Of a DNA stretch of 44,242 nucleotides, positions 1 to 44,242 are shown piece after piece (the stretch's first letter is position 1; the number at the start of each line of letters is the position of its first letter). The notes beneath the pieces were generated by a model. The model did no database searches and was not told the DNA's origin. It was given only the letters and a program-made list of their open reading frames with translations. Source of the stretch: Candidatus Woesearchaeota archaeon (GTDB taxonomy: Archaea; Nanobdellota; Nanobdellia; Woesearchaeales; UBA12501). The position numbers and the translations under genes are program-made. The DNA is taken from assembly GCA_016177345.1 (NCBI GenBank), contig JACOVM010000077.1, positions 1-44,242 on the forward strand. The letters run 5' to 3'.

Positions 1-443
1 ACATTAATTTTTGAATGTATCTCTTCTATTGCTTTCTTAACACTTCTACTTTTAGTTTCTATATAAATATCTATGTCACTATCTTTTTCAGCCAGCCCTT
101 TTGCATAAGAGCCGAAAAGGATAATCAGCTTTTCATCGGTTTTCTTGAGAATCTCCTCAAAAATAATAATTAATTCTGGATTATCACGCAATAATTTAGT
201 TAGCTTATGCAGCTCTGCCTTTAAGACGTACGTACGTGAGCGGATATCCTGCTTTAGGTAAAAGATTTTATTCTTTCCCTCTGTTCTGGAATCAATTGCC
301 TTATTTTTTTTAAGGTCATTTAATTTTCTTAAAACAGTAGAATGGGGCTCGTTGAGCTGTTTAGCAATACCCCTAACGTGATTATCTGACCTCAACAATA
401 ATTCGATAATGTCCAGCTCAAGATTGATCCTTTTTTGAACCAT
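1..443 (-). CDS. HTH + minimal nucleotidyltransferase (MNT-type, TA-antitoxin-like), C-terminus cut by window edge
   Basis: My own reverse-strand translation from the ATG (complement of 441-443) gives MVQKRINLELDIIELLLRSDNHVRGIAKQLNEPHSTVLRKLNDLKKNKAID...LIILFGSYAKGLAEKDSDIDIYIE. It has the GS-x9-DxD nucleotidyltransferase signature, stays open to position 1, and is a paralog of 8176-8754. Confidence 0.7.
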   Translation of the reverse strand, partial: MVQKRINLELDIIELLLRSDNHVRGIAKQLNEPHSTVLRKLNDLKKNKAIDSRTEGKNKIFYLKQDIRSRTYVLKAELHKLTKLLRDNPELIIIFEEILKKTDEKLIILFGSYAKGLAEKDSDIDIYIETKSRSVKKAIEEIHSKIN

Positions 444-695
444 ATGTATCAAATATGAACCAGATATATAAAAAGGTTTCTGTTTTGAACGAGCTGGCCC
501 CTGAGGCTTGCCTGGTAAAGCGGACATTGTTCATAGTGGTTCCCCATTGAAAAAAAAGCATCAAAAATTCAGCTGTAGTGCGCTATTGGCTGCAAGGCAT
601 ATGCCCCTTTTTTGGCTTCATTGCCTCATTTTTTGAACGTTGTTTTCTGCCAACCCCGAATTTTGGCTTGCGGAAAAGCTTTGCAGAAAACAAAG

Positions 696-703
696 TTTAT
701 AAA
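696..703 (+). promoter_or_regulatory. TATA box (TTTATAAA) for the first giant gene
   Basis: Exact TTTATAAA preceded by an A-rich BRE-like stretch. The GTG at 731 lies about 30 nt downstream, consistent with a near-leaderless transcript. Confidence 0.45.
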
Positions 704-730
704 CACGCCACTCCTGAATCAGCCTTAACG

Positions 731-3700
731 GTGAATCCATTGACGGCACACCATCAAAAGAGGCTGATCGTTGTACTTCTGAGTATGATCCTCCTTCTAC
801 CTATTGGTTTGGCAACGATTCAAGAAGAGCATGCCGAATTAAGAGGCGATACTGACTATTGGGTGCCTGGTGCGTATGCGGATGCGGTGAGTATATATTA
901 TGATGTTGATAGTTCTGGTTCGATCAGAATAGGGGGAACCTGCACTGATGATGCAGATTGTACAGGGGGAACGTGCATTGCGGGAGCATGTGATTATGCT
1001 GGTTCACCTCTTGCGAATCCCTCAACGCCACGAAGAGTAAGGCAATGCCTATTACAACAAAGAGAGGTAGTGGGAGTTCAAGACCATCGAGAATGTTTTG
1101 TTGGTCTTGATTCGTATGACTATGACAGTCTCTTCATCAGCAGGCCGCCAGGCTGTCTTTTTTCTGCTTATACCACCAATTCAGATAGTGGTGTGTATTA
1201 TTATAGCACAGCGGCAAGTGGCATTCTTCAAGAAGGAACAGTTCTCCATCAGTCCAGCAATAATGCTGAACTATTAGATTTTGTGACAAGTGACTCTCGT
1301 GCTTCTGCTAGTGATTCCAATAATAATAACGGGCAAGACGCAAACCTTCTCTTAGAGTTCGCAAAAAAGTATAGCCCACGGCGAAATAAGGCTTCAGTGG
1401 ATAATGGAAGCAGTACTATCGCTAGAATGGGGGAACTGCTTTGTTATGCTGAGCAATGGATTATTTGCGATGTAACTGATGATTTTTATGAGTTTGGAAG
1501 TGGTAGAAACGGCTCTGGTGACATTTATGAACGCTATCCTGATGGCACCTGGATAACCCATGAAGGCCGCCTCTATCGCTATCCAGTAATCACAGAATCA
1601 GGAGTAAGAGTTTGCAGCTCTGGAGAATGGAGGACGAGAGGAGAAGTTATCGCAGCGCTTCCTGATCATACAGAAGAGTGTGAGACGAATTTTGATTGTG
1701 ACGACAAATTCGGTACACCCTTTCGTGAATATACTTGTCATGCAGGAGTATGCCTCCATACTGGACAAAGATATTGTGGTAGTGATGATGATTGCGATGT
1801 ATACGGCACGATCTGTGATGAAACACAACACACCTGCAGGGTTGACCGTGACAAGGATGGCTATAACGAGATCAATATCTTCACTGGAGAGCAAGTTGAC
1901 TGCGAGCCATCGAGCCTTGACGAGGCTGGAACATACATTGATGAAACTTCACAGGATGTGTGCAATAACGTTGATGGCAGCGGATTATCCAAATGCACTG
2001 AAAATCCTGAAGTATACGGCGGCTGCGCAAGATGCGTCAATCCTGGTGCTGAAGAATTTATAGGGGATAATGTTGACAATGATTGTGATGGAATCACTGA
2101 TGGGCGTATCGTCACGTTGGACATAGAATTGTACGATGCTGATGATGATAAGTACCTTTCCCATTTGCCACCTGGCTTTGCAAGCCTCGCTGACTTTAAT
2201 GATGTTCTTCCCGACGAGACGCAGTTCTTAGGAATAAATGACTGTAGAGACAAGGATCATGAGCTTGAGGACTTATCAGAAGAAACTATCTCCTCATTTT
2301 ATGCCATCCATCCCGGAGTCACCACAGAAGCCCAAATCCTCTCCGCCATCAATCCCGGCGCTGCAGAAATATGTGATAGCGTTGACAATAATTGCGATGG
2401 AACCATAGACCCGAGTGATTGTGATCCTGATACTTCTTCAGTGTTGTGTGAGCTGGATGGTGGAACGTGGATTGCTTCAGAAACTGGCGGAGGGGGAGGC
2501 TGCTGTGGAGATGACTTTCCTGTACGGCTTGAAACATTTATTGCTGCCGACGCCACTACAGAGTACAGCGCGTGCCTCAATTCAGTGCCAGTAAAAAATG
2601 ATGCAACCGGCGGCAGGCATATTATCTATCCCGGAATGGAAGAGGATGCGCCTGACTTCTGGGATGGGCCGGTGCGGCCTGCCGAGGATGGCATAGCAGA
2701 TAGCGTCGTGATAGAGATAGCAGGCAGCGAGTATAGCACAATAGACACTATTCATGTTCCTGTTCCTAGCTATCTTCATGGAAAGCGATTGCGATTCACC
2801 GCGGAAGCAGAGGTTTCTTCCAGCCTGCCAATAGGGGGAGAGATCAGCTTCATCCAAACAGAATATAGCAGTGGTACTGGAACAGATACACCATTGTCCG
2901 AAGAAATCCCCTTGTACGTCACAAGAGGAAGCTATCAGCAAGTTATGGCAGAGGTAACCATTGGAACTGTTCCTTCTGCTGGAGCAATGCCGCCACGGCG
3001 AGAAGTGAGGATCAGCGTGCATCGACCAGATGTATCCAGCGTGATCAAGCTCCGCAACATCAAACTATTCTATGAAGAGGAAGCAAAGGTCTTGCTGTTC
3101 AACAACGATTTTTACGCCTGCCAGGCAACACCGTTTATTGAAGATTTGAAAATGACCAATAACAATGGCAATCTCTTATCAGAAGATGCTGTTGCGGAAG
3201 AGAATTTTATGGGCGAGTGCGCCAACATTGGAAGCTGGTACTGCTCCCTTCATGATAATCCTGAACGAGCATTGTGGGACTTGCAGAATCCTTTGGCAGC
3301 AGAGCCATGGGACACGCCGAAATACATTCCTGCAGAGGAAGACGATGCATTATATAGAATCGAAGGCCCGACAAAGGGATGCTGTGCAGAATCACAGTGC
3401 TGGACTGGAATGACGTGCAATCCATCGGATGCAGAAAGCCCTGCGCGCGTGACTGGCCTGAGCTTGCTGAATGGCAACAAGTACATCTGCGACGCTGGGG
3501 TAGAGAAAACAGACTTTGCAGTCTGGAAGCCGGCAGTTGAAAAAACTGACCAGTTCGGCAATCCTGGAGGAACGTGCAGCTGGGACATGTGCTACTACAA
3601 TGCAGGGCTTCTATCGTCAAAAACTGATGACACATGCGTCAGGCATGGCTTCTTTCCGCCAGATGATGCACACAAGCCAGATGCATACTGCAATCAGGGA

Positions 3701-5692
3701 GAATGGCGGAGCAGGACGATGTTGCTGGCAGAACAATTGCTCGATCTCGATTACACCAGTGTAAAGAACGACGTTTATGCCCTTCATTGCGGCAAGCCAG
3801 ACAAGGTGTTGCTGGAGAATATTCCTGCGTTTTATCGTGAAGGGTGTGATAGCCATTCTTGCGTCGAGAGCGTGTGTGTGATGCAAAGCATGGGGCATAC
3901 GGTCATGGGCTTCGTACTTAATAATCCTATTGACGCATCACGAGAGGTGTCTCCAACAAAATTTGAAAAGTCCTTTATCCAAGCGCTGAACAAGGATGAG
4001 TTCGAAACAACAAGCAATCCTGCTGTTGTCGGCAATACTCACTTTAATTATTGCGATGACGCTATCGTTGGAGGCGACAAGTATTCGAGATGCAGTGGAA
4101 ACAGCCAGCTCTGGCTGAATCCGACAACAAACACGCTCTTGTATAGCGAAAAGAATTTTGGCTTTGATTCAGGTACTTTTGACTGGTTCCTCGGCTTTTT
4201 AAGAATTGGAATAAGCAGCCTCGAAGCAAAATCTTTTGTTCGAGAACAGCAAACCAGCGTGAAAGAGCTGTATCTGAGCAGCAGTTCCAATGACCAGAGC
4301 ATTTATGGAATTATCCATACCGCAGCAGGGCCGGAACGAATGGTGGTTGACTTTAACAATATCAAATTTAACGTGTGCGACAAGCTGAAGGATCATGCTG
4401 GGCTAACGTGCACGCCATACGCTTCCCTTGGCAAGTGGAAGTTTAAGGTAGAGAGCGACACGGACTTCAGCTTGTGGAAAGATCTCACGTCAAAAACACG
4501 AATGCCGCTTACCGTTGGACATCCAGATAGCCGTCCTCCTGCACCAACAGGAATGGCAGTTCTCACTACTGCTTCCAGCTCCTTGGGGGGATTGTTTGGC
4601 TCAACGCTCAGCGTAGTTACTGGAGCAGTAACCTCAACTATTTCAAAAACAGCGCTGTTTTCCAGAGAAAGCACAACCATCCATCTTGATTTTGACGATA
4701 GCGAAAAAGATTATGAAGCGTACACTATTAACTTTGGTGATGGAATATTGAAGAGCTCAACAAATTATAATGATCTCCAAGAGGTAACTCACACGTACAC
4801 GCTTCCTGAAGGGGTAACAGAACCAGAAACATACGACCTAAACGTGTACGTGTTAGTTGAGGACCAAACAAACCCAGCAGACCCTATCAGTGCAAAACGC
4901 TTGGCAAGTGGAGACGATATTGATGTACAGCCTCATCCGTACGACATCGACCATGACGGTGATGGGCAGACAATTAATGAGGGGGACGCGTGTGATGCTA
5001 TTCCAGAACGGCAAGCATGTGCGAGTGACACTGATTGTGGCAGTGGGCTTCGATGCATTGAAGGATTATGCGGAGGAGTGCCGACGATTTCACTAAGCTT
5101 GTTTATAGAAATTCCTTGTTTTGGAAGCGACTGCCCTCCACCCCCCATGACTATATCAAGCCCAACCATTCAACAAGCAAGGCCTATCCCGAATGAGTAT
5201 ACCTGTTATGGATTCGGAACAAGTCCACCGCTGGAGATTAGAAATATTCCGGAAGGAACTGAGAACATTTATGTCCTGATTACTTCATCAGGAAGAGGAA
5301 TTATTTATTCATATTGGGCAATTCAGATTCCTGTTTCTGGAATTAGCTCAGTAACTATCCCTGAAGGGGGTATACCAGATGGTGCTACTATCCGCTCTTC
5401 TTACACCCCTATCTGTCCCCGTTCAAGTGTTACCCTGGTTGATTTCACAGTACTGGCAGCAGACGATAGTGATGAACTTGGTCGAGCAAGCTTTTCGGCA
5501 TACGCCCCCGGCACTGGCGCCCCAATAGTATCTCCAGAAAAGAAAAGCACATGGTTCCTCGAGTGGTGCAATGATGGGTTGGATAACAACTGCAATGGGG
5601 TTGATGATGAGGCTAGCTGTGTTGAAAAGCCGCAGCGGCCTGACGTAGATGACAGTGATGAGTGGGAAAAAGGAACTGTTTTTCCTTCATAA
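731..5692 (+). CDS. Giant secreted Cys-rich surface protein (~1650 aa)
   Basis: The maximal ORF is 578-5692. GTG 731 gives a Sec-type signal (HHQKR + LIVVLLSMILLLPIGLA). Also present are repeated C-x2-D-x-D-C-x2-G-x2-C modules, three PGAxE..DN[DN]C[DN]G metal-binding-type motifs, a DIDHDGDG Ca-type motif and a degenerate PEBP/YbhB-like C-terminal segment. Confidence 0.85.
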   Translation: MNPLTAHHQKRLIVVLLSMILLLPIGLATIQEEHAELRGDTDYWVPGAYADAVSIYYDVDSSGSIRIGGTCTDDADCTGGTCIAGACDYAGSPLANPSTPRRVRQCLLQQREVVGVQDHRECFVGLDSYDYDSLFISRPPGCLFSAYTTNSDSGVYYYSTAASGILQEGTVLHQSSNNAELLDFVTSDSRASASDSNNNNGQDANLLLEFAKKYSPRRNKASVDNGSSTIARMGELLCYAEQWIICDVTDDFYEFGSGRNGSGDIYERYPDGTWITHEGRLYRYPVITESGVRVCSSGEWRTRGEVIAALPDHTEECETNFDCDDKFGTPFREYTCHAGVCLHTGQRYCGSDDDCDVYGTICDETQHTCRVDRDKDGYNEINIFTGEQVDCEPSSLDEAGTYIDETSQDVCNNVDGSGLSKCTENPEVYGGCARCVNPGAEEFIGDNVDNDCDGITDGRIVTLDIELYDADDDKYLSHLPPGFASLADFNDVLPDETQFLGINDCRDKDHELEDLSEETISSFYAIHPGVTTEAQILSAINPGAAEICDSVDNNCDGTIDPSDCDPDTSSVLCELDGGTWIASETGGGGGCCGDDFPVRLETFIAADATTEYSACLNSVPVKNDATGGRHIIYPGMEEDAPDFWDGPVRPAEDGIADSVVIEIAGSEYSTIDTIHVPVPSYLHGKRLRFTAEAEVSSSLPIGGEISFIQTEYSSGTGTDTPLSEEIPLYVTRGSYQQVMAEVTIGTVPSAGAMPPRREVRISVHRPDVSSVIKLRNIKLFYEEEAKVLLFNNDFYACQATPFIEDLKMTNNNGNLLSEDAVAEENFMGECANIGSWYCSLHDNPERALWDLQNPLAAEPWDTPKYIPAEEDDALYRIEGPTKGCCAESQCWTGMTCNPSDAESPARVTGLSLLNGNKYICDAGVEKTDFAVWKPAVEKTDQFGNPGGTCSWDMCYYNAGLLSSKTDDTCVRHGFFPPDDAHKPDAYCNQGEWRSRTMLLAEQLLDLDYTSVKNDVYALHCGKPDKVLLENIPAFYREGCDSHSCVESVCVMQSMGHTVMGFVLNNPIDASREVSPTKFEKSFIQALNKDEFETTSNPAVVGNTHFNYCDDAIVGGDKYSRCSGNSQLWLNPTTNTLLYSEKNFGFDSGTFDWFLGFLRIGISSLEAKSFVREQQTSVKELYLSSSSNDQSIYGIIHTAAGPERMVVDFNNIKFNVCDKLKDHAGLTCTPYASLGKWKFKVESDTDFSLWKDLTSKTRMPLTVGHPDSRPPAPTGMAVLTTASSSLGGLFGSTLSVVTGAVTSTISKTALFSRESTTIHLDFDDSEKDYEAYTINFGDGILKSSTNYNDLQEVTHTYTLPEGVTEPETYDLNVYVLVEDQTNPADPISAKRLASGDDIDVQPHPYDIDHDGDGQTINEGDACDAIPERQACASDTDCGSGLRCIEGLCGGVPTISLSLFIEIPCFGSDCPPPPMTISSPTIQQARPIPNEYTCYGFGTSPPLEIRNIPEGTENIYVLITSSGRGIIYSYWAIQIPVSGISSVTIPEGGIPDGATIRSSYTPICPRSSVTLVDFTVLAADDSDELGRASFSAYAPGTGAPIVSPEKKSTWFLEWCNDGLDNNCNGVDDEASCVEKPQRPDVDDSDEWEKGTVFPS

Positions 5693-5723
5693 TGCCCTTG
5701 TACAAACCATTTTCACATGATCC

Positions 5724-8060
5724 ATGATTCGTTCAAAAGCACAATTAACCGGATTTATCCTGCTCGCCGTAGTTCTCCTGGTGCTCATCACAACGCTAGT
5801 CGTTCTCTCGAAAGCCTCAGAGATGAAAGAGCTAGAAAAAAAAGCTCACCGGATTCAGGAGCAGCTGAAGCAAACAGGAACAGTCAACACGTACATCACC
5901 AGATGCCTTCAGCAAAGTGTTGAGCAGCCTCTTCTAAAAATTCTTCGCCAGGGAGGAGAGTTTGCGCCTGTAGCAGGAATGTTAAGAACGAACTCGACGC
6001 TTCTTACAGTAGGAATCGAGCAGGCGCAGCAAGATTTCCCGCCAGAATATCCAATACCAAAAACACCTTTGGATGATCTTCCAGCGTACCCATTCGGCAA
6101 GCCAAGCTTGCCTCCCTTGTGCGAGATTGGGGGGGCGAATGATCTTTCACTGCACGAGTTCGCGTATCCCTGCCCAACAGGATCATACGGCACGGCATCG
6201 ATTCAAGCACAGCTCGAAGCCTACTCAGCACGAATGCTCACGGAATGCGCCAACACGAGCATGATGCAGGAACTATCCCAATCCGTTATTAAAACAGAAG
6301 AGCCTAAGGTAGAAATTGTTCTCGGAAAGAATGATATTACTGCGATCGCCCACTACCCTATTGTTATTGACATTGATGGAAAAGAAGTAACGAGGCTGAT
6401 GGACTTTGAGATCGTGCTTCCCATACGCCTGAAAAGGATGTATGCCGTGGCAGCGTTTGCGGCAAGAACAGACAGCCTGCTGCTCGGCTTTTCTCCAGCT
6501 ATGATTGGAACAAATAGCTCTTACAAGATCGAGGATTTTGATGACCACATGGACGTGAAAGGAAAAGAGATCGAGAACGGAACAATAATCCAGCTTACCG
6601 ACCGCCTCTCTGGTATCCAAGGCAAGCCGGTCGTCTTCCAATTCGGCAGAGAAAACAGGAGGCCTGCGCTGGACTACATTCACCACAACGAAGATGAAGA
6701 ATATGACATTCGAGTGGAAGAAGGCGAGATGGTTAGAATCAATGTCCGGGCAATTGATCCTGATGAGCTGAATCATCTTCTTCGGTATACCATAACCTTA
6801 AACAATGTTGAAGCGGTTGTGCCTCCGGGAGTGCACGAATTCGAGTTTCCACCAGGGATTCATGAAATGAGGGTAGAAGTGTGCGACAAGGGAGGATTGT
6901 GCGACTGGCAGGACATCAAGATTTTAGTGAGTGTTGTTGAGCTTGGCGCGAGCGGCAGCTCAAGCAGTGGAATTGGCTCATCAACACCGAGTACAGGGCC
7001 AGGTCCGTCTGGAACAGGAAATGGGTCTGGAAGGCCAGCCCCAACACGTCCATCAACGATATTAACCTCAACGAGCACATTGTATGGTGATTACAAATTC
7101 ATCACCAGGCAAGCTGCAACGCTAGCGTCGAGAACCGATGCCATCCTCCTTCATGCAAGGCCAATAACGAAGGAGGGTTTGGAGGATCTCTCCTCAGCTA
7201 TTTCTCCATTCAGCGATGAAGCAAACGATATCTTCAAGCTTGAAATAGAAGAAGAATGCTTCGAAGGCAGCTGCGCAAGATCTTACAAAATTAGCACGGC
7301 AAAGGCATGCACTGACAAATCAGGATCAGAGACAGAGCGGTGCAGCGCATCAAAAGGCCAATATGCCTCAACAGAAACTCTCACGTGCGTGAACGCGCTA
7401 GCATCAACGACGATAGAAAAGCAGCAGGGAAACAGCACTGGAATCTGCAATCCGAGCGCTGCGCCAAGTAGCCCAACTGGAAATTACGATAGTGGCGGGC
7501 CGTACCAGTGCAAGGCAACATGTAACTCCTTTGGAAGGTGCTTAAAGCCAGTAGAATGCTCCTGCGCTTCCGGTGGAGAATATACCGGAGATGCAGCATG
7601 CAACAATATTCCCTTTTCCTCATTTGCAGCGAGCAATTTCGTGTTTGGAACAGGGGGAACTGTTTGTAATGCCCAATGCAAGGTTGTCAGCCTTGATGGT
7701 AGTGAAGAAGCGTGTGAGTTTGCAAAAGGCCCTGGTGCATACTCTGCAGGAAGATGCTGCCGCGGCTGCGTTACCGGCTCAGGAGAATGCATTGACAAAG
7801 AACGGATCAGCACAGACAAAACAGGGTTTTGCTCAAGAGCAGCAGAACTGCTGGCGTGCAACTCATTGCGATTCTGCACGAGCCAGCCATCGAATCAGGA
7901 ACGCACTGACTCTGGATATGTATATTGCGGAAATAGCGGTGGAGGCAGCTCAGGCTTCGCCTGGCAGGCTACGCCAGCTGGGCTTGGCGGCGCGTGCAGC
8001 ACTGGCGGCTTCTGTCGAGAAAATACTGCTATTGCCCAAGGGTATTATGCCTGCCAGTGA
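5724..8060 (+). CDS. Pilin-signal surface protein with beta-sandwich, S/G/P/T linker and Cys-rich C-terminal third (778 aa)
   Basis: The N-terminus MIRSKAQ/LTGFILLAVVLLVLI is class III signal-like. A linker SGSSSSGIGSSTPSTGPGPSGTGNGSG is followed by a C-terminal ~250 aa dense in Cys. The start lies 31 nt after the previous gene. Confidence 0.8.
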   Translation: MIRSKAQLTGFILLAVVLLVLITTLVVLSKASEMKELEKKAHRIQEQLKQTGTVNTYITRCLQQSVEQPLLKILRQGGEFAPVAGMLRTNSTLLTVGIEQAQQDFPPEYPIPKTPLDDLPAYPFGKPSLPPLCEIGGANDLSLHEFAYPCPTGSYGTASIQAQLEAYSARMLTECANTSMMQELSQSVIKTEEPKVEIVLGKNDITAIAHYPIVIDIDGKEVTRLMDFEIVLPIRLKRMYAVAAFAARTDSLLLGFSPAMIGTNSSYKIEDFDDHMDVKGKEIENGTIIQLTDRLSGIQGKPVVFQFGRENRRPALDYIHHNEDEEYDIRVEEGEMVRINVRAIDPDELNHLLRYTITLNNVEAVVPPGVHEFEFPPGIHEMRVEVCDKGGLCDWQDIKILVSVVELGASGSSSSGIGSSTPSTGPGPSGTGNGSGRPAPTRPSTILTSTSTLYGDYKFITRQAATLASRTDAILLHARPITKEGLEDLSSAISPFSDEANDIFKLEIEEECFEGSCARSYKISTAKACTDKSGSETERCSASKGQYASTETLTCVNALASTTIEKQQGNSTGICNPSAAPSSPTGNYDSGGPYQCKATCNSFGRCLKPVECSCASGGEYTGDAACNNIPFSSFAASNFVFGTGGTVCNAQCKVVSLDGSEEACEFAKGPGAYSAGRCCRGCVTGSGECIDKERISTDKTGFCSRAAELLACNSLRFCTSQPSNQERTDSGYVYCGNSGGGSSGFAWQATPAGLGGACSTGGFCRENTAIAQGYYACQ

Positions 8061-8144
8061 CCATCAAGAGCCTTTTGGACAAAAGCATAGATGGTTCTTA
8101 AAAAATTCATTTGGTTACATATATCACCATTTGGTTTTAGAAAA

Positions 8145-8152
8145 ATTTATAT
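8145..8152 (+). promoter_or_regulatory. TATA box (TTTATATA) for the MNT-HEPN pair
   Basis: TTTATATA lies 31 nt before ATG 8176, the same spacing seen at several other genes in the window. Confidence 0.4.
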
Positions 8153-8175
8153 AGTTGCTATTGTTACCATCCAAT

Positions 8176-8754
8176 ATGGCAAGGCTCATGAAAAAACAAG
8201 GGCAAATCAGCCTTCAAGAGGCATACCAAAAGGCCATGCTATGGTTTTTTGCCTTCCCCGACCAAACCATGAGCCTTAGTGATCTTGCAGCAAAGCTCAA
8301 CATCTCAAAAACGACAGCCAACCATGCTGTTGCCAAACTAAAGGGGGAAGGCTTTCTCGAGGTAAAGGAATTTGGGAGGGCATGGGGCATTACCTGCAGA
8401 AAAGGCCATGCCTACCATTATTCAAAAAAAATAGCATATAACCTCCTGCTTGTCTATGCATCCTCAATAGTAGAAGAAGTAAAGCGAGCTGTCCAAAATC
8501 CCTTGTCCATTGCTCTATTTGGCAGCTACAGAAAGGGAGATGATAACGAGCATAGTGATATTGACATTGCGGTAGAAGTGTTGGGCAGCAAAGAATTAGA
8601 GATCATTGAGCTCGGCACCTTTCCCCTATTTGGGTATAGAAAAAATGTGAAGCTCAACCTCCATGTTTTCTCTAGAAAAAAAGTAGATAGCAATCTTTTT
8701 GCAAATATCGCCAATGGCATTGTGCTTGATGGCTTTCTTGAGGCTAAGCCATGA
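8176..8754 (+). CDS. HTH + minimal nucleotidyltransferase (MNT-type antitoxin-like)
   Basis: A wHTH-like N-terminus (LSDLAAKLNISKTTANHAVAKLKGEGFLE) is followed by LFGSYRKGDDNEHSDIDIAVE (GS..DxD). The maximal ORF starts at TTG 8155, but ATG 8176 fits the TATA spacing. Confidence 0.75.
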   Translation: MARLMKKQGQISLQEAYQKAMLWFFAFPDQTMSLSDLAAKLNISKTTANHAVAKLKGEGFLEVKEFGRAWGITCRKGHAYHYSKKIAYNLLLVYASSIVEEVKRAVQNPLSIALFGSYRKGDDNEHSDIDIAVEVLGSKELEIIELGTFPLFGYRKNVKLNLHVFSRKKVDSNLFANIANGIVLDGFLEAKP

Positions 8755-9152
8755 TCCGTCAGAAAGTACCTGACAAAAAGAACGCACTCAGCATCATTGA
8801 GGCAGCAGAACATGACATGAGATTCACCCTCACGCTTCCAGCGACGGAAGCTGCTGGCCCAACTCTCGTCAGAAACATCTACGAAAGCTTTAGGATGCTT
8901 GGAGATGCACTTCTCATCGCAAGAGGAATCAAGGCTGAGGATCATGTCACCCCAATACAAGAGCTGATAGCATTGCCGGTGAAAACAGAGCGCCCATTGC
9001 AAGTTATTGACCGGCTAAGAACGCTGCGGCACAACATTAATTATTATGGCTACAGGCCAACGCAAGAAGAGGTTGAAGAAGCGATTTCCATAACAAACAT
9101 GTGTTTTCACCAACTCCTTCATGCGGTGAAAAGAAAGGTAAATGAAAAGTAG
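8751..9152 (+). CDS. HEPN-domain protein (cognate toxin-like partner of MNT)
   Basis: ATGA overlap with the MNT gene. All-helical 133 aa with an R-x5-H motif (RLRTLRH) at the position typical for HEPN. Confidence 0.6.
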   Translation: MIRQKVPDKKNALSIIEAAEHDMRFTLTLPATEAAGPTLVRNIYESFRMLGDALLIARGIKAEDHVTPIQELIALPVKTERPLQVIDRLRTLRHNINYYGYRPTQEEVEEAISITNMCFHQLLHAVKRKVNEK

Positions 9153-9206
9153 TGAAGAAAAAAGCAGTAAGCCTGGTTACACCATTCCATCAATCCAACA
9201 ACAACC

Positions 9207-9214
9207 TTTATAAA
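9207..9214 (+). promoter_or_regulatory. Candidate TATA box upstream of the 1959-aa gene
   Basis: Exact TTTATAAA lies 73 nt before ATG 9280. A GGTGA Shine-Dalgarno-like element at ~9270 suggests a leadered mRNA here. Confidence 0.3.
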
Positions 9215-9279
9215 TGCAGGTTGCTGGAAAATAGCTGGGTATACTGGATTTTAAGAGAGATACGTATCGTGGTGAATCA

Positions 9280-12200
9280 ATGGTGAAAAAGAGGGTCCTA
9301 GGTAGCGTGCTAGTTAGCATTCTCTTTATTCTCCTAAGTATAATGCTTCTTTCTCTTTTCTCAATTACTGGGCTTGCTGTACGAAACGAGTGCTGCATTG
9401 ACTACACCAGAGGATCGTTCTGTACCTCCCTGCTTCTTGATGGCCAAGTATGCCCCTCACCTGGAACAGTAGAGCCAAGAGCATGTGAAGCAATACCTGA
9501 CAAGTGCAGCATTGGCTGCTGTGTCATGCCAGAAGGAAATGTTGAAACACGGGCAAAATTCTCCTGCCAAGAGAGCGGAGGAGTTTTTCGTTCTGGAACA
9601 GAACAGCCATACAGCGTTGGGGTAGAAGACCTTGACTGCACGACGCCATTGCGATGCAGCAGGGATACGGATTGCGGCGCAGGATTGTTTTGCGATACTG
9701 CCCTCCCAGATCCGATCTGCAAAGCTGGAACAACGCCAACCACATGTGAGAATAATGTACGTGACGGTGATGAAACTGACGTTGATTGTGGTGGAAGCTG
9801 TTCATCCTGCGCTGCAGGAGCATCGTGCCTTTCCGATACCGATTGCGCTACCAGCTTTTGCGACGCAAGTGACAGGACGTGCAAGCCTGCAGCAGCAGTC
9901 TCGTGCGGCGACGGATTTATCACGACAAGCCGCGGCGAAGAATGTGAGCCACCAGGATCTTCAGGCGTATCCTCAAGCATTGCCCCCGGCCTTGTCTTGT
10001 GCGAAGGAGAAACACTAGCACAAACCATGGCGCGAGAAGGTAGTTCTATCCAGTGTGACATGAGCTGCAAGGTCATTCCCCCATCTTGTCCTCCCCCTCC
10101 AACTGTTGTGGAAGAGCTGCCGCCAGCAACGCCAGAAGGAACATCCTGCGGTGATAGCATCCTAGACACGCCGAACGCTGCGCTGAATAATGAGCAATGT
10201 GACAGAAATGGGGCAGCAGGAATTGCGTGTTCTCCATTTGGAACAGTAGGTTCTGCATGCCTCTCTCGTGAGGATCCATTAGGGCGAGGATGTACATGCT
10301 ATGCTGAATGCCTGGAGAATCCCGGAAGTATTTCTACCACGGCCCATCAAGAAGTGAACCGGGTTATTATTGAATGGGACGAGTCGGGACTGGTATCCTC
10401 ATGTGTTGCAGGATCATGGCCGAAGCGTTTTATCTATCGATGCAATGAAGACGAGCGTGACTGCAATCTCATGAACGAATATGACATCATCAACGCAACA
10501 GCAACAACAGAAATGAAGTATGTTGACAGAACAATTGAAGAGCGAACAGAATACTGCTACAAGGTTGGAGTAAAGCTTGCCTCAGGAAAATTGGTAACAT
10601 CGCCAAAACAGTGCTTGAGAACATGGAGCGAGATATGCTATGGCCTTGCTGGGGGAGTTGGGAAAGGATTATGCAGCGATGACCGAAGCGCTGCCTTGGT
10701 GTGTGATGAACAGCATGTCGCGCAGCGCATTGAATGTGGAACTGGAAGCATCTGCATGGAATCAGGATTTAATCCAACATGTGTCAGCCAACAAGCATGC
10801 GATGTATGCAATGGCCTCTTTCAAACCTTTGGCGGGCATGTTCCGGTTCCAGTATCACAACTGATCGAAATCGCTGTTGGAGATGGCCTGCAGGAGCTTG
10901 CATGTGATGAAGTATTGAGCTGCGCGTATGATACGACAGAGGAAAACGTGAATGCGTATCAGGAATGCAGCGGTATCACGAGCTGCTACGATTATCATTC
11001 AGAGCATGCATGTGATGGTTTTGGCGGCTCTGACCCTTGCTTTGTTGGCCCCTGTGAGTGGAAAGAGCCATACTGGAACACGGTTGGATTCGGCATTTGC
11101 GCCCCCAAACCATCAACCAAGCTGGACTGTGGAAGGTGCAATCGCGACGAGGAAAGCCCGGATGATGCCTTCAATACCGCATTTTTTAGCGAGTGCAGCC
11201 AGGCCACGTGTGAAGAGGGATATGGTGATTGTTATTTCGATGATGGAACATGCAAGGCACAAACAGATGTTGTCTGTGAAGATTATGCGACAAAAGCAGA
11301 ATGCATGGATGGAGATGGCACTGGCGAAGCTGCTTTCGAGCTCGATGGCAATAATGGAGTAGCACAATACTCCAATGATCGCTTTGAGTATGGGGTATGC
11401 AAATGGACTGACGCAAGCAAATGCTTCAAAGACGCTAACGCAGACACTGTTCCCGACTGCAGCTCAGCCGACAAGCCCTGCCAGAGTGACAAGCAGCCGC
11501 CAGCAACCATTGCTGTTCCAACAAAAGAGCAGATACGACAAGATGCTGGCGATCCACCCCAGCGAATTCTTGTTGGCAAAGACGCAGACCTTCTCTTATC
11601 CGTGTCAGAGCCAGCAGTAACCTACTTCTGCATTGATGAGGTTGATCCAGCAACACCCTGTTCTCCAACTACACCAGCAGTATGCAAGCTTCAGCAGCGC
11701 CTTGACACGCTCGGTGATGGAAATAAGCAGGTTCGGCTCTTCTCCGTTGATTACAATGACAATGTTGAGCAAATACAGTCCATTCCTGTTATTCTTGACA
11801 CCACCACACCAACAATAACTATCACTCCCAATTTTGATGAGGAAACAAAAGTGCTGAAAGTGGTGATGAAAGCTAATGAGCAAGTGAGATGCAGTGCTGA
11901 CATGATGAATGGAAATCTCGAGCCAGCACGCGCAGTTCCAGGAACATCTAAATCAAATGCCATCCAAGGAGAAGTTGGAAGAACATTTAACAGAACATAC
12001 TACCAGCTTCCTGATGACCTGTACTATTTCGTGTATGACTGCAAAGATGCTGCCGGCAACAGAAAGCAGGGTTATTATGCTGTATCTAACGTTGAGACCA
12101 ATTTTATTCATCCTCAGCGGATGGGCATATCTCTCGTCACTGCTAATACTCAGCTAACCGTTCAGGTAAGCACAGATCAAGACGCCGAGTGCAGGCTTTC

Positions 12201-15159
12201 TAAAACAGTATCCCTCTTTGATGGAATGGAAATTACTTCTCCACGAGGAAGAACGCACTCAGCCAATCTCCCCCTCACTCCAGGTCGAAACATCTACACG
12301 ATCAAGTGCAAGACAGATGATGGGACAGTCCATGGAAATCTCGGAGACCGCTTCATCATCAGCAGAGACGTTGTTCCACCAAAGATTTCTTTTGTTCAAG
12401 CGTATGACGGAACAACCATATTTGACCCAGCACTCTCGTATGCTGCTCCCCAATACGCGATGATGGCATGTGATGACACGGCAATTCCCGGTGGCATCGT
12501 TTCCAATCTTGGCTGTCAGCACACCACATACAATCTTAATGGTGCTTTAACCGAGGTTGACCACGAGCTTGGCAGGCTTCATGGCCCAATCTACTTTGGT
12601 GATGGAACAACAGCCTTAACCTACACAGCCCGAGACCAGGGGGGAAATAGCGTCACTGGATCGTCAAGCGTTACCGTTACTCGAGGAGAAAAGTCCATGA
12701 CGATTCGAATAACAAACCAGGATGGAACACCAGTCGAAGATGCTGCTAAACTCCAGCCAGCATTGTATTATGTTATGGTCAGCTCAACCTATCACCTCCA
12801 GGGTGCGGTAGTAACGATAGAAATGCTCGAGCGCGAGGAGGACACTGATGAGGATCGGGAACCAGACATGCTTACCCTTCCATCAGCCCCATTGCTGAGC
12901 AGTGCTCTTGAACAAGCCTTCATTCTCGACCTTCGGCTTGGCACTAGGACGGCAAAAGGAGAGGTGTATGACGTGAACATAATGGCACAAGGAACGATCA
13001 CCGAGCCAGTTCCACCATGCTTTGAAGGAGACATGGCAGCAACTACAGAGGACATTTCTGCTGAAGTAGCTGCGGTAGTTGATGCAAGGCTTGTTGATAT
13101 TCGCCTCGAGCCAATGCTGGAGAGTAGGCAGACAGGCCCGACAGGCGTAGAGTATAATGTGTCCTACCAGAATAATGAGTACTTTACGAATCATCGTGAC
13201 CTGTTTGTAACAGGAAAGCTCCTTGACCCAGACACGACAGGAGAGGTTCAGTTTAGCATTGAAACATTCACCTCAACCTGGAATGGAATAGACACGCTAG
13301 AAAACAATGCAGAGGGTGTTGCTACTGAGGGCTTCATTACCTCTACGGTCGGTGAGGCTGCGATCGGGTCATCTACTGTCCGCGTCGCAAACCCTGAGCT
13401 GATCACGCCAGGATCATATCTTTTGTTCAAGAATCACGAGCGTGTCATGTACAGCCGCTATCGAGCGTTTTATCCTGTTGCAGATGTTGATGGCGACCTT
13501 ATCCTTCTGGCCGAGCCTCTCGAGAAGAAAGTGGGGGGATCTGCGGGAGACGTCGATGTCGAAATTTACAGGAAGCCCTTTCCATATAATTGGTTTGGCA
13601 TGACTGTTCCCCTTCAAGAGGGAAGGAACGTCCTTTCAGTAAAAGCAAAAAGCACGTCAGGAGTGTACTCTCCAGAAAAGACAGTGATCATTCAGCGCGA
13701 TACCATGCCCCCAGAAATCATCAGAACCCTTCCAGCCTTTTCGATCACAAGTGATAATGTTTCTGAAGTTGCGTTCATCGTTCGAGAAGCAACAAAGGGG
13801 AGCGGCATTGAAAAAGCAGAGATCACCATGAATAGCGGAAGCAAGCCAACAACGATAGAAGAAATTCCATCCGAGGCTGAGGGTTACCTGTATTACAAGG
13901 TCAGCTTCGCGCAAGACATCCCATTCGCTGAAGGAACATACACGATAAAACTGGTTGGATATGACAGGGCAAAAAATGTGTTCTCTCCTCCAGAACGGTC
14001 AAGCTTCTCCCTGGAAATTGACCGGGGAGCAGCCATCCCCCCAGTATGGACGGTGATTGGCGGAACAAAAAAAGAGACAGCTCTTTTTGGAACCCTCTGG
14101 TATACTCCATATCCAACCATTGAGGTAATTATTGACTTCTCTGCAAACAAGCTGCCAATCAAGATAACTGGGATGGTCATAAGAGCGCAAGGAACAACAG
14201 CCCAATACCCAATTGGAAGAACATGCGAGGAGGTAAAGCTGGTTGGAACAGAATGGGTTGCAGTGCCAATTCCTGCCGGTGCTGCAGGAGCAGCGGGCAC
14301 TGTAGCAGCTGAAATGACCAACAAGTTTAGGTGCAGGCTGGCAGAACCGCTTGGGCAGAACAACGCGTATCAGATTGGGGTTCGAGCCCATAAAGTCTTG
14401 ACGACAGGGCCATTGCCGGACAACACCTTCTTCAGCGACAGTATCATTCTTGATAACCAGCCACCACAAGTAACCAGCCTCATTTATCATTCTCCCGCAA
14501 AAATCGAGATGCCGCTTGAATTTTACGCAACTGTTCCAAATGAGAGGTACGAGCTCGGGGCGAAACTCACCTACAGCGTGAACAGGGAAACGTACAACCT
14601 TCAGGCAGTTGGAGGATTGAACGGAAACTATCTGTTCATCTGGGACGTGCCGTACTTTGACATCACCCAAGACCTTTACCAAGATATCGATCAGGATAAA
14701 GAATTCCTGATTACCATCTATGACTATGCAGATTCAAGCCACACATGGGAAGCTAGGAGAATGATCAAGATTGACGGAAGGCCGCCAGAGCTTGGAAGCG
14801 TGCAGTTTAGTGTTGAAGCTCCCTATTCCGCAGTAGGCATTCTTGGAAAAGAGTATTACACCAACGCAGAAACAGTTCATATCACTGGAAACTACACGGG
14901 AGATGACGTGAAGTACATCTACATCGAGCCAGGAAGCTTTGATTCAGAAACAGGAGAGTTTGCTGCCCGAGCCCACCCCTTGCGATTGCCAAACAAGAAG
15001 TTCATGTTTGACGTCAAGCTTCAAGGAGAGGCTGAAGAAATGGCCGAAAATAGCTTCGAGCTTGTTGCGGTCGATGACGCAGGAAACAGCATCAGGCTCC
15101 CATTTAAGGTATGGTACGACCAGACTGTTCCACCAAAGCCACAAATTATTATTGAGTAA
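9280..15159 (+). CDS. Giant surface protein: Cys-rich N-terminal quarter + many Ig-like beta-sandwich modules (1959 aa)
   Basis: Signal/anchor MVKKRVLGSVLVSILFILLSIMLL. One 8-Cys ETDVDCGGSC module and two CGD..(E/Q)C Myxococcus-type Cys repeats. About 7 module boundaries of the form D-x-x-(x)-P-P (DTTTPTI, DVVPPKI, DTMPPEI, DNQPPQV, DGRPPEL, DQTVPPK). Confidence 0.85.
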   Translation: MVKKRVLGSVLVSILFILLSIMLLSLFSITGLAVRNECCIDYTRGSFCTSLLLDGQVCPSPGTVEPRACEAIPDKCSIGCCVMPEGNVETRAKFSCQESGGVFRSGTEQPYSVGVEDLDCTTPLRCSRDTDCGAGLFCDTALPDPICKAGTTPTTCENNVRDGDETDVDCGGSCSSCAAGASCLSDTDCATSFCDASDRTCKPAAAVSCGDGFITTSRGEECEPPGSSGVSSSIAPGLVLCEGETLAQTMAREGSSIQCDMSCKVIPPSCPPPPTVVEELPPATPEGTSCGDSILDTPNAALNNEQCDRNGAAGIACSPFGTVGSACLSREDPLGRGCTCYAECLENPGSISTTAHQEVNRVIIEWDESGLVSSCVAGSWPKRFIYRCNEDERDCNLMNEYDIINATATTEMKYVDRTIEERTEYCYKVGVKLASGKLVTSPKQCLRTWSEICYGLAGGVGKGLCSDDRSAALVCDEQHVAQRIECGTGSICMESGFNPTCVSQQACDVCNGLFQTFGGHVPVPVSQLIEIAVGDGLQELACDEVLSCAYDTTEENVNAYQECSGITSCYDYHSEHACDGFGGSDPCFVGPCEWKEPYWNTVGFGICAPKPSTKLDCGRCNRDEESPDDAFNTAFFSECSQATCEEGYGDCYFDDGTCKAQTDVVCEDYATKAECMDGDGTGEAAFELDGNNGVAQYSNDRFEYGVCKWTDASKCFKDANADTVPDCSSADKPCQSDKQPPATIAVPTKEQIRQDAGDPPQRILVGKDADLLLSVSEPAVTYFCIDEVDPATPCSPTTPAVCKLQQRLDTLGDGNKQVRLFSVDYNDNVEQIQSIPVILDTTTPTITITPNFDEETKVLKVVMKANEQVRCSADMMNGNLEPARAVPGTSKSNAIQGEVGRTFNRTYYQLPDDLYYFVYDCKDAAGNRKQGYYAVSNVETNFIHPQRMGISLVTANTQLTVQVSTDQDAECRLSKTVSLFDGMEITSPRGRTHSANLPLTPGRNIYTIKCKTDDGTVHGNLGDRFIISRDVVPPKISFVQAYDGTTIFDPALSYAAPQYAMMACDDTAIPGGIVSNLGCQHTTYNLNGALTEVDHELGRLHGPIYFGDGTTALTYTARDQGGNSVTGSSSVTVTRGEKSMTIRITNQDGTPVEDAAKLQPALYYVMVSSTYHLQGAVVTIEMLEREEDTDEDREPDMLTLPSAPLLSSALEQAFILDLRLGTRTAKGEVYDVNIMAQGTITEPVPPCFEGDMAATTEDISAEVAAVVDARLVDIRLEPMLESRQTGPTGVEYNVSYQNNEYFTNHRDLFVTGKLLDPDTTGEVQFSIETFTSTWNGIDTLENNAEGVATEGFITSTVGEAAIGSSTVRVANPELITPGSYLLFKNHERVMYSRYRAFYPVADVDGDLILLAEPLEKKVGGSAGDVDVEIYRKPFPYNWFGMTVPLQEGRNVLSVKAKSTSGVYSPEKTVIIQRDTMPPEIIRTLPAFSITSDNVSEVAFIVREATKGSGIEKAEITMNSGSKPTTIEEIPSEAEGYLYYKVSFAQDIPFAEGTYTIKLVGYDRAKNVFSPPERSSFSLEIDRGAAIPPVWTVIGGTKKETALFGTLWYTPYPTIEVIIDFSANKLPIKITGMVIRAQGTTAQYPIGRTCEEVKLVGTEWVAVPIPAGAAGAAGTVAAEMTNKFRCRLAEPLGQNNAYQIGVRAHKVLTTGPLPDNTFFSDSIILDNQPPQVTSLIYHSPAKIEMPLEFYATVPNERYELGAKLTYSVNRETYNLQAVGGLNGNYLFIWDVPYFDITQDLYQDIDQDKEFLITIYDYADSSHTWEARRMIKIDGRPPELGSVQFSVEAPYSAVGILGKEYYTNAETVHITGNYTGDDVKYIYIEPGSFDSETGEFAARAHPLRLPNKKFMFDVKLQGEAEEMAENSFELVAVDDAGNSIRLPFKVWYDQTVPPKPQIIIE

Positions 15160-15187
15160 GTCAATTATGAGGATTATTCAGTAAGTC
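15148..15187. repeat. Imperfect direct repeat attatt[g/c]agtaagtc x2 (period 25), third partial copy at 15191-15203
   Basis: Copies at 15148-15162 and 15173-15187 are 14/15 identical. The first copy contains the stop codon of the 1959-aa gene. Confidence 0.85.
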
Positions 15188-15208
15188 CGTTATTAAGTAG
15201 GTCAGCCA

Positions 15209-18200
15209 ATGAAAAAAACTGGCACTAGAACTGCACTGATAATAATGCTGGTGATAGTGCTAAGTATATGCATCGTCGCAAGCATAGCCTTTGCAGCCCA
15301 TACGCTTTCTCCTCCAGCATCTTCTTCACCTGCAGGCTCATCAGGCTCGGCGGCAGCCCCAACAATTACGATCGTGAGAAAAACAGACCCGCAAATCAAT
15401 GTTATCTTTACCATTCCTGTTGCTGTTGAAGACGCGTTTATTGCACGATTGAGCGACACGGATGAGATTCTGGAGCGCATCAACATGACAAAAACGCCGA
15501 GCATCGGCTTGTCAACAACATACACGTTCAAAACCAATCGAGGGCTTGCCAATGGGGCGTATCATTTCATCATTCGTATCAGGACCTTGTCCGGAAATAG
15601 GCAGGTGTACGATGAGCCCTTCACCATTGACACGCCGCAGACTGAAATTACCATCCTCGAGCCGCGCCTTGGAATCTCGAATGACCTCGATTATAGCTTT
15701 ACTATCCTTACGATGAGGGAGGGAGAGCGAGTTCCAAGCAGGTGTAAATATGCCGTGTTTAAGGCAGCCTCGTTCGACTCACCAGGGCTAAAGGCGTTCG
15801 ATTATCCAAGGGATGGCGGCGCTTCAGAGACGCACACGATCACGAGCTTTCGCGAAAAGTTCACGATCGAGCCAAACAAGCCAGAAGCGTTTCTGTACTT
15901 CTACTGCATTGATGATCTTGGAATAGAAGTGCAAAAAACAGTCCAGCCCGTAATTGATACGATTTCTCCAAGAATCACTTCTGTTCAGCTCGATCCTGCA
16001 TTATGGGGCGAGTACCCTGTGTCTGGCCCCTTTTTTACAACAATAAGCGCGCAAACGAGTGAGAAGTCCATTTGCAAATACATCATCCGAAATGCTGGTG
16101 ACTACGTTGCGGAGATACGCTATGACAGCATGGCTCCATTTCCTGGCTTCGATCGCTTTAACGCTGATGTATTCAACATAACAAATAAGGTATGGGTTGA
16201 GCTTCCAAATCGAGACCAGGTTTCCTATAATATTAGTGTGCAGTGCGAGGACATGGCAGGGCTATTTACCAAGCCACAAAGCGTGATCGCAACTGTCAAC
16301 TTAACCTCACCCTTAGGAATCCTGGTTACTTCCCCCCCAAGAGTCACGTCAAATTCTGATATCACCTTTGAGTTTACCACCAAGAAGAGATCGTACTGCT
16401 CCTATGTTGCCAGCGATGGCACTGAACAGGTCATTACCGAGGCGAGCAACCCGGTCAAAGACCACTCCTTTGACTATGGCCATATTGATGATGGGGATTA
16501 CACGTTTCGACTACGATGCCAAAGTGGCAGTGCTGGAAGCCAGCAGAGCGAAGAGCTAACCTACCTTTTTACTGTTGATACGCAGCCACCAAGCATGCCT
16601 AACATTACAGCAACAACGTTTGCAACATGCCAAAACACCTCTTTTCCGGAGAGCATGAACATTCGATTTTCTGCGCAGGATGCCCGGACCGGAGTTGCCT
16701 CGTACACGTATCGCATTCCCGGTATCATAAACACTCCTGTCCAGAGCAGCGGCCAGCTTCCTGCTATTTCTCAAAACGAGAATGGAACAGCACTTAACTT
16801 ATCAAGCGGCAGGGTGTACAAGCTGCAAGTAACCGCCACAGACCGGGCAGGGCTTACCAGCGCGACGGCAGAAAAAGACCTGCTCTACGACAAGACAGCA
16901 TGGCAGTGCCTCGAGCATGACCCTCCAACGATAGACATTGATGAGGAACAGCAGCTCGGCACGGTTCTCGCCAGCATGAGCTGTGACGATGACAGCGGCT
17001 GTAATAACCGCTCCTTCAAATATGGGCTGGCGGGGTCTGAACGAAACTGCACAGCTACCTTAGTGTATGATGATCCGGTGCTTGTTTCGCGTCCAAGCTA
17101 CATCTGCTTCTATGCAGAAGACACTCTCGGAAATAATGCAACAAAATCAACGCAGGTCGTGGTTACTCAAGCCTCGTCCTGCGCGAACGGCATTGCGGAT
17201 AGTGGAGAAGCAGATGTTGATTGTGGGGGGAGCTGTGGAGGAACCTGCAATCAGGGGAAAAAGTGTAAAAAGGATAGCGACTGCAAAACTGATTATTGCA
17301 GCAGTGCAGGAATATGCGAAGCCGCAAGCTGCACAGACAAGATAAAGAACCAGCACGAAACTGACGTTGATTGCGGGGGAGAATGTGGGATTTGTCAAAC
17401 AGGAAAAACGTGTAAGATCGACACCGACTGCAGTTCTGGACTATGCGATCCAGGTGGCAAAATCTGTGTTGAATCAACCTGCAGCGACACCATCAAAGGC
17501 CCAGGAGAAGCTGACATCGATTGTGGTGGGGCGTGCACGGCAAAATGTGGCATTGGAAAAAAATGCAAGCTCAACAGTGACTGTACGACGCTATATTGCA
17601 GTACGTTCTATGGAGAATGCAGGGCATCGCCGGCTAATGAAACACCAACACCCCCAGGGCTGCCTCCTGCCGATGATAACAAAGGCATGATGATGTGGGT
17701 CATCGTTGGTGTGCTTCTCCTCGTGCTGCTCGTTGGAGGATTATTGTGGTATCATGCAAAGTATGGAAAGAAGACTCTCAAATCAGGCAGTGCTCAATCA
17801 GGAAGGCTTCTGCCACCACAGCACGCATCGCAATCCTCCCTCTCTAAAAAAGAAGCAGCAACCTCACCAGCAATACTTCGCGCTACGCGATACCATGACG
17901 AGCTGATCCGAAAGAAGCAGGAAAAGCTGCTGCAGCAGCGCATGATGCAACGGCATGGCATCTTTAAGGCGTTTGATGTTTCAGCATTGACAGGAGCAAA
18001 AGCAGCAGAAAATGTCCAGCCATTACCAAAATCAGTACCGAAAATAATTCAAAAACAAGGAGAAAAACCAGGTGAGGCAAAGAAGCTCAGTGAAAAGCAG
18101 CTTCCACTTCATCATCAGCTTTTTGAACGATTAAAGGGGGAATTAAAAGGAGAAGAATGGATTCCGCTAGAGTTGCTCCATCAAAAACATGTCCAGCACT

Positions 18201-18451
18201 CACAGCATTTGCAAACAAAACAAGCTGCGCAAGGAGCTGGCCAACAAAAGCAGAAAAAGGAAAAAGAAAGCGAAGAAAGAGATGAGAACTTTGACCGCCT
18301 GGATACCCTTAGCCGGCGAGACGAGTTCTTTGATGAGCTGGAGAACATGAAAGGGACACTGAACAAGGCGCTTGGCGGCGTTTTCGGAGACATAGGAAAA
18401 ATTGCGGAAGGAAAAGAAAGGGGCAAAGGGCAAGCCCCAAAACGACGCTGA
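15209..18451 (+). CDS. Type I membrane surface protein: Ig-like modules + 3 tandem 8-Cys modules + TM + charged cytoplasmic tail (1080 aa)
   Basis: Signal MKKTGTRTALIIMLVIVLSICIVASIAFA. D-x-x-P-P boundaries (DTISPRI, DTQPPSM). Three ~50-aa modules ..E(A/T)D(V/I)DCGG.C. TM MMWVIVGVLLLVLLVGGLLWY at ~17689-17755, followed by a K/Q/E-rich ~225-aa tail. Confidence 0.85.
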   Translation: MKKTGTRTALIIMLVIVLSICIVASIAFAAHTLSPPASSSPAGSSGSAAAPTITIVRKTDPQINVIFTIPVAVEDAFIARLSDTDEILERINMTKTPSIGLSTTYTFKTNRGLANGAYHFIIRIRTLSGNRQVYDEPFTIDTPQTEITILEPRLGISNDLDYSFTILTMREGERVPSRCKYAVFKAASFDSPGLKAFDYPRDGGASETHTITSFREKFTIEPNKPEAFLYFYCIDDLGIEVQKTVQPVIDTISPRITSVQLDPALWGEYPVSGPFFTTISAQTSEKSICKYIIRNAGDYVAEIRYDSMAPFPGFDRFNADVFNITNKVWVELPNRDQVSYNISVQCEDMAGLFTKPQSVIATVNLTSPLGILVTSPPRVTSNSDITFEFTTKKRSYCSYVASDGTEQVITEASNPVKDHSFDYGHIDDGDYTFRLRCQSGSAGSQQSEELTYLFTVDTQPPSMPNITATTFATCQNTSFPESMNIRFSAQDARTGVASYTYRIPGIINTPVQSSGQLPAISQNENGTALNLSSGRVYKLQVTATDRAGLTSATAEKDLLYDKTAWQCLEHDPPTIDIDEEQQLGTVLASMSCDDDSGCNNRSFKYGLAGSERNCTATLVYDDPVLVSRPSYICFYAEDTLGNNATKSTQVVVTQASSCANGIADSGEADVDCGGSCGGTCNQGKKCKKDSDCKTDYCSSAGICEAASCTDKIKNQHETDVDCGGECGICQTGKTCKIDTDCSSGLCDPGGKICVESTCSDTIKGPGEADIDCGGACTAKCGIGKKCKLNSDCTTLYCSTFYGECRASPANETPTPPGLPPADDNKGMMMWVIVGVLLLVLLVGGLLWYHAKYGKKTLKSGSAQSGRLLPPQHASQSSLSKKEAATSPAILRATRYHDELIRKKQEKLLQQRMMQRHGIFKAFDVSALTGAKAAENVQPLPKSVPKIIQKQGEKPGEAKKLSEKQLPLHHQLFERLKGELKGEEWIPLELLHQKHVQHSQHLQTKQAAQGAGQQKQKKEKESEERDENFDRLDTLSRRDEFFDELENMKGTLNKALGGVFGDIGKIAEGKERGKGQAPKRR

Positions 18452-18489
18452 ACAAGGTACAAAGAGTAAACAAAAAATAAACGCCCGAA

Positions 18490-18519
18490 AATAAGCACAT
18501 AAGAAATAAGCACATAAGA
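18490..18519. repeat. Exact tandem duplication aataagcacataaga x2
   Basis: 15-bp unit at 18490-18504 and 18505-18519, in the spacer between 15209-18451 and 18539-19585. Confidence 0.95.
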
Positions 18520-18538
18520 ATAGGGTAGACCAAATACC

Positions 18539-19585
18539 ATGCTTCATCAAAAAAAAGGGGCTGTTGAAATCCAATTCAATTGGATCTTTATCTTGATTAT
18601 TGGGGCGTTGATTCTGACATTTTTCTTTGCTATCGCGCAAAAGCAAAAGCAGCTTTCAGAACGAAGGCTTGGCGCAGACATTTCATCAGAGCTCGACTTG
18701 CTCTTTACCGGGCAAGGTGTAAGTAGCAACACGATCAGCGTGATGAACATCCCTAACGTTCCCATTCGGGTAAGTTGTGATGACTACACCATCTTCAATG
18801 TCCCCCGAAGGCTTGGAAACACGATCATTTTTTCTCCACAAGAGATTACCGGGAAAAAGATGATTGGGATGACCCTTCCATGGACGGTGCCATTCAAGGT
18901 CACCAACTTCTTCTACCTAACAACTCCACGAATACGATACATCATAATCAATGCGCCTGATGTTGTTCAGGAAGAGCTTACCGCAACCCTTCCCTTAAAT
19001 AGGGCGGTGGGGGAAGGAATGAGCGTTGAATTCGTCAACGATACGAGTCTTGTCTCATCCATTCTCTACCAGAATAATCCGCACACGAGGCTTATTTTTT
19101 TTAACACCGACCCCGAGCTTCCATCTGATTTTGAGAGTGTGAAGGCCCGAGGCATATCAGCAGTTGTTCTTCAAGGGGGATTCACGGATTTTGATGATAT
19201 CAGCGAGGCGCACTTTTATCGAAAAGAAGGGAATGCCTTTGTTGACGACCAGGGTGCTGATGGAAATGCGGTGTACGCTATTATAGGAAAAGCGAGCGCA
19301 CTTGGGGCCATGATAACCTCAACTGCAGAGGGCTACGAGTGCTCGATGGCAAAGGCAACGCATCGATTAAAAAACGTGGCAGAAATATATCGTGGAAGAA
19401 GTGATGCTATATTTACTGCTATTCACCGAAATGAATGCGGCTTCGCAGTCTCAGCGTTAGATGCCATTATCAGTGCAGAAAGCCAAGGGCTTTCTCAAGT
19501 AAAAACTGCTATTGATGCAGGGCAAAGCAGCCTTGAAAGCAGCAACAGAAATGCACTTCGCCTATCCTGCCCTACGCTGTATTGA
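18539..19585 (+). CDS. Pilin-signal protein, unknown mature domain (348 aa)
   Basis: N-terminus MLHQKKGA/VEIQFNWIFILIIGALILTFFFAI is class III signal-like. No recognisable domain afterwards. Confidence 0.7.
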   Translation: MLHQKKGAVEIQFNWIFILIIGALILTFFFAIAQKQKQLSERRLGADISSELDLLFTGQGVSSNTISVMNIPNVPIRVSCDDYTIFNVPRRLGNTIIFSPQEITGKKMIGMTLPWTVPFKVTNFFYLTTPRIRYIIINAPDVVQEELTATLPLNRAVGEGMSVEFVNDTSLVSSILYQNNPHTRLIFFNTDPELPSDFESVKARGISAVVLQGGFTDFDDISEAHFYRKEGNAFVDDQGADGNAVYAIIGKASALGAMITSTAEGYECSMAKATHRLKNVAEIYRGRSDAIFTAIHRNECGFAVSALDAIISAESQGLSQVKTAIDAGQSSLESSNRNALRLSCPTLY

Positions 19586-19682
19586 AAAGAGGTGCTGTAT
19601 TACCGTATTAAGAAGAGATGAAAGTGATTAAAGAAGAGAATGATGGTGATTAGAAAATAAGGGAGATCAACAAACGATATTA

Positions 19683-19707
19683 TAAGAAACGTAAGAAACG
19701 AAGAAAC
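19683..19707. repeat. Tandem taagaaacg x2 + partial third copy
   Basis: Units at 19683-19691, 19692-19700 and 19701-19707 (aagaaac), just upstream of start 19719. Confidence 0.9.
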
Positions 19708-19718
19708 TTACCGGGAAC

Positions 19719-20231
19719 ATGATGAACCATAAAGCTCAAATAAAAATGGGAGAAACGCTTGGCGTGCTTATTGTATTTTTCCTTATCGTGGGAATATCGA
19801 TAGGATTCTATACCATGATCCAAAAAGACTCAATAAAAACAAGGGCGCGAGAGCAACTGGAAAAAGAAACCATTCGAATAGCGCTAAAAGCAGCGCATCT
19901 TCAGGAAATCACCTGTACCCAGGATAGGGATATTGAAGAAGTTAACTGTATTGATTGGTATAAAGCGACAAGCTTTAAACAAGTCATCGAGAGTGATCAG
20001 CAGGCATTCCTTTTTTACGAGGCAGACTTTCGAAGCAGCAAGATCACTCTTCAGCAAGTTTACCCCGTCGATCCTGCCCTTCCGCTCACGCTTGACCTTT
20101 ACTCCAATCCCCCTAAGCATGTTGCTAACAGAATCCAAACTGCTATTCCTGTTGTTATCCGAGACCCGACCATTGCTAATGCGCTTCAGCAGAAAAGCAT
20201 AGGCCTCCTCTTTGTTGAGGTGTATTCATGA
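19719..20231 (+). CDS. Pilin-signal protein (170 aa)
   Basis: N-terminus MMNHKAQIKMG/ETLGVLIVFFLIVGISIGFY. ATGA overlap with the next gene. Confidence 0.7.
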   Translation: MMNHKAQIKMGETLGVLIVFFLIVGISIGFYTMIQKDSIKTRAREQLEKETIRIALKAAHLQEITCTQDRDIEEVNCIDWYKATSFKQVIESDQQAFLFYEADFRSSKITLQQVYPVDPALPLTLDLYSNPPKHVANRIQTAIPVVIRDPTIANALQQKSIGLLFVEVYS

Positions 20232-20794
20232 TCCTAAAAAAAAAGATAAAAAAGAAGGAAAAGAGCAAGCTAAGAAAGAACAGAAAAGCGCAAATGGAGC
20301 TTATAGGAATAGCTCTTGTTGTTGTCTTAATCGTGTTTGGCTTCCTCTTTTTCCTTGGCAGCATGCTGAAGCCGGCAAAAAAAGAGCATGAGCAATTCGC
20401 AAAAGTTCAGCTCGCCAAAAACATGCTCAATGCGATAGTGAACACCAAAACGCAATGTAACAGCCTTGACTTTATGACGGTCTTAGAGGATTGCGCAACA
20501 AGGGAGCGTCTCGACTGTAGCGGCAGAACATCATGCGAGGTCATCCTTCAAGACTTGGGGGGAGTGAGTGGAGATGATGGAGTGTTGGACATGATGATTC
20601 TTTTTCCATCACTTGCAGACGGTTATCGTTGGCAAGTCCAACGTGGCAGTCCAGGAAGAACAACAGGAATTGTCCATGGATTATCCATAGAAAAGTATTG
20701 CGCACCAAATGCAGACATTGAGGCAGCACACCAGCCAATCCCGATTCAGGGAAACACGATCACGATTGTTATGGAACTATGCACGAACAGGTAA
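20228..20794 (+). CDS. Pilin-signal protein with lysine-rich pre-sequence (188 aa)
   Basis: MILKKKIKKKEKSKLRKNRKAQ/MELIGIALVVVLIVFGFLFFLG. The mature part has 5 Cys. Confidence 0.7.
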   Translation: MILKKKIKKKEKSKLRKNRKAQMELIGIALVVVLIVFGFLFFLGSMLKPAKKEHEQFAKVQLAKNMLNAIVNTKTQCNSLDFMTVLEDCATRERLDCSGRTSCEVILQDLGGVSGDDGVLDMMILFPSLADGYRWQVQRGSPGRTTGIVHGLSIEKYCAPNADIEAAHQPIPIQGNTITIVMELCTNR

Positions 20795-20815
20795 GATCAG
20801 GAACAGGTAAGATCA
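20785..20815. repeat. Tandem duplication gaacaggtaagatca x2 (1-nt spacer)
   Basis: Copies at 20785-20799 and 20801-20815. The first copy contains the TAA stop of 20228-20794. Confidence 0.95.
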
Positions 20816-20869
20816 AGTAATCACATCCCTTAATGTTATAACAAGTATATTAATCCCATAAATATCATA

Positions 20870-20894
20870 TATGGACGCTCACCTATGGACGCTC
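20870..20894. repeat. Direct repeat tatggacgctc x2 (3-nt spacer)
   Basis: Copies at 20870-20880 and 20884-20894, directly abutting the GGGACGG hairpin arm. Confidence 0.95.
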
Positions 20895-20979
20895 GGGACG
20901 GCATTGATTCACCACGAGTATACCCGTCCCGGCATCCACCTTTCTGGAGTAATGGGTTATTATACACAGTATACCTTGC

Positions 20980-20987
20980 TTTTTTTT
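20980..20987 (+). terminator. Oligo-T tract (8 T) after the 15209-20794 gene run
   Basis: A T8 run lies ~50 nt after hairpin GGGACGG(20895-20901)/CCGTCCC(20924-20930). Archaeal RNAP terminates at oligo-T. Confidence 0.35.
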
Positions 20988-21026
20988 AATCAACCTAATT
21001 AACCAACATAATAAAATAAGGACAAT

Positions 21027-21199
21027 CCCGCCACGACCTGCGGTCGGGCGGGAACGAGTGGCAGATGCGCAACCGCACTACTATTTTAATCCAGATCCTT
21101 TTTTCGTGCTCCACATCCCTTGAGGAGCACGAAAAAAGGACATGATGTCCTCTTCAATAGCGGTTGCGCCCATTCGTAGTCGTTCACGGCGTAGCCGTG
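21027..21199. other. Structured intergenic element (nested perfect helices); candidate ncRNA or cis-regulatory structure
   Basis: GC hairpin at 21027-21052. A 10-bp closing helix GCGCAACCGC 21067-21076 / GCGGTTGCGC 21160-21169 encloses a perfect 16-bp hairpin 21097-21112 / 21124-21139. Palindrome GGACATGATGTCC at 21138-21150 and hairpin at 21185-21199. Confidence 0.4.
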
Positions 21200-21296
21200 A
21201 TCATCATTGTAAAATGGTATAATTGACCTGACATTTGTAGATAAAACTGTTTTGTAGGGGCATACACTGCCATTGATCGTTTCTTCCACAGAAAAC

Positions 21297-21305
21297 TTTA
21301 TAAAA
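21297..21305 (+). promoter_or_regulatory. TATA box (TTTATAAAA) for the mini-pilin array
   Basis: Consensus TATA followed by GAGGTG (21328-21333) 6 nt before ATG 21340. Confidence 0.45.
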
Positions 21306-21339
21306 GAAAACGCTTGTACTGGGAAAAGAGGTGTTGTAT

Positions 21340-21606
21340 ATGTTCATTACCAAACAAAACAAAAAAGCCCAGGGAATGAGCTTAAACGTGGTTATTATCG
21401 CGGCACTTGCTCTTCTAGTCCTGGTAATCTTATCTATTATTCTTGTTGGAAGAATTGGAAAGACGCGGCAAGCTACTGAGGCATGTGTTAACCAAGGTGG
21501 AACATGCGTGGAGAGCGTATTTGCCTGTCAAGGATCGAACTCTCGCGTTGTTTCCGAGTATGCATGCCCAAATGAAGAACTGCCGGTCTGCTGTATCTCA
21601 GTATAG
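21340..21606 (+). CDS. Mini-pilin 1: class III signal + six-Cys head (88 aa)
   Basis: MFITKQNKKAQG/MSLNVVIIAALALLVLVILSIILVG, then C-x6-C-x6-C-x12-C-x7-CC. The SD element favours ATG 21340 over GTG 21331. Confidence 0.8.
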   Translation: MFITKQNKKAQGMSLNVVIIAALALLVLVILSIILVGRIGKTRQATEACVNQGGTCVESVFACQGSNSRVVSEYACPNEELPVCCISV

Positions 21607-21618
21607 CGAGGCATTGGG

Positions 21619-21897
21619 ATGAGGCGAATGAGGCAGCAAAAAGCCCAGGGCCAGTGGACGCATATTGTTGCTGCAGTCCTTGTCTTAGTTGTTATCGTTG
21701 TTGTTGTTCTTATTTTTACTGGAGTGCTAGGCAAGGCTCGAAAAGACATCAGCCAATGCAAAGGCCTCCTCCAATTTGGAGCGGAGGCACAAGGGAGCTG
21801 CGTTAGGGAGGGAAGCTGTCAGGGAACGATAGTATCTACCTTTGGAGAAAGCTGCCAGAAAGGAGAGGAATGTTGTATTCCCACCTCTAATGGATAA
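21619..21897 (+). CDS. Mini-pilin 2: class III signal + six-Cys head (92 aa)
   Basis: MRRMRQQKAQG/QWTHIVAAVLVLVVIVVVVLIFTG, then C-x13-C-x5-C-x11-C-x5-CC. Confidence 0.8.
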   Translation: MRRMRQQKAQGQWTHIVAAVLVLVVIVVVVLIFTGVLGKARKDISQCKGLLQFGAEAQGSCVREGSCQGTIVSTFGESCQKGEECCIPTSNG

Positions 21898-21942
21898 ATA
21901 TGATAAATGATAAACATAATAAATCATAGGGAGGATAAAATT

Positions 21943-22227
21943 ATGATCAAACAAACAAAAGCCCAGGGACTAAGTATGTCGACCATCGTTCTTGCTGTCC
22001 TCGCCCTTGTTGTTCTTGTTATCCTTATTCTCATCTTTACTGGAAAGCTCGGTAGGACTGGGCAGGGTATTGATACGACACGAGACCAGTACACTGGACA
22101 AAATTGTGAGATTCCTGGAACCCCGCGAACGTGCAGGATAGGGGGCTTGGATGAATGTAGAAGGCAAGGCGGAACGGTGTACAGCGGCGCGACCTGCCCG
22201 GCAGGAGGGGTGTGTTGCTCGGTATGA
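21943..22227 (+). CDS. Mini-pilin 3: class III signal + six-Cys head (94 aa)
   Basis: GGGAGG at 21929-21934, then ATG 21943. MIKQTKAQG/LSMSTIVLAVLALVVLVILILIFTG, then C-x8-C-x7-C-x12-C-x5-CC. Confidence 0.8.
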   Translation: MIKQTKAQGLSMSTIVLAVLALVVLVILILIFTGKLGRTGQGIDTTRDQYTGQNCEIPGTPRTCRIGGLDECRRQGGTVYSGATCPAGGVCCSV

Positions 22228-22529
22228 TCCCCCTGATATCTCAACGGAAGGCACGTAAAAAAGGCCAGGGATTAAGCCTCAACACGGTTGTTCTTGCAGC
22301 CTTAGCGCTTATTGTGCTCATCATTATCGTTCTCATTCTCACCGGAAAAATTAGGAAGACCAGTGAGGGTATTGATGATACGGGAAAGATTGCTGACGCG
22401 AGTAAGTGTGAGATTCCTGGGGCGCGAACCTGTGTGCTCTATAATGAGTGTGAGACAACAGAATTGTATAGCATGCCCGGATGCACTGCTGGAACGTATT
22501 GCTGTGAAGTTCCGAGGATTCAACGATGA
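22224..22529 (+). CDS. Mini-pilin 4: class III signal + six-Cys head (101 aa)
   Basis: ATGA overlap with mini-pilin 3. MIPLISQRKARKKGQG/LSLNTVVLAALALIVLIIIVLILTG, then C-x7-C-x5-C-x10-C-x5-CC. Confidence 0.75.
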   Translation: MIPLISQRKARKKGQGLSLNTVVLAALALIVLIIIVLILTGKIRKTSEGIDDTGKIADASKCEIPGARTCVLYNECETTELYSMPGCTAGTYCCEVPRIQR

Positions 22530-23596
22530 AAGGAAGGAAGGGAACGCTGACCTGGACCCAAATTGCAGCCGCAGCCTTAATGGTTCTTGTTGTCATCGCA
22601 GTAGCATACCTTCTGGGAACTTCTATTAAAACAGGGAAAAAAAGCATTGAGGGATGTGTCAATAATGGGGGAACATGCGTTGCCGAGGGAGAGGCATGCC
22701 CAGAAGACTACCACCAGACTGACGCGCTTCAATGCTTTGGAAAGAGAACCTGCTGCATGCCAAGCCTCCTTACCAGAGGGAGAGGCCAGGCTGGAAAAAA
22801 CCAGACAGCGCCACTCCAGCCAACTCCTGTTTCTGAACAAGAAAAGAAGATTGCGGATGCGGAGGCTCTTGTAGATGCAAGGCGCATTGATGATGCAGCC
22901 AATGTTCTCGAATCAGTGCGAGATGACGATACAGCATCAAGAGAAATACGGGTAAAAGCAGCATTTAAGCTTGCCATGCTTCCATTTCGGATTATAGAAA
23001 AAGATGTTATTTATATCGATGAACCAACAAAAATTGTAGATACCGTTCAGGTGTTCTGCGAGAATTTCGAAACAGTAAAAAGCCGCTATGATGATGTTGT
23101 GGATGAAGAACCACTCATTTCTGCCGAGCCAATACCGTTTGCATGGCAGCTCAGCTGCATTTTAGGGCGATTTAGAAGCCAGCCGCCATTACTGCCGGTG
23201 GAAATAGAGCTCCGCAACGCGTTTGCTGAAAAGAATTATTGCGGCATGTCATTAACCACTGATATAAGTTCAGAGTGCGAGGCAGCGTTTCCAGGCTGGT
23301 TTATCTCGGAAGATCATACCGCATGGTTTGAACGCTACCGAGAGGAAAAGGAGACTAATCTGCCAGGTATGGATTATACCATGCAATGTTATTATGGCCT
23401 AGCGCTTTTGAGAACTTACTCTGATCAGTTTTATCGACTTGTTGAGCTTCGCTATGATAAGGTTATCCCCTGCGATATGCTCACCATGATAGAAGAGCGA
23501 GGCCCTGACTTGCCTGAAAAGTATTGCAAGGAGCTCTTAGCGCTTGTTCAATCATCATTCCCGATTGATATGGAAGAATGCACTCCAAACGCCTAA
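22526..23596 (+). CDS. Mini-pilin 5 with the same six-Cys head plus ~260-aa C-terminal extension (356 aa)
   Basis: ATGA overlap with mini-pilin 4. MKGRKG/TLTWTQIAAAALMVLVVIAVAYLLG. The head GCVNNGGTCVAEGEAC..C..CC is near-identical in pattern to mini-pilin 1 (ACVNQGGTCVES). Confidence 0.8.
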   Translation: MKGRKGTLTWTQIAAAALMVLVVIAVAYLLGTSIKTGKKSIEGCVNNGGTCVAEGEACPEDYHQTDALQCFGKRTCCMPSLLTRGRGQAGKNQTAPLQPTPVSEQEKKIADAEALVDARRIDDAANVLESVRDDDTASREIRVKAAFKLAMLPFRIIEKDVIYIDEPTKIVDTVQVFCENFETVKSRYDDVVDEEPLISAEPIPFAWQLSCILGRFRSQPPLLPVEIELRNAFAEKNYCGMSLTTDISSECEAAFPGWFISEDHTAWFERYREEKETNLPGMDYTMQCYYGLALLRTYSDQFYRLVELRYDKVIPCDMLTMIEERGPDLPEKYCKELLALVQSSFPIDMEECTPNA

Positions 23597-23629
23597 TTAC
23601 CCGTCTTTAACTCTTTTTATTAATCCTTT

Positions 23630-24385
23630 TTATCCAGTACCGCAATAAATAACCTCACCATTTTTTACGACAACAAGAAATCCCTGTTTCGCTCGTGCCC
23701 ACCGCTCTCTTGTCAGCTTCGTCATGGAGACAACAAAGCATGGGCCATCCTCCGTATACCCCTGTTTCTTATATTGCTGTAATGTCCAATACCTGTTAAA
23801 TCCATGGATGTCATGATAAAAGAAGAGAAAGCTGCCATCAGAAAACAAGAGGTTCATCTTTCCATATCTTTTCTTGGCTGTTTCGAAATCCTTGTTTATC
23901 ACTCTCAATGTTTTTGCAAGCCATGCCATCGATTCCCTTGTCCATGCCTTAATCTTCTTTTTCTCAATCCAATAAAGTAGATGGCAGAAGATACGCTCTG
24001 AGTCAGTTTGGCCATAGGGGGTGAATCGCCCTATGGGAAGCTGAGAGGTATGATCGAGATGGCCATTATGGGCGAAGACATACTCTTTTCCAAAGAGGCT
24101 GCGATGGAATGGATGAGTATTCTCACAAACAATGCCACCAATACTTGCTCCGCGAAGGTGGGCGATAACCATGTTGGTTCTTGCTGTTGAATGGCTCTTT
24201 AGAAACCGCTCTGCTGTTGAACAGCCTGCCTTTCGTGGTGATTTTGTTACAACAGCTTTCTTTCCCCAGTACCAGGCAACACCCCACCCATCGGGGTTAT
24301 ACCTTCCTCTCTTAAAAAATAATCGCCAGAGGCGCTCGTCCAAAGGCAAAGGCTTGCTCGTTGAAATGCCAAGCATGTCACACAT
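23630..24385 (-). CDS. Class II (Ntn) glutamine amidotransferase-like protein, YafJ/EgtC family
   Basis: MCDMLGIS (Cys2 nucleophile), DGWGVAWY, AHLRGASIGGIVCENTHPF, FAHNGHL and GQTDSERIFCHLL all match the YafJ pattern. Confidence 0.85.
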   Translation of the reverse strand: MCDMLGISTSKPLPLDERLWRLFFKRGRYNPDGWGVAWYWGKKAVVTKSPRKAGCSTAERFLKSHSTARTNMVIAHLRGASIGGIVCENTHPFHRSLFGKEYVFAHNGHLDHTSQLPIGRFTPYGQTDSERIFCHLLYWIEKKKIKAWTRESMAWLAKTLRVINKDFETAKKRYGKMNLLFSDGSFLFFYHDIHGFNRYWTLQQYKKQGYTEDGPCFVVSMTKLTRERWARAKQGFLVVVKNGEVIYCGTG

Positions 24386-24504
24386 ACTAATAATTATGAG
24401 AAAGCCTCTTTATAATAGTTTGGGGTTATTAGTTAGGAGTTTGGAGAACGCACTGAACAAACATCATAACTCTTAACTCCTTGCCTAAACTTGCAGGGAC
24501 AATA

Positions 24505-24512
24505 TTTATAAA
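24505..24512 (+). promoter_or_regulatory. TATA box (TTTATAAA) for the second pilin-signal gene run
   Basis: Exact TTTATAAA lies 30 nt before ATG 24535, predicting a leaderless mRNA. Confidence 0.5.
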
Positions 24513-24534
24513 GCGTATTCTGCTCAACACTAAT

Positions 24535-24669
24535 ATGGCATGGCAAGCCAGACCTTGGCAAGAAAAAGGCGAGATGATCGACCGAACGATCGGCATTATT
24601 TTGGCAGTAGCGCTGATTATTACGTTTATGGCCGTGCTCATCTACGTTCTTAAGAGGGCCATAGGATGA
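24535..24669 (+). CDS. Minimal pilin-signal peptide (44 aa; essentially signal + helix only)
   Basis: MAWQARPWQEKG/EMIDRTIGIILAVALIITFMAVLIYVLKRAIG. The maximal ORF starts at TTG 24481, but the TATA spacing favours ATG 24535. ATGA overlap with the next gene. Confidence 0.55.
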   Translation: MAWQARPWQEKGEMIDRTIGIILAVALIITFMAVLIYVLKRAIG

Positions 24670-25442
24670 CAAGAATAATGATAAGAACAGCAGGAAAAGG
24701 GGAAGTAGAGCACCATTTGCTATATATCATCCTTGGCCTTGTTGGCTTTTTTCTTATCCTCACCTTTATTATGAGCACTTTATTTAGAATTCAAGAGCCT
24801 GCAGGAGATGAAACCTGCCGAGATGCACTCATTTTTACAGATTATGTTGCAACAAAGCTCAAGGCAGAAAGCCTGAAGCCATTTCCAAAAGCCTGCGAAT
24901 ATGAACAGGTTGAGCTGAAATCAAAAAATCCTATTGATGTTGAAAAAGATATGGTCAAGCTGATGGAGCGGTGCTGGTACAAGATGGGATCTGGAAAGAT
25001 TGAACCATTTGATAGATCCAAGGTATTTTTTGAAACCAACTGCTTTATCTGCTTTATAGCAAGCGTACCAAACATGGAAGGAAGTATTGATGACGATGCG
25101 TTTACCGCACATCTCCAAAGTATTTACCGGACTGAGGGGCAGCGGTATTTTGAATATTTTGGCCTTGACAAAAATCCAGGGGTTGCCTCATTTGGAATCC
25201 CCCTTGGCAAGGTGAACGATGTCAATGTGATTACAGAGCCGATCACAAACGAAAAGCAGTACGCGATTGTCTATATTGATGTTGCAACGCCAGAAGCACA
25301 GGCAAAGCCAGCAGAGCTTATTTCAGATAAAAAGCCAGTTCACGTGAGCAAGCTGTACATTGCTGAATTGAATGACGCTAAAGAGTGTTACGATCCATCA
25401 TGGTTTGTAACCGTTGGGGACACAAGAGCCAGAGGGGATTAG
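24666..25442 (+). CDS. Pilin-signal protein (258 aa)
   Basis: MTRIMIRTAGKG/EVEHHLLYIILGLVGFFLILTFIMS. No recognised domain. Confidence 0.7.
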   Translation: MTRIMIRTAGKGEVEHHLLYIILGLVGFFLILTFIMSTLFRIQEPAGDETCRDALIFTDYVATKLKAESLKPFPKACEYEQVELKSKNPIDVEKDMVKLMERCWYKMGSGKIEPFDRSKVFFETNCFICFIASVPNMEGSIDDDAFTAHLQSIYRTEGQRYFEYFGLDKNPGVASFGIPLGKVNDVNVITEPITNEKQYAIVYIDVATPEAQAKPAELISDKKPVHVSKLYIAELNDAKECYDPSWFVTVGDTRARGD

Positions 25443-25446
25443 GACT

Positions 25447-25662
25447 ATGATAAAAATAAAGAGGAAGCCATCAATACATTGGTACTTATCTAGGCGTTTA
25501 TGGAATTCAAGAAAGGCGCAAGATACTTCGCTCCCCATGAAGTACATTGTCGGATTAATCCTTCTCGCCATTGCCCTTATACTCTTCATCATGCTCTATG
25601 TTGGTTGGATTCCCTCACCTGATGATATCGTCAATAAGCTTGTTGGGATTATACGGAGATGA
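25447..25662 (+). CDS. Small pilin-signal protein (71 aa)
   Basis: MIKIKRKPSIHWYLSRRLWNSRKA/QDTSLPMKYIVGLILLAIALILFIML. ATG 25447 avoids the 29-nt overlap implied by the maximal ORF (25414). Confidence 0.55.
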   Translation: MIKIKRKPSIHWYLSRRLWNSRKAQDTSLPMKYIVGLILLAIALILFIMLYVGWIPSPDDIVNKLVGIIRR

Positions 25663-25683
25663 CAAAGATAATATGAGCGGAAT

Positions 25684-26409
25684 ATGGGCGGGATAGAAAC
25701 TATGGCAACGAATAAACAACCATCACGACTTCCATCTTCTTCATCAAGCCTCTTACAGGCCAAAAAGGGATCATTTGGGGCTATTGCAGGCCTGGTCATC
25801 TCAATTCTCGTCCTTATTGTCATGATTATCCTGTACGGCAGCCAATTTTTTGCTCCAATCGCAAAGCACACTGGCTTTTTGAAAGAGGAATTTGAGCATA
25901 AAGGCCCCATCATTACTGATTTTCCAGTTGAGGCGTACCATGACCTCATTCAGGAAACAGTGGGGGAGGACTTTGTTTTTGTTGTTGGATTCGATCTCGA
26001 GGTAGATGTTGGAAACTGGTTTAGCAATGAACAGTACACCGCAATAAAAAAGCATACCAGCTTGAGAAGCCTAGACACTGAAAATGAACAGCTTCAAATT
26101 ACCTCAATCAAGACAGACAAAGGGCTTACAAAGGTCCAGGCAATTGAAGAGCTTACCGGGATTGTGGTGCTATTCAAGAAGCAAGGCATGGCGAATTCAG
26201 TTATCGTGGGAATTGATGATGATCCAGAAATCGGAAAAGACCTCATCTTTTCAGTTCCAGAAACAACCCCTGAAGGAACAATAAAAATGGACATTAATGG
26301 CAATCCATTGTCAACACCGGTCGGAAAGCTCACCGTGAAGGCAATAGAAGGAACCGCAATCAACTACACTATTGTTCCATTTGTGGAAACCGGAGGAATC
26401 GTCACATGA
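25684..26409 (+). CDS. Pilin-signal protein (241 aa)
   Basis: ..SSSSSLLQAKKG/SFGAIAGLVISILVLIVMIILYG. ATGA overlap with the next gene. Confidence 0.7.
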   Translation: MGGIETMATNKQPSRLPSSSSSLLQAKKGSFGAIAGLVISILVLIVMIILYGSQFFAPIAKHTGFLKEEFEHKGPIITDFPVEAYHDLIQETVGEDFVFVVGFDLEVDVGNWFSNEQYTAIKKHTSLRSLDTENEQLQITSIKTDKGLTKVQAIEELTGIVVLFKKQGMANSVIVGIDDDPEIGKDLIFSVPETTPEGTIKMDINGNPLSTPVGKLTVKAIEGTAINYTIVPFVETGGIVT

Positions 26410-26807
26410 AGTACCATGGAGGGCTTGGCCATATAAAGAATAGTGCCTTAAAGAATAATGTCTTAAAGAATAGTGTCTTTGGAAAAGCAAGAAAAGGGGA
26501 GCTGGGCTTTAGCCAGATCGCCAGCCTTGCCATTGTTCTTTTGGTCATTATCGCTATTGCAGTTGCTATTATCCCCCAGATCTCCAAAAAAGGAAAGACC
26601 ATAGAAAACATCACTATCCTCACAACAGGAGACTTGGACGGGGATGGTGTTCCAAATGGGCTTGATCGGTGCTGCCCGGCGCAGTGTAAAGCAGACAGGT
26701 CTGAATTAGAAACACTTGCACCATCGGATAAACGATACGGCTGTGCCCCATGGCAGCAGTCAGTTGCGTGTGAGGATACGTTGACGAATTGTGGCACCGC
26801 TGCATAA
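26406..26807 (+). CDS. Pilin-signal protein with pentapeptide-repeat pre-sequence and TSP3-like Ca-binding motif (133 aa)
   Basis: KNSAL-KNNVL-KNSVF, then GKARKG/ELGFSQIASLAIVLLVIIAIAVAI, then GDLDGDGVPNGLDRCCPAQC. Confidence 0.7.
   Translation: MKYHGGLGHIKNSALKNNVLKNSVFGKARKGELGFSQIASLAIVLLVIIAIAVAIIPQISKKGKTIENITILTTGDLDGDGVPNGLDRCCPAQCKADRSELETLAPSDKRYGCAPWQQSVACEDTLTNCGTAA
26433..26477 (+). repeat. In-frame 15-bp tandem repeat x3 (ttaaagaata[g/a]tg[t/c]c)
   Basis: Units at 26433-26447, 26448-26462 and 26463-26477, encoding K-N-[SN]-[AV]-[LF] x3 ahead of the signal peptide. Confidence 0.9.
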
Positions 26808-26809
26808 TT

Positions 26810-26831
26810 ATGGTTTATCAATGGTTTATCA
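26810..26831. repeat. Exact tandem duplication atggtttatca x2
   Basis: Copies at 26810-26820 and 26821-26831, immediately after the stop codon of 26406-26807. Confidence 0.95.
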
Positions 26832-26847
26832 CTTCAGTAGTTCCTTT

Positions 26848-26869
26848 TGAATTGTAACTGAATTGTAAA
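26848..26869. repeat. Tandem duplication tgaattgtaa[c/a] x2
   Basis: Copies at 26848-26858 and 26859-26869, just upstream of SD GAGGGTGA and ATG 26883. Confidence 0.9.
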
Positions 26870-26882
26870 AGAGGGTGATGAA

Positions 26883-28088
26883 ATGCTTCGACAGTTATTC
26901 CAGTCAAAGAAGGCAACACTTGACTTTGTCCTCGGTCTTATTCTTATGATTGCACTCGTAACAGCAACAGCCATGATAGGGTTCAAGATTTTTAAGTTTG
27001 GCACTGGAGGGGCAGGATTAAAATCACTGAACAAGTTTGCAGCAAGTATCGACGAGTTTAGCACAGCAGGGCAAGGGTCAAGCTCCTCTGTTGTCCTTGA
27101 AATTGAAGAAGGGGATGTTGTTTTCGGATTTTCAAAATATGATGCTCCTTTGATGAAGATGTACAATCCAACAGTGGCAGGTATTGGCGACAGCATGACG
27201 GTGCTCCATAAATTTATCCGAAAGCCCACAGAATGTGAGAGCGGGCTTGCCTGCATCTGCTATTGTGAGGGGCATTCAACCCATGACGAGCTTGAAGCAA
27301 CCTGCTCTGCTATGGCTTGTAAGAGTATAGACGGAGTAAACTTTCAACGAATAACTGACCAGGCACTCTTGGTTCCATCTGACGACTACCTTTGGACAGG
27401 CACGAGCATGGATAGCCATCCCTTGCTGAATGGGTTTGCATTGTATAACCGAGAGACCTTGTTTCCAAAAGTTGCCTTTGATCCTGCTCCAAATGCTCTT
27501 GTCAACATGAGAAAGCCGCTTGGGGAGCTTACCCATATTCGTATCGAAAAGGGAAAAGATGACCTTGTTGCAATCTGTGTTTACCAGGAAGGGCGACAAT
27601 GCCTTAGTGAGGAAATGGAGAAAAGTTACAACGTGGCAAAAAAGACCCAAGATGCGATAAAGGCAATCGAGCAAGATATTACTGACAATAATTACGGCCA
27701 GGCTGTTCAACGCCTGAATGTTCTTCTCAGTGATAGAGAACTGTTAGAACAATTAGACAGTTATACTGCTGAAAAGCTGTATTACCTCAAAGGTATTGCA
27801 CATCTTGGAACCAAGGAATATGGCCTTGCAGAAGAATCGTTTGAGAAAAGCATTGACGTGGCAGAAATAGGAATGTTTACTGCTGATGCCAAAGCAAAAT
27901 TAGATGACGCAGTACGATTGAAGGAATGCAAGGAACTCACCTGCGAACAGCTTTCTACAAGCGAATGCGAAACAAACACGTGCGGCATTCCTTGTATTGT
28001 TATGGAAAAAACAGTGCATGAAGGAGAAGAGCCTCTAACAACAACACAAAAATACTGTACAACCCCTTCACTGGATATACTTACATAA
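26883..28088 (+). CDS. Pilin-signal protein with TPR-like segment and Cys-rich tail (401 aa)
   Basis: MLRQLFQSKKA/TLDFVLGLILMIALVTATAMIG. TPR-like YGQAVQRLNVLL...YYLKGIAHLGTKEYGLAEESFEKSI at ~27687-27870. Confidence 0.75.
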   Translation: MLRQLFQSKKATLDFVLGLILMIALVTATAMIGFKIFKFGTGGAGLKSLNKFAASIDEFSTAGQGSSSSVVLEIEEGDVVFGFSKYDAPLMKMYNPTVAGIGDSMTVLHKFIRKPTECESGLACICYCEGHSTHDELEATCSAMACKSIDGVNFQRITDQALLVPSDDYLWTGTSMDSHPLLNGFALYNRETLFPKVAFDPAPNALVNMRKPLGELTHIRIEKGKDDLVAICVYQEGRQCLSEEMEKSYNVAKKTQDAIKAIEQDITDNNYGQAVQRLNVLLSDRELLEQLDSYTAEKLYYLKGIAHLGTKEYGLAEESFEKSIDVAEIGMFTADAKAKLDDAVRLKECKELTCEQLSTSECETNTCGIPCIVMEKTVHEGEEPLTTTQKYCTTPSLDILT

Positions 28089-28091
28089 CAA

Positions 28092-28118
28092 CTACATAAT
28101 TACTACTACATAATTACT
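28092..28118. repeat. Tandem duplication ctacataattact x2 (1-nt spacer)
   Basis: Copies at 28092-28104 and 28106-28118, flanked by acataac[a/t]actacat copies at 28083-28097 and 28122-28136. Confidence 0.9.
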
Positions 28119-28163
28119 GTAACATAACTACTACATGGCCAGAAAGGCAAACAGGCGGCGATC

Positions 28164-28649
28164 ATGAAAGCATGGGCAAGAAAAGGAAATGTACTGTTCA
28201 CTATCGCAGAACTTGTTATCGCAGCAGTAGTTGTTTTTCTATTTATTAACGGAGCCTTAAAGGTGGCAACAAGCACGGCATCACAACGCAATTTTCTGGC
28301 AAATGATATTGCCACTACCATGAGCACACTCCATTCTGTGCCAGGTGATGCAACTTATATATATAAACAGGAGAGCCTTCAGAAGTATAAGTTCACAATC
28401 CAAACAGGCCTGGTAAAGGTAAGCGAGCCAGCAGCTAGTGTCATGGGAGAAGCGGTACAAACTATCGCAGTATACCCTGGTGCAGAAAAGGAAATGAGGT
28501 CTACCGTTATTGCATTTGCGCCAAGCCTTCAGCTGGTAAAAACAGGAAAGCTTGTTCATATCCAGAGCTCTCCTGAATATGAGATCCTGGAAGAACAAGC
28601 GCCAGATGTTTCCACAAGCCGTGCTACCTGTAGTGGAGACTGTGGCTAA
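28164..28649 (+). CDS. Pilin-signal protein (161 aa)
   Basis: MKAWARKG/NVLFTIAELVIAAVVVFLFI. The FTIAELVIA core resembles the bacterial FTLIEL pilin motif. Confidence 0.75.
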   Translation: MKAWARKGNVLFTIAELVIAAVVVFLFINGALKVATSTASQRNFLANDIATTMSTLHSVPGDATYIYKQESLQKYKFTIQTGLVKVSEPAASVMGEAVQTIAVYPGAEKEMRSTVIAFAPSLQLVKTGKLVHIQSSPEYEILEEQAPDVSTSRATCSGDCG

Positions 28650-28710
28650 TGGCAGAATCTCATCTGTTCATAAACCAATGAGATTTGCTATAACAAAGAA
28701 TAGGTGAATA

Positions 28711-28733
28711 GTGAAATAAAATGGTGAAATAAA
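28711..28733. repeat. Direct repeat gtgaaataaa x2 (3-nt spacer), preceded by gtgaata
   Basis: Copies at 28711-28720 and 28724-28733, with a related gtgaata at 28704-28710. Confidence 0.9.
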
Positions 28734-28777
28734 GAACATTAGAGTACCTGAAGCATAATCAGTGGACTTGCAAATCT

Positions 28778-29614
28778 ATGGCCTCAATCGTAACAAATAA
28801 GAGGGACAATCGAAGAGCCCTGCTGCTCATCATTCTTCTCCTTACAAGCATAGCGCTCTTCAGCAGTGTTGGCCATGCCCTTCTTATTGACCAGGATCAG
28901 TTTACAAACACAGCACTTCAAGAAAAGATAAGCCTGCTTGAGCTTCAAAGCAGAAAAACCATCGTTGTTGCGATCACCAAAACCTCAACTCAGCCATTTG
29001 ACGATGGAGTCTCGCTTCTCCAAGAGCATCAAGCAGACCTTGTTGTTTTATACCGATATCAAGAAAATAAGATTGCAGTCATTCAGCCTATTGATGCATG
29101 GCTTTCAGACGCTGAGATAAAAGAGATTATAGATAAGCACGCTGCAGAAAAGGAGCAAGCGATTACACCGGAAGAAAAAAATAGTTACATTATCGCTATT
29201 CTCGATGAAATTACTCCCTTGCTTATTGCTGCAAAAGATACCAGAAGCTATTGTGCCGCTGTTAAAGACGGCTATTGCGATCCAAAATGTGAGGGAATAG
29301 ACATGGACTGCTTGTGTGGTGATGCAATCTGCCAGTATCACGAAGTTAAGGCAACGTGCAGTGCAGATTGTGGAGGGGCTAGAGAAACCTTTTGCTCAAT
29401 TCTCCGAGATGGCATTTGCGATGAGAATTGCAAAAGGGATATTGATTGCGGGTTTGGAAAGCTTATGGCAGTAACTGAACAAGTTCAACAAAAGACGAAG
29501 CTCCAATACAGTACAATCCTTGGCATCCTCTATGCTGTTTTTTTAGCAGCCTCTGTCGTGTTCGGCTTCCTCCTCTATCAGGAACGCCAGCAAAAAAAGG
29601 AAAGAAAAAGCTAA
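28778..29614 (+). CDS. Type I membrane protein with Cys-rich D-G-x-C-D-x-x-C modules (278 aa)
   Basis: Sec-type signal RRALLLIILLLTSIALFSSVGHA. C-terminal TM ILGILYAVFLAASVVFGFLLY plus a KKERKS tail. DGYCDPKCEGIDMDC and DGICDENCKRDIDCG are also present. Confidence 0.75.
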   Translation: MASIVTNKRDNRRALLLIILLLTSIALFSSVGHALLIDQDQFTNTALQEKISLLELQSRKTIVVAITKTSTQPFDDGVSLLQEHQADLVVLYRYQENKIAVIQPIDAWLSDAEIKEIIDKHAAEKEQAITPEEKNSYIIAILDEITPLLIAAKDTRSYCAAVKDGYCDPKCEGIDMDCLCGDAICQYHEVKATCSADCGGARETFCSILRDGICDENCKRDIDCGFGKLMAVTEQVQQKTKLQYSTILGILYAVFLAASVVFGFLLYQERQQKKERKS

Positions 29615-29626
29615 AGAAAAGCTAAA
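29604..29626. repeat. Near-tandem gaaaa(a)gctaaa x2
   Basis: Copies at 29604-29615 and 29616-29626. The first copy contains the TAA stop of 28778-29614. Confidence 0.85.
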
Positions 29627-29662
29627 AAATGAAGAAAGGCATCGCGGAAGACGATTGAGATC

Positions 29663-30205
29663 ATGAAGGCCATAAGAAAACGAATGATAAAAAACTGGAA
29701 CCAACAGGCACAAGCAAGCGCTGATAGTGCAGGAAAAACGATAACGTACCTTTGTGCAGTAATCATTCTCGGGCTTGCTGCAGTGGGCTTCTCTGTTGTT
29801 GCAGCACACTTGCAAAGCGATACCCAATTCATCAAGCCCGGCGTCGAAAAGCTTATTGGAAAACACCGATTCCTCCACACTAGCGCCTGTTTTTCATACG
29901 AAGACCAGCTCACGGGAAGGGCAATGCCAAGAGTGATTGACCTTGAAAAAATGACCCAAGAGCGCTTAGAAGAATGTTACATGGTAGAGCAGAAGTCTCA
30001 AAACCAGTGCTTTCAGCTCCAGCTCTTGAGAAGGGAACCAAAAGAGCCTGAGGAGCCGGAAAAGCCACTTCGCGAGATCCAGACAGCAAACTGGGTTGAC
30101 TGTTTTGTCACGAAACAGCGAGAAGAGACAGACATCGAATACGTTCTCATCAAAGAAGGAGATCAACTCAGCCAAGGAATAATGAAGATAAGAATGATGA
30201 GATGA
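29663..30205 (+). CDS. N-terminally anchored protein, non-canonical pilin-like signal (180 aa)
   Basis: ..QASADSAGKTITYLCAVIILGLAAVGFSVVAAH. A hydrophobic helix is present but the [KR]-[GA] site is atypical. Confidence 0.6.
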   Translation: MKAIRKRMIKNWNQQAQASADSAGKTITYLCAVIILGLAAVGFSVVAAHLQSDTQFIKPGVEKLIGKHRFLHTSACFSYEDQLTGRAMPRVIDLEKMTQERLEECYMVEQKSQNQCFQLQLLRREPKEPEEPEKPLREIQTANWVDCFVTKQREETDIEYVLIKEGDQLSQGIMKIRMMR

Positions 30206-30226
30206 AGAGGGCGGGAGCCTAACGAG

Positions 30227-30880
30227 ATGTGCATCATGAAATTATTCCACAATACAAAAGGAGTTGACATGCAGGACTGGTTTGGCATCGTATTCTCGGT
30301 AGTTATCGGCGCATTTGTTTTTTTTGGCATGGCAGGCCTTCTCATGGTTACTGCGCAGCACGAGAAGACTGTCCTTAAAGAGATCACCTCTGTAGTTGAT
30401 GATTCCTTTTTCTTAATGACTTATGTAAGAACTCCTCTCTCTTCACAAACAATAGAGGGAGAAGAGGAAAACAAAGAGCTATCCTCTGTTCAAACGTATC
30501 TGGCTGAGGAAGGGCTTACGATGGCCCAGCTTATTGACATTGTTGGAAACAAAAAAGAAGCAAAAGCGCTTTTTCATGAAACAAGGGCAGGAATACCTGA
30601 AGAGATGCGAACATTGTCAGATGAGGAAGTAGAAGGCTTGCTTGAGCAGCTTCTTGATGCTTATAATAAAGACCTCTTCACTGCACGATATGGAGTACAA
30701 GGATGGAGCCTCATCATAGACTATCCGGAACAGTACAGAAATGATATTGATATTATCCATGATACAGGTGGGCTTGGTGGGGGAAGAGCAACAGAGATAA
30801 CAATTCCGACAATCGACGGAAAAAATGTGATAACCATACGCCTCGTGAGGAATATTCATGCAGTTGTTGTCAGGCCCTAA
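30227..30880 (+). CDS. Pilin-signal protein (217 aa)
   Basis: MCIMKLFHNTKG/VDMQDWFGIVFSVVIGAFVFFGMAGLL. Confidence 0.7.
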   Translation: MCIMKLFHNTKGVDMQDWFGIVFSVVIGAFVFFGMAGLLMVTAQHEKTVLKEITSVVDDSFFLMTYVRTPLSSQTIEGEEENKELSSVQTYLAEEGLTMAQLIDIVGNKKEAKALFHETRAGIPEEMRTLSDEEVEGLLEQLLDAYNKDLFTARYGVQGWSLIIDYPEQYRNDIDIIHDTGGLGGGRATEITIPTIDGKNVITIRLVRNIHAVVVRP

Positions 30881-30967
30881 GAGTGTATTATGATCATAAA
30901 GAATATCAATAACATAATCAATTAATCAATGAGTGAAAGATAAGGAAATATAAGAAAGCGAAAAAAG

Positions 30968-33900
30968 ATGATAGAAAAAAAAAGAACAAAAAGGATAATG
31001 AAGCCCTGGAAGAAAAAAGGGGCGTATGAACTCTACTTTGGAATTATCGGTGTTGTTATAGCCCTCTTTGTCCTCCTTTATTTTTCGCTTGCTGAAGAAA
31101 AGGGAAGTAGGTTTATAGGAGAGCAGCAGCTGCAAGTGCTTGTTGCCGATGCAAAAGTACAGTCATCCCTCCTTTATCTTGATCAAGCCTCTGGATATGC
31201 AGTCCAACAAGCTATTTATACCCTTGCTGCAAAAGGAGGCTTTAGTAAAGAAACTACTTGTGGAACGTATTATGGGGCAGCATCTTGGCAGACTGTTGTT
31301 CAAGAGGAAGCACAAGGTCGCCAGGTGAGCCAACATGTTCAAAGTTGCAATCCTCTTGTTCAGCTCCACCAATCCTTTGAGGAGGAGCTCAATGAGCAGC
31401 TTCAGCGATACCTTCAGCATGACCAACAGCTGCGAGAATTTCTTTTTCACCTTCAGATTAAAGAAGGGGGTGCACAAGAGGATTGGACTAATAAGGTAAG
31501 AGAGGATGAAGATACTTCTGGTATCCCCCATATGCCTAGCCGGTATACCACAGTTATTGGGACTACAGATACCCCATTAAAAGTAGATATCCTTAAGGAA
31601 CTGCAAGAGGACGAAGGCCTTAATTCGGCTTCATCATCATTTGGGGTATATCCATCTACCGAGGGAGAAACTGGATTTTTTTCAAGAAAAGGAATGCCTA
31701 TTGATAGAATCGTCGTGCACTACACGGTATCATCAACAACAGAAGCGACTGTTCAAACCTTTTTAGAGGAAGAGGTTAGCATCCATTACATTCTGGGTAC
31801 GGAAGAAGAAGGCTTCAAGGTAACTCAGATGGTGCCAGAAGAATTTGGGGCCTATCATGCGGGGGGATGTTCTGACGCAACGTGTAAGCCTGGTGTTTAT
31901 GAAAACATGAATATACGAGCTATTGGAATTGAAATTGTCAATTGGGGATTTCAGAGATGTGGCACTGCAAAGCAAGGCCAATGTCCTGAAGGATGCCAAG
32001 GGCCATACGAGCGGCTCTGTGTAAATGATAACAAAGAAGCGTGTGGCACAATATTATATTGTTGGCAGCCATACCCAGAAGGCCAATATCTTGCGCTGGT
32101 TCAACTTATTGCAGACATTGTTGAGCGGCACAAAACCCTTCAGACTGAGCAAGGATTGACAACAAGAGCTAATATTATCGGGCACAATGAGATCAAATAC
32201 CAAAAATCAGATCCGGGGCCAAGGGAAGTTATGGATCTCGACAGGCTTACTAATGATGTAAATACTGAGCTGATGAGTAGAAAATCCCTTGCTTCAACGA
32301 TGACCCCGGTTCTTGGGGCAGCGATTGCTCCGGCGGACACAATGTCTGAAGAGCAAAATAGTGCAGATGCTAGCGAACAAGAGGGTGAAAAACAAGGAGT
32401 ATATCAGATTCAGCCAACCTTTGCCACAACACTAGCTTACTCTTTTACCGACTACTCCCTATTAACAGATGCACTCTATGGAGAGAACGGTGTTGTCAAC
32501 AAGACCTTAGCCTGTGAAAAACAAGGCAGGGTTGTTGAGGAATGCCTCGTCGAGGCAACAGAGTCAATAAACAATGAAGTGCTCAGCAAGCAAGGGCTTC
32601 TATTGTACAATGGAGACTGTGATGTTCAGTCGAATGTAAAAACAGATTTCTTAGAGTACTATTCTCTTTGCCAACAATCAGGGCAGGACCAATGTATATG
32701 CACGATATCCTTAGCAAAAGATCCTAAACAGCATGGGCTAGTTGAGTTTAGTGTCGGTGGAGACGAACAAACAGAAGCCATGCCTTTTTATGATCATGAA
32801 TCAGCTGTTTTTCGCCCTGATGAGCATCTTGAGACAATATCGTTAGGTACCGTACAGGATCTTGATGAGGAACCAACATTCAACGAAGAAGAAATGCTTA
32901 CTATCCATATGGCTGAAAACATGATCAACAAAAAGCTGCCATTCTACAAAAAAGATGAAAATCTGTATTTTGTGGAGGATGGGAAAACAGGCGCAGTCCC
33001 TCAATGCAGGGAACAAAAAAGGATGTTCCTGTTTTGTGCTGTACAGCAAGACATACAACGAGTAATCTATGACCCAATTGAACAAGAGATTGCAAACAAG
33101 AATGTAGAATACAAATTCGCTATTGCATTTCCAGACATTACCCCGCCAAAGCCGGTAAAAAATAGCATTGCCTATGACAAGCCAGGAGCAGAAGATTCTG
33201 TCATCCTCACTTGGGATAAAAGTGAAGAGAAAGATATTGAGGCTTTTTCAGTATTTGTTGCACCAGAACAAGGGGATCTAGCTGGCCTCTTTGATCAAGA
33301 AACAAGCAGGATAAAAGAAGAGCTTCAACCACAAGAATTCTTCATAAAGGATGTTGTTCTTCTCGAAGGAGGCATTACCAGAGAGGACCTTCAAACTTGC
33401 ACCTGGAATTTGGAAGAAAAAATGTGTGAAACAACATTGCTCAATGGTGAAAAGATTGTTCTCGATGAAGGTATTCTGTACGAGACAACAGATGATGCAC
33501 CATACTACCTTCTTGTTTTGCATGCCATTCCTAACGGCATACCCCACCAATTTGCAATTACTGCAAGAGACATTTTCAAAAATGAAATAAATAATCTTGA
33601 TGATGGCCAGAAAATAAATAAAAAGAGTGGAACGTCAAAAGATGACTTGCCGCCGGAGATGATAGGCCCGGCAAGGACTATGCTCATCGAAGAAACAGAA
33701 GGAGATAAAGTAACAAAAAAGATACGCGTTGAATGGGATCTTCCAACACATAATATGGATGGCGGTAGTGTGGATGATGTTTCCTCATTCATTATAAAAT
33801 ATAGTAGAGAACGGGGGGCAACGAAAAAAACTGCTCAAAAAGAAGAATCGTGCACTGGGCAATTATGCTCCACGTTCTTACCCTATCTTGGCCAAGGGCT

Positions 33901-33982
33901 TATCCAAGTTGGCGCCCTTGATGACCAAAAAAATATATTCCAGGACTGGGAGACGTATACCCCAGTAGCAACAGTTTCTTAG
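30968..33982 (+). CDS. Pilin-signal protein carrying an Amidase_2 (N-acetylmuramoyl-L-alanine amidase / PGRP-type) domain + beta-rich C-terminal modules (1004 aa)
   Basis: WKKKG/AYELYFGIIGVVIALFVLLYF. Amidase core at ~31690-32220: IDRIVVHYT, GAYHAGG, IGIEIVNWG, IIGHNEI, KSDPGP (AmpD-type H/H/D zinc triad pattern), with Cys-rich insertions. Confidence 0.8.
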   Translation: MIEKKRTKRIMKPWKKKGAYELYFGIIGVVIALFVLLYFSLAEEKGSRFIGEQQLQVLVADAKVQSSLLYLDQASGYAVQQAIYTLAAKGGFSKETTCGTYYGAASWQTVVQEEAQGRQVSQHVQSCNPLVQLHQSFEEELNEQLQRYLQHDQQLREFLFHLQIKEGGAQEDWTNKVREDEDTSGIPHMPSRYTTVIGTTDTPLKVDILKELQEDEGLNSASSSFGVYPSTEGETGFFSRKGMPIDRIVVHYTVSSTTEATVQTFLEEEVSIHYILGTEEEGFKVTQMVPEEFGAYHAGGCSDATCKPGVYENMNIRAIGIEIVNWGFQRCGTAKQGQCPEGCQGPYERLCVNDNKEACGTILYCWQPYPEGQYLALVQLIADIVERHKTLQTEQGLTTRANIIGHNEIKYQKSDPGPREVMDLDRLTNDVNTELMSRKSLASTMTPVLGAAIAPADTMSEEQNSADASEQEGEKQGVYQIQPTFATTLAYSFTDYSLLTDALYGENGVVNKTLACEKQGRVVEECLVEATESINNEVLSKQGLLLYNGDCDVQSNVKTDFLEYYSLCQQSGQDQCICTISLAKDPKQHGLVEFSVGGDEQTEAMPFYDHESAVFRPDEHLETISLGTVQDLDEEPTFNEEEMLTIHMAENMINKKLPFYKKDENLYFVEDGKTGAVPQCREQKRMFLFCAVQQDIQRVIYDPIEQEIANKNVEYKFAIAFPDITPPKPVKNSIAYDKPGAEDSVILTWDKSEEKDIEAFSVFVAPEQGDLAGLFDQETSRIKEELQPQEFFIKDVVLLEGGITREDLQTCTWNLEEKMCETTLLNGEKIVLDEGILYETTDDAPYYLLVLHAIPNGIPHQFAITARDIFKNEINNLDDGQKINKKSGTSKDDLPPEMIGPARTMLIEETEGDKVTKKIRVEWDLPTHNMDGGSVDDVSSFIIKYSRERGATKKTAQKEESCTGQLCSTFLPYLGQGLIQVGALDDQKNIFQDWETYTPVATVS

Positions 33983-34050
33983 CTGGTGGGGTGACCGGCC
34001 TACTTGTACCACAACAAAAAATATAAACGATGCGCAAATACCTGCTCTGA

Positions 34051-34080
34051 GAACATACCAAGAAAGAACATACCAAGAAA
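34051..34080. repeat. Exact tandem duplication gaacataccaagaaa x2
   Basis: Copies at 34051-34065 and 34066-34080, ~20 nt upstream of the RPA start. Confidence 0.95.
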
Positions 34081-34099
34081 ATAGAACTAGGCGGATACC

Positions 34100-35317
34100 A
34101 TGATTAAAATGCCTTACGAGCAGATCCTTGAAAAGATCCGGTCTTCTGCTGCTATTTCTGAAGACGAGCTTCAACAGCGAATCCAGGAAAAAATGGACCA
34201 GCTTGCAGGCCTCATCTCTAAAGAGGGTGCAGCCCACATTATTGCAAATGAGCTTGGGATAAAATTGCTTGAACAGCAAACTGGAAGGCTAAAAATAAAA
34301 AACACGCTGCCTGGCATGCGGAATGTGGAAGTGGTTGCTAAGGTTCAAGAGCGGTATGAAGTGAGAGAATTTCAGAAAGATGACCGAGTTGGAAAGGTAG
34401 GGTCTTGCCTTATTGAAGATGATACCCAGAAAATAAGGCTTGTTTTCTGGGGCAACATGACAGACCAGCTTCTTCGCCTCGAAAAAGGGGATATTATTAA
34501 AGTCCAAGGGGGGTATGTCAAGGACAATAATGGAAGGCGAGAAATTCATCTTAATGAAAAGTCGACCATTACAGTAAATCCTACAGGAGAGGACGTTGAT
34601 ATCAAAGAACAAATGATCACTAGAAAATCAGTTTCATCACTAAAAGAACAAGATGATAATGTAGAGCTCTTTGGAACCATTGTCCAATTGTATGACATTC
34701 ACTTCTTTGAGCTGTGCCCACGCTGCCAAAAAAGAGTAAAGCAGAGAATAGTAAACCATCACCAGAATGAGCAAGGAGAAACTATATCTGAGGCTATCTT
34801 TGCCTGTGATTATCATGGGGATATTACCCCGCAGTATTCTTGCGTGATGAACTGCTACCTTGATGATGGGACGGGAAATGTTCGCTTAGTGTTTTTTCAG
34901 CAGCAAATCCAGCAGCTCCTCCAAAAAACAGGGGCTGAGCTGATGGAATACCGGCAAGAACAAAAGAAATTTGAAGAGGCGAAACAAGACCTTCTCGGGA
35001 GGATTATTAAGGCATCTGGCCGGGCCAACAAGAATATCATGTTCGATCGAATGGAGTTTATTGTTGCGCATGCCGATAGAAATCCAGATCCAAAAAAAGA
35101 AATCGAGCGGCTCCAGCACGAACGAAAACAGCTCTCTGTTGGAGAAAAGACGCTTGAAGAACTCCAACAAGACAATAGCGGGCTGCTCTCCAGAAATATA
35201 GTCTTGACCTCCAATGGGCGAACACAAGTGAATACAGAGAATGCCCCCCTTAACGCTATTGAAGAGCACCTTACCAGAGACAATGATGAAAATAGCGATT
35301 CTAAAGAAGAAATTTAG
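34100..35317 (+). CDS. Replication protein A-like ssDNA-binding protein (OB folds + zinc ribbon)
   Basis: N-terminal ISKEGAAHIIANELGI helix domain, an OB-like VVAKVQERYEVREFQKDDRVGKVGSCLIEDDTQKIRLVFW, a CPRC..x..CDYH zinc ribbon inside a second OB, and a charged tail. Confidence 0.7.
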   Translation: MIKMPYEQILEKIRSSAAISEDELQQRIQEKMDQLAGLISKEGAAHIIANELGIKLLEQQTGRLKIKNTLPGMRNVEVVAKVQERYEVREFQKDDRVGKVGSCLIEDDTQKIRLVFWGNMTDQLLRLEKGDIIKVQGGYVKDNNGRREIHLNEKSTITVNPTGEDVDIKEQMITRKSVSSLKEQDDNVELFGTIVQLYDIHFFELCPRCQKRVKQRIVNHHQNEQGETISEAIFACDYHGDITPQYSCVMNCYLDDGTGNVRLVFFQQQIQQLLQKTGAELMEYRQEQKKFEEAKQDLLGRIIKASGRANKNIMFDRMEFIVAHADRNPDPKKEIERLQHERKQLSVGEKTLEELQQDNSGLLSRNIVLTSNGRTQVNTENAPLNAIEEHLTRDNDENSDSKEEI

Positions 35318-35326
35318 AGAGCGTTT

Positions 35327-35935
35327 CTATTTTTTCTTACGCATATTCTCGTGAGGATTCCGAGGATTCCATGTTAATGCCAGCATAGTAATAATGCCAA
35401 ACACTGCCCCGCTCACATTCATGATAAGGTCCCAGGCAGCATCATTCCATTCTCCGATATCTCCTGTGCCGTAGAAGAGAATGCCTTCTCCTTTCCCAAG
35501 GTAGGAGTAGCCGATGAATTCGAGGATTTCTACAAAAGTGCCCATGCCGATTGCTGCGAGGAGAGCGTATACTGCAATACGGCGATGGCTCAGCAGGTAG
35601 TTTCCACCAAAGAGCGCCTGAAACAAAACAAGAGAGATGGCGTATCCTCCAATAAAATGCATGATGATATCAAACTCAATCCCTCCTAAGTAGACATTCC
35701 CATACAACTTAAGGTGGTGAAGGATAAGGGCAAAAGCGCCTATACTGGCCTCAAATAAGGTGAGGTGCATTTTTCGATGAAGAAAATAAAAGACAAGAAG
35801 AATGGCTGCTGTGAGAAACTTATCAAAAACAAAATCAGGGTCTTTCTCAAACGAAAGCACGCCGAGCACAAGAAAGAGAAAAAAGCCAATGAACGTTGCA
35901 TAACTAATAATGGCAGATTCTGTTTCTTGTTTCAT
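35327..35935 (-). CDS. Polytopic integral membrane protein, function unknown (202 aa)
   Basis: About 6 hydrophobic helices and a basic C-terminus. No confident family call. Confidence 0.6.
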   Translation of the reverse strand: MKQETESAIISYATFIGFFLFLVLGVLSFEKDPDFVFDKFLTAAILLVFYFLHRKMHLTLFEASIGAFALILHHLKLYGNVYLGGIEFDIIMHFIGGYAISLVLFQALFGGNYLLSHRRIAVYALLAAIGMGTFVEILEFIGYSYLGKGEGILFYGTGDIGEWNDAAWDLIMNVSGAVFGIITMLALTWNPRNPHENMRKKK

Positions 35936-36012
35936 GTCGGCATGATGATGACAGAAAGTATTTAAAGATATGGGGGTTTGATGGGGTCAGAAAAACAAAG
36001 GCGTGATTGGAT

Positions 36013-36462
36013 ATGATGTTCAAAACCCATCTGGCAATTGGATTTCTTGTCGGGCTTATCGCCATGCACTATATTCAGCCATCTAACCAGGTCCTTTTTA
36101 TGATTCTTATCCTCCTTGGCAGCCTTCTTCCAGATATAGACCATCCAAACTCAACTTTAGGAAGAAAAACAAAGATCATTGCTCTTCTTTTTGAACACCG
36201 GGGATTTTTCCATGGATTTTTGTCAATCATCCCCCTTCTTTTTCTGCTCTCATTTATCCTAACAAAAGTCCAGCTTATTGCTGTTGCCCTTGGATATGCG
36301 TCCCATCTCCTCAGCGATGCGTTAACTGTTGAGGGCATCATGCCTCTCCATCCACTTTCCCGATGGAGATTAAAGGGATTTCTCAGAACAGGAGCGTTCT
36401 ATGAAGGAATATTTCTTTTAGGAGTTGTCGTTATTGACGTAATCATGCTCTGGCGACTTTAA
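36013..36462 (+). CDS. Membrane-bound metal-dependent hydrolase, YdjM/DUF457-like
   Basis: MMFKTHLAIGFLVG.., LLPDIDHPNS, GYASHLLSDALT. The maximal ORF starts at TTG 36007. Confidence 0.6.
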   Translation: MMFKTHLAIGFLVGLIAMHYIQPSNQVLFMILILLGSLLPDIDHPNSTLGRKTKIIALLFEHRGFFHGFLSIIPLLFLLSFILTKVQLIAVALGYASHLLSDALTVEGIMPLHPLSRWRLKGFLRTGAFYEGIFLLGVVVIDVIMLWRL

Positions 36463-36758
36463 AAAGAGGATTGGGGAGAAACCTGGAACTTGAAAAGTTT
36501 TCAATCTTCCCACAGGACAGTGCAAAACAGTGCTTTTACTGCGCGTATATAGAAAATTCTCCTTCTTGATACGGCACTGGACACTAGACAGGTGCGAGTG
36601 AGGTATTTAAACAAGCCGACCTGAATGGATATTACTTCCGTCGCAGCTGATGAAACCAAACACAAAAAACTGAAAAATCTTGAAAGCTCAAGAAGCAGGT
36701 GGTATGGTAAAAGGCTGTGATTGAAACAAAACCCGAATAGGAAACGGAGGTAGTACAT

Positions 36759-37031
36759 ATGACTACAAGACCAGAAGCGAAATTTCGTGCAGGACCAGTC
36801 TGCGCAACCATTTGGAACAATGTCGGCCAAACACGAGAAGGCCTTCCAACAGAATACAAGACCGTATCATTTGAACGGAGCTACAAAGATAAGGCAGGAG
36901 CATGGCAGACAACCTCATCGCTACGCCTTAATGATCTGCCACGCGCACAGGTTGTTCTTGGAAAAGCCTACGAATACATTGTTCTTCAAAACAAAAGCGG
37001 AGAGGCTCAAGAAGAGGCTATCGCAGCATAA
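36759..37031 (+). CDS. Small conserved-looking protein, possibly PC4/YdbC-like ssDNA-binding fold (90 aa)
   Basis: GGAGGT SD 8 nt upstream. Beta-rich core followed by a helix SLRLNDLPRAQVVLGKAYEYI, resembling the PC4 'GISL..EQ...L...I' end. The fold assignment is weak. Confidence 0.35.
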   Translation: MTTRPEAKFRAGPVCATIWNNVGQTREGLPTEYKTVSFERSYKDKAGAWQTTSSLRLNDLPRAQVVLGKAYEYIVLQNKSGEAQEEAIAA

Positions 37032-37036
37032 CTAGC

Positions 37037-37056
37037 TTTTTTATTTTTTTATTTTT
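37037..37056 (+). terminator. Oligo-T terminator (T6-A-T7-A-T5)
   Basis: Three consecutive T-runs begin 6 nt after the stop of 36759-37031. Confidence 0.5.
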
Positions 37057-37091
37057 AAAAAGTAAAGGAAATATCAAGAAGAGAACGAAAA

Positions 37092-37100
37092 TTTAATATA
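37092..37100 (+). promoter_or_regulatory. TATA-like box (TTTAATATA) for radA
   Basis: Lies 35 nt before ATG 37127. AAGGAG at 37112-37117 is also present. Confidence 0.35.
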
Positions 37101-37126
37101 GATTAAAAACAAAAGGAGTTGATACC

Positions 37127-38161
37127 ATGAAACGTGGTGACCTTATGAGTGAAGAAATACAAAAAGATGAAGAGTCCATACAGCCTGATGATGACATGGT
37201 GGAGGTTGTTCCTTCAGGAAATCCAAAAAAACAGGCACTTGAAAGCCTTCCAGGAGTTGGCGCGTCGACTGCTGAAAAGCTCCAAGAAGCAGGGTACTAT
37301 GACCTGATGAGTTTAGCAGTTGCTTCCCCTGGTGAACTGGTGGAAAGCGTAGGGGTCAGCGAGCCAATTGCAAGAAAGATCATTAACGCAGCAAGAAATA
37401 ATCTAGATATGGGATTTCAGTCTGGAGATGACCTTCTTAAAAAAAGAGAGCGAGTGATCAAGATCCCTATAGGATCAGATGCCTTCAACACCCTCATGGG
37501 TGGGGGATTTGAAACTGGCTCCATCACCGAATGCTTTGGTGAATTTGGATCTGGAAAAACCCAGCTTGGCCATATTCTTTGTATAAACGTTCAGAAGCTG
37601 GATCCAACTGCGGTTATCGTGTATATTGATACGGAAAACACGTTTAGGCCAGAGCGCATTAAGCAGCTTGCTGAAGGAGCTGGACTCTCCACAGAACAAG
37701 TTCTTAGTAACATCAGAGTTGGACGTGCGTATAACTCAGACCACCAGATGCTTCTTGCGGAGAAAGTTGAGGACCTTATCCAAAAACAAAACCTCAACGT
37801 CAAGCTTATTGTGGTAGACTCACTGACAGCCCATTTCAGGGCTGAGTTTATCGGCCGAGGAACCCTTGCTGAGCGGCAGCAGAAGCTGAATAAGCACATG
37901 CACACCCTTCTCAAGCTTGCCGACAGTTGTAACCTTTGCGTTTATGTTACTAATCAGGTGATGTCAAAGCCAGACGTGTTCTTTGGCGACCCGACTCAGG
38001 CGATTGGTGGCCACATTGTTGGGCACGCATCTACCTTCAGGATTTACCTTCGAAAAGGAAAGAAGGGCTCCAGAGTAGCAAAGCTGATCGACAGCCCCCA
38101 CCTTCAAGAAGGAGAATGTAACTTCTTTGTAGAAACTGGTGGTCTGAGAGACGTTAAATAA
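37127..38161 (+). CDS. radA: DNA repair and recombination protein RadA
   Basis: N-terminal HhH LESLPGVGASTAEKLQEAGY, Walker A GEFGSGKTQL, Walker B LIVVDSL, and archaeal RadA length and architecture. Confidence 0.9.
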   Translation: MKRGDLMSEEIQKDEESIQPDDDMVEVVPSGNPKKQALESLPGVGASTAEKLQEAGYYDLMSLAVASPGELVESVGVSEPIARKIINAARNNLDMGFQSGDDLLKKRERVIKIPIGSDAFNTLMGGGFETGSITECFGEFGSGKTQLGHILCINVQKLDPTAVIVYIDTENTFRPERIKQLAEGAGLSTEQVLSNIRVGRAYNSDHQMLLAEKVEDLIQKQNLNVKLIVVDSLTAHFRAEFIGRGTLAERQQKLNKHMHTLLKLADSCNLCVYVTNQVMSKPDVFFGDPTQAIGGHIVGHASTFRIYLRKGKKGSRVAKLIDSPHLQEGECNFFVETGGLRDVK

Positions 38162-38190
38162 GGACAGTAAGGATAGAAAGCCACAAACCA

Positions 38191-38215
38191 TTTTTTCCTT
38201 TTTTTATTTTCTTTT
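38191..38215 (+). terminator. Oligo-T terminator after radA
   Basis: T6-CC-T7-A-T4-C-T4 tract lies 30 nt after the radA stop. Confidence 0.5.
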
Positions 38216-38245
38216 GCTTACTAAAGTGATAGAGGTCACAGCCTT

Positions 38246-39079
38246 TTAAGCAGTTGTTCCTTTCTGTAAATACTCCATGAATTGCTGTTGGAATGCTGCA
38301 AAACTTTTTACTCCTTCTAATATTTGCTGCTTAACTTCTCTCTTTTCCTGTTTTCCGCTGTACCAACAAAGAGCTACGTTTGCTGCTTGAACAGCATGTA
38401 CAAAATGGTCAGCCTCTACACTAGTGTGAATCTTAATCCAGTAATATGCTGGAACTTCACACCCTGATATGGTCACCTTGGTGTTTTCTAAATGGTTAAC
38501 TAGGCAAGGATAGTCTCTACGAAGGGTGTTGTCTAAAGCCCTAAATTCTGAGTCAGCTAACAGTTCAGACCCAACATGAAATCCAATTGATCTAAATAGG
38601 CCTTGTTCGTCATCCTGTCTAGAATATATACCATATCCGTTAGTTACTTGTGCATCAAATTTAGCGCGAATATGTCTTAAATCATCTTGGACGTCATCAA
38701 ATGGATAGTGACTATACTCAGTTGATCCTTTAATTACTGCTTGTGCCATAGTCCTATGGGTTGGGTGGGTTGCCAGTTCACGATCGCCAAACTCGTCTAT
38801 TGCAGCAGCGAAGATATGAGAAGCGACTTCCATACTCCTGTCGTTCCACCCGCCGTGGTTAGCATTGGCTCTAAATAAATCGTCTTGAGCTCCAACTCGT
38901 CCTGCAAGCGAAGCGACTCCTGCACCAAATAATCGATTAAAGTGGACATATTTGATGATAATTGGAACAATAGTCTCTGGGGTAGCGTTGTTAAGTGCTT
39001 TCTGGAAGGATTGGTCACCAGAAGATCCAATAAGTACGTGCTCAAGGTCTTGTTTTGTTAAGGTGGTGTCGTCGACCAT
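38246..39079 (-). CDS. Heme-oxygenase-like fold protein (iron-containing redox enzyme / HDO-type family)
   Basis: All-helical 277 aa with carboxylate/His pairs on separate helices (AAIDEFGD..HPTH, GFHVGSE, SVEADHFVH = E-x-x-H). GAGGT SD lies 4 nt upstream. Confidence 0.45.
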   Translation of the reverse strand: MVDDTTLTKQDLEHVLIGSSGDQSFQKALNNATPETIVPIIIKYVHFNRLFGAGVASLAGRVGAQDDLFRANANHGGWNDRSMEVASHIFAAAIDEFGDRELATHPTHRTMAQAVIKGSTEYSHYPFDDVQDDLRHIRAKFDAQVTNGYGIYSRQDDEQGLFRSIGFHVGSELLADSEFRALDNTLRRDYPCLVNHLENTKVTISGCEVPAYYWIKIHTSVEADHFVHAVQAANVALCWYSGKQEKREVKQQILEGVKSFAAFQQQFMEYLQKGTTA

Positions 39080-39161
39080 AGGAACCTCTATTTATTTATC
39101 CCTATTGAGTAGATATAAAACATAAAGTATAAATATTTGTGTCGTAAGTAAAATAACTACG

Positions 39162-39169
39162 TTTATATA
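39162..39169 (+). promoter_or_regulatory. TATA box (TTTATATA) for the TrmB-like gene
   Basis: Lies 29 nt before ATG 39191, predicting a leaderless mRNA. It sits in the 111-bp divergent spacer shared with 38246-39079. Confidence 0.45.
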
Positions 39170-39190
39170 CTGGTTCCTGTTTAAACTTGT

Positions 39191-39922
39191 ATGGAGCAAG
39201 AATTACGGGATTTTGGCTTAAGCGACAATGAAATCAAGATCTATTTAGCGTTACTCCGTCGAGGCCTCATGAGCCCGACAGAAATTTCTAAAGAGACTGG
39301 ATTCGCCAGACCATACATTTACGATGTAGTACAACGCCTGCAAGAGAAAGGTGTCGCTGCAACAATATTAAGGGATCAGAAGCGTTGTTTTACTGCAGTA
39401 ACCCCCTCTCAATTAGTGGAATTAAGCAAGCAACGGTTAGAAGCCCTTGAAAAGGTCACAAAGAATCTTGACGCATTAAAATTTACACCAGAGCAAAACA
39501 TCAATGTCGAACTCCAAACAGGGAAATTCGTCTTCCGAACATTACTCAATGATATACTGCTTCATCTTAAAAAAGGAGATGAATCGCTATGGTATGGGAT
39601 TGATGATGCTTCGCTTATTGAAGCAGATCCCGTTATAGAAAAGAGGCTGGATCAGTATTTAGCAAAAATTGTACGAAGTGGCATTACAGAAAAGTTAATA
39701 GTAAAAAAAGGAACCAAAGTAATACCCCAGGCAAAAACAACAACATACAAATTTCTTCCAGAGGAAACAATAGGGAATCTTGCGTTTGTAACCTACGCCG
39801 ATAAGCTTGCGATATTCTTATGGGGTAATCCGAATTATCTTATTTTTATAAAGAATAAAGGGGTGGCATCATCCTACCGAAATCAGTTCCATGTTCTTTG
39901 GGAAAAGGCAACAAGCCAGTAA
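39191..39922 (+). CDS. TrmB-family transcriptional regulator
   Basis: FGLSDNEIKIYLALLRRGLMSPTEISKETGFARPYIYDVVQRLQEKGV is the canonical TrmB N-terminal wHTH. Confidence 0.75.
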   Translation: MEQELRDFGLSDNEIKIYLALLRRGLMSPTEISKETGFARPYIYDVVQRLQEKGVAATILRDQKRCFTAVTPSQLVELSKQRLEALEKVTKNLDALKFTPEQNINVELQTGKFVFRTLLNDILLHLKKGDESLWYGIDDASLIEADPVIEKRLDQYLAKIVRSGITEKLIVKKGTKVIPQAKTTTYKFLPEETIGNLAFVTYADKLAIFLWGNPNYLIFIKNKGVASSYRNQFHVLWEKATSQ

Positions 39923-40036
39923 ATAAACTCTTTTTAGCCACACGTCCAACAACTTTATAAATAACACTCTTTTCCGTCACAGCATACTCGTAAATATCGA
40001 GTAGATCGAAAGAAGGAAAGAAAGGTGAAATGAAAT

Positions 40037-40369
40037 ATGGGATATGACGACGAAAGACAGGGCTCATTTGGGCCAATCCCGGTTAAAGTAGGGGATGTAT
40101 TAGAAGTCACCATCGAGGCTGTTGGTGCAAAAGGAGACGGAATTGCCAAGAAAGACGGGTTTGTCCTGTTCGTTCCTGGCGTCAAAGAAGGGGAACGGAT
40201 TAAGATCCGAGTAACCAAAGTTCTTCGAAAAGTTGGCTTTGCTGAAAAAGTAGGCAGCGAAGAATCATCATCAAGTGATGAAGGGGATACAGGATCCAGT
40301 GATGAAGAAGCCACTGAAGGAGAGCCAGAACAGGAAGAAGACTCGGAAGACTTCGGCGACGAGAACTAA
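40037..40369 (+). CDS. Stand-alone TRAM-domain protein with acidic Ser/Glu/Asp tail
   Basis: PVKVGDVLEVTIEAVGAKGDGIAKKDGFVLFVPGVKEGERIKIRVTKV is a TRAM OB-like fold. The tail is SEESSSSDEGDTGSSDEEATEGEPEQEEDSEDFGDEN. Confidence 0.7.
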   Translation: MGYDDERQGSFGPIPVKVGDVLEVTIEAVGAKGDGIAKKDGFVLFVPGVKEGERIKIRVTKVLRKVGFAEKVGSEESSSSDEGDTGSSDEEATEGEPEQEEDSEDFGDEN

Positions 40370-40391
40370 GCTCACGCTTCTTAAGATACTT

Positions 40392-40399
40392 TTTTATAT
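40392..40399 (+). promoter_or_regulatory. TATA-like box (TTTTATAT) for the 2H phosphoesterase gene
   Basis: Lies 29 nt before ATG 40421. The surrounding T-runs may also terminate the TRAM gene. Confidence 0.35.
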
Positions 40400-40420
40400 T
40401 TCTTTTTTTTCTTATTCAAG

Positions 40421-40948
40421 ATGATCCGGCTTTTTATTGCATTGCCTCTTTCAGAAGAAGTAGAGCAATACCTTCTTACCATCACTAAGAAATTACCAGA
40501 GGATGGCTTTGCAAAAGTGAACAGTAGTCACCTTACGATCAGTTTTCTTGGGTGGGTAAACGAAAAAAATGTTCCAGAGATCATCAAACGTTTAGATTCC
40601 ATCACATTTTCGGCGTTTACCCTTCAACTTCACCATCTTGGCTTTTTTCCTGATGATAAGCACCCAAGGGTGGTTTGGATTGGCGTCTCACCACATGAAC
40701 AGGTACTATCGCTAAAAAAGAATGTTGAAGAAGCACTTTACGGCTTATTTCCTAAAGACGATCGTTTTCATCCTCATCTGACTCTTGCAAGAATAAAGTT
40801 TTTGAAAGAAAAGAAAACGATTGAAAACATGAAAAAGATGGTGATTGAGCACAAAGAGTTTTGTGCTGATAAGCTGATACTGTACCAGTCAATCCTTACA
40901 CAAACTGGGGCTGAGTATGAAGAATTGTGGTCAAAAAAAGCGAACTAA
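40421..40948 (+). CDS. RNA 2',3'-cyclic phosphodiesterase / 2'-5' RNA ligase family (2H phosphoesterase)
   Basis: Two H-x-T-x motifs (HLTISFLG and HPHLTLARI) at the expected spacing in a 175-aa protein. Confidence 0.8.
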   Translation: MIRLFIALPLSEEVEQYLLTITKKLPEDGFAKVNSSHLTISFLGWVNEKNVPEIIKRLDSITFSAFTLQLHHLGFFPDDKHPRVVWIGVSPHEQVLSLKKNVEEALYGLFPKDDRFHPHLTLARIKFLKEKKTIENMKKMVIEHKEFCADKLILYQSILTQTGAEYEELWSKKAN

Positions 40949-40956
40949 TGTTGACG

Positions 40957-41727
40957 TCATAGCACATCGCTTACTGATGCCGCTTTTCCAATATCAACAG
41001 TTTCCATGGAGGTTCCTAACGGGGAAGCATACGCTAACAAGTACACTGGAAGTTGATTTTCATGGAATCGCTGTATTTTCCGAATAAGTTTTGGCTCAGA
41101 CCGAGTTTCACGAGCGGTCAGAGTTAATATGTCGCCTCTCAGGTTTAGACTGAACAACGCGCTGTATTCTTTAATGCAAATGTGGCCCCCAGCCCCACCA
41201 CCATGACTAACACCCCCATAAGTAGGACCATCATAAACTACCCTGCTTTCTATCTCAGCTATCTCAGAAATTAAGGCGCCATTCAAAAAAATGAGCTGTT
41301 TATCACCAACAATCCTTTCTAAATCTTGAACGGAATCTGTAGGTATGACCAGTTCTCGCCCGGTTTCTGATGGCCAATACTGTTTGGCAAAGTGTTCCCC
41401 AATATAATAGACATTGCCATCTTGCACTGGTTTTAGCAAAAGTGTTTCCCTAGTAGACCGTAAGGCATCAAAAGCAATACCCATTGAAATAAGTCCTGAT
41501 AAGGCACCACAACTGCCAATAAGCACGGTACCAATTGCTTCAAGAAAACCAAGTTCTCCTTGAAGGGCATTGTAAGCATAATCACTAAGTGCATAAGCTC
41601 CCCCTCCAAATACAGCACTAAGCGCTCCTGTTCGAAGGGTATCCTCCATTACCCTTCTTAACATTCTTTGCTGCTTGGTTAAACATAGCAGTTCCAACCC
41701 TTCCTGTGCTGAACAATATCCCATCAT
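40957..41727 (-). CDS. Membrane protein with Gly-rich helices + soluble C-terminal domain, unknown function (256 aa)
   Basis: The maximal ORF (to 41895) would overlap the upstream gene by 164 nt. The ATG at complement 41725-41727 lies 4 nt after that gene's stop. The Gly-rich TM is GALSAVFGGGAYAL..AIGTVLIGSCGALSGLISMGIAF. Confidence 0.6.
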   Translation of the reverse strand: MMGYCSAQEGLELLCLTKQQRMLRRVMEDTLRTGALSAVFGGGAYALSDYAYNALQGELGFLEAIGTVLIGSCGALSGLISMGIAFDALRSTRETLLLKPVQDGNVYYIGEHFAKQYWPSETGRELVIPTDSVQDLERIVGDKQLIFLNGALISEIAEIESRVVYDGPTYGGVSHGGGAGGHICIKEYSALFSLNLRGDILTLTARETRSEPKLIRKIQRFHENQLPVYLLAYASPLGTSMETVDIGKAASVSDVL

Positions 41728-41731
41728 GTTA

Positions 41732-43150
41732 TTACTCCCGTCGTATTGGCCTATGTTTTCCAGCTCTAGCTGGAATGGAATCAACGTATCCCACGTCAAT
41801 ATCACATTCGTTATTAAAGATTTCTTGAAGCTGCTGTTGGATTGTTGAACGTATACTCTCTCTTTGTTCACTATCTCGAAGATATGGAGAGACAAGATTG
41901 ACGTGAACTTTGCCTGATTTTATTTGGACAATTTCATACTGAATCCCATGTACGGGAATGCTTAAGTCAAGAAACCATCGGTAAGCTGCATCCATTAATG
42001 ATCCAGATGGGATCAGCTTTCCAGACGGGGTTACCAAGCAATCGGCAACTCTTCCTTCAATTCCAGAAAGTTGCCGAAAGCTGCTTCCACAGGAACAAGG
42101 TTCTTGATGGGTGGGGAATGATGATAGATCCCCTTGTTTGTAGCGTATAAGCGGAGTTGCCATGTTAAGCAGGTTCGTTCCGACAACCTCACCGACGTCA
42201 CCAGGCTTGCTTGACAACCCAGTTTGATGGTCGATAATTTCAAGATAACAAGAATCTTCTTCAAGATGGTATCTCCTTTTCGGGCATTCTAATGCAATTC
42301 GAGTCAGCTCTTCGCTGCTGTATTCGTCGAGAACAAGGACACGAAGCACAGCGGATAATTCTTCACGATCTGTTCTTGTTGACTGCTCTGAATGGACAAT
42401 AACAAGCTTTCCACCAACACGCTGGATGTCTTGGAGTTGGGGTGCTAATCGCTGAAGATAGCTTGGATAAAGAGAAAGAACAGCAGGCCGGAGTGCTCGT
42501 ACCGCTGCTGCTGCATCTTCTACCTGGTGCCCTGAGGAGATAAATATGGTTGGATAAAGCCCTCCAATAGAAGTAAACCACCAAGGGCAAGTGTAGATCA
42601 GTAATGAGGAATCAGATGAAGATACTGTTCCACCACTCTGTGCTTCTATTTGGCGGCACCCCATCAGGGTATCTGTTATAACTGCCTGCTTGTCAACAGC
42701 AACTGTTACAAATTTTCCTGATGAGCCGGAGCTTCTCGTTGTAAATTCTGTAGTGTATCCTTGAGCGATGATGGCGTTTGGCCAGGCAGCAATCAATTCA
42801 TCTTTCGTTACGAAGGGGAGTAGTTCAAAATCTCGCCACGTTCGAAGATCACCAGGGTGAAGCCCTGCCGCAGCATATTTTTCTCTATAAAGTGGCACCT
42901 TGGCAAAAGCGTGTGTAACAAGATGCCGTATTTTCTTGAACTGCCATTCACGGATTGCTATAGGATCCCTAAATCGAAAATATCGAATTGATTGATAGCT
43001 ACGAAGGTAAGCCTGCAATAACTCCTGAAGATCAGCTGGAGTTTGTTCTCGATATTGAGGCCTGCCGATTTGAGAGTAATCTATCTCTCTATCGCGAGAA
43101 GCCTGCTTTGCCATATTGCAGATAAGAGATGATTCACCCATAAGGATCAT
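41732..43150 (-). CDS. Adenylate-forming enzyme, PaaK / coenzyme F390 synthetase / CapK-like
   Basis: TTRSSGSSGKF (phosphate-binding loop variant of SSGTTGKP) and LIRYKQGDL (A8-type motif). The start overlaps the upstream stop, and ATG at 43141 is also possible. Confidence 0.75.
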   Translation of the reverse strand: MILMGESSLICNMAKQASRDREIDYSQIGRPQYREQTPADLQELLQAYLRSYQSIRYFRFRDPIAIREWQFKKIRHLVTHAFAKVPLYREKYAAAGLHPGDLRTWRDFELLPFVTKDELIAAWPNAIIAQGYTTEFTTRSSGSSGKFVTVAVDKQAVITDTLMGCRQIEAQSGGTVSSSDSSLLIYTCPWWFTSIGGLYPTIFISSGHQVEDAAAAVRALRPAVLSLYPSYLQRLAPQLQDIQRVGGKLVIVHSEQSTRTDREELSAVLRVLVLDEYSSEELTRIALECPKRRYHLEEDSCYLEIIDHQTGLSSKPGDVGEVVGTNLLNMATPLIRYKQGDLSSFPTHQEPCSCGSSFRQLSGIEGRVADCLVTPSGKLIPSGSLMDAAYRWFLDLSIPVHGIQYEIVQIKSGKVHVNLVSPYLRDSEQRESIRSTIQQQLQEIFNNECDIDVGYVDSIPARAGKHRPIRRE

Positions 43151-44210
43151 CCCCTCCAGATTTATCCACCTTGAATATGGCCTTAGAATCTATTTTTCGA
43201 AAATCAATGCCTAGACTTAAAAAAGGCTGGCGAAGCATTGCTGAAAAAATAGTGATAACTGCATCAGCCACCAGCGTTTCAACCGCGATACGCTTTCCAA
43301 GCGTTGATAATGGCACAAGATTGTACGGAATGTCCTCTGTAACATATCGGTGGGTCAAGTTCGTGGGGGCCATAACCCTTGGTGTTACAGGGTCTGAAAT
43401 AACCGCATCGAGAAGAGAAACACCCCCAAGGGGGCCGCTTAAATAATCACGGAGTGAAGGAGAGTCAAACCCAAGTTTCTTAACTATTGCTATTCTTTCA
43501 TTATCCAACGCCTCCATCAACGCAATACCTGAGTTACCTGCCCCATCACGATAAAATGTGAATGCTTCTTGCTGCTCTATTCGTTGGGCATTTGCCAGCA
43601 TGAGTGGAGGGTGGAGGATCATGTTCCAGTTCAGCAGCCCGCAATGGACAACATTTTGGCAGGGTTGGGCTGATATTCCAAGTAAGGACTCCAACGTGCC
43701 AATCGCTGTCATGGTATGTTCAGTAGGATAAGATGCGCACCAAAGTGAAGAAAGGCGATAGTGCACGTCTACTGTTCTTGTTTCTGCTATCCTGGCAACA
43801 TAGGGAAGCTGGTTGAGCTCAGTCCAGCCTCTTTCTCCAACAGAGTCAAGGTGAGATAAGCCAAAGCCGAGCCCCCCAGGAACAAGAAAAAGAAGAGCAT
43901 GCCTGTCAGCTAATGCTATTGCTTTCTTTAGATAAAAGGACCTTGCATCTGCAGGGCAAACAATAAAGATATACGCTGCAGAAGAAATAGAAGAAAGATC
44001 ACGTTGGATTGGAATGGAAAGGTATTGTTTTCCACCAGCGTCCACGCGGTAAAAACCGTTTTGGTTATCTTCTTTAACTCCCCCAGTACCTTCTTGAAAC
44101 TTCGGGTGAAAGGCAGAATAGACTGTTACAGAATGCCCTCGAACGTGAAGATCCGCAGCTAAAGCCAACCCCCCAGCTCCCCCACCACAAACTGCTATTT
44201 GTTCTGCCAT
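43134..44210 (-). CDS. NAD(P)-dependent opine (octopine/nopaline) dehydrogenase-family protein
   Basis: Rossmann IAVCGGGAGGLALAADL. C-terminal helical domain NMILHPPLMLAN..FYRDG..LDNERIAIVKKLGF..HRYVTEDIPYNLVPL is typical of Octopine_DH. Confidence 0.75.
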   Translation of the reverse strand: MAEQIAVCGGGAGGLALAADLHVRGHSVTVYSAFHPKFQEGTGGVKEDNQNGFYRVDAGGKQYLSIPIQRDLSSISSAAYIFIVCPADARSFYLKKAIALADRHALLFLVPGGLGFGLSHLDSVGERGWTELNQLPYVARIAETRTVDVHYRLSSLWCASYPTEHTMTAIGTLESLLGISAQPCQNVVHCGLLNWNMILHPPLMLANAQRIEQQEAFTFYRDGAGNSGIALMEALDNERIAIVKKLGFDSPSLRDYLSGPLGGVSLLDAVISDPVTPRVMAPTNLTHRYVTEDIPYNLVPLSTLGKRIAVETLVADAVITIFSAMLRQPFLSLGIDFRKIDSKAIFKVDKSGGDDPYG

Positions 44211-44242
44211 GCCAACAGTAAAGTGAAAGAAACATAAAGAGG

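Follow-up and report, generated by a model that had tools for sequence, protein, structure and literature searches.

Why should an archaeon keep a long unidirectional run of genes whose products begin much as pilins do, next to genes for giant cysteine-rich surface proteins, and what might such a set of proteins be for? The window, i.e., the whole stretch of DNA that we analysed (44,242 nucleotides), is the entire contig of a Candidatus Woesearchaeota MAG. Its source is a tiny uncultured archaeon. A first-pass annotation had claimed at least 18 co-oriented genes with pilin-type (class III) signals between positions 5724 and 33982, and every open reading frame that it named is present, on the plus strand, at the start given. 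Within this region, a hydrophobic core is present at the N-terminus of 22 proteins, and in 19 of the 22 the motif [KR][GA] lies at most 14 residues upstream of it. When the n-regions were shuffled, 8.9±2.2 proteins carried the motif (maximum 16), and 19 or more was reached in 0 of 5000 shuffles. One of the 19 was rejected as a pilin-signal protein:

28778..29614, + strand: 278-aa Cys-rich type I membrane protein, no pilin-type signal

Its Sec-type signal (..GHA) and C-terminal TM anchor, followed by a basic tail, fit better, so 18 of the 19 remain, and these agree with the original list. The ATGA overlaps said to couple some of the genes occur at 20228, 22224, 22526, 24666 and 26406. Two insertions interrupt the array, an NTase/HEPN pair (8176-9152) and a minus-strand GATase (23630-24385), neither of which is present in any related locus.

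At least 80 related genomes share the synteny of the cluster, and the locus is carried by the closed genomes CP060219.1, OY970338.1 and OZ246410.1. Across 29 loci, the block is a unidirectional run of about 10 kb with a median of 16 genes, 14 of them bearing the motif. The most widely conserved members form a trio:

18539..19585, + strand: core pilin-like protein 1, 348 aa, site QKKG/AVEIQFNWIFILIIGAL (orthologue logo, AF2)
19719..20231, + strand: core pilin-like protein 2, 170 aa, site NHKA/QIKMGETLGVLIVFF (orthologues, AF2)
20228..20794, + strand: core pilin-like protein 3 (ATGA overlap with the preceding gene), 188 aa, site NRKA/QMELIGIALVVV

The 348-aa protein is present in 173 species genomes (83 loci); its family has K-[G/A] followed by xxE[IV]QFNW, in which the Q, F and W of an in-helix Q-F-x-W are invariant, and four conserved Cys. 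In the 170-aa family (77 loci), which has K at -2 and A, S or G at -1, Q+1 and E+6 are each retained in 67/68 orthologues, and in the 188-aa family (59 loci) Q+1, E+3 and G+6 are each retained in 63/66. The 188-aa protein is a distant paralogue of the 170-aa protein (hhalign 91.8%), contrary to the earlier statement that the mature parts share no visible similarity apart from the mini-pilin array, a statement also contradicted by the mini-pilin-like N-termini of the proteins starting at 22526 and 26406.

Over 66-80 orthologues, the three core families display K-K-[A/S/G]↓Q and a fixed Glu, with Q near-invariant in two of them (170 and 188 aa). The motif proposed at first stands, but several of the proposed cut positions do not, since orthologue conservation places the site between [G/A/S] and Q; for the protein at 19719, it is HKA/QIKMGE and not KMG/ETLG. 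At the sequence level, this signature matches that of Methanococcus EppA substrates: those of M. maripaludis read RAQI, KGQV, KGQL and KGQI, and their +1 Gln is required (PMC4371748). As in the M. maripaludis Epd/EppA system, a K/R, a G/A, the Gln at +1 and a nearby Glu precede a hydrophobic helix; unlike there, the acidic residue is at +3 or +6 and not at +5, and Ser is common at -1. Among the related loci, 290 of the 632 co-oriented ORFs that bear the motif have Q+1, against 1 of 6 minus-strand control ORFs. At about half of the sites in the window, +1 is not Q, and these would need a less stringent, PibD-like peptidase. Judged by these patterns, the reading of the cluster N-termini as class III (prepilin-type) signals is supported.

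For the 348- and 170-aa proteins, AF2 predicts an N-terminal helix on a globular head: helix 6-59, a head rich in beta structure and a helical bundle at the C-terminus in the former (pLDDT 90), and helix 4-59, a pair of short helices and a sheet of four strands in the latter (pLDDT 93). The alpha-1 helix of pilins is some 52-53 residues long, and the modelled helices, of 54-56 residues, would retain about 52-53 after the predicted cleavage; as modelled, these two core proteins have a pilin-like architecture. Foldseek found no solved pilin with the fold of either, Class_IIIsignal, Pilin_N and the NCBIfam pilin models match none of the proteins, and family profiles retrieved only generic TM helices, and no pilin, from the PDB. 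The original interpretation, class III-like signals in a host-contact locus, is supported in part.

This failure to match known pilins by HMM, PDB sequence or fold is what would be expected if the proteins were uncleaved type II signal anchors that assemble with the giants into a membrane-bound surface or contact complex and build no filament. K-K-small-Q-x-E would then reflect the positive-inside rule and helix-helix packing rather than a peptidase site, and the conserved in-helix QFNW, E and G are equally suited to TM-TM contacts. We nevertheless regard this explanation as unlikely: several unrelated families have a near-invariant small residue and Gln exactly where the n- and h-regions meet, which is the EppA signature, and the Sec-type proteins of the same loci do not have it (Q+1 in 0 of 17 motif-bearing giant proteins). 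The giants of the window are as follows:

785..5692, + strand: giant secreted Cys-rich protein with MopE-type metal-binding Cys motifs (PF11617, E 1e-10)
9280..15159, + strand: giant 1959-aa surface protein, 4.1% Cys, Sec-type N-terminus
15209..18451, + strand: 1080-aa surface protein with Sec-type signal, Big_13 Ig-like domain (PF19077) and TSP3-like repeats

The claim that giant adhesins are fused to pilin-signal cargo fails here, as all three have Sec-type N-termini and only neighbour the pilin-signal genes. The first, with relatives at 16 related loci, has 1635 aa (3.9% Cys) counted from the ATG at 785, but its frame is already open from 578, and the true start is probably upstream, yielding a Sec-type signal (...KRLIVVLLSMILLLPIGLA). 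TSP3-like Ca-binding repeats are common to the other two. The 1959-aa protein, whose orthologues (66 loci) match TSP3_bac / TSP_3, is a candidate adhesin. The 1080-aa protein (orthologues at 71 loci; PF19077 at 32 bits against a cutoff of 27) has a second TM segment near residue 823 and then a basic tail, and from its sequence reads as a type I membrane anchor.

The other pilin-signal genes, listed here together with a hairpin and a gene with a degenerate site, lie on either side of the core trio, seven co-oriented genes with [KR][GA] and a hydrophobic helix spanning 24535..28649:

5724..8060, + strand: 778-aa protein, site RSKA/QLTGFILLAVVLL, 4.1% Cys
21096..21140, + strand: hairpin with a 17-bp stem (MFE -31.6 kcal/mol, z -8.2)
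21340-21606, 21619-21897, 21907-22227 and 22224-22529, + strand: four tandem mini-pilins (88, 92, 106 and 101 aa)
22526..23596, + strand: 356-aa protein, site GRKG/TLTWTQIAAAAL
24535-24669, + strand: 44-aa protein, site KG/E
24666-25442, + strand: pilin-signal protein, site KG/E (orthologues at 17 loci keep the motif)
25447-25662, + strand: pilin-signal protein, site KA/Q
25684-26409, + strand: pilin-signal protein, site KG/S
26406-26807, + strand: pilin-signal protein, KG/E, with a DxDxDG Ca-like motif and 6 Cys (4 loci keep the motif)
26883-28088, + strand: pilin-signal protein, KA/T, weak TPR (orthologues at 7 loci keep the motif)
28164-28649, + strand: pilin-signal protein, KG/N (orthologues at 12 loci keep the motif)
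29663..30205, + strand: 180-aa protein (family in 19 loci)
30227..30880, + strand: 217-aa protein, site NTKG/VDMQDWFGIVFSVVIG (one related locus only)

The first of these proteins, without a Pfam match, has relatives at 30 loci; in most genomes the family is about 400 aa long, has K[S/G/A]/Q[I/V/L]T and a hydrophobic helix, and is located upstream of the giants. The hairpin lies in a 545-nt gap before the mini-pilin array, with a TATA-like box (TTTATAAAA) near 21298, and the two may mark a terminator/promoter boundary between the core trio and the array. The mini-pilins (relatives at 32-41 loci; only weak Flp1_like matches) have KA/QG or KG/QG sites, an LSLN-type hydrophobic helix and, at the end, a 6-Cys knob with a terminal CC, and are candidate major filament subunits. 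The 356-aa protein that follows resembles them over its first 70 or so residues (44% identity to that at 21340), before a Cys-rich extension of about 280 aa. Orthologues of the 180-aa protein have K[G/A/S]Q/E, a long spacer and then the helix; the copy in the window has lost the Lys, leaving a degenerate site (QQA/QASADS...).

We consider it probable that the region is a Woesearchaeal operon of type IV filament (TFF) subunits, separate from its assembly machinery. Some 18 co-transcribed proteins would bear EppA-type class III signals, K-K-[G/A/S]↓Q and then a hydrophobic helix of about 20 residues; an A24-family prepilin peptidase encoded elsewhere would clip the short basic leader, and a CpaF/TadC-type ATPase and platform, also encoded elsewhere, would lift the helices out of the membrane and assemble them as a filament or a short pseudopilus. 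The four mini-pilins, each a helix with a three-disulfide knob, would be the bulk subunits, and the universally conserved trio and other mid-size proteins would be minor pilins for priming or capping the fibre, with the Sec-exported giants (Cys-rich, Ca-binding, Ig-like) as putative adhesins.

T2SS pseudopili have five or more minor members, and the cluster likewise has at least five that are conserved. The signals could be of class III and yet serve a short pseudopilus or bindosome-like assembly that exports or displays enzymes and giants, with no extended pilus; the mature parts of many members are large, reaching about 970 aa, and one member is an enzyme, comparable to the sugar-binding proteins of the Sulfolobus bindosome (PMC4371748). 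This we think quite unlikely, in that four tandem, very small subunits (75-90 aa mature) are more typical of fibre-forming Flp/Epd-type pilins (preprint 10.64898/2026.04.22.720090), a piston-type system would have no outer membrane or periplasm to cross, and the giants carry ordinary Sec signals.

As had been noted, assembly machinery is absent in cis: Pfam and a motif scan detected no secretion ATPase, platform protein or A24 peptidase in the window, nor was any ATPase, platform or prepilin peptidase found within ±10 kb at 84 related loci. The 0/84 count again suits uncleaved anchors, as does the report of He et al. that the genomes of DPANN archaea contain no components of type IV pili (10.1101/2020.05.14.094862). 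Against this, CpaF/TadC/PilA loci, i.e., TFF ATPase and platform genes, are reported in Woesearchaeota (PMC11291902), and a preprint (10.64898/2026.04.22.720090) reports an Epd-like system 1 for DPANN. The premise that archaeal pilins sit beside PilB/PilC was too strong: H. volcanii encodes pilA1-6 and other pilins apart from the machinery (PMC4371748, PMC4858521), so absence in cis is not unusual by itself.

The subunit-operon reading also finds a parallel in Methanococcus Epd pili, where several essential minor pilins accompany a very small major pilin and some pilin genes (epdE and others) lie apart from the machinery. There is no detectable sequence or HMM similarity to that system, however, and its 11-gene epd cluster includes ATPase, platform and peptidase, none of which is in cis here. 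About 18 genes in one operon contrast with the 16 that FlaFind scores as positive across the M. maripaludis genome, and giant adhesins and a murein hydrolase belong to the cluster only here. In bacteria, minor-pilin/PilY1 and T2SS pseudopilin sets are co-encoded proteins with an N-terminal helix of about 53 residues and a globular head, next to a large adhesin. The present cluster, as modelled, resembles these, but its signals are of the archaeal type, lacking N-methyl-Phe, its modelled folds have no Foldseek match, and its giants are Sec-exported and unrelated to PilY1.

What the filament would carry is indicated by the final gene of the cluster:

30968..33982, + strand: 1004-aa pilin-signal murein hydrolase, site KKKG/AYELYFGIIGVV (Amidase_2, E 3e-21)

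Of the modules that had been assigned to the cluster, the amidase stands at this E value, while the TPR and Ca-binding assignments fall back on sub-threshold Pfam matches. Amidase_2 covers residues 242-418, with H251, H406 and D415 present, behind a conserved N-module of about 200 aa (IGEQQL...YLDQSA); the C-terminal 560 or so residues are a separate gene (METKDL...) in other genomes. The N-module is common to 232 representatives. Among 105 proteins scanned, it is joined to M23 (12), SLT (11), VanY/M15 (9), M74 (5), M15_3 (5), M15_4 (4) and NlpC/P60 (4), and in others to amidases, muramidase or glucosaminidase. In this family, then, the pilin-like N-terminus and the adaptor are constant and the peptidoglycan hydrolase domains are swapped, which is a new finding. 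SLT-bearing members are probably among the large extracellular lytic transglycosylases of Woesearchaeota and Pacearchaeota (Castelle et al. 2015, 2021; Vigneron et al. 2022), for which an attack on bacterial walls has been suggested. As far as the accessible text of those reports goes, they name the proteins fam00969 and 'Module 98' (Castelle et al.) and describe the SLT/GH23 domain only, with neither a pilin-type N-terminus, nor the operon context, nor the N-module that we find shared by at least 10 hydrolase families.

Functional, non-structural proteins with prepilin-type signals, thought to be assembled on the surface by a TFF machine, also make up the Sulfolobus bindosome (PMC4371748; preprint); the cargo there is solute-binding proteins, not a polymorphic murein hydrolase and Cys-rich domains, and neither ABC transporter genes nor a Bas-type ATPase/platform is in cis here. 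T6SS/T7SS effectors and phage tail lysins similarly combine a constant N-terminal module with interchangeable wall-degrading domains, but a pilin-like signal and a novel module of about 200 aa make up the delivery domain here, and immunity genes may not be needed because the producer would have no murein.

We know of no murein synthesis in this archaeal group, and for archaea without murein the hydrolase would act on the cell wall of other organisms, namely bacteria that serve as host or prey. Alternatively, the hydrolases and the locus might serve scavenging, anti-bacterial defence by secreted bacteriolytic enzymes, or remodelling of the cell's own envelope, with no host attachment; bacteriocin-like and endolysin-like enzymes typically swap hydrolase domains too, and PMC9723730 proposes peptidoglycan degradation as a 'vampiristic' or scavenging trait of Woesearchaeota. 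That seems very improbable for an enzyme that has retained an N-terminus of the membrane/pilin type rather than a cleavable Sec signal, that is the fixed last gene of a conserved 16-gene pilin-signal cluster beside adhesin-like giants (26 of the 42 loci with sufficient downstream sequence), and whose group is not known to us to make murein.

The presence of a polymorphic family of murein hydrolases in the cluster strengthens the host-contact reading. To our knowledge, the hydrolases of CPR/Saccharibacteria and Bdellovibrio do not have pilin-type N-termini. Those bacteria, ultrasmall episymbionts or predators with annotated machinery of their own, locate and attach to host bacteria with type IV pili (cited in PMC11291902; PMC11623550). 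In the Woesearchaeal locus, the terminal protein would display its peptidoglycan hydrolase through the pilin-type N-terminus and the conserved adaptor, which suggests a contact-and-breach system by which the archaeon attaches to a bacterial host and breaches its wall.

The window is a complete 44,242-bp contig of a Candidatus Woesearchaeota MAG. Its genes between 578 and 33982 lie on the + strand nearly throughout, and we think it probable that they form a TFF subunit operon in which EppA-type prepilin-like proteins are encoded together with giant adhesins and a pilin-anchored, polymorphic murein hydrolase.

Features of the cluster in map order
to 5692, + strand: giant Cys-rich protein, first in the cluster
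5724, + strand: 778-aa protein, second in order
8176-9152: inserted NTase/HEPN pair, after the 778-aa gene and before the giant at 9280
9280 and 15209, + strand: two further large surface proteins, after the NTase/HEPN pair
downstream of 15209, + strand: run of small and mid-size genes, whose sole break is a GATase gene at 23630-24385 (- strand)
18539-19585, + strand: 348-aa protein (NCBI HYS47_03480)
19719-20231, + strand: 170-aa protein
20228-20794, + strand: 188-aa protein
21340-22529, + strand: four tandem mini-pilins of 88-106 aa; all have an LSLN-type helix, a six-Cys knob with CC at its end, and a site of the form KA/QG or KG/QG
30968-33982, + strand: predicted murein hydrolase

The genes at 8176-9152, a nucleotidyltransferase (HTH + NTP_transf_2) and a HEPN gene joined by an ATGA overlap, are absent from all 83 related loci and look like an inserted toxin-antitoxin module. 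The gene at 23630-24385, the only one of the array on the opposite strand, encodes a class II glutamine amidotransferase (GATase_4, E 9e-48), and because it has no counterpart in the related loci it is probably an insertion. At the right, the housekeeping genes are archaeal (RPA, RadA, TrmB, a TRAM protein and LigT); at the left, a 175-aa ORF (1-527, - strand) runs past the end of the contig, and extension through Logan contigs returned the same end points or shorter ones. A strong hairpin at 21096-21140 (17-bp stem; RNA MFE -31.6 kcal/mol, z -8.2) stands in the otherwise empty 545 nt that separate the 188-aa gene from the mini-pilins, and a TATA-like TTTATAAAA lies near 21298-21306. This hairpin may be a terminator or a regulatory element dividing two transcription units; Rfam and tRNA scans of the whole window, the hairpin included, gave no match.

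Of the 22 proteins with an N-terminal hydrophobic core that are encoded from 5724 to 33982, 19 carry [KR][GA] no more than 14 residues upstream of that core. Shuffling of the n-regions predicts 8.9±2.2 such carriers, and 19 were reached in 0 of 5000 shuffles. One carrier, 28778, was rejected as a pilin on account of its Sec-type signal and C-terminal anchor, which leaves the 18 pilin-signal genes counted in the first-pass annotation; the N-termini quoted there are all present, and the ATGA start/stop overlaps that it described occur at five junctions within the array. The site leads straight into a hydrophobic H-domain, some 20 residues long, that is kept in the predicted mature protein, the cores scoring 2.6-3.9 on the Kyte-Doolittle scale and beginning 1-9 residues past the site. 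Gln occupies +1 at 8 of the 18 sites, and A, T, E, S, N or V at the other 10. The N-termini of 22526 and 26406 resemble those of the mini-pilins.

Comparison with relatives sharpens this signal. In the 348-aa, 170-aa and 188-aa families, every aligned orthologue has K or R at -2, and the residue at -1 is restricted to G, A or S (42G/37A/1S, 32A/28S/8G and 27A/25S/14G, respectively), with Ser commoner here than in described class III sets. The 170-aa family follows K-K-[A/S/G]/Q-I-Q-M-G-E-T-I-A-V-L, with both Q+1 and E+6 in 67 of 68 sequences; the 188-aa family follows K-K-[A/S/G]/Q-M-E-I-L-G-L-A-I-V-V, with Q+1, E+3 and G+6 each in 63 of 66; the 348-aa family has K-[G/A] followed by x-x-E-[I/V]-Q-F-N-W-I-F, in which Q, F and W are invariant; and the 5724 family has K-[S/G/A]/Q-[I/V/L]-T and then the helix. 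Conservation among orthologues also moves the predicted cleavage site of 19719 from KMG/ETLG, where it had originally been placed, to HKA/QIKMGE. Across the related loci, counting from the 348-aa gene, the motif is present in 632 of 812 co-oriented ORFs, and 290 of these 632 have Q+1, a residue found in 1 of 6 motif-bearing minus-strand control ORFs and in 0 of 17 motif-bearing orthologues of the giants. The Q+1 signature is thus specific to the pilin-signal genes as against giants and minus-strand controls. Class III signals on the giants, whose N-termini are Sec-type, were rejected.

The substrates of Methanococcus EppA, the pilin-specific prepilin peptidase, are cleaved at sites such as RAQI, KGQV, KGQL and KGQI and require Gln at +1 (PMC4371748). 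The signals of the present locus share that signature (basic -2, small -1, Gln +1) but differ in the position of Glu, which stands not at the +5 of EppA substrates but at +6 in the 170-aa, +3 in the 188-aa and, depending on register, +2/+3 in the 348-aa family.

AF2 models, built on alignments of 25 homologues of the 348-aa protein and 62 of the 170-aa protein, are confident. The 348-aa model (pLDDT 90) combines a helix at 6-59 with a beta-rich head and, at the C-terminus, a helical bundle; in the 170-aa model (pLDDT 93) a helix at 4-59 is joined by two short helices and a sheet of four strands. In both, the helix runs unbroken from the site to residue ~59 and packs on the head, leaving about 52-53 residues after predicted cleavage, as long as the alpha-1 helix in type IV pilins. 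Because the hydrophobic segment is an integral and unbroken part of the fold, a cleavable Sec signal is argued against. The architecture of both models fits the pilin plan of long helix and head, although Foldseek against the PDB returned nothing at E<=0.001, and its best-ranked matches include no pilin. The profiles of the 170-aa and mini-pilin families retrieved only generic TM helices from PDB sequences (e.g., YajC and ErbB2 TM).

The Pfam Class_IIIsignal and archaeal Pilin_N models, which had been proposed as a check, matched no protein of the locus, and the same held for the pilin and class III models of Pfam (E<=0.1) and NCBIfam (E<=1), the NCBIfam/TIGR archaeal flagellin N-terminal domain included; Flp1_like gave only sub-threshold matches (E 0.008-0.035). 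With no curated HMM, PDB or Foldseek match to a pilin, the resemblance to pilins consists in signal and architecture. The mini-pilins, for their part, may be compared with the very small Epd/Flp-type major pilins in size only. It is in view of these missing matches that one might regard the proteins as an uncleaved, signal-anchored contact complex; set against the Q+1 signature and the conserved -2 and -1 residues, we judge this rather unlikely, and continue to favor prepilin-like subunits of a type IV filament.

The 170-aa and 188-aa families are remote paralogues (hhalign 91.8%, E 7e-7), and the 188-aa protein, searched as a single sequence, retrieved one near-identical match only. Two homologues of the 170-aa protein bear the JGI names 'cytochrome/quinol oxidase subunit 2' and 'preprotein translocase subunit YajC' (P0067 and P0075), which are evidently artefacts of TM-helix similarity; against the PDB, the profile of the 170-aa family matches the YajC TM helix alone, at E 0.18.

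The 348-aa protein family occurs in 173 species-level genomes, and the cluster is kept in at least 80; three closed genomes (CP060219.1, OY970338.1 and OZ246410.1) contain the locus. Over 83 related loci, each covering up to ±10 kb, gene order is conserved, the frequency of individual relatives being as follows.

Relatives of window proteins among 83 related loci
giant 9280: 66/83
Big_13 protein 15209: 71/83
348-aa protein: 83/83
170-aa protein: 77/83
188-aa protein: 59/83
mini-pilins: 32-41 of 83
24666: 17/83
28164: 12/83
29663: 19/83
30968: 24/83

Arrays related to the mini-pilins are present in other loci. Over the 29 loci in which both the 348-aa and the hydrolase gene were found, the medians are 9,961 bp for the length of the block and 16 for its + strand ORFs, of which 14 bear the motif. 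The 80 records retrieved for the 348-aa family are titled nearly always Woesearchaeota, Nanoarchaeota, Nanoarchaeia or, evidently mislabelled, 'uncultured Methanosarcinales' (about 35 loci bear the last), and two are titled as bacteria. Public records with the locus are also titled Candidatus Binatia bacterium or Dehalococcoidales bacterium (L021, DATILO010000105.1, and L034, CAYFEZ010000037.1); the Binatia, Dehalococcoidales and Methanosarcinales titles are probably due to mis-binning or automatic mislabelling.

The earlier statement that assembly machinery is missing in cis is borne out, since neither a secretion ATPase nor a polytopic platform nor an A24 peptidase is found in the window. 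A scan for secretion-ATPase Walker A and GxGD peptidase motifs, combined with a survey of ORFs with several TM segments or a P-loop, found no T2SSE-type ATPase, TadC-like platform or A24 peptidase within ±10 kb in 84 related loci either; the survey returned only unrelated SPP, LPG synthase, YdjM, SpoIIM and small kinases. In two genomes only, a presenilin/SPP-type GxGD peptidase (PF06550), mechanistically akin to prepilin peptidases and of a different family, lies inside the cluster (L058 13741-14703 and L042 13800-14762, both - strand). Archaeal pilin genes are well known to occur apart from their machinery (PMC4371748, PMC4858521), so its absence in cis is not odd in itself.

Published accounts differ on whether DPANN have such machinery. 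Type IV pilus components were stated to be missing in DPANN (He et al., 10.1101/2020.05.14.094862), a pair of conserved CpaF/TadC loci, of which one includes PilA/FlaF, was described across cluster-2 DPANN including Woesearchaeota (Hamm et al., PMC11291902), and a 2026 preprint (10.64898/2026.04.22.720090) places an Epd-like system 1, its own peptidase included, in DPANN; the supplementary tables of two papers yielded no list of Woesearchaeal TFF systems. A short pseudopilus or a bindosome-like display system would also employ pilin-type signals, and functional proteins bearing such a signal are indeed what the locus and the bindosome have in common; the window differs in having no SBP, ABC or Bas-like domains, and we consider this alternative quite unlikely.

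The predicted 1004-aa hydrolase at 30968-33982 consists of a KKKG/A site, a conserved N-terminal adaptor of ~200 aa (the N-module), an Amidase_2 domain and a C-terminal part. The Amidase_2 match (PF01510, residues 242-418) has a score of 76.5 bits, above the gathering cutoff of 26 (E 3e-21), and in the alignment to AmpDh2/AmiD the His, His and Asp expected to bind Zn are in place as H251 (VVHYT), H406 (GHNEI) and D415 (SDPGP); by its sequence, the protein qualifies as a predicted peptidoglycan amidase of the Amidase_2 / AmpD-AmiD type. It is a fusion, in that residues ~445-1004 correspond to a separate downstream gene elsewhere (L078 18728-20506, L029 18802-20616 and others); that gene begins METKDL[I/F]LL... 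and has its own hydrophobic N-terminus without a K-G/A site.

At the same position, other loci have genes that retain both N-module and pilin-type N-terminus and differ in catalytic domain, with SLT, VanY/M15, M15_3 and 3D represented. Used by itself as a phmmer query, the N-module gave 232 cluster representatives, of which 105 were scanned with Pfam.

Catalytic domains among 105 N-module proteins
M23: 12
SLT: 11
VanY: 9
Peptidase_M15: 9
M74: 5
M15_3: 5
M15_4: 4
NlpC/P60: 4
Amidase_2: 2
Amidase_3: 1
Muramidase: 1
Glucosaminidase: 1
YkuD: 1

Named members of the family are annotated as Woesearchaeota or Nanoarchaeia. One homologue of 1855 aa (P0218) has the N-module and then Amidase_3, Peptidase_C39_2 and NAGPA phosphodiester glycosidase in series, an arrangement that suggests multi-enzyme 'wall-breaching' proteins. 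Murein is not known from the archaea that carry the locus. That the enzymes lyse bacteria for scavenging or defense, with no part in attachment, we find very improbable beside the pilin-type N-terminus and the conserved adhesin-like neighbors.

Large SLT proteins have been noted in these archaea and bacterial hosts proposed (PMC8204110, PMC9723730); in the parts of these reports consulted, SLT alone is treated, and the pilin-type N-terminus, the shared adaptor and the operon context are not mentioned. An SLT domain within the giants was sought and rejected, there being none in the four giants scanned.

Under the type IV filament reading, the mini-pilins would be the bulk subunits, and the conserved trio and other EppA-type prepilin-like proteins would be minor or tip subunits. 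The giants would act as Sec-exported adhesins, and the polymorphic hydrolase, anchored by its pilin-type N-terminus, would be directed at bacterial walls. More tentatively, the operon might specify all the subunits of a dedicated Woesearchaeales pilus-like organelle, in which the adaptor loads interchangeable murein hydrolases (amidase, M23, M15, M74, SLT, NlpC/P60 and others), the giant adhesins grapple a bacterium, and its wall is drilled.

That class III signal proteins are assembled by a type IV filament machine is already known. What is new is the presence of 14-18 pilin-signal genes in one conserved operon, their giant Cys-rich neighbors and, above all, an archaeal pilin-signal adaptor bearing interchangeable murein hydrolases. 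Isolated 'large lytic transglycosylase' genes have been noted and the pili of DPANN debated, and the locus joins these threads by uniting, in one cluster, about 14-18 EppA-type pilin-like proteins, adhesin-like giants and domain-swapped murein hydrolases. It adds a new candidate way of displaying enzymes on type IV filaments. Woesearchaeota and related lineages rank with the most abundant archaea not yet cultured, and for the question of who their hosts are and how they attach to them the locus offers a testable molecular handle on bacterial hosts or prey. If the organelle exists as outlined, it would be a machine for cross-domain parasitism or predation and would represent an undescribed form of enzyme delivery, through pilus-displayed polymorphic effectors.

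Follow-up and report, generated by a model that had tools for sequence, protein, structure and literature searches.

Murein hydrolases aimed at bacteria have already been published for DPANN archaea, Nanoarchaeota among them (Castelle 2021, PMC8204110; Vigneron 2022, PMC9723730; Strock 2025, PMC12352652), and PMC8204110 describes large extracellular murein transglycosylase proteins that occur specifically in Woesearchaeota and Pacearchaeota. These SLT proteins (fam00969 of Castelle 2021; AR20, Castelle et al. 2015; Vigneron et al. 2022) come from the same lineage as the protein analysed here, are likewise large and, as we would predict for ours, extracellular, and were proposed to serve the same purpose, the binding or degradation of bacterial walls, possibly those of hosts. 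In contrast to fam00969-type proteins, however, ours has no SLT domain and carries Amidase_2 only. The literature on the DPANN SLT proteins describes the SLT domain alone, with no mention of pili or class III N-termini, nor of a conserved array, an RPA-adjacent slot or interchangeable cargo, and our literature search found no paper joining these terms. Strock et al. (2025) surveyed archaeal proteins with a bacterial-type murein hydrolase domain, found them to be prominent in Nanoarchaeota and read them as anti-bacterial, as we do here. Their survey required both a catalytic and a known wall-binding domain and scored Sec and Tat signals only (PMC12352652), so the present protein, in which no murein-binding domain (PG_binding_1, LysM or SH3) was recognised and whose N-terminus is class-III-like, would have escaped it. 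The examples that they tested are soluble, secreted haloarchaeal M23 enzymes.

By profile and by fold, the catalytic domain is that of AmiD of E. coli and of AmpDh2 and AmpDh3 of P. aeruginosa, with the same His-His-Asp zinc site and the same catalytic Glu and Lys. These enzymes act on intact murein and on anhydromuropeptides, AmiD cutting both the MurNAc-L-Ala and the anhMurNAc-L-Ala bonds (PMC6403190). They are bacterial lipoproteins of about 260 aa that end in a PG_binding_1 domain and turn over the wall of their own cell, whereas the present protein is archaeal, lacks the lipobox and PG_binding_1 (PF01471, which is present in nearly all bacterial relatives), has a six-Cys insertion and holds its amidase mid-way in a 1004-aa scaffold.

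The design of the whole protein has parallels elsewhere. In the bacterial modular type IV pilins, for example PilB and PilC of S. sanguinis (Raynaud et al. 2021), a small N-terminal module of pilin type, with a hydrophobic helix, is likewise joined by a linker to a functional one; such pilins are encoded in a pilin cluster, are predicted to sit at the filament tip, and peptidase modules are known among them. They bear the bacterial IPR012902 prepilin methylation motif and their polymerisation has been shown, whereas our protein has an archaeal-style KKG followed by a hydrophobic stretch, its pilin fold is putative, and its cargo lies between two conserved modules instead of at the C-terminus. 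In the bindosome of the Sulfolobales, non-pilin functional proteins carry a class III signal and a hydrophobic helix and depend on a type-IV-filament-like assembly system whose genes lie elsewhere in the genome, so that missing ATPase and platform genes nearby do not exclude such a mechanism; bindosome proteins, however, are solute-binding and adjoin ABC transporters, whereas ours is a hydrolase carrier in a pilin-like array. Polymorphic effector carriers and phage virion-associated murein hydrolases also join a conserved delivery or scaffold part to rapidly exchanged murein-hydrolase modules that differ in bond specificity. The FN3 arrays of our protein resemble those of phage tail-tip and host-specificity proteins, and no homology to effector carriers or phage virion hydrolases was found past the generic FN3 fold.

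Results

Gene, host and overall design

The window, the whole stretch of 44,242 nucleotides that was analysed, contains an open frame of 1004 aa at 30968..33982 on the plus strand; NCBI starts the gene at M11 (nt 30998), giving 994 aa, and both starts yield a short basic leader. In NCBI the product is already called an N-acetylmuramoyl-L-alanine amidase, from a Candidatus Woesearchaeota MAG, and DPANN hydrolases had been published, so the earlier note overstated its novelty; what appears to be undescribed so far is the genomic context, namely the array, the slot beside RPA and the swapped cargo. The gene, its parts and its surroundings are as follows.

30968..33982, plus strand: scaffold gene, encoding leader, hydrophobic helix, N-module, linker, Amidase_2 cargo, linker and FN3-rich C-module
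30968..31021, plus strand: basic leader ending KKKG, aa 1-18 (or 11-18 from the ATG at 30998)
31022..31090, plus strand: hydrophobic helix of about 23 residues, AYELYFGIIGVVIALFVLLYFSL, the only predicted TM segment
31022..31462, plus strand: conserved N-module, aa 19-165, from the family alignment and the AF2 model
31691..32221, plus strand: Amidase_2 domain, aa 242-418, from the Pfam match, alignment and AF2/Foldseek
32408..33979, plus strand: conserved C-module, aa 481-1004, a helical/beta subdomain followed by tandem FN3-like beta-sandwiches
18539..30880, plus strand: array of 17 genes upstream of the scaffold gene, from the N-terminal motif and collinear homologues elsewhere
34100..35317, plus strand: Replication protein A (RPA) homologue, archaeal marker and right-hand synteny anchor

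The archaeal context that had been assumed from the letters alone was borne out: the contig is also assigned to Candidatus Woesearchaeota by NCBI, and RPA (Rep_fac-A_C, DUF2240), RadA (Rad51 E=6.5e-81, with HHH_5) and TrmB lie on it within 3-8 kb. No tRNAs or Rfam families were found in the window. All of the sequence data come from MAGs, and function was read from the genes.

A first AF2 model, made at amidase-only depth, left the N- and C-modules unmodelled, and a second was made from a 113-row alignment. In the latter the C-module had a pLDDT mostly above 90, and generic FN3 matches dominated the Foldseek search with the full-length model. On either side of the cargo, at aa 166-241 and 445-480, lies a low-complexity acidic linker of low pLDDT. 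The protein has 22 Cys, an even number, which together with the FN3 stalk is compatible with an extracellular protein.

The amidase domain

Amidase_2 (PF01510) was the sole Pfam family in the 1004-aa protein (E=3e-21; score 76.5 bits, cutoff 26; positions 2-131 of the 131-position profile). The match, at 31691-32221, essentially coincides with the 31690-32220 given in the earlier note, and every motif quoted there was located: KKG/AYELYFGIIGVVIALF at aa 16-34, IVVHYT at 248-253, AYHAGG at 295-300, IGIEIVNWG at 319-327, IIGHNEI at 403-409 and KSDPGP at 413-418. An alignment of 80 sequences confirmed that the Zn ligands are conserved. The active-site residues, assigned by alignment, and the insertion that lies between them are:

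31718..31720, plus strand: H251 (IVVHYT), first Zn ligand
31931..31933, plus strand: E322 (IGIEIVN), catalytic glutamate
31949..32065, plus strand: six-Cys insertion, aa 328-366, FQRCGTAKQGQCPEGCQGPYERLCVNDNKEACGTILYCW, between the IGIEIVNWG and WQPYP motifs
32183..32185, plus strand: H406 (IIGHNEI), second Zn ligand
32204..32212, plus strand: K413-S-D415 (KSDPGP), catalytic Lys and third Zn ligand Asp

H251, E322, K413 and D415 were invariant in this alignment and H406 was present in at least 90% of the sequences; all five align with the AmpDh2 motifs IVLHYT, GHSDI, KVDPGP and IGIEIVN. We take these motif positions to be Zn ligands from the established structural work on AmpD and T7 lysozyme. 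The third ligand is Asp in AmpD and AmiD but Cys in T7 lysozyme and PGRPs. The family profile matched AmpDh2 at 3.5e-51, AmiD at 1e-39, AmpDh3 at 3.5e-33 and AmpD at 3.7e-26, whereas XlyA-type phage and Bacillus amidases were matched at only 1e-7, and there were no PGRP or T7 lysozyme chains among its PDB matches at E<=1e-3. With Asp as the third ligand and AmiD and AmpDh2 as the nearest families, the label 'PGRP-type' initially given to the domain was wrong at the subfamily level; it belongs to the AmiD/AmpDh2 branch and not with PGRP and T7 lysozyme. Against NCBIfam, the whole protein had a single match, to AmpD, which was below threshold (17 bits; cutoff 143). The amidase was modelled by AF2 with a pLDDT of 85-96 over aa 240-445, and the top four Foldseek matches were to AmpDh2, AmiD and AmpDh3 (E=5.7e-8 to 7.9e-7), with no further PDB match below 0.1.

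The Cys-rich insertions reported from the first inspection came down to one: the six-Cys insertion (39 residues, or about 30 aa relative to AmpDh2 and AmiD) is real, being missing in these two enzymes and found at the same position in the orthologue P0002 and in Chloroflexota relatives, but Cys 301 and 306 of the domain sit in a loop of normal length. Judged from its sequence, the domain is a genuine Amidase_2 in which no metal or catalytic residue is missing, and the 530-bp feature apparently encodes a zinc-dependent N-acetylmuramoyl-L-alanine amidase of the AmiD/AmpDh2 type that is predicted to be catalytically competent.

The N-terminus and the pilin-like array

The N-terminus, MKPWKKKG/AYELYFGIIGVVIALFVLLYFSL, follows the general class III rule, with K/R at -2/-3, G at -1 and about 23 hydrophobic residues after a putative cleavage site at G18; the hydrophobic helix spans residues 19/20-41 in both AF2 models. 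The strict form of the rule held in 89/145 family members as compared with 8/117 bacterial AmiD controls. Among these 89, K/R occupied -3 in 79 and position -1 was G in 46, A in 29 and S in 14; leaders in the family are mostly 5-10 aa and Gln is the most frequent residue at +1. The FlaFind-type pattern, which Szabo et al. 2007 are said to have defined at the cleavage site as [KRDE][GA][ALIFQMVED][ILMVTAS]x3, failed here, since positions +2 and +3 of KG/AYEL are taken by Y and E; among the array neighbours several depart from the pattern too, and a few conform to it. No curated class-III, archaeal pilin or archaellin model in Pfam or NCBIfam matched aa 1-100 of the scaffold at E<=5, and none reached threshold on the nine array proteins scanned with it; two array proteins gave sub-threshold matches only, to Flp1_like (E=0.008) and the prepilin PRK10332 (E=0.039). 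The class III signal read from the letters was thus upheld with regard to the general rule but not with regard to the FlaFind-type pattern or the curated models, and from motif statistics and context a putative pilin-type signal is plausible.

In the family alignment the N-module consists of the hydrophobic helix, an amphipathic helix (IGExQ...YxDxA...GG), a beta-hairpin closed by the invariant C98...C127-x-P129, and a further helix. The AF2 model gave the corresponding elements, helices at 20-41, 52-88 and 133-167 and a two-strand hairpin at 104-126 with the conserved disulfide pair, at a pLDDT of 84-96 over aa 50-160. In a type IV pilin a long N-terminal alpha-helix packs against a head of antiparallel beta-sheet; the modelled helix, hairpin and helix of the N-module differ from this canonical alpha/beta head, and a search of the N-module profile against solved structures returned only noise, with no solved pilin matched.

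Pilin-like N-termini recur through the array. In 16/17 of its genes [KR][GAS] is followed by about 20 hydrophobic residues, and a class-III-like motif was present in 17/18 consecutive plus-strand genes of the window and in 16/16 genes at another locus, L048. Four tandem paralogues of 88-106 aa with KA/QG or KG/QG lie within the array at 21340-22529. Across eight loci (the window, L001, L047, L048, L049, L051, L052 and L053) the scaffold orthologue comes last in a collinear array of 11-17 genes, the array genes being collinear homologues between loci. The N-module HMM matched exactly one gene per locus, and RPA directly follows the scaffold gene in 7/8 loci, the contig of L048 stopping at the scaffold gene. 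The coupling of the amidase to a surface locus, suggested originally from one stretch of DNA, was much strengthened by this repeated terminal position in a class-III-like array. Neither the 44-kb window nor any of the loci L001 and L047-L053 contained genes for a prepilin peptidase, an assembly ATPase or a platform protein; the core gene set of Woesearchaeota includes archaellum/TFF genes (PMC9723730).

Exchange of the cargo

An exhaustive phmmer search, in which the N-module, amidase and C-module were matched separately, returned 743 relatives, overturning the orphan status suggested by a word-index search (4 relatives at full length and 5 for the domain alone). Among the representatives, 52 had the N- and C-modules without an amidase, and about 40 were amidase-bearing, about 32 of these with class-III-like N-termini. 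Five cargo states were seen over the eight loci: Amidase_2, Amidase_2 with SLT, Amidase_2 with M23 and SLT, M23 alone, and none. The scaffold is therefore a three-part one, of pilin-like N-module, cargo and FN3-rich C-module, with the cargo swapped between loci; like polymorphic effectors, it presents a conserved carrier with interchangeable modules among orthologues.

In 100 representatives the Pfam counts were Amidase_2 40 (a share inflated because the query included an amidase), SLT 29, M23 13, Glucosaminidase 4, VanY 3, NlpC/P60 3, 3D 3, M15 2, and one each of Amidase_3, YkuD, GH108 and Lysozyme_like. At least 12 murein-directed Pfam families are thus borne by the same N/C scaffold, and family-wide the predicted cargo is almost exclusively murein hydrolases. 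Since orthologues in the same slot bear other murein-specific enzymes (SLT, M23, glucosaminidase, VanY, NlpC/P60 and YkuD), the idea that the amidase points outward at bacterial walls gained strength. The slot orthologues P0002, P0141 and P0182 carry SLT and so, by sequence, very probably belong to the published DPANN SLT family.

No cognate immunity gene was found immediately downstream of the scaffold gene, RPA taking that place in the seven loci whose contig continues; this would be expected if the producer has no murein. The host belongs to the Woesearchaeota (DPANN) and lacks a bacterial-type cell wall.

Origin of the domain

Only 26/50,697 phage records matched, with identities near 30% and E-values no better than 3e-7, and the archaeal domains formed their own deep cluster in an NJ tree. 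A recent phage origin, one of the two sources that the earlier note had proposed a phylogeny for, was rejected on these grounds. As to the other, a bacterial one, Chloroflexota hold the nearest relatives of the domain outside the family, an affinity that is tentative because the NJ tree has no support values.

Discussion

We consider it probable that the amidase is the cargo of a three-part DPANN surface protein that is displayed by a pilus-like or bindosome-like structure and acts on bacterial murein. The array proteins and the scaffold would insert in the membrane through their N-terminal helices, the leader probably being removed by a prepilin-type peptidase encoded elsewhere, and would then assemble into the surface structure, on which the scaffold would display its hydrolase outside the archaeal cell. 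On contact, the amidase would cut the MurNAc-L-Ala bond of bacterial murein, by which the cell may break through or hold on to the wall of a bacterium, be it partner or prey, or may free stem peptides; in different lineages the same scaffold would be loaded with different murein hydrolases. A bolder proposal, which we rate as less likely than not, is that of a dedicated organelle in Woesearchaeota and their relatives, one related to type IV filaments, built from 11-17 pilin-like genes with a terminal polymorphic hydrolase carrier and used for contact-dependent gripping, piercing or lysis of walls. If so, the organelle would be the molecular basis of archaeon-on-bacterium episymbiosis or predation, with cargo swapped in an arms race with wall chemistry.

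The strongest competitor, though on balance an unlikely one, is a scavenging ectoenzyme that is tethered to the archaeal membrane by a signal-anchor, cleaved or not, and that, with the other hydrolases of relatives, digests free murein fragments or dead-cell sacculi, from which a metabolically poor DPANN cell would take up stem peptides and amino sugars, with neither a filament nor a living partner. The single N-terminal helix of TM length, with no other TM segment, would suit it, as would the lack of pilus assembly genes nearby and the silence of the curated pilin models; moreover, AmiD/AmpDh-type enzymes work in muropeptide turnover (PMC6403190) and DPANN have been described as scavengers (PMC9723730). 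It leaves unexplained, however, why the gene holds a fixed last position in an array of 11-17 genes of the same design at eight loci, and why the cargo is polymorphic and covers every murein bond class, as is typically seen in contact weapons and phage lysins; nor does a muropeptide or oligopeptide transporter adjoin the locus in the window. Alternatively, the protein might be a freely secreted bacteriolysin, released for example by proteolysis of a linker, that kills competitors at a distance as do the halobacterial M23 hydrolases, which were shown to kill Halalkalibacterium (PMC12352652). Killing activity is known among archaeal peptidoglycan hydrolases (PGHs), which figure prominently in Nanoarchaeota (PMC12352652), and long acidic linkers of low pLDDT lie on both sides of the cargo. 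But the N-terminus is not of the Sec/Tat kind, with a short h-region and an AXA site, and its 23-residue helix would remain in the mature protein; the cargo is internal, between two conserved modules; and a diffusible toxin would be of little use to an ultra-small, host-dependent cell. We give this explanation little credence.

A target other than murein is more improbable again: the pseudomurein of methanogens, a glycan-peptide of the cell's own envelope, or a module that binds without catalysis, as in some PGRPs. Glycan chains with MurNAc/GlcNAc beta-1,4 chemistry and stem peptides with D-amino-acid chemistry are both missing from pseudomurein, yet the SLT, GH108, lysozyme-like and glucosaminidase cargo of the orthologues would act on the former and their VanY, M15 and YkuD cargo on the latter, and a binding-only role is unlikely because none of the catalytic and Zn residues has been lost. 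The proposal that Woesearchaeota partner with methanogens (PMC9723730) would favour pseudomurein, but almost no PGHs occur in pseudomurein producers (Strock et al., PMC12352652). There is, finally, a negligible chance that a bacterial contig was mis-binned into an archaeal MAG, so that an ordinary bacterial autolysin was mistaken as archaeal. The Chloroflexota relatives of the domain would fit this, as would one orthologous contig that NCBI labels 'Alphaproteobacteria bacterium'; that contig, however, shows the same RPA and RadA synteny, so its label is wrong, the window contig itself bears archaeal RPA, RadA and TrmB, and gene order is identical over eight independent assemblies. Contamination was refuted by this synteny with archaeal RPA and RadA.

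The notion that some DPANN live on or prey on bacteria, rather than archaea, has so far rested on the mere presence of SLT proteins. With the display of a murein hydrolase by a pilus-like or bindosome-like structure as the reading that we prefer, this hint becomes a defined, testable system, a conserved operon with a recognisable carrier at a fixed address upstream of RPA and a pilin-style N-terminus that suggests its route of display; should the filament model fail, the locus would add one more annotated DPANN murein hydrolase. The cargo repertoire of amidase, endopeptidase, carboxypeptidase, muramidase, glucosaminidase and lytic transglycosylase would be sensible only against bacterial murein. 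The case also exposes a blind spot of surveys that demand known wall-binding domains and Sec/Tat signals. It provides reagents, since enzymology can start from the amidase domain and an HMM of the N-module can serve as a marker for such loci, and points to a pool of disulfide-rich murein hydrolases that would have evolved without the need for self-immunity.

Identity and origin of the amidase domain

The scaffold gene, an ORF at 30968..33982 (+), encodes a protein of 1004 aa in which Amidase_2 (PF01510) was the sole Pfam family detected (E=3e-21; 76.5 bits, the curated cutoff being 26). Its profile was covered in full by aa 242-418 (nt 31691-32221), in agreement with the position 31690-32220 that an earlier note had read from the sequence, and each of the motifs quoted there was located in the protein:

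KKG/AYELYFGIIGVVIALF, aa 16-34
IVVHYT, aa 248-253
AYHAGG, aa 295-300
IGIEIVNWG, aa 319-327
IIGHNEI, aa 403-409
KSDPGP, aa 413-418

In a phmmer comparison with PDB sequences, the window motifs paired with IVLHYT, IGIEIVN, IIGHSDI and KVDPGP of P. aeruginosa AmpDh2. Alignment of 80 sequences showed H251, E322, K413 and D415 to be invariant and H406 to be kept in at least 90%. As established structures of AmpD, AmiD and T7 lysozyme indicate, we take the positions of H251, H406 and D415 to be zinc ligands and those of E322 and K413 to be catalytic; the His, His and Asp positions are kept in the alignment and in AmpDh2. The 'Cys-rich insertions' of the earlier description came down to one insertion of ~30 residues (aa 328-366) with six Cys, Cys 301 and 306 lying in a loop of ordinary length; the whole protein has 22 Cys.

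A subfamily profile built from nine related domains was run against solved structures and matched AmpDh2 (E=3.5e-51), AmiD (E=1e-39), AmpDh3 (E=3.5e-33), AmpD (E=3.7e-26) and XlyA-type phage/Bacillus amidases (E about 1e-7), with PGRP and T7 lysozyme absent from its matches. The AlphaFold2 model (80 sequences) had a pLDDT of 85-96 across aa 240-445, and its significant Foldseek matches in the PDB were AmpDh2, AmiD and AmpDh3 only (E=5.7e-8 to 7.9e-7). Judged by the profile ranking and the Foldseek matches, the domain is a predicted AmiD/AmpDh2-type enzyme with Asp as the third ligand, so that 'PGRP-type', although right as to Amidase_2, was imprecise as a subfamily label. AmiD cuts both MurNAc-L-Ala and anhydroMurNAc-L-Ala bonds by zinc-dependent catalysis (review PMC6403190). 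In nearly all bacterial AmiD-type relatives, which are about 260-340 aa long, Amidase_2 is accompanied by PG_binding_1, whereas the window protein has neither a recognisable wall-binding domain nor a lipobox. The enzyme itself is an ordinary member of Amidase_2 and is already annotated, as an NCBI record identical (100%) from M11 onward (994 aa) is named 'N-acetylmuramoyl-L-alanine amidase [Candidatus Woesearchaeota archaeon]'.

Among species-representative genomes, the nearest relatives outside the family were from Anaerolineae/Chloroflexota (29-33% identity, tblastn E about 1e-20 to 1e-15). Two proteins, P0003 and P0004, join a polysaccharide deacetylase to an amidase with a Cys-rich insertion at the same position as in the archaeal domain; in these and in the Anaerolineae/Chloroflexota loci L004-L017, CxxxxxxCxxxCxxC occupies the same loop as the archaeal HAGGCxxxxC. 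These proteins may represent donors of the archaeal domain or its sister group. A neighbour-joining tree of 110 domains, which has no support values and is indicative only, placed most scaffold-borne archaeal domains, including that of the window protein, in one deep cluster, and P0002 and P0272 near the Chloroflexota group. Matches to phage genomes were weak and confined to 26 of 50,697 records, with identities around 30% and E-values of 3e-7 or weaker. The Chloroflexota relatives, the deep archaeal cluster and the weak phage matches together argue for a bacterial AmiD-like ancestry, with acquisition long ago and diversification within the lineage. A recent import from phage, the other origin that had been raised, was rejected, the phage matches being few and weak.

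A conserved scaffold at a constant genomic position

Word-index searches with the window protein recovered almost no relatives. When 1.84 billion cluster representatives were searched exhaustively with phmmer, 743 had E<=1e-3 and, among these, 186 had E<=1e-10. Their matches fell separately on an N-module (aa about 15-160), on the amidase (about 235-440) and on a C-module (about 450-1000). When the top 150 relatives were divided by module-specific phmmer searches, 52 representatives had the N- and C-modules without an amidase and about 40 were amidase-bearing, the latter being proteins of about 950-1350 aa with the domain typically at aa 190-400.

Genomic contexts were fetched, and in eight loci the orthologue closed a run of small plus-strand genes. 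RPA came next in all seven loci where the contig reached beyond the orthologue, usually followed by YdjM and RadA. In the window the two flanking markers are:

34100-35317, archaeal-type RPA (OB fold, Rep_fac-A_C, DUF2240)
37127-38161, RadA (Rad51 E=6.5e-81, with HHH_5)

An HMM of the N-module matched exactly one gene per locus, always the scaffold orthologue, and the cargo carried by these orthologues differed.

Table. Scaffold orthologues and their cargo (locus, protein, length, cargo)
Window, scaffold, 1004 aa, Amidase_2
L048, P0233, 955 aa, Amidase_2
L047, P0141, 1347 aa, Amidase_2 + SLT
L052, P0182, 1004 aa, Amidase_2 + SLT
L001, P0002, 1222 aa, Amidase_2 + M23 + SLT
L051, P0181, 648 aa, M23 only
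L049/L050, P0238, 618 aa, none detected by Pfam
L053, P0128, 848 aa, none detected by Pfam

In locus L003 the N-module HMM matched a 657-aa gene directly 5' of a separate 2472-aa protein with the same amidase subfamily; here carrier and amidase are neighbours and not a fusion. In this Woesearchaeota MAG (CAYPAI010000007.1) the scaffold-type gene (3502-5475, MQKRGQ/VTIYIILG) has no amidase, and the overlapping gene at 5472-12890 encodes a Sec-like N-terminus, an amidase with IGIEIVNWGF and a bacterial-SH3-like motif in three copies (GDWLRIKDPGNNAWWVHEDYV).

AlphaFold with family depth modelled the C-module (aa 480-1004) with a pLDDT mostly >90. Foldseek matched it to the tandem fibronectin-III domains of the insulin-receptor ectodomain, PTPRD FN4-6 and titin in the PDB (E about 1e-8), and to FN3-rich phage tail-tip, host-specificity and fibre proteins in the viral library (E=4e-7 to 1e-3). 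On this model the C-module appears to be a generic extracellular stalk or adhesion architecture, with no assignable specific function.

A varied cargo, almost wholly of predicted murein hydrolases

Pfam was scanned over 39 amidase-bearing and 61 amidase-less representatives of the same N-terminal design (n=100).

Table. Cargo domains among the 100 scanned members
Amidase_2, 40 (share inflated because the query itself contained an amidase)
SLT, 29
Peptidase_M23, 13
fn3, 7
Glucosaminidase, 4
VanY, NlpC/P60 and 3D, 3 each
Peptidase_M15, 2
Amidase_3, YkuD, GH108, Lysozyme_like, Polysacc_deac_1, Lipase_GDSL_2, NAGPA and Peptidase_C39_2, 1 each

The 61 amidase-less proteins, recruited via the N- and C-modules only, still gave 43 murein-hydrolase domain matches. 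By its domain content the cargo is polymorphic, with murein as its almost sole predicted target. The D-Ala-D-Ala carboxypeptidases, the fold of L,D-transpeptidases and the muramidases and lytic transglycosylases (MurNAc-GlcNAc) have targets that are found in bacterial murein and absent from pseudomurein. Because several of the cargo activities address this murein-only chemistry, which is the strongest argument, the amidase substrate is presumably bacterial peptidoglycan. No immunity-like gene was found 3' of the scaffold gene, which fits a producer with no murein to protect.

A pilin-like N-terminus and the upstream array

In the window, 17 of 18 consecutive plus-strand genes (18539-33982) code for proteins that start with a short basic leader, closed by [KR][GAS], and continue with ~20 hydrophobic residues, with no other TM; the same design was found in 11 consecutive genes of L001 and in 16/16 of L048. 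Several array proteins have KA/QG or KG/QG, and pilins processed by EppA in Methanococcus typically have Gln at +1. When the rule was tightened to require at least 20 uncharged residues, it selected 89/145 family members against 8/117 bacterial AmiD-type controls. The 89 had K/R at -3 in 79 cases, G (46), A (29) or S (14) at -1, and leaders mostly of 5-10 aa. The window gene has in-frame ATGs at 30968 and 30998, with no convincing Shine-Dalgarno seen 5' of either; NCBI and the Logan assembly use the second (M11, 994 aa), and the resulting leader of 8 residues is typical for family members. With family depth, AlphaFold modelled the N-module (pLDDT 84-96) as two helices, the first hydrophobic (20-41) and the second long and amphipathic (52-88), then a beta-hairpin (104-126) flanked by the invariant pair C98 and C127, and a further helix.

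On the other side, the scaffold site KG/AYEL departs at +2/+3 from the FlaFind-style pattern, none of the curated models for class III signals, pilins or archaellins reached threshold on the scaffold or any array protein, the N-module profile had no match among solved structures, and no prepilin peptidase, assembly ATPase or platform gene was found in the window or any fetched locus. [quoted passage not shown] Thus the pilin-type signal claimed in the earlier note is backed by motif statistics and array context but not by these other tests, and a class-III-type signal on the scaffold protein is likely.

The array genes are collinear homologues across loci (w18539 with L048_622, E=9e-30; w19719 with L048_1608, E=9e-18; w21340 with L048_2748, E=6e-21; w28778 with L053_5235, E=3e-21; w29663 with L053_6114, E=3e-16; window genes named by start), and at 25-43% identity between loci they are more diverged than the adjacent RPA (37-50%). 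Four tandem paralogues of 88-106 aa (21340-22529 (+); starts 21340, 21619, 21907 and 22224) each combine a KA/QG or KG/QG site and a hydrophobic helix with a short C-terminal knot rich in Cys (e.g. CEIPG...C...C...CPAGGVCC), with homologues in L048 (E=6e-21) and L052 (2e-11); they look like candidate major subunits of the array. Directly 5' of the array are four genes for giant predicted surface proteins:

578-5692 (+), 1704 aa
5724-8060 (+), 778 aa, class-III-like N-terminus MIRSKA/QLTGFILLAVVLLVL
9280-15159 (+), 1959 aa
15209-18451 (+), 1080 aa, three repeats of a Cys-rich module, C-terminal TM and long K/Q/E-rich tail

Pfam found in these only MopE-type metal-binding motifs, Big_13 and a sub-threshold Glucodextran_B; in L048 a 2216-aa protein is likewise encoded 5' of the array.

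Possible function of the scaffold

The best-supported model, which we consider probable, is that a murein amidase, catalytically competent by sequence, would be displayed on the surface by a conserved scaffold, this carrier being functionally part of the pilin-like array, and would be used on contact with bacterial walls. The coupling to a surface apparatus proposed in the earlier note finds support in the position of the scaffold as terminal gene of the array in eight loci; the scaffold protein itself may end up either in a filament or in the membrane only. The main rival, a plain membrane-tethered scavenging enzyme, is rather unlikely. A diffusible bacteriolysin is improbable. Given the murein-only chemistry of the cargo, a non-murein target is very unlikely.

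That such an amidase points outward at bacteria is supported by the same cargo chemistry, but the idea of archaeal murein hydrolases acting against bacteria is already known from Castelle, Vigneron and Strock. Castelle et al. [quoted passage not shown] 2022 (PMC9723730) gave a predatory or 'vampiristic' reading resting on the same SLT proteins. Strock et al. 2025 (PMC12352652) found that about 5% of archaeal genomes encode modular peptidoglycan hydrolases, these being 'particularly prominent' in Nanoarchaeota, and showed that two haloarchaeal M23 enzymes kill a bacterium. Because the latter survey admitted only proteins with a known wall-binding domain, and looked for no signals other than Sec and Tat, proteins of the window type would escape it. 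A term search found no mention of pilins, pili or class III signals in the three papers, and a full-text search for Woesearchaeota, pili and lytic murein transglycosylase returned no paper. What is new is the carrier architecture, the fixed slot ending a conserved class-III-like operon beside RPA, and a murein-hydrolase cargo that differs from locus to locus. As a tentative extension, which we regard as possible though short of probable, the system would be an archaeal organelle of the filament type whose tip bears polymorphic enzymes that cut bacterial walls, in symbiosis or predation across domains.

The archaeal context was borne out by RPA, RadA and a TrmB regulator on the same contig, which also encodes a LigT phosphoesterase listed among the archaeal markers, and by the Woesearchaeota name of the NCBI record. 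A mis-binned bacterial contig is hardly credible, because these markers are co-located and the identical gene order recurs across independent assemblies; the window is an entire contig of a DPANN archaeal MAG. Locus L047 (DASPMU010000034.1, GCA_035626895.1) comes from a MAG labelled 'Alphaproteobacteria bacterium', yet it has archaeal RPA and RadA in Woesearchaeota-type synteny, so the label of the contig or MAG is almost certainly wrong.

Other genes of the loci

Between the giant surface-protein genes, an overlapping pair at 8155-8754 and 8751-9152 (+) encodes an HTH-nucleotidyltransferase (NTP_transf_2, E=8e-9) together with a protein that matches HEPN weakly (E=0.0065), and looks like an MNT-HEPN toxin-antitoxin pair. 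The sole minus-strand gene breaking the otherwise plus-strand array encodes a class-II glutamine amidotransferase (23630-24385 (-), GATase_4, E=1.4e-46). Array proteins elsewhere that have enzyme-like domains include a 635-aa protein with Lipase_GDSL_2 (L053, 3382-5289) and TPM_phosphatase-domain proteins (L048, 3848-5263; L052, 2674-4005) homologous to window gene 24666-25442 (E about 1e-11). Unusual metabolism for a DPANN contig is suggested by an opine (octopine/nopaline) dehydrogenase-like gene at 43134-44210 (-) (Octopine_DH, E=2.5e-35), which is overlapped by a 472-aa gene with no family match (41732-43150 (-)).
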